The translations under genes were made by a program, and so were the position numbers. Shown piece after piece: positions 1 to 64,000 of a stretch of DNA of 64,000 nt. The stretch covers positions 744,001-808,000 of the forward strand of contig CBFDEM010000051.1 of the NCBI GenBank assembly GCA_965603825.1, read 5' to 3'. Source of the DNA: Blepharisma stoltei ATCC 30299 (taxonomy: Eukaryota; Protista; Ciliophora). The stretch's first letter is position 1. Each line of letters opens with the position of its first letter. The notes under the pieces were generated by a model that was not told the origin of the DNA, searched no databases, and worked only from the letters and a program-made list of their open reading frames with translations.

Positions 1-1
1 A

Positions 2-538
2 ATTTTCGGGGAATATGGAAACTCGATGTGGTGTGCGATAATCACAATGACAACAGTAGGGTATGGAGACTACTTCCCAGTCACCAGTGCTGGCCGCTTA
101 TTCGATGTCCTTGCCTGTATATGAGGAGTTTTATGTGTATCTTTAATGGTAATTACATTGACAAATATGCTAATGCTTGACGCAGGTCAACAAACTTCAT
201 TAACAATCCTTAATAGGCTGTGGTTTAAAGAAGAATTAAAACAGCTGGCAGCTTTTGTATTAACCTCAGCAGTAAGATATAGATATTATGTGAGGCATTA
301 TCCAGACAAAAGAAGGAAAATCGCTATACAATTAGGTAGATTTCGGCATTATTTTAACGATTTTCAGAGCTTTAAAATAAAGCAAAGGACTTTATATGAC
401 TTTGACTCTTTTGAGGACAGAATTGAAAGGAAAATGATTGATGTAATAGAAGATAGCGAAACAATTGAAGAAACCAAAAAAGAAATTGATGGGATTATTG
501 AATATTTGGAGGCGAAAATTCCAGATTTAGCAAAATAA
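2..538 (+). CDS. Potassium channel, 3' part (SK/Ca2+-activated-like); 5' end outside window
   Basis: The frame from nt 2 reads IFGEYGNSMWCAIITMTTVGYGDYFPVTSAGRLFDVLACI(TGA=W at 122-124)GVLCVSLMVITL. This gives the pore helix, TVGYGD selectivity filter and S6, then a helical tail resembling the SK calmodulin-binding region. TAA stop at 536-538. Confidence 0.9.
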
Positions 539-626
539 AATTATAGCTCCCAAGAAACTTTTACCGCTTATTATATGACTTTAATAATAATAATTTATAC
601 GTTAATTAAATATTTAATGTTTTATT

Positions 627-3600
627 TTAAACTTGTAGATTCACATCTTGGAAATCTGCATTATCGCTTCTCTTGTTGTTAATTACATAAATTGCTGTTC
701 TGTGAGTATCATTTGGAAAATCTTCATCTGATGCATTGCTTTTATTGTTATTATTATTTTTTTCTTCGACCACATACAAAAATAATTTTTTCATGTCCAT
801 ATTTAGTATGCTCTCTTGCTCTGAATCAGCAGGCAATGCTGACATTGGGTCATCATTCGCAATGATTGAAAAATATTTTTCGCCTTGTTTAACTTTGACG
901 TGATTTAGCTCAGATTTTTCAAAAATTTCGTCACTGAACCCATCCATTACTTTCCGACTAAATCTTCGTTTTAAGCATGGAATTAAATCAGTTAAGATTT
1001 GAAAACCAGCCCAAAATATTTTTTTAAGCCAGTAATAAAGGAAATATATATTTACAGCACAGATTAAAATAAAAAAAGCAGTTTTTGAAAATGAATCTAA
1101 TGACCCTGTCAAATAGTAAAGTCCACAATATATTGTAACAGCCGCTACTAAAATTGACCGAATTTCCATTTTATTCAAAACATCACCATCATAAGGCTGA
1201 ACTACACTTTGGTAGTAAAGACAAAGTAAAAGCAGTATCATGACAGTTAATGCTTGGATGCTGGTATTGACATTCGCTAAAAATACAGAGCAGCATACAA
1301 TAAGGATTTTTCTATATAAAATAATAAATTCCCAATAATAAGATTTTGCTTTATATCCGTTGAAAAGAAACCCAAACTGAAGTCTGACACTAATTGAGTC
1401 TAATTTTCTTTTATTTCTTCATAGAAAATATAGAGAAACAGTCGGAATACCGATTCCTCATATTATCATAGAAGGGACTGCAACTGCTAGGGAATAAAAT
1501 ACATGTCCCCTATCCCAGCATCGAATGTCTAAATCTTGCACAAGCCAGTACTCTCCTTCGTCAATTTGTCTACAGGAAAACACTGCAAACATAGACTTTA
1601 CTAAATTTGGATGGAAAAGAAACAGCAAAATTACGATTGTAGAAATTAAATCATTTTTAAATGAATTCAAAGTCTTTCTGTAAATTGCTACAGATCCTCA
1701 AAATAGTATTGAAATCAATCCTATAATTGCTGGAATTATGCTCATAATAATAAGTTTATTGAAATAAACTTGGTCATTACCTTGTCCTGTGTCTAAAAAG
1801 CAGTCAAAAGAAAAAACCTGTTCACTTACTGATCCTGTATCATTCTGTATGGAAAATAGTTGGGTCACACTAGACGGCCATTGCAAGTCAAAAGTAGTCA
1901 CAAGCATCACAATTTGTAAATAATTCACAAAAATCTTTATATATATTGATTGCACTGACTTCGGCTTATAAGCAGAATTCCTAGTCGTTTTTACCATTAT
2001 TCCACAAATAAAAATCACAGCAAGCATTATCCCAATTACTTTAAAAGCATTAGAAACTGCATTTGGGCATTTCCCGCAAGTATTTGTGCTGGTTCTCGAA
2101 TAGCCATTTTCGCATGCCTGGCACAAATTTCCTGTATATCCTTCATGGCAAAGTCCAGTAAAAGATAGATTTGGAGGCTGTGGAGAGCCTAAACAAGCTA
2201 AAGATTTTGGACAGGCAAGAAAATTCTCAGACATATTGCTCGACCTTCAATACCCCTTTTGCGGAACAATAGTATAGTTTCCATAACAAGTCGCTGAATG
2301 TGAAGGACAGGGAATACATTGAGTGTTTGAAGGGTTTAAGCTATAATATCCAATTCCACAAACTTCGCAGTTAACACCTACAGTGGCTTCTCCTATTATG
2401 CATAGGCGAAGAGTAACATCAATAGTTACTGAAGGAATAAATGTAACATTTGTTGCAATTTTTGACTGTTTCGTTGTATCTATACCTGTAGAAGTTGTTT
2501 TTATGGAAATCGTTGTTCCTGGCTTAGCAGAAACTATGAAATTATCAAAATAATATATCCCTTTTATTGCAGTTGTTTTTGTTAACCCAGATAAGGTCGT
2601 TGAGGTTGAATCTTCAGGAAAAAGTTGTGCAGTGCTTGAGCTATCTGTTGCTACAATGTTTCCATAATAATCTACCAATGCTAGTGTAATGCTTTGAGTC
2701 ATTTCTTGACCGGAAGCAATGCCAGAAATAGAGGTCGCTGTTGGGATGTCATCTAGTCTTCTACTATATTCAACTAGATTCCCATTTTTATCTATAGCCA
2801 TCAATTTTATTGCAAAAGAAGAAATTTCAGGTGCATAAGAAGCTTCATTATCATGAAATGAATTCCCATAAGCTATAGGAAACACATCTATTCAGTTTAT
2901 GCCTCCTCCATTATATTTAGCATAATTTTCTATAAAGCTGTTATAGGTAATATTAAATACACAAGTCGTAAAATCTGAGCAAGCTAAATTTATTCCACCT
3001 CCATTTCCAGTAGTAGGGGTAGTTCCCACAATTTCGCTAGTCGTATTTGCGATATTTCCTACAAATTCAGAAGAAGATACATTTAAACTGATATCGTTTG
3101 TGTATATTCCACCTCCTAATGATGCTGAATTGTTTCAAAATGATGATTCTGCTATAATATAAGGGTTTTCTATTTCTGTGTCGCTTGATGTCGATAAATA
3201 GATGGCACCACCAGTATCTGCTGTATTTTCTTGGAAATAGCAGTTATTTAAATAGACTGATATGCAAGAAATGCAAGTTAATGAGCCTCCATTGGTGCCA
3301 ATCCCATTATAAAATTTTGAGTCTTTTATATACACAGAATTCATTTTAGATCCATAAATAGCGCCTACCTTGTAATTTTTCATAACCGTGCTCTCAATAA
3401 TCAGATCACTTTCATAGCCGATTATCACTCCCCCTACATCCTTGCTATATGAGTTATAAAATGCGCTATTATTTATGAGCAAAGTGCTGCTTGAATAAGA
3501 CAGAATTACTCCACCTCCTCCATTTTTGGCGCTATTTCTATTAAAGATCCCATTATAAATATTTACTGTGCTAGAAATAGAAAAAATAGACCCAGCTGAG

Positions 3601-6600
3601 CTTGCACTTGATCCATCTATAAAAGTTGTGTTAAAAATACTTGCTATGCTTTGAGCAGTCGCATATATAAAGCTTCCTTGGTCTCCATTTTGACTTGAAA
3701 AGGCAGAGTTAGCTATTGTAGCCTGTGAAAGTGTTAAAAGGATTCCAGGGGTAATATATGATGCTATATTTTGGGTTATAGTAGATGATTCAATGCTTAT
3801 AGAAGAGTCAAGAAGAGCAATACTAGCTTCATTTGTGGAATTATTATAAGAAATTGTAGAGTTCAAAATGATAGAAATTGGAGTAGTTGACCCTAGCATA
3901 TATATAGCAGATCCTTTATCAGCGCATTTATTTCCTTTAATATTAGATTTTGTGATGTTAAAAAACGATTTCTGTTCACTGAAAATAGCCCCACCTGAGC
4001 CTTTTGCTGTATTTCCTATAAATGTGCAGCCTAAACAATAAAATTTAGAACCTGATCCTGCAGAAACAGCTCCTCCATCTGAAGATACTTGATTATAAGA
4101 AAAAATCGTATTTTCGCATACAGCAAGTGAGGCCTCAAGCATTTTTACTCCTCCTGATGGGCTTCCAACGTTATAAGTTAGTTCGGAGTTTGTATCTTCC
4201 CAATGGTCATTATCTAATGTTATAGGTGTTGCTGCGTTATTTGTAAATTTGCAAGAGTCTGTAATAAGATGAGAATAAACATCAGAATTTGTCATATAAA
4301 TAACTGCAAGACCACTATTTTGGATAAAATCAGCTGATTTTATTGTAAGTCTCGAATAGTAGCTACTTGACTCAGCTGCAATTTCTGAATGCAAAGATGA
4401 GCCAAGTCTTCCTATATTGGAAGTAAATTCGCAATCTGAAATAAGAAAAATTCCACTTAAAAAATAAAGTGCAATGGCTCCTGATGTTGTTGAATTATTT
4501 TGTATAAAGCTAGAAGAAACAATGGATGAGTTGCTATTTTGATCAAGATTTACTGTGCTATCTATATAAATAGCAGCTCCATAACTGCCATAATTTTGAG
4601 TGAATTTTGAATCTTTTATAGCAAAAGTTGCAATATTAGTGACAACTCCAGTGTTTTCTACATAAATTGCTCCACCTTGTGATATTAATGCAATATTCGA
4701 TATAAAACTGCATGAATCTATTGAAATTTCCATAATGCCAGCAGTTATCTGCATAACATACAACGCTCCACCTTTTGCTTTAGCATAATTATTTGTAAAC
4801 GAACTATTTGATATAAAAAGTGATTTCCCAGAAAACAAAATTCCTCCTCCATCATTCGCGTTATTTCAACTAAAAGTTGATTTTTGAATTTTTAATATTA
4901 AAGCGCTGCCTTTTGCATAAATAGTCCCATATCCTTGATCTGCATTGTTTATGTTTACATTTGCGGTAGAATCTATTATATCAGTTTGATTGCCTCCATT
5001 TATATACAAAACAGTCGGATACTCTGCAGATTTACCTAAATTGTTATCAAAAATGACATGATTGAAAGCAGTTATATTTGAATTTGTCAGAAATATATAA
5101 GGAGTTGAAGATGATGCGCAATTTTTTTTGATTTCTGAGTTTTCAATTGTAAATTTTATCAGTGAGTTCATAGACGCTAAAGAAGAAATATCTAAGGAAA
5201 TTGAGGATGATATTAGATTTTTTAAATAAATATTAGTATCTATTTTCCATACAGAAATGACAATGCTGTTAACTGTATTATTTGAAGTTCCATTTTCAGT
5301 CACATTAATAGCATTTAAGTTCAAGTTTACAAGTTTTGTAAAATCCCACATTCCAGAGCCTCCTGAATTATTGTTTATCAATTTTATAGTATCCCAGCTA
5401 AAAGTCCTATATCTTTCATAAGCCTTAACTTTATTACCATTAGATTTTGTTACAGTAGAAGTTTGGCCAAAAATATATTGGTTTAAAATAACGGAGTTAT
5501 AAATATACACTAACGCCCCTTTTTCTGCGCCGTTGCATTCCATTGTTACATTATTTCAATAAATATTCTGCAGCTCAGTTTGGTATTGAGCTGCAAAAAT
5601 TCCATAGTAAAACCCATAATTATATGAAAATATTGTATCTTCAATAACTATATGGTCAATTAAATAGTCAATAACTTGATTCTGAGAGTTTAAAGTCGAT
5701 TTTAGATCAAGATTGGAAGAACTTAAATAAATCAAAGCAGAGTATACCAAATTATAAGAAAAAGTGCAGGATTCTATTTTTAGAGTCCTGAAAATTTCTA
5801 AATAAATTAAAGAATCATCATCAGCATTTGATGGAGAATAAACAGCATTATTTTCAAAAATCACCCTACCAAAAGAAATATCTTGAGCTCTAGCTGCCCT
5901 GAAAAATCCTTTTAGTGTTAACGATGAAGAATACTCAAAGCCGTTGTTAAGCCTTGTAACTTTCCCTCCACTATAAGAAAAATTCCCACAACCATAAGTA
6001 TATCCAGAGTTTTGCAAGCAATCTTGAAATACAACTACTGCAGATCCTGAGCTCGGATTTGTCCTTATATTATCAAAATCAACATTATAAAGCTTGACAG
6101 TCCCTCCGTTGCTAAAAATAATTGAATTTTCTTCCATTCTTCAGTTATTAAAAGCAACATTGTATAAGAGTAAAGTAGTTCCACTAACAGCTTCAATTAG
6201 ATTTCATTTATGGTATTTTTGACACAGACTTGAGCCAGTAAAGTTAGTTATTGTGTTTCCTCTGTCATCTTTATAGCTTCCATCATATTGCTGAGTTATA
6301 AATGGACAATATGAGCAATAGCCGTCTAAGCAGCCGTTATGCCCATGAGCCCATTCATTTCCATCAAAAATGATATTACTTATAATTATCGTATCAGTAT
6401 TTTGTGTAGTAATGGTCAGGATATTTCAGTCAGTTTTTGGCTTAAAATATACCTTACTGCTATTTTCAGAAATTATTGATAAGCTTTTTCTGCGAGTTTT
6501 AGAATTATATGGTTTTGAGCTATCCGGCGCCACAACTGACATAATATTTGTTTTATTCAGCTGTGTCAAATAATGAACTCCATCATTAAGCAGTATAACA

Positions 6601-8042
6601 ACTGAATATTTGCTGTTTATAGCTGTCAAAGCAAGAGATAATGACTCGAATGGATTTTCTCTGGTACCATCTCCACCGGCTTGATCATTCGTTGTGAGAG
6701 ATGTCACATAATAATATGTCGGACTTACCATTGTAGAGCTATCATCATTAGGCAAGCATAGAGGATAAGAGCCTGCTATTGATTTAGCTGTATATCCACA
6801 AGGACATGCCTTTAAACAATACCCATAAAATTGATATGAATTCATAGTGTCGCACATATAGCACTGTCCATCGTCCGGACCATAGCAGGATTTGCAATTT
6901 CTATCATGACAACGCGAAGTTTTTTCTGGTAGGCAATTGAGCCAAGAATAAGCACAGGATTTGGTATCACAATTTTGAACGCAAGTATTTGGGTAGCTTA
7001 AAAGTATTCCTGTATTACAGTTTTGGCCTGCGCATTCATTGAGTTTTTGAACAGTTGATAAATCGTTATTGACAAGCTGTAAATGCATATAAAACAGTAT
7101 TAAATTTGTATTTTTGCAGTGCTTAGCTGTATCTGTGCTATATTGATCATAATAGCAATCCGCAGTCATACAATTTTCATTGCATTGACCATAGATCTTA
7201 TGATTACAACCTGTCGCACATTGGCAATCATCCCCATCAAAATCACAGCTTGAGACTCAGCACGAATCTTGGCAAACTCCATCATTTATATCTGTATAAA
7301 AGCATCCTGCATTACATTCTCCACACTTATAAGAATCATACTGGCAAGCTTCATTATTGCATTCTTTATCACATTTATTGTTCTCCAGCATACTTTTTGT
7401 GCATCCAGGAGCACAATCACAGTCTGTTCCATCATAACCACAGTCAGCGAAATAGCAAGCTGAGTTGCAAACTCCATCATTAATCATAAATGAGTAACAG
7501 CCATCAGCACAGGTATTGTTATCACAGTCTCCGAAGTCAAAATTACAGTTAGCATTATTGCAAACATCATCACATTTTCCATCACCTAAAAGAAAAGATG
7601 TACAATTTGTACTGCATTCTTGGCAGTGACTTTCACCGTAATAACAACTAGCTGTGTTACATGATGAATAACAAGCAGTTCCAAGCATTTCTTCGTAGCC
7701 TGTATATAAATTACAAGAATCAGCACAATACCCACAGTCTCCTAAATCTCACCCACATTTAGCATTATTACAAGCAGTGTCACATTTACCATCTCCTAAT
7801 AAATCAGGACTACAGTCATTATAATAGACACAATCGAAATAACAGTCAGATTTAGAAAAATCATAAGGCTCTGTAGATAATTCTGTGTCAAAATTGCAAT
7901 ATTTGGTCATACAATTCGTGTCACAATAGTTATCTCCTTTCTATGTGAAAATTACATAAGAATCTGGACATCAGTTATTATTGCAGGATATACTTAAGGA
8001 ATAAGCAAGTGGTAAAAAAGTAAACGGAATCAGTGGGATCAT
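627..8042 (-). CDS. Giant LNR / beta-helix / multi-TM surface protein, copy A (~2466 aa; one intron 7941-7955)
   Basis: ATG at 8042 gives MIPLIPFTFLPLAYS (signal-peptide-like). The track ORFs starting at 7688, 7169, 6137, 5543, 4838, 2885, 2234, 1670 and 1241 are all in this frame, broken at TGA. Contains GDGxCDxxCNxxxCxxDxGDC repeats, GGA(I/L)/FxxN repeats and a C-terminal multi-TM domain. TAA at 629-627. Confidence 0.9.
7941..7955 (-). other. 15-nt spliceosomal intron (GTAATTTTCACATAG)
   Basis: GT..AG, 15 nt, A at position 10. Removal deletes an in-frame TAG and restores the LNR motif CPDSY|KGDNYCD. Same position in copies C-F. Confidence 0.92.
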
Positions 8043-8828
8043 TTTATTATTAAAAAGTGAAATAAATTTGACCATTTTATACACGACTTTGAGAATTTTT
8101 TTTCATAACTATTTAGAAATTTAACTCATAACTAAATATTCAAGATCACTTTGTTTTCGCTTATAATTTTAATAGCAATTTTATTTTAATTTTATTTCCT
8201 CTCCTAAAATATGAATAAAAAATAATTATAAAAACATTTTATTAACATAAATTTTTCCTTTTTTGACTTTGAGGATTTATCTCTACCAGCACTATTATTT
8301 TAGATTGTTTTAGGCTTTTCTCATAGAATCAAAAAAAGGAAAAAATTGGATTGGTTAAGACGAATATGCGATTATATTTTTCTTTGTCTTTTATTATAAG
8401 ATTTTAATATAAAGATTGCAGCTAGTCCTTTTATTTACATTTAGCCAATTGCACCTTTCTTTAGAATAGTTTCAATTTTCTTTTCAAATTGTTTGGACAA
8501 CCTCTAGAAGGTCGAAGAAATTTAAATTATTCACCTTTTTCCATATCTGTTTTGCATATTTTGTCTGCCTAGTTATTTTAAAAATAAGTTTTAGAATTTT
8601 ATAATTGATGCTTAATATAAAGACTTACTTATTATATAAATTATTGGAGACATAAAAAAAGCATATAAAGCAAATCTCGATAGAATTAAAATTATATTCT
8701 ATATGATTCATTTCTTCTAATAAAGATAAATATTTGATAAAAATTATTTAAGTTTAATTAAAAAAATGTCTCCTAGAATTCTTTGACTTCTTTTTAAAGA
8801 CTTTATAATAATTGATTTAGTAAGATAA

Positions 8829-11800
8829 TTATTTATTTGGCATTCTAGTTTTTAAACTTGCAGATCTAGAAGGTGGACAATCTGCATCCTCATTTGTGCG
8901 ATCAAAATCGTTTATCACTGTCTTATAGATTTCCCCTGGATAATATTCCTCTACACTGATATCATTAGCTCCCTTTGTGGATTCTAATTTATTTTCTACG
9001 ACACGCAAAAATAGTTTTCTCATATCCATATTTAGCATGCTTTCTAACTCTACATCAGCAGGTAATGCTGACATTGGGTCTTCGTTCGCAATGATAGAAA
9101 AATATTTTTCGCCTTGTTTAACTTTGACATGATTTAGCTCAGATTTTTCAAAAATTTCGTCACTGAACCCATCCATGACTTTACGGCTAAATCTTTTTCG
9201 TAAGCAAGGAATTAAATCAGATAAGATTTGAAAGCCAGCTCCAAACATTTTTTTAAGCCAATAATAGAGGAAATAAATATTTACAGCACAGATTAAAATA
9301 AAGAAAACAGTTTTTGATACAGAATCTAAAGAGCCAGTCAAATAGTAAAGTCCACAATAAATTGTAACAGCCGCTACTAAAATTGACCGAATTTCCATTT
9401 CATTTAAAACATTTCCATCATAAGGCTGCACCAAATTTTGGAAGTAAAGACAAAGTAAAAGCAGCATCATGACAGTTAATGCTTGGATGCTTGTATTGAC
9501 ATTTGCTAAAAATACAGAGCAGCATACAATAAGGATTTTTCTATATAAAATAGCAAATTCCCAGTAATAAGATTTTGCTTTATATCCATTAAAAAGAAAC
9601 CCAAACTGAAGCCTGACACTAATTGAGTCTAATTTTCTTTTATTTCTTCATAGACAATATAAAGAAACAGTCGGAATACCGATTCCTCATACTATAATAG
9701 AAGGGACTGCAACAGCAAGGGAATAAAATACATGTCTATTATCCCAGCATCGAATATCTAAATCTTGCACAAGTCAGTACTCTCCTGCGTCAATTTCTCT
9801 ACATGAAAACACTGCAAACATAGACTTTACTAAATTTGGGTGGAAAAGAAATAGCAAAATCACAATGGTAGAAATTAAATCATTTTTAAATGATTTTAAA
9901 GTCTTTTTATAAATTGCTACAGATCCTCAGAATATAATTGATACTAATGCTATAATTGTAGGAATTATGCTCATAATAATAAGTTTATTGAAATAAACTT
10001 GGTCATTACCTTGGCCTGTATCTAAAAAGCAGTCAAAAGAAAAAACCTGTTCACTTACTGATCCTGTGTCATTTTGGATAGAAAAGAGTTGGGTCACACT
10101 GGATGGCCATTGCAAATCGAAAGTAGTCACAAGCATCACAATTTGTAAATAATTCACAAAAATCTTTATATATATTGACTGCACTGACTTCGGTTTATAA
10201 GCAGAATTCCTAGTCGTTTTTACCATTATTCCACATATAAGAACTACAGCAAGCATTATTCCAATTACTTTAAAAGCATTAGAAACTGCACTTGGGCATT
10301 TCCCGCAAGTATTTGTGCTGGTTCTCGAATAGCCATTTTCGCATCCCTGACACAAATTTCCTGTATATCCTTCATGGCAAAGCCCTGTAAAAGATAAATT
10401 AGGAGGCTGTGGAGAGCCTAAGCAAGCTGAAGATTTTGGACAGGCAAGAAAATTCTCAGACATATTACTCGACCTTCAATACCCCTTTTGAGGAACAATT
10501 GTATAATTTCCATAACAAGTCGCTGAATGTGCAGGACAAGCTAAGCACTGAGTGTAAGTAGGGTTTAAGCTATAATACCCAGCCCCGCAAACGTCACAAT
10601 TAACCCCTACAGTGGCTTCTCCTATTATGCATAGGCGAAGAGTTACATCAATAGTTACTGAAGGAATAAATGAGACATTTGTAGACATTTTAGACGCTTT
10701 TGTAGTGTCTATGCCAGTAGACGTTGTTTTTATAGAAACACTTGTCCCTGGTTTCGCTGAAACTACAAAACTGTCGAAATAATATATACCTTTAACAGCA
10801 GTTGTTTTAGTCGTCCCAGATAAGGTTGTAGAGGCTGAATCTTCAGGGAAAAGTTGTGCAGTACTTGAGCTATCTGTTGCTACAATGTTTCCATAATAAT
10901 CCACTAGTGCCAAAGTAATGCTTTTTGTAGTAGTTTGGCCAGATGCAATTCCAGAAATTGAGGTCGCTGTCGGAATATCATCTAGTCTTCTATTGTATTC
11001 AACTAGATTCCCACTTTTATCTACAGCCATCAATTTTATTGCAAAAGAAGAAATTTCAGGTGCATAAGAAGCTTTATTATCTTTAAATGTATTCCCATAA
11101 GCTATAGGAAACACATCTATTCAGTTTATACCTCCTCCATTATATTTAGCATAATTTTCTGTAAAGCTGTTATAGGTAATATTAAATACACAAGTCGTAA
11201 AATCTGAGCAAGCTAAATTTATTCCACCTCCATTTCCAGTAGTCGGTGTAGTTCCCACAATTTCGCTAGTCGTATTTGCGATATTTCCTACAAATGTTGA
11301 AGAGGATACATTTAAACTGATATTGTTTGTGTATATTCCACCTCCTAATGATGCTGAATTATTCCAAAATGATGATTGTTTTATGATATAAGGATTTCCT
11401 ATTTCTGTGTCACTTGAAGTAGATAAATAAATGGCTCCACCAGTATCTGCAGTGTTTTCTTGGAAATAGCAGTTATATAAATAGACTGATATGCAAGAAA
11501 TGCAAGTTAATGAGCCTCCATTGGTGCCAGCCCCATTATAAAATTTTGAATTTTTTATAGTAACTGAATTCATTTTAGATCCATAAATAGCGCCTACCTT
11601 GTAATTTTTCATAATCGTGCTTTCAACAGTCAGATCACTTTCATAGCCGATTATTACTCCTCCTACATCCTTACTATATGAGTTATAAAACGCGCTATTA
11701 TATATCACTAAAGTGCTGCTTGAATAAGACAGAATAACCCCACCCCCTCCATTTTTGGCACTATTTGTATTAAAAGTCCCATTATAAATATTCACGGTAC

Positions 11801-13400
11801 TTGAAATCGAAAAAATAGACCCTGCTGAGCTTGTACTTGTTCCACCTGTAAAAGTTGTGTTAGAAACAGTAGCTGTGCTTTGAGTAGTCGCATATATAAA
11901 GCTTCCTTGGTCTCCATTTTGACTTGAAAAGGCAGAATTAGATATTGTGGCCTGTGAAAGTGTTAGAAGGATTCCAGGGGTAATATATGATGCTATATTT
12001 TGGGTTATAGTAGATGATTCAATTTTTATAGAAGAGTCAAGAAGAGCAATAGTAGCTTCATTTGTGGAATTATTATAAGTAATATTAGAGTTCAAAATGG
12101 TAGAAATTGGAGTAGTTGACCCTAGCATATATATAGCAGATCCTTTATCAGCACATTTATTTCCTTTAATATAAGATTTTGTGATGTTAAAAAACGATTT
12201 CTGCTCACTGAAAATAGCTCCGCCTGAGCCTTTTGCTGTATTTCCTATAAATGTGCAGCCTAAACAATAAAATTTAGAACCTGATCCTGCAGAAACAGCT
12301 CCTCCATCTGAAGACACTTGATTATAAGAAAAAATCGTATTTTTACAAACAGCAAGCGAGGCATCAAGCATTTTTACTCCTCCTGATGGGCTTCCAACGT
12401 TATAGGTTAGTTCGGAGTTTGTATCTTCCCAATGGTCATAATCCAGTGTTATAGGTGTTGCTGCGTTATTTGTAAATTTGCAAGAGTCAGTAATAAGGTA
12501 AGAATAAACATCAGAATTTGTCATATAAATAACTGCAAGGCCACTATTTAGGGTAAAATCACCTGATTCTATTGTAAGTCTTGAATAGTAGTTACTTGGC
12601 TCAGCTGTTATTTCTAGATGCAAAGATGAGCCAAGTCTTCCTATATTTGAAGTAAACTTGCAATCTGAAATAAGAAATATTCCACTAAAAAAATAGAGTG
12701 CAATGGCTCCTGATGTTGTTGAATTATTTTTTATAAAACTAGAAGAAACAATAGATGAGTTGCCATTTTGATCAAGATTCACTGTGCTATCTATATAAAT
12801 AGCAGCTCCATAACTGCCATAATTTTGAGTGAATATTGCATTGCTTAATGCAAAACTGATTGTGTTATATAAAATCCCCGTGTTTTCTATGTAAATGGCT
12901 CCACCTGGAGATATTAGTGCGCAATTTAAAGTAAAATTGCAGGAATCTATTGAAACAGTCATACTTGCAGCAGCTGACTGCTGAATATATAATGCCCCAC
13001 CTTTTGTATTCGCTGTATTATTGATAAATGAGCTATCATTTATAGAAATAGATATGCCAGAAAACAAGATTGCTCCAGCATTATTCACATTATTATTAGT
13101 AAAAACAGTTCTCGCGATGCCCAATGTTAAAGTGCTACCTTTAGCATAAACCGTCCCATACGCTTGGCCTGCATTATTTATGTTTCCTTTTACTGTGGAG
13201 TCTGATATATCAGTTTGATTGCCTCCATTTATATACAAAGCAGTGGGATTATCTGTCGATATGCCTATATTGGTATCAAAAATTACATTATCAAAAACTG
13301 TTATATTTGAATTTGTTAGTAATAAATAAGGTGTCGATGCTGATGCGATATTATTTTCAATTTTTGAATTTTCAATTGTAAGTTTTATCATTTGGTTCAT
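8829..13400 (-). CDS. Copy B, 5'-truncated (open 1523-aa frame lacking signal peptide and LNR repeats); possibly a pseudogene
   Basis: Very similar to copy C from the beta-helix to the C-terminus. Homology stops abruptly at ~13484-13487, with an in-frame TAA at 13490-13488. First ATG at 13400. No TAA/TAG seen in the stretches read before the stop at 8831-8829. Confidence 0.75.
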
Positions 13401-13561
13401 AGATGCCAGGGAAGAAAAATCTAAAGAGGCTGGAGACGGAATTAAATTTTTTAAATAAATATTATTGTTTGCTTTTCATGCACTAAATTAAAAAATAGCT
13501 CCTAGAATTCTCTGACTTCTTATTTAAAAATTTTTATAATGAATTGATTTAATAAAAATAA

Positions 13562-16500
13562 TTATTTATTTGGCATTTTAGTTTTTAAACTTGCAGATCT
13601 AAAAGGTGGGGAATCTGCATCCTCATTTGTGCGATCAAAATCGTTCATCACCGTTTTATAGATTTCTCCTGGAAAATATTCTTCTACGCTGACATCCTTA
13701 ACTCCCTTTGTGGATTCTAATTTATTTTCTACGACACGCAAAAATAATTTTCTCATATCCATATTTAGCATGCTTTCCAACTCTACATCAGCAGGTAACG
13801 CTGACATTGGGTCCTCGTTTGCAATGATAGAAAAATATTTTTCTCCTTGCTTTACTTTGACATGATTTAGCTCAGATTTTTCAAAAATTTCGTCACTGAA
13901 CCCATCCATGACTTTCCGGCTGAATCTTTTTCGTAAGCACGGAATTAAATCAGATAAGATTTGGAAGCCAGCTCCAAACATTTTTTTAAGCCAATAATAC
14001 AGGAAATATATATTTACAGCACAGATCAAAATAAAGAAAACAGTTTTTGATACAGAATCTAAAGAGCCAGTCAAGTAGTAAAGTCCACAATATATTGTAA
14101 CAGCAGCTACTAAAATTGACCGAATTTCCATTTCATTTAAAACATTACCATCATAAGGCTGCGTCACATTTTGGAAGTAAAGGCAAAGTAAAAGCAGCAT
14201 CATGACAGTTAATGCTTGGATGCTTGTATTGACATTCGCTAAAAATACAGAGCAGCATACAATAAGGATTTTTCTATATAAAATAACAAATTCCCAATAA
14301 TAAGATTTTGCTTTATACCCGTTGAAAAGAAACCCAAACTGAAGCCTGACACTAATTGAGTCTAATTTTCTTTTATTTCTTCATAGAAAATATAAAGAAA
14401 CAGTCGGAATACCGATTCCTCATACTATAATAGAAGGCACTGCAACTGTCAAAGAATAAAATACATGTCTGCTATTCCAGCATCGAATGTCTAAATCTTG
14501 CACAAGCCAGTACTCTCCTTCGTCAATTTCTCTACAGGAAAACACAGCAAACATAGACTTTACTAAATTTGGGTGGAAAAGAAACAGCAAAATCACAATG
14601 GTAGAAATTAAATCATTTTTAAATGATTTTAAAGTCTTTTTGTAAATTGCTACAGATCCTCAGAATATAACTGATACTAATGCTATAATTGTAGGGATTA
14701 TGCTCATAATAATAAGTTTATTGAAATAAACTTGGTCATTACCTTGGCCTGTGTCTAAAAAGCAGTCAAAAGAAAAAACCTGTTCACTTACTGATCCTGT
14801 GTCATTTTGTATAGAAAAGAGTTGGGTCACACTGGATGGCCATTGCAAGTCAAAAGTAGTCACGAGCATCACAATTTGTAAATAATTCACAAAAATCTTT
14901 ATATATATTGACTGCACTGACTTCGGCTTGTAAGCAGAATTCCTGGTCGTTTTTACCATTATTCCACATATAAGAACTACAGCAAGCATTATTCCAATTA
15001 CTTTAAAAGCATTAGAAACTGCATCTGGACATTTTCCGCAAGTATTTGTGCTGGTTCTCGAATAGCCATTTTCGCATGCCTGACACAAATTTCCTGTATA
15101 TCCTTCATGGCAAAGTCCAGTAAAAGATAGATTAGGAGGCTGTGGAGATCCTAAGCAAGCTGAATATTTTGGACAGGCAAGAAAATTCTCTGACATATTG
15201 CTCGACCTTCAATACCCCTTTTGCGGAACAATAGTATAGTTTCCATAACAAGTAGCTGAATGTGAAGGACAAGCTAAACACTGAGTGTAAGTAGGGTCTA
15301 AGCAATAATACCCAGCCCCGCAAACGTCACAATTAACCCCTACAGTGGCTTCTCCTATTATGCATAAGCGAAGAGTAACATCAATAGTTACTGAAGGAAT
15401 AAATGTGACATTTGCAGATATTTTAGACGCTTTTGTGGTGTCTATGCCAGTAGACGTTGTTTTTATAGAAACACTTGTCCCTGGTTTCGCTGAGACTATA
15501 AAACTGTCGAAATAGTATATACCTTTAACAGCAGTTGTTTTAGTGGTTCCAGATAAGGTTGTAGAGGTTGAATCTTCAGGGAAAAGCTGTGCAGTGCTTG
15601 AGCTATCTGTTGCTACAATGTTTCCATAATAATCCACTAGTGCCAAGGTTATGCTCTTAGTAGTAGTTTGACCAGATGCAATCCCAGAAATAGAGGTCAC
15701 TGTCGGAATGTCATCTAGCCTTCTATTGTATTCAACTAGATTCCCATTTTTATCTACAGCCATCAATTTTATTGCAAATGAAGAAATTTCAGGTGCATAA
15801 GAAGCTTTATTATCTTTAAACGTATTCCCATAAGCTATAGGAAACACATCTATTCAGTTTATGCCTCCTCCATTATATTTAGCATAATTTTCTGTAAAGC
15901 TGTTATAGGTAATATTAAATACACAAGTCGTAAAATCTGAGCAAGCTAAATTTATTCCACCCCCATTTCCAGTAGCAGGGGTAGTTCCCACAATTTCGCT
16001 AGTCGTATTTGCGATATTTCCTACAAATTCAGAAGAGGATACATTTAAACTGATATCGTTTGTGTATATTCCACCTCCTAATGATGCTGAATTATTCCAA
16101 AATGATGATTGCTTTATGATATAAGGATTTTCTATTTCTGTGTCACTTGATGTAGATAAATAAATGGCTCCACCAGTATCTGCAGTGTTTTCTTGAAAAT
16201 AGCAGTTATATAAATAGACTGATATACAAGAAATGCAAGTTAATGAGCCTCCATTGGTGCCAATCCCATTATAAAATTTTGAATTTTTTATAGTAACTGA
16301 ATTCATTTTAGATCCATAAATAGCGCCTACCTTGTAATTTTTCATAATCGTGCTATCAATAGTCAGGTCACTTTCATAGCCAATTATCACTCCCCCCACA
16401 TCCTTGCTATACGAATTATAAAATGCGCTATTATATATCACTAAAGTGCTGCTTGAATAAGACAGAATGACCCCACCTCCTCCATTTTTGGCACTGTTTG

Positions 16501-19500
16501 TATTAAAAGTCCCATTATAAATATTCACAGTACTGGAAATAGAAAAAATAGACCCAGCTGAGTTTGTACTTGTTCCACCTGTAAAAGTTGTGTTAGAAAC
16601 AGTCGCTGTGCTTTGAGTAGTCGCATATATAAAACTTCCTTGGTCTCCATTTTGACTTGAAAAGGCAGAGTTAGATATTGTAGCTTGTGAAAGTGTTAAA
16701 AGGATTCCTGGGGTAATATATGACGCGATATTTTGGGTTATAGTAGATGATTCAATGTTTATAAAAGAGTCAAGAAGAGCAATAGTAGCTTCATTTGTGG
16801 AATTATTATAAGTAATATTAGAGTCCAAAATGATAGAGATTGGAGTAGTTGACCCTAGCATATATATAGCAGATCCTTTATCAGCACATTTATTTCCTTT
16901 AATATAAGATTTTGTGATGTTAAAAAACGATTTCTGCTCACTAAAAATAGCTCCACCTGAACCTTTTGCTGTATTCCCTATAAATGTGCAGCCTACACAA
17001 TAAAATTTAGAACCTGATCCTGCAGAAACAGCTCCTCCATCTGAAGACACTTGATTATAAGAAAAAATTGTATTTTCGCATACAGCAAGTGAGGCATCAA
17101 GCATTTTTACTCCTCCTGATGGACTTCCAACGTTATAAGTTAGTTCGGAGTTTGTATCTTCCCAATGGTCATAATCTAGTGTTATAGGTGTTGCTGCATT
17201 ATTTGTAAATTTACAAGAGTCAGTAATAAGGTAAGAATAAACATCAGAATTTGTCATATAAATGACTGCAAGGCCACTATTTTGGATAAAATTACCTGAT
17301 TCTATTGTAAGTCTTGAATAGTAGCTAGTTGGCTCAGCTGCAATTTCTAAATGCAAAGATGAGCCAAGTCTTCCTATATTTGAAGTAAATTCACAATCTG
17401 AAATAAGAAAAGTTCCACTTAAAAAATAGAGTGCGATGGCTCCTGATGTTGTTGAATTATTTTGTATAAAGCTAGAAGAAACAATGGATGAGTTGCTATT
17501 TTGATCAAGATTTACTGTGCTATCTATATAAATAGCAGCTCCATAACTGCCATAATTTTGAGTGAATATTGCATTTTTTAATGCAAAACTAATTATGTTA
17601 TATACAACCCCCGTGTTTTCTATGTAAATGGCTCCACCTGGAGATATTAATGCGTAATTAAAAGTAAAATTGCAGGAATCTATTGAAACTGTCATAATTG
17701 CAGCAGCTGACTGCTGAATATATAATGCCCCGCCTTTTGTATTTGCTGTATTATTGATAAATGAACTATCTGATATAGAAATAGATATGCCAGAAAACAA
17801 GATTGCTCCAGCATTATTCACATAATTATTAGTAAAAACAGTCTTCTCAATACTCAATGCTAAAGTGCTACCTTTAGCATAAACCGTCCCATAGGCTTGG
17901 CCTGCATTATTTATATTTCCTTTCACTGTCGAGTCTGATATATCAGTTTGATTCCCCCCATTTATATACAAAACAGTGGGATAATCTGTGGATTTGCCTA
18001 TATTGGTATCAAAAATTACATTATCAAAAACTGTTATATTTGAGTTTGTTAGTAATAAATAAGGTGTCGACGCTGATGCGAGATTTTCTTCAATTTTTGA
18101 ATTTTTAATTGTAAGTTTTATCATTTGGTTCATAGATGCCAAGGAAGAAAAATCTAAAGAGGCTGTAGACGGAATTAAGTTTTTTAAATAAATGTTAGTG
18201 TTTGCTTTTCACGTGCTAAGCACAATACTATTCACTGTATTGCTAGTAGCTCCATTTGAAGTCATACTTATATTGTTTAAATTCAAGTTTACAAGTTTTG
18301 TAAAATCCCACATTCCTGAGCCTCCTGAATTATTATTTATAAATTTTATAGTATCCCAGCTAAAAGTTCTATATCGTTCATAAGCATTGACTTTATTTCC
18401 GTTAGATGCTGCTACAATTGAAGTTTGGCCAAAAATATATTGGTTTAAAATAACGTAGTTAAAAATATACACTAATGCCCCTTTTTCTGCGCCGTTGCAT
18501 TGCATTGTTATATTATTTCAATAAATATTCTGCAGCTCAGTTTGGTATTGAGCTGCGAAAATCCCATAATAATACCCATAATTATATGAAAATAATGTAT
18601 CTTCAATAACCACATGATCAATCAGATAGTCAGTAACTCGACTCTGAGTATCTAAAGTTGATTTTAGATCAAGATTGTTTGACTTTAAATAAATCAAGGC
18701 AGAGTATACCACATTATAAGAAAACGTGCAGGATTCTATTTTTAGAGTCCTAAAAATTTCTAAATAAATTAAAGAGTCATCATTTGCCATTGATGAAGAA
18801 TAAACAGCATTATTTGCAAAAGTCACCTTGACAATAGAAATATCCTGGCCTCTAGAAACTCTTAAAAATCCTTTAAGTGTTATGGATGAAGAATACTCAA
18901 AGCCATTGTTTAGCCTTGTAACGCTGCCTCCGCTATAAATGAAATACCCACATCCATAAGTATACCCAGAGCTTCCTTGGCAATCTTGCAATACAACTGC
19001 AGCGGACCCTGAGCTTGGATTAGTCCTGATATTGTCAAAATTTACATCATAGAGATTAACAGCTCCTCCAGTGTTTAAAATAATCGAGTTTTCTTCCATT
19101 CTTCAGTTATTAAAGGTGATATTAATAAGTTTAAGAGTCGTTCCACTGACAGCTTCAATTAAATTTCAATTGTGAAAATTTTGGCATTGGCTTGAATCAG
19201 TAAAATTTACTATTGAATTTCCTCTGTCATCTTTATAGCTTCCATCAAATTGTTTAGTCACAGATGGACAATATGAGCAATAGCCATCTAAACAGCTATT
19301 TCGCCCATGAACCCATTCATTTCCATCAAAAATCATATTACTTATAGTCATCAATTCAGTGTTTTGTGTAGTAATAGTCATGATATTTCAGTCAATCTTT
19401 GGTTTAAGATATACAATGCTGTTATTTTCTGTAGTAATTGTTAAGCTTTTTCTGTGAGTTTGAGAATTATAAGGTTTTGTGCTATCAGGCGCCACAACTG

Positions 19501-21004
19501 ACATGATATTTGTTTTATTCAGCTGGGTCAAATAATGAACTCCATCATTAAGTAATATAACAACTGAATATTTATTGTTTATAGCTGTTAAGGCAAGTGA
19601 TAATGACTCGAATGGATTTTCTAAGGTTCCATTTCCTCCAGCTTGGTCACTTGTTGTGAGCGATGTCACATAATAATAACTCGGGCTCGCCGCTGTAGAG
19701 TCATCATCATTAGACAAACATAGAGGATAAGAGCCTGCTATTGATTTAGCTGTATATCCACAAGGACAAGTTTTTAAACAATACCCATAAAATTGAAATG
19801 AATTCATAGTGTCGCACATATAGCACTGTCCATCATTTTGACCATAGCAGGATTTGCAATTTCTATCATGGCAACGAGTATTCGCTTCAGGTTGACAGCT
19901 AAGCCAAGAATATGCACAGGATTTGGTATCACAATTTTGAACACAGGTATTCTGGCTACTTAATAGCATTTCTGTATTACAGTTTTGGCCTGCGCAATCA
20001 CTGAGTTTTTGAATAGTTGATAAATCGTTATTCACAAGCTGTAAATGCATATAAAACAGCATCAAATTTGAATTTTGGCATTGCTCAGTTGTATCTGAGC
20101 TGAATTGGTCATAATAGCAATCTGCAGTCATGCACTTCTCATCGCATTTCCCATAATTTGTATGATTGCAACCTAAAGCACATTGGCAATCATTCCCATC
20201 ATAATCACAGCTTGAAACTCAGCAGGCGTCTTGGCAAACTCCATCACTTACGTTTGCATAAAAGCAGCCACTACTACAGTCTCCACAAGTGTAAGCATCA
20301 TACTTACAAGCAGCGTTATTGCACGCTGAATCACATTTACTATTGTTTAGCATGGCAGCTGTGCAGCCAGGAGCACAGTCACAATCTGTTCCATCATAAT
20401 TACAATCTGCAACATAACAGACTGAATTGCAGACTCCATCGTTTATCATTCATGAAAAACAGCCATCTGCACATGTGCTGTTATCACAGTCTCCAAAGTC
20501 ATAATTACAATCAGCGTTATTGCAAGAATTATCACACTCCCCATTTCCTAAAAGATCAGATGTACAATTTGTGCTGCATTCTTTGCATTGACTTTCACCG
20601 TAATAGCAGCTAGCTGCATTGCACACTGAATAGCAAACATTTCCAAGCATGTCATTATAGCCTGAATAAAAATTACAGCCATCTGCACAATACCCACAGT
20701 CTCCTAAATCTCAACCACACTTAGCATTATCACAAGCACTGTCACAGGTTCCATCTCCTAATAAAGCAGGATTACAACCATTATAATAAACGCAATCAAC
20801 ATAGCAGTCAGATTTAGTAAAATCATAATCTCCTGTCGCAGCTGCTGCGTCAAAATTGCAATATTCAGTCATGCAGTCTGTATCACAGTAGCCGTCTCCT
20901 TTCTAAGTCAAAATTACATAGGAATCTGGGCACCAATTCTTGTTACAAGTTATATTCAAAGAATTAGCAAAAGGTAAGAAAGCAAACGCAAGTAGGGAAA
21001 TCAT
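13562..21004 (-). CDS. Giant LNR / beta-helix / multi-TM surface protein, copy C (~2475 aa; intron 20903-20917)
   Basis: ATG at 21004 (MISLLAFAFLPFANS). Track fragments are in one frame, joined by TGA=Trp. Collinear with copy A. Confidence 0.9.
20903..20917 (-). other. 15-nt intron (GTAATTTTGACTTAG)
   Basis: GT..AG, 15 nt, homologous position, in-frame TAG. Confidence 0.92.
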
Positions 21005-21741
21005 TTTATTATTATATGAAATATAACCGAGCCCATTTTATAAAAGAGGTAAAAAGTTCAGTAGTCATGAGTAGACAAAATTTTAAAACCTTAATTGGTA
21101 AGTATTTTACAAAAAAAAATATAAATTCGCTATTAAATAATCAATCCTCGTAGTTTTGGAGAAATTTTTAAATAGTTCTAAATAACAAATAGCCTTATCA
21201 ATAGTCCAAGCATAAAAGGCTCTCATCAATATTAATACCATATAAATAAAATTCTCCTAAACATACAACTAAAGAGCTCGTATATTATCTTAGTGATTAA
21301 TTGCCAAATAAACTAAATTATATAGGGCAAATTTTAATTGCAAGTATAAGTATAAGTATAAGTAATTGAAATCAGATTAGTCACAAATAATAGAGCTATT
21401 AGATCTATTTGCCCGAAAAACCTTGCAAACATAATAATTATACTTATAAGCAAAACTAAAAGAATTTACTTCTAAAAAGGAAAATTGAAATCTCATCAGT
21501 ATTTTTTAAAAAAATTGAGTTTTCAATCTTTTATGAAGCTAAAAGTCATTGAAAATTTTTATTAAGGTTTAGGTATTTATTGAAAAGAAAGGATGAAAAT
21601 CACCTTTTACGAATTTTTTAATAAAAATTAAGAAATATTTAATGCCTATGTCTAGAACTGGCTGCATAATAGCAATCTAACTAATTTTTTTATATTTTTG
21701 CAAAGAAAATATATTTTCATGATCAAGCAAAATAAAAGTAG

Positions 21742-24700
21742 TTATTTACTTGAGTTTAATTGAAAGCTCACAGAGCCAGAAACTGGAAGAGGCCCTGACC
21801 AATCTCCTGTGATGCGGTCAGACCATGTATAGTGATTTTCATAAGAAATATCATTATTAGTCTCTTCATTTTTTGTTTCCTTGGTTTCCTTTGTGAAGCT
21901 GCTATTGTTTTCCATCACATTCAAAAATAAAGTTTTCATGTCCATATTTAGCACCTTTTCTAAATCCTCATCAACAGGCAATGACGACAATGGATCATCA
22001 TTTGAAATCATCGAAAAATATCTTTCTCCTTGCCTGGTTTTAATATGGTTTAATCCTGCTTTTTCGAAAATATCGTCACTGAACCCGTCCATTACTTTTC
22101 GACTGAATCTATGCCTTAGACATGGAACTAAGTCACTTAAGACTTGCAAACTAACCCCGAACATTTTTTTAAGCCAATAATAAAGGAAATAAATATTTGC
22201 TGCACAGATTAAAATAAAAAAAATAGTTTTTGAATAAAAATCTAAAGATCCAGTCAAGTAATAAAGCCCACAATATATTGTAACAGTCGCAACCAAAATT
22301 GACCGAGTTTCCATCTCATTTAAAGCATTTCCGTCATAAGGCTGCACGATGCTTTGGGAGTAAAGGCAAAACAAAAGCAGCATCATGATAGTAAGTGCTT
22401 GAATACTTGTAGAAATATTTGCTAAAAATACTGAACAACAAACAATAAGGATTTTTCTATATAAAATGACTAATTCCCAATAATAAGATTTTGCCTTATA
22501 TCCATTAAAAAGAAATCCAAATTGAAGTCGGACGCTTATTGAATCTAAGCGTCGCTTGTTTCTTCAGAGAAAATATAAAGAAAGAGTTGGAATTCCGATT
22601 CCTCAAACTAAAATAGAGGGAGCTGCAACAGTTACTGAATAAAATATGTGTCTATCATCCCAACACCTAATATCTAAATTATCTATAAGTCAATATTCTC
22701 CTTCTTCTATTTCTCTACAAGAAAACATCGCAAACATAGATTTAACTAAATTTGGATGATAAAGAAAAAGTAAAATGACAATAGTGGAAGTCAAATCATT
22801 TTTAAATGATGTTAAAGTCTTTTTATAAATTGCCACAGATCCTCAGAATAAAACTGATATAATTGCTATAATTATAGGAATAATACTCATTATAACAAGC
22901 TTGCTGAAGTATACTTGGTTATTTCCTTGGCCTTCATCTAAAAAGCAGTCATAAGAAAAAAATTCTTGACTCACTGATCCAGTATCATTCTGAACTAAAA
23001 AAAGCTGGGATACACTTGAAGGCCATTGCAAATGAAAAGTAGTCATTAGCATAACAAGCTGCAAATAGTTAACAAAAATCTTTATATATATTGACTGCAC
23101 TGATTTTGGCTTATATGCAGAATTTCTGGTTGTTTTTACCATTACTCCTCAAACAATTACCATAACTAATACTATTCCTATCACTTTAAAAGCATTAGAA
23201 ACTGGGTCTGGACATTTTCCACAAGTATTAGTGCTTGTTCTTGAGTAACCACTAGCACATGCTTGGCATAAATTTCCTGTATAGCCTTCATGACAAAGTC
23301 CAGTAAAAGAAAGATGAGGGGGCAATGGAGATCCTAAACAAGACGAAGGCTTAGGGCATTCCATAAAGTTATCTGACATATTATGTGGTCTTCAATATCC
23401 TTTTTGTGGTACAATAGTATAATTTCCATAACAAGTTGCTGAATGCGATGGGCAAGCTATACATTCAGTGTTTGTAGGATTTAAACTATAGTATCCAGGT
23501 CCACAAACTTCACAATTAACACCTATAGTAGCTTCTCCTACTATACATAGCCGAAGTGTTACATCAACCTTTACAGAAGGAATAAAAGCTGTATCAGTCG
23601 AAGCTTTTGACTGTTTTGAGGTATCTATACCTGCCGACGTTATTTTTATAGAAATGCTTGTTCCTGGCTTAGCTGAGACTATGAAGGTTGTGAAATTGTA
23701 TAATCCATTAACAGCTGTCGTTTTTGTGGTCCCTGATATTGTTGTCGAAGTTGAATCCTCAGGGAAAAGTTGGGCTGTGCTTGAGCTATCAGTTGATACA
23801 ATATTTCCATAATAATCAACTAGTGCTAGTGTTATATTTTCAGTTGTTATTTGGCCAGATGCTATATTTTCAATTGAGGTTACAGTAGGTATCTCCTCAA
23901 GTTTTCTATAATTTATTAAATGTCCATTTTTATCTACCGCCATCAATTTTATTGCAAATGAAGAAATTTCTGGAGCATAAGCAGCTTTGTTATCACTAAA
24001 CGAATTTCCATTTGTTATTGGGCAAATATCTTCCCAATTTATTCCTCCCCCATTATATTTGGCATAATTAAGTATAAAGTGGTTATAGGAGATATCAAAT
24101 ATACAAGTTGAAAAATCTGAGCAGGCCAAATTTAATCCTCCCCCATTTCCAGCTGAAGGGCTAGTTCCTACAAATTCGCTAGTCGTATTTGCGATATTAC
24201 CTACAAATGTTGATGAGGATGCATTTAAACTAATATCATTTGTGTAGATTGCACCTCCCAAAGATGCTGAATTATTCCAAAATGATGAATCTTTTACGAT
24301 GTAAGCATTGCTTATTTCTGTGTCACTTGATGTTGATAAATAGATAGCTCCACCTATTTCAGCAGTGTTTCCTTGGTAATAGCAATTGTATATATGCACT
24401 GATAAACAAGAAATACAAGTTAATGAGCCTCCATTGGTGCCATACCCATAATAGAAATTTGAGCCTTTTATAGTAACTGAGTTCATTTTTGATCCATAAA
24501 TAGCCCCAATCCTATAATTTTTCATAACTGTGTCGTAGATTTCTAAATCACTTTCGTAACCGATTATCACCCCTCCTACATCTTTACTATATGAGTCATA
24601 AAATCCGCTGTCTTTTATAAGCAAAGTGCTGCTTGAGTATGACAGAATAACTCCGCCTCCTCCACTTTTGGCACTATTTTTATTAAAAGTGCCATTATAT

Positions 24701-27700
24701 ATATTCACAGTACTCGAAATAGAATAAATAGCCCCTGCTGAGTTCGAGCTTACCCCATTTGTAAACGTGGTGTTATAAATATCAGCTGTGCTTTGTGTAG
24801 CTGCATATATAAAGCTGCCTTGATCTCCACTCTGGCTAGAAAATTCAGAGTTTGCTATAGTTGCCTGTGAAAGAGTCAAAAGGACTCCGGGAGTAATAAA
24901 AGATGCGATATTTTGAGTTATAGTTGATGATTCAATGTGTATAGAAGAATCAAGGAGAGCAATGGTAGCTTCATTTGTCGAATTATTATAAGAAATTATG
25001 GAGTCTAAAATCAAAGAAATAGGAGTACTTGACCCTAGCATATAAATGGCTGATCCTTTATTGCTGCACTTATTCTCTTTTATATAAGATTTGGTGATAT
25101 TAAAAAATGAATTCTGCTCAATGAAAATTGCACCGCCTGAAATGTTAGCTGTATTCCTTGTAAATGAGCAAGCCATACAGTAAAACTTAGAGCCTGATCC
25201 TGAAGAAACTGCACCTCCACTTTTAATTGCTTCATTATTAGAAAAAATTGTATTTTCACATTTAATAAGCGAAAAATCATTAAATCTGGCTCCCCCTGAA
25301 AATTTTCCTACATTATTTGTAAGCACAGAATTTGTATCCTCCCAATAATCATAGTCTAGCTCTATTGGTGTAGCAGTATTATGTGAAAATATGCAGTTAT
25401 TAGTAATAATGTGTGAATACATATCAGAGTTTGTCGCATAAATTACTGCTTGGCCTGAATTTTCAGTAAAATTAGTCGACTCTATTGTTAATCTTGAATA
25501 CCAGTCCTTTGACTCAGATTTAATTTCTACATGCAGAGATGCACCCAATCTTCCTGTATTTGAAGAAAATTCACAATCTGAAATAAGAAAAACTCCACCT
25601 AAAAAATAAAATGCAACAGCTCCAGAATCGCTTGAATTATTTTCGATAAAAGTTGAAGAACTAAGTCATGAGCTGCTATTTTGATCAAGTATAACAGAGT
25701 TATCTATATAAATTGCAGCTCCATAAGTAGCACAATTTTGAGAAAAATTTGAATCTTTTATTGAAATAGTAGCCACGTTAGTTAAAAAACCAGTGTTTTC
25801 CATATAAATTGCCCCTCCTGAGAACATTGTTGCCCAATTATTGAAAAAATTGCATGAATTTATTGAGACTGACATAAAACTAGTTTCTGTTTGCTCAATA
25901 AATATCGCCCCTCCTTTTAAAGGTGAAAAATTATAGCTAAAATCATCATTTTCTAGCAAAAGAGATTTTCCAGAAAACAAAAGTCCTCCAGCATTTAATC
26001 TTCAATTTGTGTCTTGAATTTGCATGGCTAATATATTTCCCTTGGTATAAACAGTCCCATAACCTTCATATGCCAAATTCATATTTGCATATACTTTTGA
26101 GCTTATAATATCAGTTTGATTGCCTCCATTTATATACAAAATAGTTGGATAATCCGTTGAGTTGCCTAAATTGTGATCAAAAGTCACATTATTTAAAAGT
26201 GTAATATTTGAGTTATTTATCCATAAGAAAGGTGTGGATAGAGTTGCAGAATTATGAATGATTTCTGAGTCTCCAATAGTTAGGTTTATTAGAGTATTCA
26301 TAAATGCTAAGGATAAAAATTCTAAAGAGGCTAGAGATGTGATCAGGTTTTTTAAGTAAATATTGGGATTTGCTTTTCATTCAGAAAATACTAAGCTGTT
26401 TACCGTGTGTTTTGTAACTCCATTTGAATTAATGCAAACCCTGCTTAAGTCCAAATTTACAAGTTTTGTAAAATCTCACATTCCTGAGCCTCCTGAGCTA
26501 TTATCGATGAAATTTATCAAATCCCAATAAAAGCATCTATTAGTTTTATAAGCATACACTTTATTTCCATTAGAAGCTGTTGCAATAGAATCCTGGCCAA
26601 AAATATAATTATCAAGGATAACTGCATTTGATATATAGACTAATGCTCCTTTTTCGGCACAGTTATACTTAATAGTTACATTTTTTCAATAAATATTCTG
26701 CAGCTCAGTTTGGTATTGAGCTGCAAAAATTCCATAATAAAACCCATAATTATATGAAAACATTGTGTCTTCAATAGTCACATGTTTCATAACATAATCT
26801 TCTAATTCATTCTGAGAGTTTATCGTCGATTTCAGCTGAAGAGTTGTAGGCTTTAAATAAATCAAAGCTGAGTACACCACATTATAAGAAAAAATGCAGG
26901 AATAAGTTGTGAGAGATCTAAAAGTTTCTAGATAAATTAATGCATCATCAGCTGCATTTGAAGAAGAATAAACAGCGTTATTTTCAAAAGCCACTTTTAA
27001 AAAATACACAGCTTGAGCTTTAGCTGCTCAGAAAAATCCTTTTAGTGTCAGCGATGAAGAGTATTCAAAGCCATTATTCAGTCTCGTAACTCTTCCTCCA
27101 CTATAAATAAAATCCCCACAGCCATAAGTATGTACAGAAACATTATAGCAGTTTTCAAATACAACAACAGCAGATCCTGAACTAGGATTCGTCCTTATAT
27201 TATCAAAATCAACACTATAAAGTCCAATGACCCCTCCACTATTAAAAATCAGCGAATTTTCTTCCATTCTTCAATTATTAAATGTAACATTGTATAGCTC
27301 CAATGTAGTATTGCTTAAAACCTCAAATAAATTTCAATCATGGAATTTCTCACATTGGCTTGAATCTGTAAAATTAGTTATTTTATTTCCTCTATCATCC
27401 TTATAGCTTCCATCAAATTGCAGATCCACAGATGGGCAATATGAGCAATACCCATCTAAGCAGTTGTTGTGACCATGAACCCATTCATTTCCATCAAAAA
27501 TGACATTGCTTATACTTAAGTAAGCAGTGTTTAGAGTCGCAATAGTTATTATATTTCAGTCAGGCTTAGGCTTGAGGTATACAGTGTTGTTATTTTCTGT
27601 AGTTATTAATAAGCTTTTTCTTTGAATTTGAGAATTGAAAGGTCTTTTAGAGTCTGTTGAGGTAATTCACATGATATTTGTTTTATTCAACTCAGTTAAA

Positions 27701-29172
27701 TAATGGACTCCATCGTCTAGTAATACGACAACCGAATATTTAGTATTTATTACAGTCAATGCAAGGGCCAAAGACTCAAAAGGATTTTCATAAGTTCCAT
27801 TACCTCCAGCTTCATCATCCGTATTAAGCGACGTCACATAATAATAAGTTGGATTTTCAGACGACGACTCATCATCAGAAGGCAAACACAGAGGATAGGT
27901 TCCTGCAATTAGCTTAGCTGAATATCCACAAGGACAAGCCTTTAAGCAATACCCATAAAACTGATAATAAGAATCTTTACACGTATAGCACTGCCCATCA
28001 TTTTCTCCATAGCAATATTTACAATTTTTATCGCTGCATTGATTTTCTATTTCAGGCTCACAATTAAGCCAAGAATAAGCACATTGGTTAGTGTCACAAT
28101 TTTTTTGGCAACTATTCTGGCTATTTAAAAGAATTTCTGTATTGCAATTTAGTTCTGCGCAGCTGCTTATGCTTTGGACAGTTGATAAAGAGTAACTAAC
28201 CAGCTGCAAATGCATATAGAATAGCATTAAAGTTGTATTTTTGCATTGTTTAGCTGTATCTGAGCTAAATTGATCATAATAGCAATCTGCTGTCATGCAG
28301 TTTTCATTGCATTGGCCATACATGGTATAATTACAGCCCGTGGCGCATTGACAATCATCTCCATCATAGCCACAGCTAGCTACTCAGCACGCATCTTGGC
28401 AAATACCATCATTTATATTTTTATTGAAGCAGCCACTATTACAATCTCCACAATAATAGTTATCATATAAGCAAGCAGCATTACTACACTCTGCATCACA
28501 TTGATAATTATTTAGCATCTCTGCCGAACATCCAGGAGCGCAGTCACAGTCTGTTCTGTCATAATTGCATTCTTCAACATAGCAAAATTCATTGCAGACT
28601 CCATCATTTATCATTCACGAGTAACAGCCATCTGCACAAGTGCTATTATCACAGTCCCCAAAATCAAAATTACATTCAGCATTATTACAATCTTCGTTAC
28701 AAATTCCATCACCTAAAATTGAATATATACAATTTTCACTGCATTCTTGACAGTAACTTTCACCGTGATAGCAACTAGTAGTATTACATGATGAGTAGCA
28801 GGCACTTCCGAGCATATCTTGATAGCCTGAATTATTTTTACAATTATTATTACAATACCCACAGTCTCCTAAATCTCAGCCGCATTCAGCATAATTGCAA
28901 GCATTATCACAAATCCCGTTGCCTAATAAGTTAAGGTCACAGCCATTATAATAAACGCAATCAAAAAAGCAGTCAGAATTAGAAAAATTAAATGCTTGTA
29001 AAGACCCTGCGGCGTCATAATTGCAATATTCGGTCATGCAATTTATGTCACAATAGCTGTCTCCTTTCTAAATGATAGTTACATAAGAATCTGGGCACCA
29101 ATTCTTATTGCAAGTTATGAGCGAGCCGCTTGTAAAAGGAAGAAAATAAAACGCAGTAAAAAGAAGCAGCAT
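21742..29172 (-). CDS. Giant LNR / beta-helix / multi-TM surface protein, copy D (~2471 aa; intron 29068-29082)
   Basis: ATG at 29172 (MLLLFTAFYFLPFTSG). Fragments are in one frame. The gaps read by hand (26461-26700, 27301-27670) contain only TGA, e.g. GM(TGA)DFTK versus GMWDFTK in A/C. Confidence 0.9.
29068..29082 (-). other. 15-nt intron (GTAACTATCATTTAG)
   Basis: GT..AG, 15 nt, homologous position, in-frame TAG. Confidence 0.92.
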
Positions 29173-29865
29173 ATTTTATATTATAAGCAGATTGTATTTA
29201 CTATTGTATTTAAGCATAAATACTAAATTAACTGCTAAGCAATATTTTTTATTTATTTGCAAATTTCAATTATTCTGTTTTCTGGATAATTTTTCAAAGC
29301 TTTTGATATGGTTTATTGTATAAAGCTATCAAAAGAATCTATCCATACGAATCAAGGAAGTAATAGAAGTAGATAGAGTTTTCTGATCTCAAGATATTTT
29401 CAGAATGTGAGGCACAACTATTTAGCACCTAATTGAAAGATACCTTTATTAGAGAGAAAAGCTTCGGCTAATGTAATGAGAGCATTTAAATATATTAAGA
29501 ATAATTTAATTTGGCCAGATTTCGTAAAATTGATTTTGTAAGAATCTATTGTATATACTGTCTAGTATCAAATTTTAACTTTCTCATGACTAAGATGCTA
29601 AAAGATTTTCAATTTAATAAAATAATTTTGGTTTAAATATTATTTCTTACCTATAAATATCAAGAGTTATAATTATTATATTGTTTACAAAATCGATAAA
29701 AAATTAATAAATTATTTTAATAGAAAATGCACGAATTTTTTGATAGCATTTTTACACTAGCTTTTGCATTTTAATAATTTTATTATAAAATTTAAATAAA
29801 TTTGTAAGCTTTTCATATTATCTAAATTAGATCATAAGCCTGAAGAGCAAATCATCATAGCCCTT

Positions 29866-30052
29866 TTAAGTATTTGATGCCTTCGCATTAAGACTGCAGA
29901 TCTAGAAGGTAGATGCGGATTTAATAATTTTTATTTTAAAAATTTCACTATATACAATGATCGTACTTTAAATCAATATTTTCCTCTCTATTTTTGTTTT
30001 CCTGTTTATTTTCCGCAGCACATAAAAATACATTTTACATATCCATATTTAA
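29866..30052 (-). pseudogene. Decayed 3'-end remnant of a seventh, copy-F-like gene
   Basis: gactgcagatctagaaggtagatgcggat...ttttcctctctatttttgtt...ataaaaatac...catatccatatt aligns, with indels, to the copy F 3' end at 39005-39193 (gacttgcagatctagaaggtggaggcggat...ttttcctctctatttttgtt...catatccatatt). Confidence 0.8.
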
Positions 30053-30336
30053 GAAAAGTGGACACAGGATTGTTATTTTTATATTAATTTTTTGCTAATC
30101 AACACGATTATTTATAAGATGCTCTTGCAGCTTCCTTAATCAGTAAGCAAAAATTAAAAATAAGCTGAAAATATTTAATAATTATATATTTCGTATTTAT
30201 AATCTATTTAGCTAGATAAAATGCACAAAAACTTAATAAATAAGCTATTGATACTAATTTTATATTTTTGCATAGAAAATATATTTAAAATTCAAATTAT
30301 TTCCATAAAGGCCAAATATTAACGACTTATATATAA

Positions 30337-33300
30337 TTAATTATTTGAGTTCAGTTGAAAGCTTGCAGATCCTGAAACTGGAAGAGGGCCTGACCAATCT
30401 CCTGTTACACGGTCAGACCATGTATAGTGATTTTCATAAGAAATATTATTATCAGTCTCTTCATTTTGGTTCTCCTTTGAGAAGCTGCTATTGTTTTCCA
30501 TCACATTCAAAAATAAAGTTTTCATGTCCATATTTAGCACTTTTTCTAAATCCTCATCAACAGGCAAAGATGAAAGTAGATCATCATTAGAAATCATTGT
30601 AAAATATCTTTCTCCTTGCCTGGTTTTAATATGATTTAACGCCGTTTTTTCAAAAATATCATCACTAAACCCGTCCATTACTTTTCGACTGAATCTTCTC
30701 CTTAAACATGGAATTAAATTACTTAAGACTTGCAAACTAACTCCAAACATTTTTTTAAGCCAATAGTAAAGGAAATAAATATTTGCTACACAGATTAAAA
30801 TAAAAAAAATAGTTTTTGAATAAAAATCTAAAGACCCAGTCAAGTAATAAAGCCCACAATATATTGTAACAGCCGCTACCAAAATTGAGCGAACTTCCAT
30901 CTCATTTAAAGCATCTCCATCATAAGGCTGCACTATGCTTTGGAAGTAAACGCAAAACAAAAGCAGCATCATGATAGTAAGTGCTTGAATACTTGTAGAA
31001 ATATTTGCTAAAAATACTGAACAACAAACAATAAGGATTTTTCTATATAAGATGACTAATTCCCAATAATAAGATTTTGCCTTATATCCATTAAAAAGAA
31101 ATCCAAATTGAAGCCGGACGCTTATTGAGTCTAAGCGTCGCTTATTTCTTCATAGAAAATATAAAGAAAGAGTTGGAATTCCGATTCCTCAAACTAAAAT
31201 AGAGGGAGCTGCAACAGTTACTGAATAAAATATGTGTCTATCATCCCAACACCTAATATCTAAATTATCTATAAGTCAATATTCTCCTTCTTCTATTTCT
31301 CTACAAGAAAACATCGCAAACATAGATTTGACTAAATTTGGATGATAAAGAAAAAGTAAAATGACAATGGTAGAAGTCAAATCATTTTTAAATGATGTTA
31401 AAGTCTTTTTATAAATTGCCACAGATCCTCAGAATAAAATTGATATAATTGCTATAATTATAGGGATAATACTCATTATAACAAGCTTGCTGAAGTATAC
31501 TTGGTTATTTCCTTGACCTTCATCTAAAAAGCAGTCATAAGAAAAAAATTCTTGACTCACTGATCCAGTGTCATTCTGAACTGAAAAAAGCTGAGATACA
31601 CTCGAAGGCCATTGCAAATGAAAAGTAGTCATTAGCGTAACAAGCTGCAAATAGTTCACAAAAATTTTTATATATATTGACTGTACTGATTTGGGCTTAT
31701 ATGCAGAATTTCTAGTTGTTTTTACCATTATTCCTCATACAATTATCATAACCAATACTATTCCTACTACTTTAAAAGCGTTAGAAACTAGGTCTGGGCA
31801 TTTTCCACAAGTATTAGTGCTTGTTCTTGAGTAGCCACTAGCACATGCTTGGCATAAATTTCCTGTATAGCCTTCATGACAAAGTCCAGTAAAAGAAAGA
31901 TGAGGGGGCAATGGAGATCCTAAACAAGACGAAGGCTTAGGACATTCCATAAAGTTATCTGACATATTATGTGGCCTTCAATATCCTTTTTGTGGTACAA
32001 TAGTATAATTTCCATAACAAGTTGCTGAATGCGATGGGCAAGCTATACATTCAGTGTTTGTAGGATTTAAACTATAATACCCAGGTCCACAAACTTCACA
32101 ATTAACACCTATAGTAGCTTCTCCTACTATACATAGCCGAAGTGTTACATCAACCTTTACAGAAGGAATAAAAGTTGTATCAGTCGAAGCTTTTGACTGT
32201 TTTGAGGTATCTATACCTGCCGACGTTATTTTTATAGAAATGCTTGTTCCTGGCTTAGCTGAGACTATGAAGCTTGTGAAAATGTATAATCCATTAACAG
32301 CTGTCGTTTTTGTGGTCCCTGATATTGTTGTCGAAGTTGAATCCTCAGGGAAAAGTTGGGCTGTGCTTGAGCTATCAGTTGATACAATATTTCCATAATA
32401 ATCAACTAGTACTAGTGTTATATTTTCAGTTGTTATTTGGCCAGATGCTATATTTTCAATTGAGGTTACAGTAGGGATCTCCTCAAGTTTTCTATAATTT
32501 ATTAAATGTCCATCTTTATCAACTGCCATCAATTTTATTGCAAATGAAGAAATTTCTGGAGCATAAGCAGCTTTGTTATCACTAAACGAATTTCCATTTG
32601 TTATTGGGCAAATATCTTCCCAATTTATTCCTCCCCCATTATATTTGGCATAATTTTCTGTAAAGCTATTATATGTGATATTAAACGCACAATTAGTAAA
32701 ATCTGAGCAGGCTAAATTTAATCCTCCTCCATTTCCAGCTGAAGGGCTAGTTCCAACAGCATCACTAGTAGTATTTGCAATATTTCCTACAAATATTGAC
32801 GAGGATACATTTAAACTAACATCATTTGTGTAGATTGCACCTCCCAAAGATGCTGAATTATTCCAAAATAATGATTCTTTTATGACATAAGGACTGCATA
32901 TTTCTATGTCACTTGATGTTGATAAATAGATAGCTCCACCTATTTCAGCAGTGTTTCCTTGGTAATAGCAATTGCATATATACACTGATAAGCAAGAAAT
33001 GCATGCTAATGAACCTCCATTGGTGCCATACCCATTATAGAATTTTGAACCTTTTATAGTAACTGAGTTCATTTTTGATCCATAAATAGCCCCAATCCTA
33101 TAATTTTTCATGACTGTGTCGTAGATTTCTAAACCACTTTCGTAACCGATTATCACCCCTCCTACATCTTTACTATATGAGTCATAAAATCCGCTGTCTT
33201 TTATTAGCAAAGTGCTGCTTGAGTATGACAGAATAGCTCCGCCTCCTCCACTTTTGGCACTATTTTTATTAAAAGTGCCATTATATATATTCACAGTACT

Positions 33301-36300
33301 CGAAATAGAATAAATAGCCCCTGCTGAGTTCGAGCTTACCCCATTTGTAAACGTGGTGTTATAAATATCAGCTGTGCTTTGTGTAGCTGCATATATAAAG
33401 CTGCCTTCCTCTCCACTCTGGCTAGAACACTCAGAGTTTGCTATAGTTGCCTCTGATAGAGTCAAAAGGACTCCAGGAGTAATAAAAGATGCAATATTTT
33501 GAGTTATAGTTGATGATTCAATGTATATAGAAGAATCAAGGAGAGCAATGGTAGCTTCATTTGTCGAATTATTATAAGAAATTGTGGAATCTAAAATTAA
33601 AGAAGCAGGAGTAGTTGACCCTAACATGTAAATTGCTGATCCTTTATTGCTGCACTTATTTTCTTTTATATAAGATTTGGTGATATTAAAAAATGAATTT
33701 TGCTCAACGAAAATTGCGCCGCCTGAAATCTTCGCTGTATTCCTTATAAATGTACAAGCCATACAGTAAAACTTAGAGCCTGATCCTGAAGAAACTGCAC
33801 CTCCACTTTTAATTGCTTCATTATTAGAAAAAATGGTATTTTCACATTTTATAAGCGAAAAATCGTTAAATCTGGCTCCTCCTGAGAATTTTCCTATATT
33901 ATTTGTAATCACAGAGTTTTTATCCTCCCAATAATCATAGTCTAGCTCTATTGGTGTTGCAGCGTTATGAGAAAATATGCAGTTATTAGTAATAATATGT
34001 GAATACATATCAGAGTTTGCCGTATAAATTACTGCTTGACCTGAATTTTCAGTAAAATTAGTCGATTCTATTGTTAGTGTTGAGTACCAGTCCTTATACT
34101 CAGAATCAATTTCTACATGTAGAGATGCACCCAGTCTTCCTATATTTGAAGAAAATTCACAATCTGAAATCAGAAAAAAACCATCAAAAAAATATAATGC
34201 AACAGCTCCAGAATCGCTTGAATTGTTTTCAACAAATTTTGTAGAAGCGATCCATGAGTTACTATTTCGATCAAGCATAACTGAGTTATCTATATAAATT
34301 GCAGCTCCATAAGTAGCACAATTTTGAGAAAAATTTGAATCCTTTATTGAAAAAGTAGCCACCTCAGTCAAAAAACCACTATTTTCCATATAAATGGCTC
34401 CGCCTGAAAATATTCCTACAAAATTATTGAAAAAATTGCATGAATCTATTGAGACTGACATCAATCCACTTCCTGTTTGCTCAATATATATCGCCCCTCC
34501 TTTTAAAGGCGACGAATTTCAGCTAAAATCATCATTTTCTAGCAAAAGAGATTTTCCAGAAAACAAAAGTCCTCCTCCTTTACTGCCAATGTTCCACTGG
34601 AAATTTGTGTCTTTTATTTGCATGACTAATATATTTCCCTTGGCATAAATCGTCCCATAGCCTTCATTTGCCATATTCAAACTTGTATATACGGTTGAGC
34701 CTATAATATCAGTTTGATTACCTCCATTTATATACAAAATAGTTGGATAATCAGCTGAGTTGCCTATATTGCGTTCAAAAATCACATCATTTAAAAGTGT
34801 AATATTTGTGTTATTTATCCATAAGAAAGGTGTTGAAAAAGTTGCGAAATTATTAATAATTTTTGAATTTTCAATAGTCAGGTTTATCAATGTATTCATA
34901 AACGCTAAAGATGAAAATTCTATAGATACCGGAGATGTAATTAGGTTTTTTAAATAAATATTGGGATTTGCTTTCCATGCTGAAAATACTAAGCTGTTTA
35001 CAGTATTGCTTATAACTCCATTCGAAGTAATATTAACGTTGCTTAAGTTCAAATTCACAAGTTTTGTAAAATCCCACATCCCTGAGCCTCCTGAGTTATT
35101 ATTGGCAAAATTTATTGCACCCCAATTAAAAGTCCTATATTTTTTATAAGCACGCACCTTATTGCCATTAGACGCTGTTACAATAGAAGTCTGACCAAAA
35201 ATATAATTATCAAGGATAACTGCATTTGATATATAGACTAATGCTCCTTTTTCAGCCCCATTATATTCAATAGTTACATTGCTTCAATAAATATTCTGCA
35301 GCTCAGTTTGGTATTGAGCTGCAAAAATTCCATAATAAAATCCATAATTATGAGAAAATATTGTGTCTTCAATATCCACATGTTCCATAAAATAATCTTC
35401 TAATTGATTCTGATGGTTTATTGTTGATTTCAGCTGTAGAGTTATAGGTTTTAAATAAATCAAAGCTGAGTACACCACATTATAAGAAAAAATGCAGGAA
35501 TAAATTGTGAGGCATCTAAAAGTTTCTAGATAAATCAAAGCATCGTCAGCTGCATTTAATGAAGAATAAACAGCATTATTTTCAAAGTTCACTTCTCCAA
35601 TAATCACATCTTGAGCTTTAGCAGCTCAGAAAAATCCTTTTAGTGTCAATGATGAAGAATATTCAAAACCATTATTCAGCCTCGTAACCTTTCCTCAATA
35701 ATACGCAAAGTCCCCACAGCCATAAGTAAATCCAGAAGCATCATCGCAGGTTTGAAATACAACTACAGCAGATCCAGAGCTAGGATTCGTCCTTATGTTA
35801 TCAAAATCAACGCCATAAAGTCAGACACCTCCTCCACTATTAAAAATCAAGGAATTTTCTTCCATTCTTCAATTTTTGAATATAACATTATTCAGATCTA
35901 ATACAGTCCCACTTTGTACCTCAAATAAATTTCAGTTATGGAATTTTTGACATTGGCTTGATTCTGTAAAATTAGTAATTGTGTTTCCTCTGTCATCCTT
36001 ATAGCTACCATCAAATTGTAGACTTACAGATGGGCAATATGAGCAATACTCATCCAAACAGCTATTACGCCCATGAACCCATTCATTTCCATCAAAAATG
36101 ACATTGCTTATACCTAAGTATTCAGTATTTAGGGTCGAAAAAGTCATTATATTTCAGTCAGGCTTTGGCTTAAGATATACAACAGTAGTGTCATTTTCAG
36201 TATTTATAAATAAGAATTTTCTCTGAACTTTAGAATTATAAGGTTTATGAGAGTCTGCTGAGGTAACTGACATGATATTTGTTTTATTCAACTCAGTTAA

Positions 36301-37782
36301 ATAATGGACTCCATCGTTAAGCAATATGACAACTGAATATTTAGTATTTATTACAGTCAATGCAAGCGCTAAAGACTCAAACGGATTTTCATAAGTTCCA
36401 TTTCCTCCAGCTTCATCATCCGTATTAAGCGACGTCACATAATAAAAAGTTGGATTCAAAGCCGTTGAGTTATCATCTTTATGGTCAGAAGGCAAACACA
36501 GAGGATAAGTGTCTGCAATTAATTTAGCTGAATATCCGCAAGGGCAAGCCTTTACACAATATCCATAAAACTGATAATAAGAATCTTTACACGTATAGCA
36601 CTGTCCATCATTTTCTCCATAACAATATTTGCAATTTTTATCACTGCATTGATATTTTATTTCAGGTTCACAATTAAGCCAAGAATAAGCACATTGGCTA
36701 GAGTCGCAGTTTTTTATACAACTATCCTGACTACTAAATAGCATTTCTGTATTGCAATTTAGTGATGCACAGTTGTCTATGCTTTGGAAAGTTGATAAAG
36801 AGTAACTAACCAGCTGCAAATGCATATAGAATAGCATTAAAGTTGTATTTTTGCATTGTTTAGATGGATCTGAGCTAAATTGGTCATAATAGCAATCTGC
36901 TATCATGCAGTTTTCATTGCATTGGCCATAAATGGTATGATTACAGCCTGTGGTACATTGGCAATCATGCCCATCATAGTCACAGCTAGCTACTCAGCAT
37001 GAAGCTTGGCAAACACCATTATTTATATCTTTATTAAAGCAGCCACTATTGCATTCCCCACAAAAATAATTATCGTATGCACAACTAATATCATCACATT
37101 CAGGATCACATTGAAAATTATTTAACATCTCTGCCGAACATCCAGGAGCACAGTCGCAGTCTGTTCCGTCATAATCGCACTCTTCAACATAGCAAAATGG
37201 ACTGCAGACTCCATCATTTATCATTCACCAGTAGCAGCCATCTGCGCATGTGCTATTTTCACAGTCCCCAAAATCAAAATTACAGTCAGCATTATTACAA
37301 ACCTTGTCGCAAATTCCGTTACCTAATAGAGAAGATGTACAGTTTATGCTGCATTCTTGACAATAACTTTCGCCGCTATAGCAACTATCAGTATTGCATG
37401 ATGAGTAGCAAGCATTTCCGAGCATATCTTGATAGCCTGAATTATTTTTACAAGAATTATTACAATATCCACAGTCTCCTAAATCTCAGCCGCATTCAGC
37501 ATAATTGCAAGTGATATCACAAATTCCGTTGCCTAATAAGCCAGGGTCACAGCCATTATAATAAACGCACTCAAAATAGCAGTCAGAATTTGAAAAATCA
37601 AATGCTTGCAAAGATCCTGAGGCGTCATAATTGCAATATTCAGTCATACAATTTGTATCGCAGTAGCTGTCACCTTTCTATATGATAATTACATAAGAAT
37701 CCGGGCATCAATTCTTGTTGCAAGTTATGAGTGAGCCACTTACAAAAGAAAGAAAATAAAACGCAGTAAAAACAATTAGCAT
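30337..37782 (-). CDS. Giant LNR / beta-helix / multi-TM surface protein, copy E (~2476 aa; intron 37678-37692)
   Basis: ATG at 37782 (MLIVFTAFYFLSFVSG). Fragments are in one frame. Closest to copy D. Confidence 0.9.
37678..37692 (-). other. 15-nt intron (GTAATTATCATATAG)
   Basis: GT..AG, 15 nt, homologous position, in-frame TAG. Confidence 0.92.
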
Positions 37783-39004
37783 ATTTTATATTATAAAAAA
37801 GATTACATATGTTATCATATTTGTACATAAATACTAAATTAACTGCTAAGAAATATTTCTTATTTTTTTATAAAATTCAAGCTTGCTATGTTTTCGATAT
37901 AGTTTACTCTTCACTTCTAATAGGTTTTATTAAAATAGAGTTCAAATTATCAAAAGAGCTTGCTTACATGAATCAAGGGAATAGAAGTAGAAGATAAATT
38001 TTCTGATTTCAAAACATTTTCAAGATGTAAGACTTATTTATTTAGCATAGGACCGATGATGCCATTATGTACAGAGCAAATTTGAAGAAGGGCGTCATAA
38101 AATGATAAGAATAGTTTAATTTTTGTAAAAAATGGGTTCTAGATCGAATTTCTTACTAAAGAAATTTAGAATATAATTCTAAAAAATAATGATGTTTATT
38201 ATAAAAAATATTAAGAAAAATTCTAAATTTATCATCAGCGAGGCGATTCGCTTGCTTTATATTTTAATAATTTTATTATAAAGTCCTAGAAAAATTAATA
38301 AATAAATTTCTTCTATTCCAATATTAATTAGAAAATTTATAATTTATAAATAAAGAGGATTATTCATAGCACCTAAACTTTATTTATTGATCTCTAATTA
38401 ATAAAAGTGTATTTTTATAAAAAAATTAAAAAAAAATCAATTGAGTTGAAAACAAAAATAAAGTTAGCAGAGAGCGCTTTAGTTTAATGCTTTATTTTAA
38501 CACCCATCTTGCTTATAATAAAAAATAAGTAGATAACCTTGCTATACTATTATAAAGAGTAAATTGGTTAATTCATTTCATTGAAATAATTTCAATGGGC
38601 TTATATATGAAAAAAATAAAGCTATATATTGAATATAACTAATTTGTCTTCAGATCGAAAATATATAATTTTTAAAAAGTCCATATATTTATTTAATCCT
38701 TTAAAATTTGTGCTAAGAAAGTATCATTTTTAAAATATAATTAAAAATGTAAAATTTACTAGCGTAATTATTCTGCTTGTAGGATTTTATTCCATTCCAA
38801 TAGAATGATTTCACACTTAAGGAATTCATTTTACAATAATTAGATTATAATATATAATGGTCATAAGAACAGTGAATTAATTTAAATTAATTTTTTTTCT
38901 AGTTCATCTATATAAAGCAATCTAGGTTTTTTTGTTTAAAAATTATTATGGAAATCATATATATTATAAAACAATTGAAATTTTTAATATTAAGGCTAAT
39001 CTAT

Positions 39005-42000
39005 TTAATTATTTAATGTCTTCAAATTTAGACTTGCAGATCTAGAAGGTGGAGGCGGATCTAATAGATCTTCACTTTGGTAGTTGCACCAAGTACAATG
39101 ATTTTCATACTTAGAATCATGATTTTCCTCTCTATTTTTGTTCTCCAATTTATTTTCCACAACTGATAAAAATACTTTTTTCATATCCATATTCATCATA
39201 TTTTCCAGCTCTTCATCAGCAGGTAAAGCTGACATTGGATTACTATTAGAAATAATTGAAAAATATTTTTCTCCTTGCTTTAATTTCACATGATTTATAT
39301 CAGAATTTTCAAAAATATCATCACTAAACCCATCCATCACTTTATGGCTAAATCTTCTTCTTAAGCATGGAATTAAATCAGTTAAGATTTGAAAACCAGC
39401 CCCAAACATTTTTTTAAGCCAATAATAAAGGAAATAAATATTGGCTCCACAGATTAAAATAAAAAAAACAGTTTTCGATACAGAATCCAAAGATCCAGTC
39501 AAATAATAAAGTCCACAATATATTGTAACAGCCGCTACCAAAATGGACCGGATTTCCATCTGGTTTAAAGCATTTCCATCATAAGGCTGCGCATCATTTT
39601 GGAAATAAAGGCACAGCAAAAGCAGTATCATTACAGTTAATGCTTGAATACTTGTCGAAATATTTGCCAAAAACACTGAGCAGCAAACAATAAGGATTTT
39701 TCTATATAAAATAACAAATTCCCAATAATAAGATTTTGCTTTATACCCATTAAAAAGAAACCCGAACTGAAGCCTGACACTAATTGAGTCTAATTTTCTT
39801 TTGTTTCTTCATAGAAAATATAAAGAAACAGTCGGAATTCCGATTCCTCAAACTATAATAGAAGGCACTGCAACTGTCAAAGAATAAAATACATGTTTAC
39901 TGTCCCAGCACCTTATATCTAAATCCTGTACAAGCCAATATTCCCCTTTTTCTATTTCTCTACACGAGAACACATAAAACATGGATTTCACTAAATTTGG
40001 GTGAAAAAGAAACAGTAAAATGACTATTGTAGAAATTAAATCATTTTTAAATGATTTTAGCGTCTTTTTATAAATCGCGACACAGCCCCAAATTAAGACT
40101 GAGATTAGTGCGATAATTATAGGAATAATAGCCATTATAATAAGTTTGTTGAAATATACTTGGTCATTTCCTTGGCCCGTGTCTAAAAAGCAGTCAAAAG
40201 AAAAAACTTGTTCGCTTACTGATCCTGTGTCGTTTTGAATAGAAAAAAGCTGATTTACGCTGGAGGGTCATTGTAAATCAAAAGTAGTCATTAGCATCAC
40301 AAGCTGCAAATAATTCACAAAAATTTTTATATATATAGATTGCACTGATTTCGGCTTATATGCAGAATTCCTGGTCGTTTTTACCATTATTCCACATATA
40401 AGAACTACAGCAAACATTATTCCTATCACTTTAAAAGCGTTAGAAACTGCATCTGGGCATTTTCCACAAGTATTTGTGCTGGTTCTTGAATAGCCTTCCT
40501 CGCAAGCCTGACATAAATTTCCTTTGTATCCTTCATGGCAAAGCCCAGTAAAAGAAAGATTAGGAGGCAATGGGGAGCCTAAACAAGCTGAAGATTTCGG
40601 ACAGGCAATAAAATTATCTGACATATTATTTGACCTCCAGTATCCCTTTTGCGGGACAATTGTATAGTTTCCATAACAAGTTGCTGAATGTGACGGGCAT
40701 GCTAAACATTGAGTATTTAAAGGGTCTAAGCTATAATACCCAGCCCCACAGACTTCACAGTCAACACCTACAGTGGCTTCTCCTACTACGCATAGTCGAA
40801 GAGAGACGACAACATTTACAGAAGGAATAAAAGTTGCATCAGTCGCTATTTTCGACTCTTTTGTGGTATCTATACCAGATGAGGTGATTTTTACTGAAAT
40901 GCTTGTTCCTGGTTCTGCTGAGACTATAAAACTGTCAAAGTAATAGAGCCCATTAGCAGCTGTTGTTTTAGTAGTTCCTGAGAGGGTAGTTGAGGTAGAG
41001 TTTTCAGGGAAAAGCTGGGCTGTGCTTGAGCTATCAGTTGCTACAATGTTTCCATAATAATCAACTAATGCTAGTGTAATACTTTTAGTAGTTTCTTGAC
41101 CAGATGCTATATTATCAATTGAAGTCGCAGTAGGGATCTCATCAAGCCTCCTCCCATAGTCAATTAAATCCCCATTATCATCAACCGCCATCAATTTTAT
41201 AGCAAATGAAGCAATATCTGGTGCATATTCAGCTTCATTACTACTAAAAGAGTTCCCATACGCGATTGGACAAATATCTTCCCAATTAAATCCTCCCCCG
41301 TTATATTTGGCATAATTTTTAACAAAACTGTTATAGGTGATATTAAATACACAAGTCGTAAAATCTGAGCAGGCTAAGTTTAAGCCCCCTCCATTTCCAG
41401 TCGACGGGGTGGTGCCGATTATATCGTCAGTCGTATTTGCGATATTTCCTACAAATACTGAAGAAGATACATTTAAGCTGACATCATTTGCATATATACC
41501 GCCTCCCAATGATGCTGAATTATTCCAAAATTCTGATTCTTTTATGATATAAGGACTGTCTATTTCTGTGTCGCTTGATGTTGATAAATAAATAGCCCCG
41601 CCTGTTTCCGCAGTGTTTCCTTGATAATAGCAGTTATATATTAAAACTGATTCACAAGAAACGCAGGTCAATGAGCCTCCATTGGTGCCAATCCCATTAT
41701 AAAATTTTGAGTCTTTTATATACACAGAATTCATTTTAGACCCATAAATAGCCCCTACCTTATAATTTTTCATGACTGTGTTATAGATATTTAAATCACT
41801 TTCGTAGCCAATTATAACCCCTCCTACATCTTTGCTGTAAGAATTATAAAATGCGCTATTGTTTATGAGCAAAGTGCTGCTTGAGTAAGACAATATTACC
41901 CCGCCTCCTCCACTTTTGGCACTATTTCTATTAAAAGTGCCATTATATATATTTACAGTACTGGAAATAGAAAAAATAGACCCTGCTGAGCTTGTGCTTA

Positions 42001-45000
42001 CCCCATCTTTAAAAGTTGTGTTATAAATATTCGCCACGCTCTGAGTGGTTGCGTATATAAAGCTGCCTTGATCTCCATTCTGGCTAGATAATTCAGAATT
42101 TGCTATAGTTGCCTCTGAAAGAGTTAAGAGAATTCCTGGGGTAATATAAGATGCAGTATTTTGAGTAATGATAGATGATTCAATGTATATAGAAGAGTCA
42201 AGCAGAGCAATTGTAGCTTCATTTGTGGAATTATTATAAGAAATCGTAGAGTCTTTAATTATAGAAACTGGACTCGTTGACCCTAGCATATAAATAGCAG
42301 ATCCTTTATCAACACATTGGTTTCCTTTAATTACAGAATTTGTAATATTAAAAAACGATTTTTGCTCATTGAAAATAGCCCCTCCAGATCCACTAGCTGC
42401 ATTCCCTATAAATGAGCAATTCATACAATAAAATTTAGACGCTGATCCAGAAGAAACTGCGCCACCATCTGTAGTTACTTCATTATAAGAAAAAACTGTG
42501 TTTTCACATGCTGCATATGAAATATCAAGAAGTTTGACTCCTCCAGAGTATTTTCCTGTGTTATTTGTAATTACAGAATTTGTGTCTTCCCAATGATCAT
42601 AGTCTAGCTCTATCGGTATTCCTTCATTCTGTGATAATGTGCAGCTACTTGTGAGTATTTTAGAATAAACGTCAGAATTCGTCAAATAAATAACTGCTTG
42701 GCCTGAATTTTTTGTAAAATCAGTTGAAGTTATATAAATTCTGGAATAGTAAGCACTTGGCTCAGTTTCTATTTCTGCGTGCAAAGATGCGCCAAGTCTT
42801 CCTATATTTGAGGTAAATTTGCAGTCTGAAATAAGGTAAATTCCAGTTATAAAGTACAGGGCAATGGCTCCTGAAGAAGTTGAATTATTTTTAATAAAAT
42901 TTGAAGCAGCTAGGTATGAGCCTCCATTTTGATCAAGATTTACTGAGCTGTCTATATAAATAGCAGCTCCATAACTTGCAGAATTTTGAGTGAAATTTGA
43001 ATTTTTTATTGCAAAAAGAATTATATTAGCAATAACTCCAGCATTTTCAGCATAAATTGCCCCTCCATAATATGATGCTGCAATATTTGATGTAAAACTG
43101 CAGGAATTTATCGAAACTTCCATAGTACCTGTTATTGTTTGTTCAATATATACTGCCCCTCCTTTTGAAGGACTTTCATTCCCTATAAAAACAGTCTCCG
43201 CTATCGAAAGGGATTTCCCAGAAAATAAAATCCCTCCTCCATTATAGGCGATATTTGCCCCATATTCTGTATCATTTATTTGCATTATTAATGCACTGCC
43301 TTTCGCATAAATCGTTCCATACCCTTGGTCAGCATTATTTAAATTACTTTTTATGCTTGAGCTTATAATAGCAGTTTGGTTGCCTCCATTTATATACAAA
43401 ATAGTTGGGTATTCTGATGAGGTCCCTGAATTTTGTTCAAAAATGATGTTATTTAGAACAGTTATATTTGAATTTGTGAATAATAGATAAGGGTTTGATG
43501 CAGATGCATAGTTTTTATTGATTTTTGAGTCTTCAATTGTAATATTTATCATTGAGGCTAATGATGCTAAAGAAGAAAAATCTAAAGAAGCTGGGGAGGA
43601 GATCAGGGCTTTTAGGTAAATGCTTGTATTTGATTTTCAAAAGCCAAGGACAAGACTGTTTACTGTATTGCTTGTAACTCCATTTGAGGCTATATTGATA
43701 CTTTTTAAATACAAATTTACAAGTTTTGTGAAATCTCACATTCCTAAGCCTCCTGAATTATTGTTGATAAAACTTATTGTATCCCAATAAAAAGTCCTAT
43801 ATTTTTCATAAGCTCGCACCTTACTTCCAGCAGATGTTGTGACAATAGAAGTCTGGCCAAAAATATACTGATTAAGGATAACTGCATTTGATATATAGAC
43901 TAATGCGCCTTTTTCTGCTCCATTAGACTCTATAGTTACATTATTTCAATAAATATTTTGCAGCTCAGTTTGGTACTGAGCTGCAAAAATACAGTATAAA
44001 AATCCATAATTATATGAAAATGATAAGTCTTGGAAAGTTATATGATAAATCAAATAATCAGTTACTTGGTTCTGGGAATTTAATGTTGACTTCAGCTCAA
44101 GATTGGTAGATTTTAAATAAATCAAGGCAGAGTAAACCAAATTATAAGAAAAAGTGCAGGATGCAATGCTAAGTGTTCTAAAAATTTCGAGGTAAATTAA
44201 AGAGTCGTCGTTTGAGCTTGAGGAAGAATAAACAGCGTTATTTTTAAAGCTCACGCCTTCAAAAGAGACATCTTGAGCTCTGGAAGCCCAAAAGAATCCT
44301 TTTAGCGTTATTGATGAAGAATATTCAAATCCATTATTCAGCCTTGTCACACTTCCTCCGCAATAAGTAAAATTCCCACACCCATAGGCATAGTCAGTGC
44401 TTGTAGAGCAGTCTTTAAATGCAATTACCGCCGATCCCGAGCTTGGGTTTGTTCTGATATTATCAAAATATACTTCATTAAGTGCAATAGTCCCTGCACT
44501 GTTATAAATTATTGAATTTTCTTCCATTCTTCAGTTATTAAATTCAACATTATATAGCTCTAAAGTAGTTCCGCTGGCAACCTCAATTAAATTTCAGTTA
44601 TGGAACTTCTGACATTGGCTTGATTCTGTAAAATTCGTTATCACATTTCCTCTGTCATCTTTATAGCTGCCATCAAACTGCTCAGTTACCGAAGGACAAT
44701 AAGAGCAATACCCGTCTAAACAGCTGTTCTGCCCATGCACCCATTCATTTCCGTCAAAAATGATATTATTAATAATGATTTTTTCAGTATTTTGTGTAGT
44801 AATAGTCAAAATACTTCAGTCAATTTTTGGTTTAAGGTATATAGTGCTATTATTTTCAGTAGTTATTGTTAAGCTTTTTCTCTGAGTTTGTGAATTATAA
44901 GGCTTCGAGGAGTCTGGTGAAATAATCGTCATAATATTTGTCTTATTCAATTGAGTTAAATAGTGGACTCCATCATCAAGTAATATAATAACTGAATATT

Positions 45001-46429
45001 TATTGTTTATTACAGTCAGCGCGAGTGCTAAAGACTCGAAAGGGTTTGCTAATGTCCCATCTCCTCCAGCTTGATCATCCGTAACAAGTGACGTCACATA
45101 ATAATAAGCTGGACTTATAGACGACGAGTCATCGTCAGAAGGCAAGCACAGAGAATAAGTATCTGCAATTGAATTAGCTGTATATCCACAAGGACAAGCC
45201 TTTAAACAGTACCCATAAAACTGATAATACGAATTTTGGCACGTATAACACTGTCCATCATTATCCCCATAACAAGTTTTACAATTTCTGTCACTACAAC
45301 GGTTCATTTTTTCAGGCTCACAATTAAGCCAGGAATAAGCACATGCAATGGAGTCACAATTTTGGGTACAGTCATTTGTATTCTTTAGAAGCATTTCTGT
45401 TTGGCAGTTTTGGGCTTCACATGTGCTGATTTTTTGAATTGTTTCTAAATCGTTATTAACAAGCTGTAAGTGCATGTAGAATAGCATTAGAGTTGTATTT
45501 TTGCAATGTTTAGTGGTGTCTGAGCTGAATTGGTCGTAATAGCAAGCTGCTGTCATGCAGCTTTCGCTGCATGAGCCATAGTTGGTATGGTTACAGCCTG
45601 AGGCACATTGGCAATCGTATCCATCATTATCACAATTTGATACTCAGCATGCATCTTGGCAAGTTCCATCATTTATATACTCATTAAAACACCCACTGTT
45701 GCAATCTCCACAAAGATAGTTATCATATAAGCATGCAGCATTATCACACGCTGAATCACATTGATCATTATTTAACAAATCTGCCGAGCACCCAGGTGCA
45801 CAGTCACAATCTGTTCCATCATAATCGCACTCTTCAACATAACAAAATTCATTGCAGACTCCATCATTTATCATTCACGAGTAGCAGCCATCTGCACAAG
45901 TACTGTTATCACAGTCCCCAAAATCAAAATTACAGTCAGCATTATTACAAGCCTCGTCACAAGTCCCATCACCTAATATGGAAGATGTACAGTTTGTGCT
46001 GCATTCTTGACAATAACTTTCGCCGTAATAGCAATCAGCGGTATTGCATGCTGAATAACAAGCGCTTCCTAGCATATCTTCATAGCCTGAATAAAAATTA
46101 CAAGAGCTATCACAATATCCACAGTCTCCTAAATCTCAGCCGCATTCAGCATTATTGCAAGCAGTGTCACAATTTCCGTCTCCTAATAGACTAGGAGTGC
46201 AGCCATTATAATATACGCAGTCAAAATAGCAGTCAGAGTTAGAAAAATCAAAATCTCCTGTAGAGTCTGAACTATCAAAATTGCAATATTCGGTCATGCA
46301 TTCAGTGTCACAATAGCTGTCGCCTTTCTATATGATAATTACATAAGAGTCTGGGCACCAATTCTTATTGCAAGTTATGCTTGAACAGGAGGCAAAGCTG
46401 AGAAAACAAAACGTAAAAAAATAAATCAT
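39005..46429 (-). CDS. Giant LNR / beta-helix / multi-TM surface protein, copy F (~2469 aa; intron 46328-46342)
   Basis: ATG at 46429 (MIYFFTFCFLSFASC). Fragments are in one frame. The 1094-aa track ORF reads through sites that are TGA in other copies (e.g. KGYWRS). Confidence 0.9.
46328..46342 (-). other. 15-nt intron (GTAATTATCATATAG), identical to the copy E intron
   Basis: GT..AG, 15 nt, homologous position, in-frame TAG. Confidence 0.92.
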
Positions 46430-47395
46430 GATCTTTTATATTATAAAATTGCTTCATTTTTACCATAATATTTAGATTTATAAGTTTAAATTAACTAGTG
46501 AGTTACTTTTTAGGCTATTTTTGAAAATTCTTAAATTTTTTTACAAATTAAAATTTGAGGAATCTTGGATAATTGTTATAGAGCATGCAATAAATAAAAA
46601 TAATTTTCAAGAAAAAGTAACAAAAAATCCTTGATTTTTAAAGATACCGATTTGGTTTGATGATATCAGTTGAAATTTATTTGTAGTAGTGTTTTATTTG
46701 ATAATAAATTATTTTATAATCTTATAGAGCAAATTCATAATTTAATTACAAAAAGAGTCTTCCACTTGATGGGTTTTAGAAATTGGCAGAATTTCTATGT
46801 AATAATTAAATTTAAAACTAGAAAATAAATATATTAACATATCATAAATTTTTGTCTTCCTGAGTTATAATAGAAAATAATACAAATTTATTTAAAAATG
46901 TCTTAATTTTTGTTAATTAGAATTATTTAAATTTAATAGAGATATGCTGTCTCTCACAAAATAAAATCTAATGGCAATACTTTCAAAAACTTTTATAATA
47001 TTTTCTCTATATAGAGAAATCTTTTAGCTATTTTTTTATATAAAATGAGATATTAAATAAATGCTTTAACTTTTGCTATCAAATTTTATTTATAAGGGTA
47101 TCAGAATCGGCTTACTTTGATTGCTATTGAAAGAATAAATAGTTTATTATTGAGAATCTTTATAGAATTTAGATTTCCCATTAAAATAGTTCAATATAAG
47201 CTCAATAAAAACTTGGCTATACAATCATAGTTTTAGCTAATAAAAAGACTCAAGCATCGTGAGAATTTAGGCTTATATAAGGAAATATAAATAAACATTA
47301 ACTGATTTTAAGTTTTTATAACAAATATCTCTTAAATCAAAATTTTAAAAATAAGTTATATTTTGAGCTATAAATTATTATTTTTCTTAGTACAA

Positions 47396-48298
47396 ATGGA
47401 AGCCAAAAAACATATCTCCACTCTATTCAGCCCTAGTTTCAACGACAACACATCAGCATTAAGTGCCAGAGGCCGCTCTGAGTGTGCTTCTGTTGACGCT
47501 CCAGTCAAGCCTAAAACAGCTCGCCGTGTATTTCGGCTTCAGCATCTAATTAAAGACTGCCATTCTCTCCACGAAAACGTCTATCAGACTTTCAAAGACG
47601 CCAAATCCAAAAAAAACTTCCATGTTGGCCGTATGAAAATCCTTAACGACGGCATAACAATCCCGAAACCTCCAAGCTTTTGAAAAGTGGATAAAAACTA
47701 TTTAGACGGAAAAACAAAAATAACCAGACTTAAAAAAAAGCGTGAACTTGAAGCCAAAAGAAAAGACCTGGATCCGCTTTCATGGGATAATTTCGCATTG
47801 ACAAGTAGAGAGTTCCAGAAACGAGAGTTCGGGAAGGTCAATGAAGCTCATAAAAATGACGAATTATTAGACGCATTGATGTCGCCAAGGTATATTTTTG
47901 CTCAATATATGAGGGTGGCGTCTCCTGAAAAACATGAAGGAAATGTGCAAAGGGAGCATAGGATTATTTTTGGGACTCGAGAAAAAGCTGGAATCCCAAG
48001 CTGGTTTGACAGGAAAATGAAAAGGGATGTCACAAAAACCCTAAAAGTAGATTTTCCTATCGAAATGATGGAGCAGCACATTACGAGTGATAAGGAAAAA
48101 GAAAATGACCAGAAAAGCGAAGACGCAGACTTTGATTTTCTGTTTCCTTATAAGAATATTGATACATTGAAATACAAAATGCGGCTAGAAAAAATGGTAG
48201 GATCCAGACATAAAAAAGAATTTTTAAGGCCTAGTTCACATTTTCAGGTAATATCTCCGAGCACGCTGAAACTGTTTGGGAAAGAAAAAATTGAATAA
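47396..48298 (+). CDS. Hypothetical basic/charged protein (~300 aa)
   Basis: ATG at 47396 (MEAKKHIS). Two track ORFs are joined by TGA at 47681-47683. Coding-like GC rise over the flanks. No family recognised. Confidence 0.75.
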
Positions 48299-48483
48299 AA
48301 GAAGTTTAACTTCTTTGCATATTCTTTTGATAAACTTATAAGTTTATGTAAAAATAATAACAATTTAGCAGTTTTATTGGAATAAATAGATTTTTATTAA
48401 GAAATTCTCGTTTTACAAGAAAAGAAATATAAAAAATTAGCATTTTATTTATTTTTAAGGTAAATTAACTAACAAATTTTTAC

Positions 48484-49464
48484 TTATCTTGCAGGTTTGA
48501 CTCTTTCTACATGATCAAACTCTTCCAATGCAAGAGAATTGACACTTACGTCAACTCCCATAGAGCTGGTCCCAATTGACTCTAGCAGATCTTTATGAAT
48601 GCTTTCATAATCTTCACTATACTCTTCAATACTTTCCTCAATGCTTTCTTCTGAATCAAAAACATCAGTTTTCTTAGGTGGTGGGGAGACTTGCTTTTTT
48701 GGAGGGCTCACTTGTCTTTGCTGCTTAGGTGGCTCATCTTCAACTAAGTCGTCAAAACCTTTAAAAGTTGCAGGCTTTTTCCCGACTTTTCCTAGAGGCG
48801 CTAGTTTAAATTTATCATTTGGATCAGTTTTTGGCTGCTCAATAGGCTTAGTTTCAATAACTTTTTTTGGCTCAGGCGGCTTTATTTCGGGTTCTTTTTT
48901 TACAGGCTCAACTACTTTGAAGTTTTCTATAGGTTTATCTGGGAATGCATAAATATCAGGTTTCGGCTCTTCTTTGCTTTTCCCTGAAAAAGTATACACT
49001 TTTTTAGAATTTTCTTCTAATAGAGCTTGAAATTTAGGAATAATTTGCCGGGGTGGCTCTTCCTTTGCCACTTTGGCTGGGCTATTTATCCCAAATGGCG
49101 AATTTTGCCCTTTTAACTTTTCTAAAATCGTCATAAGTAAAGGCTTCCCTTGTTCAAATCTAACACCAGTTTTTGTTTCTAATAAAATCCTATCTGCGTT
49201 AGCTGAAGATAAATGCCCTTCTGGTATGAAAACTTCTAGCGTTGACTTAAATTTAGCGAATTCCAGAAATTCTCTGATGAGTTCTACACAAATTTTTCCT
49301 TCTTCAGATTCCATGATTTTTAAGCTTTCTGGCTTAAAAACTTGGCCTTTACCTGATTGAGATTCTAGAGCTTGGAGAACTTGGGATTTCAACTGAGCTT
49401 TGATTGAGTCTAGAATGCCTTTGGATTCGAGTGTTTTTATGATGTTTTCTTTCAAATCTCCCAT
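48484..49464 (-). CDS. FOP/CEP43 (FGFR1OP)/TON1-like centrosomal/basal-body protein (326 aa)
   Basis: The N-terminus LKENIIKTLESKGILDSIKAQLKSQVLQAL...VELIREFLEFAKFKSTLEVFIPE matches the FOP dimerisation/LisH-like pattern. Low-complexity P/K/E middle and an acidic C-terminus ending FDHVERV. Confidence 0.8.
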   Translation of the reverse strand: MGDLKENIIKTLESKGILDSIKAQLKSQVLQALESQSGKGQVFKPESLKIMESEEGKICVELIREFLEFAKFKSTLEVFIPEGHLSSANADRILLETKTGVRFEQGKPLLMTILEKLKGQNSPFGINSPAKVAKEEPPRQIIPKFQALLEENSKKVYTFSGKSKEEPKPDIYAFPDKPIENFKVVEPVKKEPEIKPPEPKKVIETKPIEQPKTDPNDKFKLAPLGKVGKKPATFKGFDDLVEDEPPKQQRQVSPPKKQVSPPPKKTDVFDSEESIEESIEEYSEDYESIHKDLLESIGTSSMGVDVSVNSLALEEFDHVERVKPAR

Positions 49465-50099
49465 TTCTTATTTTTCGAAATATATATAATATCACAGCCA
49501 ATTTAAACACAATCTTAAATTCCTTTTTAAATGCCAATATGAATTTTAATTAGTAAGTTAATCCATGAAAAAATAAGAAAATAAGCTGGCAAGAGAATCT
49601 TTCTCAATTTGATACTATTAGAGCTGGATTAAAAATTAAATATAGGGAATATGCACTTATCAAGAGAAATAAATGGTGCTCTATTTTGAAATCAGTTCTA
49701 TTGATCCTTAGACTTAGCATGCCTGATATCCTGCCATTAAAAATCCTCTCTGTAATTGATGGCTTTGTTAGCAATATAGAAGATGATATTATAATAGTTT
49801 AAACTAAGCTAATAATTGAGCAAATTAAAAATCTTTGGAATTTATTGGCCTTGCTCTTGCTAGTATATATTAATTATTTTGCCCTTTTAAAACACAGTTC
49901 AAGAAATTATATGTAAAAGCTTAGCAAAGTAATTTTACGTATTTTTTGCAGCTAATAGTTAATTATAATTTAAATAGTAAAATTTTATTTAATTATTCTG
50001 AAACCCACTCTAATTTCAAATTTAAAAAGCAATTCACAATCATCCGTCCTATTTTATTTTTCACCAAAATAATCCTTCTTATTCAGGAGAATCAATAAA

Positions 50100-51143
50100 A
50101 TGTCTATCGAAGAACTTCATGCTTCTGCAATCGAATTTATAATCTCTCATGTCCCTGAATGAGCCTCAGCAACTCTTGAAAATACCACATTAATCCGTTT
50201 AACAGGCAATTCAAACAAGGTCTATTTAGTCCAGACTACTTTAAATGTAACACCATCTAAGCTTATTTATCGTGTTTTTGGCCCTGACCATACCACAATA
50301 AAGTCTCGAGAACGCAAAATTTTTAATGCACTTTCCGTATTGGGACATGCCCCAAAGACGTATGGGGATTCTGAGATAGAAAGATTGGAAGATTTTTTGG
50401 AAGGGTTTGAGCATGTCCCAAGGACAATGTTCTATGACCCGCTGATACTAGAACTTGTAGCGAAAAAGCTGCGAGAGTTGCATTCTATTGATATAACTCA
50501 CGCTTTGGAAGGAGAGCCTGTGATGGTTGAAGAAAATCCAAGAAGATGGAGAGAATATAATTTAAGCAGGTTAGCTGAAAATCCGAACTTTATTCATGTA
50601 GAAGAAGCAAGAAGAGAAATCGAGGAATTATTAAGTCCTCCTCTATGAGATATGTATCTGGATATACTTCCAAGGAACTCCCCTGTAGTATTTTCTCATC
50701 TTGATCCAAATCCTCTTAATTTCTTATACAACCCAGACCTCCAGGAAGTCTATTTTATTGATTTTGAGTTCTCTGGATACGGGTATCGAGGAATTGACAT
50801 TGCCCAAGTTCTTGACGGAGTCCCTTATGATTTTTTGCATAAAGAATATCCTTTTTGGAAATATTATGAAGAATTGACGGTAAGTGACGATATTATTGAA
50901 AAATATGTGAGGGCTTATGGAGAAGGAGCTGAAATGTGGGTAGAAGTCAAAAGATGCTTGATAGCTTCACAATATATTTGGGCAACGTGGGGATTAGCTT
51001 CTTATAAAGGGCCTTCAAGTGGATATGATTATTTAGAATATTCGTTACAAAGGTTTAGAAGGTTTAAAGCAGAATATACAGCTTTTAAAGAAGTGGGTGC
51101 TGAGGAGTGGCTGGAGAGAGGAAGAAAGCGGTTTTCAGAATAA
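50100..51143 (+). CDS. Choline/ethanolamine kinase family protein, paralogue 1 (~347 aa)
   Basis: ATG at 50100 (MSIEELH). TGA at 50160-50162 and 50646-50648 both align with TGG in paralogue 2. Motifs VVFSHLDPNPLNFL, FIDFEFSG, and WATW..YDYLEY. Confidence 0.88.
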
Positions 51144-51788
51144 TTAACCGTAATAATCGAACTATTTAACTATTTAATAAGGAAATAGATAGAAAAAATG
51201 ATCAAAGCATTTTATTGGAAATTGAGAAATTTTTTAATGAAGTAAAATAGCAAGATTTATATTTTATAATAAATTTGAATAATTTGTTTATTATTTGCTT
51301 TCAATTACCTTCCAAGTCGATAATTTTTTAATTATCAAAAAAATTTTAAGATAAATTATATAAATTCCTTATATTATTGATAGGTTTTTGAGTTGTAAAA
51401 GATCTTACCTATTCTCTCTCTTAATAAAAAAGCTCCTAACAGTCTAAATTAAAGATGAGAAAAAAGGCAACAAAAGTTATAAAATTTCTTTTGCATTTTA
51501 ATAGCCTTCTGAAGTCAATTTTTACTAAAAATTCCTTACTTATTTTTCCTTAACCTTTAAGATATAAGCCCAGACATAAAAGCCAATTTTACTCCTTCTA
51601 AAAAAGTTCAGTAAATTTTTGAAAAAGTTATGATAATCTTTTAATACTTTGCCTATTAAAATCCTTTATTAGCGCAAATTAAATCCTCACCTCTTACGAA
51701 ATATCTCTTAAAATTTGCAAAATAATTTAAAATTTTTTATCTTTCAGTCTTTTTAATCGCCATAACAAAGGCGAATTTATATTTAAAA

Positions 51789-52850
51789 ATGTCAATTGAA
51801 GAGCACCATGTGTCCGCTGTCGAATTCATTAAAACACATATAAGAGCATGGCGCTTTGCGACTTTAGAAAATACCTCAATAACTCTATTGACTGGTAATT
51901 CTAATCGTGTATATCTTGTTCAGACAACCCTTAATATTTCTCCGTCAAAACTAATATACCGTGTATTTGGTCCTGATTATATCACAAATAAATCAAGAGA
52001 GAGACGAATTTATAGTAAACTTTCATCACTAGGCTATGCCCCGAAAAATTACGGGGAAAGCACCCGTGAGCGCATAGAGCATTTCCTTGATGGCTTTGGG
52101 CATTTGTCGAGAAATATGTTGCATGACCCTGTAATCATTGACCAAGTGGCAAAAAGACTGAGAGTTATACACTCAATTGACATGAATGAAGTACTTGGAG
52201 GGGAAACTATTATGACTGATGAAAATCCTAGAAGGTGGAGAGAGTTTAATAACAACAGAATCGAAACAAATCCAAACTTGATTCACAAACCTGAAGCGAG
52301 AGGTGAAATTTTAGAACTGCTAACCTGTCAGCAATGGGAAGCTTACCAAAATATTTTACCTCGAAATTCACCAGTAGTTTATTCACATCTTGATCCTTCA
52401 CCAATAAACTTCCTCTACAATTCACAGATTAATCAAGTTTATTTTGTGGATTTCGAGTTTTCTGGACTTAGTTATAGAAGCATGGACTTTGGCTTACTAT
52501 TAAATGAAATTACTTATGACTTTTTATATGATAAATTCCCATATTGGAAATACTGCGAAGAATTAAAAGCTACTGATGAAATTGTGGAACGCTATGTCAG
52601 AGCTTATGGAGAAGGCGCTGAAATGTGGGTAGAAGTAAAGCAAAGCTTAATAGCCAGTAACTATATATGGGCTATGTGGAGTTTGGCTTCTTATAAAGGC
52701 CCAAGTGAAGGCTATGACTTTTTGGAATATGCATTGACTAGGTACAGAAGGTTTAAAAATGAGTATCAGCAATATTTAGAAAATGGAGGACTTGAAGGAC
52801 TTGTACGAAGGTCAAGAGAAATTTTCACAGTAGAAAATGAAAACAATTAA
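51789..52850 (+). CDS. Choline/ethanolamine kinase family protein, paralogue 2 (353 aa)
   Basis: Uninterrupted ORF with LTGNSNRVY, RVFG, VVYSHLDPSPINFL, FVDFEFSG and WAMWS..YDFLEYA. Confidence 0.9.
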   Translation: MSIEEHHVSAVEFIKTHIRAWRFATLENTSITLLTGNSNRVYLVQTTLNISPSKLIYRVFGPDYITNKSRERRIYSKLSSLGYAPKNYGESTRERIEHFLDGFGHLSRNMLHDPVIIDQVAKRLRVIHSIDMNEVLGGETIMTDENPRRWREFNNNRIETNPNLIHKPEARGEILELLTCQQWEAYQNILPRNSPVVYSHLDPSPINFLYNSQINQVYFVDFEFSGLSYRSMDFGLLLNEITYDFLYDKFPYWKYCEELKATDEIVERYVRAYGEGAEMWVEVKQSLIASNYIWAMWSLASYKGPSEGYDFLEYALTRYRRFKNEYQQYLENGGLEGLVRRSREIFTVENENN

Positions 52851-53598
52851 ATAACTTTCCAAAAATGATAAAAATCATAAGTTTTTTCTAGAATATTTTA
52901 ATAATTTTTATTTACTAATAAAAAACAATAGCTTGTTTTTCCCCCCTCTATTAATTCCAGAATTTTTTAATTTTAAAATTTATTTGCTAATATGTAATTG
53001 CCTAAAATATAGTGTTTTATAATATTAATCACGATAATTTCAATTACAAAGAAGAAAAATCTTTATGAGCCATAAAAATATTTTTAGAAATTTAAGTTAT
53101 TATATTTTATCTTTATTTTTTAACAATAATCACTTCTTGGCCATGTGATTGCTGGAATCTTTGGCTATTTTGCGACATAAATCCCATTGCGTATCTAGGT
53201 TTAGAATGTTTCAAAACGAGTTTCAAGCATTCTTAAAAATGAAGGGTTTAAAGAGCAATACGAAGTTCAATACAAATTTTGACTATTGATATTAAAAATA
53301 GCAAATTATCAAAAATTAAGCAACATTAATAAAATTTATAGTTTAATCATACTTTGTATTTATATAGCCCGAACTCAGATTATATAAAAAAACTATCAAA
53401 AATTTTATAATTATGAAAAACAATAAAATACTCGAAGCTTATTTTTTCTTCCTCTGTTCATGTCTAAAATATTTATCTCGAAATCTATATTCTTAGAAGA
53501 TTTTATCGCATTATTTCTTTGAAAAATAATAAACAAAAATAGTTTAATTTGGTTGTTATTGCTAAATTTATTAGTTTATTCGATTGAAAAGCATATGA

Positions 53599-54423
53599 CT
53601 ATTGCTGGTAGCCATAAAATTGCTGAGGTTGGCCATATGGCTGCTGTGGTTGAACATATGGCTGACCATATGGTTGCACATAAGGCTGTTGTATATATCC
53701 TTGAGGATTTTGAGGAACAAATCCAATAACATTCACATTATTCCCTAAAGGCGCATTTATTTCAGCTTTATTTCTAGCTTCCACCAGCTCTTTATGCCCT
53801 GCTTGAAAAACAGCAATAAAAATGATAACAAAAATAGGCATCAAAATCATCAAAGCTAAAGCTATTTTAGCTCCATCCTTTGCGCATAGATCAGGGACTT
53901 GTGAAAAAGTCCCATCCCAATCACAGCTCCCGCTGTACTTGGCTCTTGCTTCAGTAATCCAAATTATTGTTGCTGCATAATGAAAACCTATCATTGCGAT
54001 TGCTTGTATATATGGCCTACTCAGACTCTTTACTCTTGCTTTCCCTATATAAATCCATTGAAAAAAGGAATAAGTCCAGAGAAGCAGGCATAAAAACGCA
54101 AGGGCTTCTCCTACACTCATATAAATGCTTCCTTCATATAAACTATCGATTACTTTGCAAATTCCGAAATCTCGCCATTGGTCGTTGTCACAGTTATCTT
54201 TCCAGTAGTCATGCCAAAATTTATTGACATTTGTGGTCCCAGAGGTTCCATTAATTTGGAAAAGTGACCCTTTCATCAAGCCACTAGGGCCGAGTTCAAC
54301 CCATTTGGTTGTTAATATGCAGGCGACCATAAGTATGCATGTCAAAAGCTGGGAAAGAGAAATCAGTGCCCACCAAACCCGGCAATCGATATTGAAAATT
54401 TTTGGAATCCGAGCAAATGGCAT
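53599..54423 (-). CDS. Four-TM claudin/PMP22-like membrane protein with P/Q/Y/G-rich tail (274 aa)
   Basis: Four hydrophobic segments. After TM1, W..G.L..C..C resembles the claudin first-loop signature. Two Cys in the second loop. QPYG/QPYV repeats at the C-terminus. TAG stop. Confidence 0.75.
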   Translation of the reverse strand: MPFARIPKIFNIDCRVWWALISLSQLLTCILMVACILTTKWVELGPSGLMKGSLFQINGTSGTTNVNKFWHDYWKDNCDNDQWRDFGICKVIDSLYEGSIYMSVGEALAFLCLLLWTYSFFQWIYIGKARVKSLSRPYIQAIAMIGFHYAATIIWITEARAKYSGSCDWDGTFSQVPDLCAKDGAKIALALMILMPIFVIIFIAVFQAGHKELVEARNKAEINAPLGNNVNVIGFVPQNPQGYIQQPYVQPYGQPYVQPQQPYGQPQQFYGYQQ

Positions 54424-55213
54424 ATTATAACTTGTGATTAGAAAAAGGATTTTTATAGAAATGAAGATTTATATGATATAAATTATTAAAATAGGACATT
54501 TGGCTATTTGATAATTTTAAAAATTATTTATATTGATTTGTCTTTTATATCTACGTAAAAATGATAATTTTTAGAATTTTGGGTTAGTTATTATGCCATG
54601 AGTTAACTTTTATAGAATTAGCTCTAATAAAGACTGATTAACTTTTGGTAGCAAAGGATTAATATTAATTATTAATTTTTCTATTGTTTTTTTGCATGAA
54701 ACATAAAGTTTTGGACTGTTTTCTATAAAAATTAAAGCAAATATCTAGTTATGTTCAAATGTTTGATACTTAATAATCCTTGATCTGCTGAAAAGTATAA
54801 AAAATGTAGAGTGCACAACTGAAAGTGTCAGCTTAAGAAGATATTACCCGATAATTAAGATTATGAGATTGAAATAAATGATCAATAATATCGGACTTTT
54901 AGATGCACTACTATGTCAAGCACTTCCATTATAAAGATTTTTATTTGCTATCTAAAAATTACTTTGATAGCTCACAATAGCTATAAATGCAATTGTAATA
55001 TTCAATAATTTCGCCTTTAATTTTTTCAGCAAAAACAAGATTTATTCTAATAAAACAAATTTAACTGCTAAAACAATGCCAAAATAAGAGAAAATACAAG
55101 GGTTTCAATTGAGAAAAAGGTCCTTCTTAATCTCTATGTGGAATCTTCTCCTGCTTGAGCCAAAAAAGTGACTATAAATTGTTAAAAAGTTAATGAATAA
55201 TAATTTATTTAAA

Positions 55214-55331
55214 CTAGCGCTGCCATTAGAAAGCTGGATATTGCTAAAGATCAGAGCCTGTTATGCTCGAATATTGCCCACCAAATCCTATGGTCAAGCT
55301 TGAGTATTTTTGGAATCTGTACGAATGGCAT
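55214..55331 (-). pseudogene. Chimeric remnant: 5' end of a 4-TM pseudogene fused to the last ~30 nt of a 57670-type gene
   Basis: 55245-55331 is almost identical to 59274-59360. 55214-55245 matches 57670-57701. Confidence 0.85.
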
Positions 55332-56203
55332 ATATTTATTTTCCCTATTAAATTAATCATACATTGATAAATATTTATTTATTTTAAGATTTTTTATTTA
55401 ATTTAAATAAACTTAGAATATATCTAATACAAAAATCATGGAGAGAAAATGCAAAAATGACTAAAAGAGCTTAATATCATAAAAAATTATAATTTATAAA
55501 AAATTGTAAGCTATCAAGATACGATCACAAATGAAATCAAAGAATGATATCATTTAAGTGAATTTTAAAATTATTTTACAAAAAAACATAAATATAGTAA
55601 AATTTTTAAATGTAATTTAAGAAATTCCGATAAGCCAAGAATAGCTTATGTTTACCCCCTCTATTAATTCCAGAAGTTTTTTAATTTAAAATTTATTTAA
55701 TAATTTATAATTGCCGAAAATATAGTAGTTTTATAATATTTATTGCGCTAATTTCAATTACAAAGTAGAAAAAACTATAGGTTTTGGAATTTAATAGAAT
55801 TATTAAGCTTATATATTTGTCTTTAATTTTTAACAATAATCACTTCCAATTGGCCATATTACTGCTCGAATCCTTAGCTATTTTGCGGTATAAATCCCAC
55901 CAACATTAAAATTCGTATTGCGTATCTAGATTTAGGATTTTCAAAATGGGTTTCAAGCATTTTAAAAAATGAAGGATTTAAAGACTTATACGAAGTTCAA
56001 TACAAACTTTTACTATTAAATATCAAAAATTAAGCACAATTTATTGTTTAATCATACTTTGTATTTATAGCCCGAACTCAGGTTATATAAAAAAACTATC
56101 AAAAATTTTATAATTATGAAAACCAATAAAATATTCCAAGATTATTTTTCTTTAATTATACTAATTATTGCTTATATATCAAAATATTGCTAAACTTATT
56201 AGT

Positions 56204-56908
56204 TTATTCCGTTGAAAAGAAATCACTCGCTAAAGACTCATTTATTTCAGCTTGATTTCTAGCTTCCACCAGCTCTTTATATCCTGCTTGAAAAATAACA
56301 ATAAACACCACAACAACAAGAGGCATTACAATCATCAAAGCTAAAGCTACTTCAGCTTCTTTCTTTGCGCATAGATCAGGGACTTGTGAAAAAGTCCCAT
56401 CCCAATCACAGCTCCCGCTATATTTGACTTTTGCTTCAGTAATCCATATTATTGTTCCTGCATAATGAAAACCTATCATTGCGATTGCTTGCATATATGG
56501 CCTATGCAGACTCTTTGCTCTTCCTTTCCCTATATAAATCCATTGAAAAAAGGAATAAGTCCAGAGAAGCAGACATAAAATTGCTAGGACTTCTCCTACA
56601 CTCATATAAATGCTTCCAGCATATAAACTATCGATTACTTTGCAAATTCCGAAATCTCGCCATTGGTCGTTGTCACAGTTATCTTTCCAGTAGTCGTGCC
56701 AATATTTATTGACATCTGTGCTCCCAGAGGTTCCATTAATTTTGAAAAGAGATCCTTTCATCAAGCCACTAGGGCCGAGTTCAACCCATTCGTTTAATAA
56801 TAGGCAGCCGACCATAGAGATGCATATCGAAAGCTGGTTAAGAAAAAGCATTGCCCACCAAAACCGGTTGTCGCAAACTAAAATGTTTGGAATCCGAGCA
56901 AATGGCAT
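56204..56908 (-). CDS. Four-TM claudin-like protein, paralogue 2 (234 aa, tail-less)
   Basis: Highly similar to 53599-54423 but lacks the P/Q/Y tail. Confidence 0.78.
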   Translation of the reverse strand: MPFARIPNILVCDNRFWWAMLFLNQLSICISMVGCLLLNEWVELGPSGLMKGSLFKINGTSGSTDVNKYWHDYWKDNCDNDQWRDFGICKVIDSLYAGSIYMSVGEVLAILCLLLWTYSFFQWIYIGKGRAKSLHRPYMQAIAMIGFHYAGTIIWITEAKVKYSGSCDWDGTFSQVPDLCAKKEAEVALALMIVMPLVVVVFIVIFQAGYKELVEARNQAEINESLASDFFSTE

Positions 56909-57669
56909 ATTTTAATTTGTGAAGGATTTTTATAGAAATGAAGATTTATATTATATAATTTATTCACCAGGTTGTGAAAATAGGACATTTGGCTATTTGA
57001 TAATTTTAAAGATCGTTTATATTGGTTTGTCTTTTATAGTCTACGTAAAAAGATAACTTTTAGAATTTTCGGTTAGTTATTATACCATGAGTTAACTTTA
57101 TAGAATTAACATTAATAAAGACTGATTAACTTTTGGTAGCAAGGGATTAATATTAATTATTAATTTTTCTATTGTTTTTTGTATGAAACATAAAGTTTTG
57201 CACTGTTTTCTATAAAAATTAAACCATATATCTAATTATGTTCAAATATTTGATGCTTAATAATTCTTGGTCTGCTGAAAAGGATAAAAATGTAGAGTGC
57301 ACACCTGAAAGTGTCAACTTAAGAAGATATTACCCGATAATTGAGATTATAATATTGAAAATAAATGATAAATAATATAGGATGTTTAGATGCGCTACTA
57401 TGCCAAGCACTTTCATTATATAGATTAATATTTATTATCTAAAGATTATTTTGATAGCTCACAATAGCTATAAATGCAATTGTTTCCTTTTATTGTTTTA
57501 GATTTATTTTAACAAATTTAACTGTTAAAAAATGCCAAAATAAGAGAAAATACAAGGGTTTCAATTGAGAAAAAGTTCATTCTTAATCTCTATGTGGAAT
57601 CTTCTCCTGCTTGAGCCAAAAAAGTGACTATAAATTCTAAAAAAGTTAATGAATAATAATTTATTTAAA

Positions 57670-58425
57670 CTAGCGCTGCCCCTGGAGAACTGGATATTGC
57701 TGAGAAGCTTGATAACCCTGTGGTGCATACTGTACAGGAGGTATATATCCCGACATCTGAACTGGCTGCCCTTCAATCCTTTCTCTTTCCGCCAAAAGAT
57801 CTTTATACGCTACCTGGAAAACACAAATAAAAACGGTCACCACAATAGGCAAAAAAATCATCAAAAACAACGCAGTGTTCGGCCCATCCTCTGCGCAAAT
57901 TGTAGGAATATCTCTTTTATTCCCGTCCCATTTGCAATCGCTCTTAAACTCCGCATGTGAATTAGCCAGCCACACTATAGTTGCCAAATAATGGCAAACA
58001 ACTACCGTTATAGCCTCACAATAAGGCCTATGCGGTCAGAAGCATCTAAAATTCCCACACTTCATCACAAAGTTTACGAAATACCCAATCCATACAAGCA
58101 GGAAAAAGAAGCCAATCCATTCAAAAGCAGCAAAGCATCTGCCTGCAACGCCTAGATCTTTGACTAGTTTGCAAAGGGAAAACTTGTGGTAACCCTCGCA
58201 TTCTTTATCATAGACGTCCCAGTAATATTTATTTACTGTGGCTCCGACGAACTCTTTTTGGTAAAGCAAGCCTCCTTTTATAATGCTCGGATCTAGCTGA
58301 ACCCACTTGGTTGTGAAAATAGAACCAAGCATGAGGGCAAAAATTAGTATTTGAGACACAAAGAAAATTATCCACCAGATCCTGTAGTCAAGCCTGAAAA
58401 TTTTTGGGATTTCTATGAATGGCAT
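57670..58425 (-). CDS. Four-TM claudin-like protein, paralogue 3 (~251 aa)
   Basis: Two track ORFs are joined by TGA at 58038-58036 (RCF-W-PHRPYCEA). Collinear with paralogue 4. Confidence 0.8.
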
Positions 58426-58944
58426 ATATTATATATAGACTTTTTAATAGGGATAAAATGTCTAAATTAAATGACGTGTAATGATATAGAGATTGCTAGA
58501 ATTTATAGAGATTTAGAAATTATTGGAAAAGAAGAGTTAATAAAGCTTAAGATTGATGAATTGAGATGAGGTTGAAGTAAAAATGGACTGATATTTGTGA
58601 CATCAGACGAGATTAGGAATCATAAGAATGAAATAGCTTATTTAGAAGTAATTTTTCAATAAATTTAATGTTGCTGATATTATTTTGACGAATTTAGAAG
58701 CAAAGACTTTTAATACATCAGCAAATAGTTTTTATGAAGATAAGAGAGATGCAAAAATTTACTGATGTAACGATATCAGACGAGATCAGTATTCAAAGAA
58801 GTTTATTGAGTCATTTGAGAATAATCGTGAGGAAAATCAAATAGTAAGGCTATTTTGACAAACCTAGCTCTAAAAATACAGATTAAAATATAAAAACTTC
58901 CAAGAAATTGTTTTATTAAATTTCTCTACATTTTTATATTTTAT

Positions 58945-59144
58945 TTCCATAAATACATAGAGTATTCCCTTTGAGTTCTTTGAGGAAAGTAGGCTTCCTC
59001 TAATACGCAAGGATTTAGATATACCCAACTAGTAGTACTAATAGACTAAGATGAGGGTAAAAGCAGATATTTCAGAGAGCGAAATACTGCCTGCCAGATC
59101 CTGCATTCGATATTGAGGATTTTTGGAATCTTAATGAATGACAT
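58945..59144 (-). pseudogene. Decayed 5' fragment of a 4-TM family gene
   Basis: ATG at 59144 gives MSFIKIPKILNIECRIWQAVF, then the frame is lost and reaches TAG. The lower boundary is approximate. Confidence 0.75.
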
Positions 59145-59175
59145 ATGCTTAGTTTTATTTTAAATTGAATTAAAA

Positions 59176-59360
59176 TTACGAGGAATTCTCTAAGAGATAC
59201 ATTATGCTCCCTTTTAAGAAATGGGGCTTTAGTTCAACCCAGTGAGTAGTAAAAATTGACCCAAGCATAAGGGTAAAGATCAGAGCCTGTTATGCTCGAA
59301 TATTGCCCACCAAATACTATGGTCAAGCTTGAGTATTTTTGGAATCTGTACGAATGGCAT
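59176..59360 (-). pseudogene. Frameshifted 5' fragment of a 4-TM family gene
   Basis: ATG at 59360 gives MPFVQIPKILKLDHSIWWAIF. After a 1-nt deletion the shifted frame reads IFTLMLGSIFTTHWVELKPHFLKGSIMYL, then is truncated. Confidence 0.8.
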
Positions 59361-60090
59361 ATATTTATTTTCCCTAATATCATAAAAAATTGTAAGCTAT
59401 CAAGATACAATCACAAATAAAACCAAAGAATGATATTATTTAAGTGAATTTTGGAAAAAATACAAAAAATTCAAAAAAGCTTGTTGCTTAAAATTCAATA
59501 GAAAATATTTTTTGCAATTTCTTCAACACTTGATATATCAAATTTTATTTTTATAAATAAATATTCATATTCAGCTGATAATTCTATGAGTTTTGGAATG
59601 TTTATTTAAACTAATTATCCACTTTATTTTCTATACAAAAAAGACAATTCTAATATTTTTGCGATTTAGATAATCTATTCAAAATTTTAGACTTCTATAG
59701 TAACAAGCCAAGGGCTGTAAGCTAGATTTGTAAAAAAGAATGCCTAAAAGAAGCATCAAAGCAAGCCAATGTCTTTGAGCTGAATTCCATTAAAAAATAA
59801 TTATCAGGTTTTCTTATCTATGATATTCACCTCAAACAAAATTACCTTTAAATCCCAATAATCCCCTTATAGAACTAAAAATTATTTTCAAAATTAATAG
59901 AACTAATTTATAAACTTTTTTAAACTCTAAATCCAATCAAAAGGACTTTAAATTATGATAAAATATTTTTTTACCAAATCCTTGAAATTTTGCATTGGAA
60001 TTTGCTCTTATATTATCCGGAAAATTATATGGGATAAGAAGAATTTTTAATAAAATCCCAAATTTAATTTTTGAAGGGTTATCTTAGGTT

Positions 60091-60966
60091 TTAGACTTGG
60101 CCCGGTGCTTGAGGTTGTGGAAATTGCTGATATTGAGGCGGATAATTAGGATATTGCATTGGTGGAGCGAATTGTTGATTAGGTGCCGGATATCCTTGTC
60201 CTATCACTGGAGCAGGTTGATAAGCCTGATAAAACTGTGGAACGGGCTGTACAGGCTGCACAGGCATTGGAGGCATATATCCACCTTGCTGTACCACTAG
60301 CTGTCCTTGATTCTCCCCTCTTGCTGCTATAAGATCTTTATACGCAATTTGGAATACAAAAATAAACACGACCACAATAATTGGTAAAAACACCATCAAA
60401 AATATCGCAATAGCTGGTCCATCCTTAGCACAAATTGTAGGAACATCTGTCTGGCTGCGATCCCAATCACAATCGCTCTTAAACTCTGCATGGGAATTTG
60501 AAAGCCATGCTATAGTGGCTATGTAATGGCAAATAACGACCATTATTGCCTCACAATAAGGTCTATGCAAGCAGCAGCATCGGCAGCTTCCACACTTCAT
60601 AATAAGGCTTAAGAAATAGCCAAACCAAACACATAAGAAAATAAAGCCAATTCATTCGAAAAAGTTGTAAGCGGTGCCTGCTGTATCAAGATCATTGATA
60701 AGTTTGCATAGGGAGAATTTATGCAAATGCTTGCAGCCGTCTTTTTTATCGTAAAAGTGACTGTAAAGCTCGTTTCCGGTTTCTCCGAGTAATTCTCTGA
60801 GATAAAGCATGCTTCCTTTGAAGACTGAGTCATTTAGCTCGACCCAGCTGGTAGTGAACATTGCTCCTAGCATGAGGCAAAAGACTAAAACCTGTGATAT
60901 CCCGAATATTGCCCACCAGATCCTGTGATCAAGTTTAAGGATTTTTGGAATCTGCACAAGAGGCAT
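60091..60966 (-). CDS. Four-TM claudin-like protein, paralogue 4, with long P/Q/Y tail (~291 aa)
   Basis: Two track ORFs are joined by TGA at 60654-60652, aligning with FEWIGF (TGG) in paralogue 3. CGSCRCCC Cys cluster after TM2. Confidence 0.82.
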
Positions 60967-62373
60967 GTATTATTATATCTGATATAAACTCCATGGAGAG
61001 AAAATGATAAAAATGACTAAAAGAGCTTGAAATCAGAGTAAATTAAGAATTATAGAAATCAAATAAGTTTTTTATGAAATAATCGCTAATTATATTAAAA
61101 GATATACAGCTATATACTTTAGTTGAAAATAAAGGTTTCCATAAAGCTCATAATTGAAAAAATTCAATAGAAACTTTCATTCTAAATTCTAATGCGAAAT
61201 TTCATATTTTATTTAAATAACTACTACAGAAAATAGAAATTTAATATCATTAATGTATAAATCTTATAGAAACTTGCAAATTGCTTATGGAAATTTATTA
61301 TATTTTAGAACTTTTAATTTAATATTAAAAATTCACATTAAAAAGCCAGCTTTTTATAAAGCACAAAATTCATCAAGTGTACACTCTATAATGTTCAATC
61401 ATCAAAAAGCTGCTCTAATATCAGTTTAGAATAGTAATAAGTTTTTGAAATCTAGATAACAAATCTTAATCTTGAATTACTTCTCCTCACAGTTTCAGCA
61501 TATTCCGATTTAAGCACATCTATCTCAGGCACTTTTTATCCAAAAAACTTCATAAGTTATTTTAATTAAGATTTTGTTCAATTCAGACAGAAAATCATTC
61601 TGCATAATTGCTCGAATCAGATAAAAAAATTTTCTTTTGGTCTAAGATATACAGCCACAATTATATAGAAGCTATGCAATACTCTCACGGTATAGAAATC
61701 CATTATTATAAGAAAAACATTATAAGAATCAACTCGTCATAAAATAATAGCTCAAAACCTGAATTTAGCCTTATAGTAATTTCGCATAATAAAAACTATT
61801 CTTATACTCATAGTAAATAATACCATAGTTAAAATGTTAAACTGGCTATAACCTTTAGCAAAAAAATATCTTGTCACTTTTAAAGTGGGAAAGCTAATAA
61901 ATTAAGCAGGTGAAGATATTTTCTTAGCTGCTGTATATGTTTGGTTTAATTCAATTAAATATAGTATAAATTTAATCTAAATTCGACATAGAGAAGTTAA
62001 AAAATATATGGAAAGAGTTATGACATATAAAAGTATACAAATTTAATCAAAAAATATAATTAATTTAGCTAATGCAGCTGAAAATATCAAAAAATCCAGA
62101 AATCCTCATAGTTAAAAAACTTCATAGACATATTATTATAATTTCTACAGCCTTAATATTTTGTATTTCAATTTTTACAAATAAATTACTTTTATCGCCC
62201 TAAACGTTTTATATTTATCTTATTTAATTATTTAATCTAAATCATATACAGCAACTAAAAATTTTAATAAAAATAACAGGTTATAGTAGCTAACAGGTTG
62301 TTTGTCATGCTTTATATATTATCGTTTTAATAGTTATGAATTAAAATCTGATATTAAGATCCAGATAAAAAGA

Positions 62374-63987
62374 ATGTCTAGAAGAAGTCAGCCCCGGCAC
62401 CAGGCTCAAAAATCATTACCTATCTGCACATGTACATATCCAAAAACCAGTCAATGATTAGAAGGCCACTGCAGCCTCTGTCTTAAAAAATTAATCAGTT
62501 TTTCGACCCCAGAAAGCGAATCTCAATCCAGAACCCCTTCTCCTCACTTCAAAGACCTGTCTATCCCTATAGATGAAGAGCTCCAAAGTATCGTAAAATT
62601 TAATACACCGACCTCGGACAATTTTTTCAGTTCAAAATCCCACCATAAGCGATCTCACACATCAAAAAACAAAGAAAAAGACGCAAAACCGAGCTATCCA
62701 CAAAGCCTTTATGATATTAAAAATTCAAAATCGTCAAGCGTTTTAATTCCAGAAAAAAAGCCGTTGCATTATCGTCCTGATTCAATTAAAGCAAGCTTAG
62801 AAAATCTTTTGAAAAATCAAAGGTCAAAGTCAATATATGAGTTAAGCCAGCGTGAAGACCAATATTCGAATTATTATACGTATGCCACAAATTCAGATAA
62901 CCATAAAAGACCAAAACATCATGAAAAAGTGTATAAAATTTCACCTAAAAGGTCGCCAGTTCCAGAGCTAAGAATTCCTTTTCAACTCTCATATCAAAGT
63001 GCAGTTGATGAGTATTTTAGTAAAGTTTCAAGCGCAAGAAAAGGAAAATTAGTAGATTTCTCAAGCAAAGATTTTTCCCTTGAAATTTTATTTCTCGGCC
63101 ACAAAAACAGTGTGAATTCTATCGCATTAGGAAAAAACAAACTATGAAGCGCGGGACAAGACTACTTAATTTCTAGCTGAAACTTACCTGACAAAACTAT
63201 ATCTGATCCTTATGCAAATATTTTACACAGCTGACGAGTCGGGTCCACTGTTTCCCCTTTAACTACAACTAAGGCTCACACGAGGAAAATTAACTGTTTA
63301 GAAATAATTGGGAATTCATTTTTAATTTCAGGTGGCAGTGACCAAAAAATCAAAATCTGGAACATTGAAAGAGGGATTTCTTTGGCTTCCTCTATTAAAG
63401 CACATGATGGGAATGTTATTTGTCTTGCGGTTCCTTCTGCGAGGACTTTATTATCAGGTGGAAGTGATGGGTATATAAAAGTGTGGGATTTTGAAAATCG
63501 AAAATTAGCAAAATGTTATGAAGCGCATGATAAAAATTTAACCTGCATGTGTCTTCATGATTCTTCTACTTTTATCACAGGCTCAAACGACACAACTTTA
63601 AAACTATGAGACTTGAGAGCTTCAAGATGCCTATCAACTTTCACAGAGCACGATGGAGAAATTAATTGTATTAAATTGATTGATAAACATTCGTTTTTAA
63701 CAGCTGCAGAAGATAGGACTATCAAGAAATGGGATATAAGGACTTGTGGAGTGCTTGAAAATTTAAAAGTTGACAGTGAAATAAAAAGCATCGAAATAAT
63801 TAAAGGAAAATTAGTAACTGGCGGCAATGGCATCATTGTCTGGGACAATGGAAAACAAAATATTACACAGTTTCATAATCAAGGTGTAAAACAAATTAAA
63901 TATGATGAATACAATGACTGCTTATTCAGTGCCAGCAGAGATGGGAGCATCGCATGCATGAAAGTTCTGTTTGGTGAAGAATATTAA
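62374..63987 (+). CDS. WD40-repeat protein with N-terminal CxC..CxxC motif and low-complexity linker (~537 aa)
   Basis: ATG at 62374 opens a continuous frame to TAA at 63985-63987 with TGA=Trp. GH/AH...SGGSD..IKxWD repeats are present. TGA falls at the WD position (LKL-TGA-DLR at 63607-63609). Confidence 0.88.
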
Positions 63988-64000
63988 AATAATTCCTATA

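Follow-up and report, generated by a model that had tools for sequence, protein, structure and literature searches.

The window analysed here, a 64,000-nt stretch of the Blepharisma stoltei genome, carries on the minus strand of positions 627-46429 six head-to-tail genes (g1-g6), which emerge once TGA is read as Trp (Table 1). The six long frames (about 7.3 kb each) contain 81 in-frame TGA codons and not a single TAA or TAG, against roughly 150 stops in every other frame, and all six genes terminate with TAA. Where the alignment of the copies has a TGA, the remaining copies are all-Trp in 16 of 26 columns. In each of the five full copies (g1, g3, g4, g5 and g6; ~2,470 codons apiece) an exon 1 of 87-90 nt lies upstream of the long frame, separated from it by an intron of just 15 nt (GTAA..TAG), and encodes a hydrophobic, signal-peptide-like start together with the first half of the first LNR repeat (LNR1). 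Splicing of this intron is supported because the Pfam LNR match at the start of exon 2 begins at profile position 15 and signal peptide and LNR1 are contiguous in the Stentor protein SteCoe_29840. In one g1-specific detail, a further upstream in-frame ATG would lengthen exon 1 to 8075.

These gene models agree with an original prediction, made from the DNA alone, that saw six head-to-tail genes come together through TGA=Trp and one 15-nt intron, with a signal peptide in the full copies. Its view that the array had been hidden by the genetic code does not hold, since UGA=Trp and introns of 15-16 nt have already been published for B. stoltei (PMC9942806) and public models of the genes exist. The latter are annotated as uncharacterised proteins and come without exon 1: P0288 starts only at Met258 of g1, P0121 equals the g4 frame from Met11, P0277 has five codons of g5 removed near 37435-37449 and P0001 takes the Met at 13391 as the start of g2. 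With the signal-peptide exon missing from public gene models, surface-protein predictions for B. stoltei are therefore biased. Our domain searches were run on separate exons and TGA-bounded pieces, or via public protein ids.

Table 1. Positions (in the window) of the array genes, the duplication junction and the parts of g6.
Feature	Positions	Strand	Description
g1	627..8042	-	exon 2 630-7940, TAA 627-629, intron 7941-7955, exon 1 7956-8042
g2	8829..13487	-	open frame 8832-13487; 5'-truncated partial duplicate
Duplication junction	13486..13487	-	g3 3' end plus ~78 nt of flank abuts g2 coding sequence
g3	13562..21004	-	exon 2 13565-20902, intron 20903-20917, exon 1 20918-21004
g4	21742..29172	-	exon 2 21745-29067, intron 29068-29082, exon 1 29083-29172
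g5	30337..37782	-	exon 2 30340-37677, intron 37678-37692, exon 1 37693-37782
g6	39005..46429	-	exon 2 39008-46327, intron 46328-46342, exon 1 46343-46429
g6 LNR cap	45308..46327	-	nine LNR-like repeats: seven canonical, two degenerate; 15% Cys
g6 CxxC Cys-rich module	45128..45307	-	'furin-like' in the original prediction; pattern visible
g6 right-handed parallel beta-helix	41228..45127	-	~1,300 aa, GGA[ILV] and FxxN repeats
g6 linker	40793..41227	-	Cys-free, beta-rich, ~145 aa (by composition)
g6 Cys-rich stalk	40448..40792	-	Ephrin-receptor-like module and DUF7630
g6 nine-helix membrane domain	39368..40447	-	N terminus outside, C terminus inside
g6 cytosolic tail	39008..39367	-	~120 aa

From N to C terminus, every full copy has a signal-peptide-like start, nine LNR repeats, a CxxC module, a beta-helix of ~1,300 aa, a Cys-free linker, a Cys-rich stalk, nine helices and the tail. 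For the cap, where eight or nine LNR-like repeats had been expected, nine cores were counted and Pfam family PF00066 matches significantly, with 32-43 bits (E 7e-11 to 1e-7, above cut-off) on three g6 pieces and 45.7 bits on g4. The adjoining module does show the CxxC pattern that had been noticed, while its assignment to a furin-like family finds no Pfam match. The GGA[ILV]/FxxN region (5-7 and about 20 motifs per copy, respectively) had been read as a Pmp-type beta-helix, and rightly so by two measures: Chlam_PMP (PF02415) clears its cut-off of 20.6 bits with scores of 24.4 and 31, and AlphaFold2 predicts g4 residues 395-1594 to be all-beta with a three-strand repeat (pLDDT 90.1). Its N-terminal third has no Pfam match. 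When this model was used with Foldseek, the top rows were all beta-helix proteins, including Ag43, pertactin and Fap2. An Ig-like fold of the linker is a guess only.

Within the stalk, Pfam places DUF7630 marginally above its cut-off (27.4 vs 27 bits) and Ephrin_rec_like weakly. The membrane domain that follows is marked in g6 by the signatures WGIGIP, RLQFGFLFNGYK, YYWEF..LYRK and QPYD..LN..E; AlphaFold2 models it from g2 with nine helices (pLDDT 93.4, pTM 0.89), and these, with the tail of the predicted length, match the eight or nine hydrophobic segments and ~120-aa tail foreseen originally. Conserved polar and charged residues (K47, N51, Q54, E249, R255, K256, Q274, N301, E304) lie inside the helices. 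The tail has no Pfam family match. Among PDB structures, Foldseek listed nothing at E<=1e-3 for the membrane domain and its TM-scores did not exceed 0.25, VIA-align wide reached a best Z of 7.3 with unrelated helical proteins, which is within helical-protein noise, and PDB sequences searched with a profile yielded no match. With no similar structure solved for the core, it can only be guessed that it acts as a channel. At the level of sequence profiles, the domain retrieved 29,825 clusters at E<=1e-3, and the same membrane fold sits behind Ephrin_rec_like, LRR, TIR and START ectodomains across eukaryotes; the only named clusters in a feature search of the ESM Atlas were Ephrin_rec_like, DUF7630 and PF06011.

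As for the history of the array, the copies are 71-95% identical, with an overall dN/dS of 0.14-0.28 that falls to 0.05-0.15 within the membrane domain. Identities in this range under purifying selection mean that they are paralogues and not stacked alleles. The original prediction had implied that g2 is a 5'-truncated copy, and its frame indeed opens ~895 codons into the gene, leaving it without promoter, signal peptide, LNR cap and those first codons. At the junction, g2 sequence is homologous to g3 from 18219 downward, so that the duplicated unit measures ~4.73 kb. g2 and g3 are 95% identical with a dN/dS of 0.14, and no stop is seen in g2 where neutral drift would predict 8-16. The array has grown by tandem and partial duplication and has been kept by purifying selection. 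The truncation of g2 might raise the suspicion that the array is an assembly artefact of alleles stacked on one another, or that its genes are dead; we regard this as extremely improbable, as dS of 0.18-0.97 between copies, zero TAA/TAG stops in 7.3 kb and the dN/dS values above speak against stacked alleles and pseudogenes alike, flanks and tails are distinct between copies and the array is not the only place where such genes occur.

Indeed, the B. stoltei genome holds 69 near-complete membrane-domain loci, 63 of them outside the array, and about 60 of these 69 loci have LNR matches that lie on the same strand, 4-8 kb upstream (paired by hand). LNR-capped orthologues of ~2,400 aa are present in Stentor. 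The original prediction had envisaged a family that is diversified and receptor-like and that has protist relatives elsewhere; this is supported, and the family accounts for roughly 1% of the B. stoltei somatic genome. In the literature on DUF7630, on Pmp-type proteins in ciliates and on LNR in heterotrichs, we found no description of such an LNR-capped family.

A resemblance of the membrane domain to the fungal Flc/Pkd2 domain (PF06011) had also been proposed, and this holds up. The array proteins themselves remain below the cut-off of 28.5 bits (17 bits, E 0.003, for the g6 C-terminal piece; no match for the whole membrane domain of g2), but a relative, P0335, that BLASTP connects to the g2 membrane domain at 3e-41 lies above it (32.1 bits). 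PF06011 is the only recurrent Pfam match among relatives (10 of 56 at E<=0.1); its homology spans only helices 5-9 (profile positions 233-404 of 426), and the TRP_N/ML-like domain PF14558 matched in none of the Pfam scans. Through P0335 as a bridge, the array core comes out as a remote homologue of Flc/Pkd2. The likeness to polycystins, canonical TRP channels or adhesion GPCRs, by contrast, was not sustained. No TRP or PKD structure appeared among the Foldseek and VIA-align matches and no PDB sequence matched, which rejects the canonical six-helix TRP/polycystin fold, and neither GPS/GAIN nor 7TM matches (at Pfam-level sensitivity) nor a GPCR fold above noise spoke for an adhesion GPCR or polycystin-1.

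A closer relationship points to the cysteine repeat modular proteins (CRMPs), which are needed for rhoptry or mucocyst discharge and whose knock-outs block it; those with such a functional role are Toxoplasma CRMPA/B (TgCRMPA/B) and Tetrahymena CRMP1/2 (TtCRMP1/2), and nine membrane helices are found in Toxoplasma and Plasmodium CRMPs (PMC9670195, PMC9815656). Singer et al. further assigned Paramecium XP_001426280 and Dictyostelium Q86I19 to the family, the latter of which has PbH1 beta-helix repeats as well as a signal peptide (PMC9815656). The array core and published CRMPs have in common, in the same order, a Cys hairpin, WGIGIP, NR+xL, RLxYGFLxNG[YF], [YF]WE..RK and QPFD..L..LE, a qualitative comparison of ordered motifs with the apicomplexan, Chromera and Paramecium sequences in the supplement of PMC9815656 rather than an alignment statistic. 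Moreover, the array stalk is collinear with the two Cys-rich (EGF-like) modules that open the 'conserved core' of XP_001426280 and Q86I19. In apicomplexan CRMPs from the literature, literal matching did not locate the helix-2 motif N[YF]xQ at the right place, and for this reason the N-terminal half of the core (TM1-4) is matched only for the Paramecium-type sequence. At the motif level, then, stalk and nine-helix core appear to carry CRMP signatures, which would make CRMPs the closest known family. The original prediction had missed them in stating that it recognised no characterised family: both parts match the CRMP conserved core, for which knock-out phenotypes are known (PMC9670195, PMC9815656). 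Judged by sequence, the best explanation, and to our minds a probable one, is that B. stoltei has a large surface-receptor family within the CRMP superfamily, of which the array forms one cluster.

What such receptors do can be approached by analogy with TtCRMP1/2 and TgCRMPA/B. The LNR-tipped beta-helix would project far from the membrane and bind, or be pulled by, an outside partner (prey, predator, mate, substrate or glycan are candidates), the stalk would relay the signal to the nine-helix core and the core may license discharge of docked secretory organelles, as do its Tetrahymena and Toxoplasma counterparts; in Blepharisma these might be pigment-granule extrusomes or mucocysts. With its many paralogues, the family could respond to a broader set of stimuli. 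Given the remote relationship to the fungal Flc/Pkd2 domain, the core itself may possibly conduct Ca2+, and this flux would be the signal. More speculatively, the array/CRMP core might be a distant Flc/Pkd2 relative and CRMP-type receptors might generally provide contact- or force-gated Ca2+ entry that directly fires docked organelles, with the ~69-gene heterotrich repertoire forming LNR-tipped 'antennae' tuned to different stimuli. We put this forward tentatively, as an idea with a minor but real chance of being right; within the literature searched, the terms 'cysteine repeat modular' and 'transient receptor potential' did not occur together in any paper.

The same bridge could be read differently, with the proteins as Flc/Pkd2-like channels (Ca2+-permeable or mechanosensitive) or transporters that are unrelated to exocytosis and use the ectodomain as a tether or force lever in touch, osmotic or contraction responses. 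The recurrence of PF06011, the above cut-off match of P0335 and the polar and charged residues conserved within the helices are in line with this, as is fission-yeast Pkd2, a PF06011-type protein with its N terminus outside and C terminus inside that passes Ca2+ on membrane stretch (PMC9727806). Yet the homology is remote and confined to helices 5-9, the TRP_N/ML-like domain is missing, no solved channel has a matching fold and CRMP signatures are much closer, so we consider a channel role divorced from exocytosis unlikely.

Alternatively, adhesion or the formation of a variable surface coat might be the main role of the proteins, with beta-helix and LNR tip serving attachment or self/non-self display and the membrane domain acting as an anchor only. 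Bacterial adhesins carry Pmp-type beta-helices as passengers, as the Ag43, pertactin and Fap2 rows recall, the family is large and tandemly arrayed and the ectodomain diverges faster (dN 0.14-0.18 vs 0.035 for the core in the g3/g6 pair). Nine helices with a dN/dS as low as theirs and invariant buried polar residues, however, go far beyond the needs of an anchor, and the ectodomain, at a dN/dS of 0.13-0.34, is under purifying selection too and, at the resolution of the comparison used, gives no hint of diversifying selection; a purely adhesive function is quite improbable in our opinion. Even less credit is due to a membrane-tethered carbohydrate-active enzyme, in which the beta-helix would act as lyase or hydrolase on food, mucus or cyst-wall polysaccharides: many PL6 lyases and glycoside hydrolases are among the Foldseek rows, but at identities of 8-11% and none at E<=1e-3, no enzyme Pfam family was matched and the sequence repeats are Pmp-type, all of which leaves this very improbable.

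If the array proteins are indeed CRMP-type receptors, a free-living and easily cultured ciliate would offer ~69 such genes whose ectodomains are very large and clearly folded. These and the high-confidence core model constitute comparative material for finding the core residues that matter, and a concrete mechanism, Ca2+ permeation, is suggested by the link to Flc/Pkd2.

Seen against known systems, the Blepharisma proteins combine familiar parts in an unfamiliar way. Their LNRs share the Cys and Asp/Asn pattern of Ca2+-binding Notch LNRs (PF00066), but all nine are placed at the distal N-terminal end, with over 1,500 residues between them and the membrane, and there is no heterodimerisation domain, so that a Notch-like cleavage shield is not indicated. 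With chlamydial Pmp and autotransporter adhesins they share the GGA[ILV]/FxxN beta-helix (PF02415) and fold class, whereas the autotransporter beta-barrel (PF03797) has no Pfam match and these eukaryotic proteins are anchored by nine C-terminal alpha-helices instead. Flc/Pkd2 proteins (PF06011) show the same N-outside/C-inside multi-pass layout behind an extracellular N-terminal domain, although the Blepharisma ectodomain is entirely different and devoid of a TRP_N/ML-like domain. Compared to CRMPs (Plasmodium CRMP1-4, TgCRMPA/B, TtCRMP1/2), the nine-LNR N-terminal cap and the ~1,300-aa Pmp-type helix are Blepharisma features, Kringle and lectin modules are absent and some 69 paralogues in tandem arrays contrast with 2-4 CRMP genes; functional CRMPs, few per genome, act as A/B heterodimers in which an A-clade and a B-clade member pair via their membrane domains, and the 69-gene family may do something else. 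What both have is a signal peptide, a large modular Cys-rich ectodomain and a cytosolic tail, with parallel beta-helix repeats recurring in Dictyostelium Q86I19. In both, nine membrane helices come straight after two EGF/Ephrin-receptor-like modules, and the core signatures are ordered and partly identical, a likeness by motif that does not imply orthology to the functional CRMPs.

The earlier observation of a six-gene array, here g1-g6, is confirmed. Broken into at least 37 small ORFs under the standard code, these genes resolve, as the original prediction held, into six long frames once TGA is read as Trp. The frames contain 81 TGA codons but no TAA or TAG, while the other two frames of each gene carry about 150 TAA/TAG, and TAA serves as stop codon in 6/6 genes. 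Among the 26 TGA-bearing columns of the g1-g6 alignment, 16 show nothing but TGA or TGG across the remaining copies, and TGA is paired far more often with Trp than with any other residue. The code itself is not a discovery, though, since UGA=Trp has been published for B. stoltei, along with a 41-Mb somatic genome and introns of predominantly 15-16 bp (PMC9942806), and public models of the genes are available.

Features of the array and neighbouring genes, in window positions
Feature	Position	Strand	Remark
g1 long frame	630-7940	-	TGA=Trp translation
g2 long frame	8832-13487	-	TGA=Trp translation
g3 long frame	13565-20902	-	TGA=Trp translation
g4 long frame	21745-29067	-	TGA=Trp translation
g5 long frame	30340-37677	-	TGA=Trp translation
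g6 long frame	39008-46327	-	TGA=Trp translation
Exon 1 + 15-nt intron	7941-8075, 20903-21004, 29068-29172, 37678-37782, 46328-46429	-	No counterpart in public models of g1, g4, g5
g2/g3 junction	13486/13487 (within 13380-13640)	-	g3 3' end and ~78 nt of flank adjoin coding sequence homologous to g3 position 18219
Tails compared (dN)	g1 630-990; g3 13565-13925; g6 39008-39367	-	
FOP N-terminal dimerisation domain protein, 326 aa	48487-49467	-	PF09398, E 2e-8
Tandem choline/ethanolamine kinase genes	50073-51140, 51726-52847	+	PF01633, E 2e-22 and 7e-38

The predicted 15-nt intron is likewise supported by the sequence. Full-length frames open mid-LNR, their first residues aligning to LNR profile positions 15-34 (Pfam), and directly upstream of each lies a 15-nt GTAA..TAG element, itself preceded by an 87-90-nt frame that codes for a hydrophobic start (e.g. 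M-I-Y-F-F-T-F-C-F-L-S-F-A) and then C-N-K-N-W-C-P-D-S-Y. Once the 15 nt are taken out, Cys and Gly-Asp in LNR1 are spaced just as in the LNR that follows it, and in Stentor coeruleus SteCoe_29840 signal peptide and LNR1 are contiguous. The public models of g1 (P0288), g2 (P0001), g4 (P0121) and g5 (P0277) lack exon 1, and P0288, P0121 and P0277 begin at an internal Met (Met258 in P0288, Met11 in P0121) without the 15-nt intron; therefore the proteins appear devoid of a signal peptide. Adding the 5' exon genuinely improves on these models. P0277 also excises five LNR3 codons (K-N-N-S-G, window ~37435-37449) as an extra 15-nt intron. In the g4 model, which is almost identical, they are retained, and one of the two is probably wrong at this site.

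One rival explanation sees the array as an artefact. Stacked alleles are rejected by protein identities of 71-95%, dS values of 0.18-0.97 and an overall dN/dS of 0.14-0.28: g1-g6 are paralogues, not alleles, and the closest pairs are adjacent (g2/g3, 95%; g4/g5, 88%). Split by domain, dN/dS comes to 0.05-0.15 (membrane domain) and 0.13-0.34 (ectodomain). Copy g2 arose from g3 by partial tandem duplication (4.73 kb) and lacks the promoter region, signal peptide and LNR cap. Since its frame of 1,552 codons is intact (dN/dS 0.14 vs g3), with no stops where neutral drift predicts 8-16, and ~8 even at a quarter of the observed dS, g2 is still constrained or else was converted very recently. In the cytosolic tail, the first ~70 residues are conserved among g1, g3 and g6 and the last ~40 differ sharply between subgroups (g1 vs g3 and g6), with a tail dN of 0.29-0.32 vs 0.035-0.04 in the membrane domain.

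Pfam queries, made with pieces between TGA codons or with public protein ids, bear out the LNR repeats (PF00066 significant; seven canonical and two degenerate cores) as well as the Pmp-like beta-helix, for which Chlam_PMP scores over its cut-off and relatives also match Beta_helix PF13229. AlphaFold2 models g4 residues 395-1594 at pLDDT 90.1 with a regular three-strand periodicity. The best Foldseek rows for this model, none at E<=1e-3, are all right-handed beta-helix proteins, including Ag43, PL6 lyases, pertactin and Fap2. Rival readings of the family are that it serves as a surface coat or adhesin, or as a tethered enzyme. The CxxC module, previously described as furin-like, has no Pfam match, and the stalk matches DUF7630 (27.4 bits vs cut-off 27) and, weakly, Ephrin_rec_like.

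In line with the predicted multi-pass domain, the AlphaFold2 model of the g2 membrane domain (pLDDT 93.4, pTM 0.89) consists of nine helices, with a helical loop on the extracellular side and a beta-hairpin that bears two Cys. Its N terminus is predicted to lie outside and its C terminus inside, an orientation that fits the positive-inside rule, and conserved polar or charged residues fall within helices (K47, N51, Q54, E249, R255, K256, Q274, N301, E304). Structure and PDB-sequence searches revealed no resemblance of this domain to any solved structure; in the ESM Atlas, proteins of ciliates, haptophytes, green algae, cnidarians and sponges have the same fold (TM-score 0.8-0.9) behind Ephrin_rec_like, DUF7630, LRR, TIR or START modules. 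A profile search with the membrane domain returned 29,825 representative clusters at E<=1e-3, and the sole recurrent Pfam family among relatives is PF06011 (6/14 and 10/56), that of the fungal Flc/Pkd2 TRP-like domain. The metagenomic P0335, a short family member (693 aa) with a weak LNR match and the same nine-helix core, is a clear relative (BLASTP 3e-41 across the whole domain) and scores 32.1 bits to PF06011, above the Pfam cut-off; it links cores of the type seen in cysteine repeat modular proteins (CRMPs) to Flc/Pkd2. Of the predicted Flc/Pkd2 resemblance, remote homology of helices 5-9 via P0335 stands, but proteins encoded in the window do not themselves qualify for Pfam PF06011. Because PF06011 recurs in relatives and P0335 passes the cut-off, we regard the link as remote but, on these matches, real. 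Our literature search found no paper joining cysteine repeat modular proteins with transient receptor potential.

Across the surveyed genome (41.46 Mb, 64 contigs; window = C51:744001-808000) we count 69 membrane-domain loci that are near-complete, as well as fragments; most lie in tandem arrays (C30, C36, C8, C39, C35, C28, C23 and others). When paired by hand, at least ~60 of the 69 have an LNR match 4-8 kb upstream on the same strand (150/485 LNR candidates scored). A diversified family with homologues elsewhere had been anticipated and is indeed found. Since LNR-capped proteins of ~2,400 aa also occur in Stentor coeruleus and 'Clim_evm' models, the LNR-capped form is a variant shared across heterotrichs, within a family that extends throughout eukaryotes. 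About 33 kb past the window end lies a more distant membrane-domain member (G000:C51:841515-842549, minus strand; 46% identity). Within the window, the neighbouring FOP-domain protein probably belongs to the centrosome or basal body.

With architecture, topology, selective constraint and family relations as established here, the receptor interpretation holds in part: there is a genuine family of receptor-like proteins, with a remote Flc/Pkd2 link and with CRMPs as its apparent nearest known relatives. We envisage a surface sensor: its LNR-tipped helix would meet a partner outside the cell, and the signal would then be relayed inward by the CRMP-type core. By analogy with CRMPs, the output would most likely be extrusome discharge. 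Pkd2, which passes Ca2+ on stretch (PMC9727806), suggests by analogy that a Ca2+ flux may carry the signal; a channel without relation to exocytosis is a further rival to such a sensor.

CRMPs are modular, rich in Cys and span the membrane with nine helices. They have homologues in Dictyostelium and a 'conserved core' made up of two EGF-like modules plus the helices; mucocyst discharge needs TtCRMP1/2 and rhoptry secretion TgCRMPA/B (PMC9670195, PMC9815656). Our comparison is at motif level, with signatures read in published sequences. In the CRMP sequences (PMC9815656 supplement) the window's signatures are present with their order kept: Cys hairpin, WGIGIP (an identical hexapeptide), NR+xL, RLxYGFLxNG[YF], [YF]WE..RK and QPFD..L..LE; a literal search for the helix-2 motif in apicomplexan CRMPs did not find it. 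In Paramecium XP_001426280 and Dictyostelium Q86I19 the published cores open with two Cys-rich modules, the same as in the window's stalk; Q86I19 further carries PbH1 repeats and a signal peptide.
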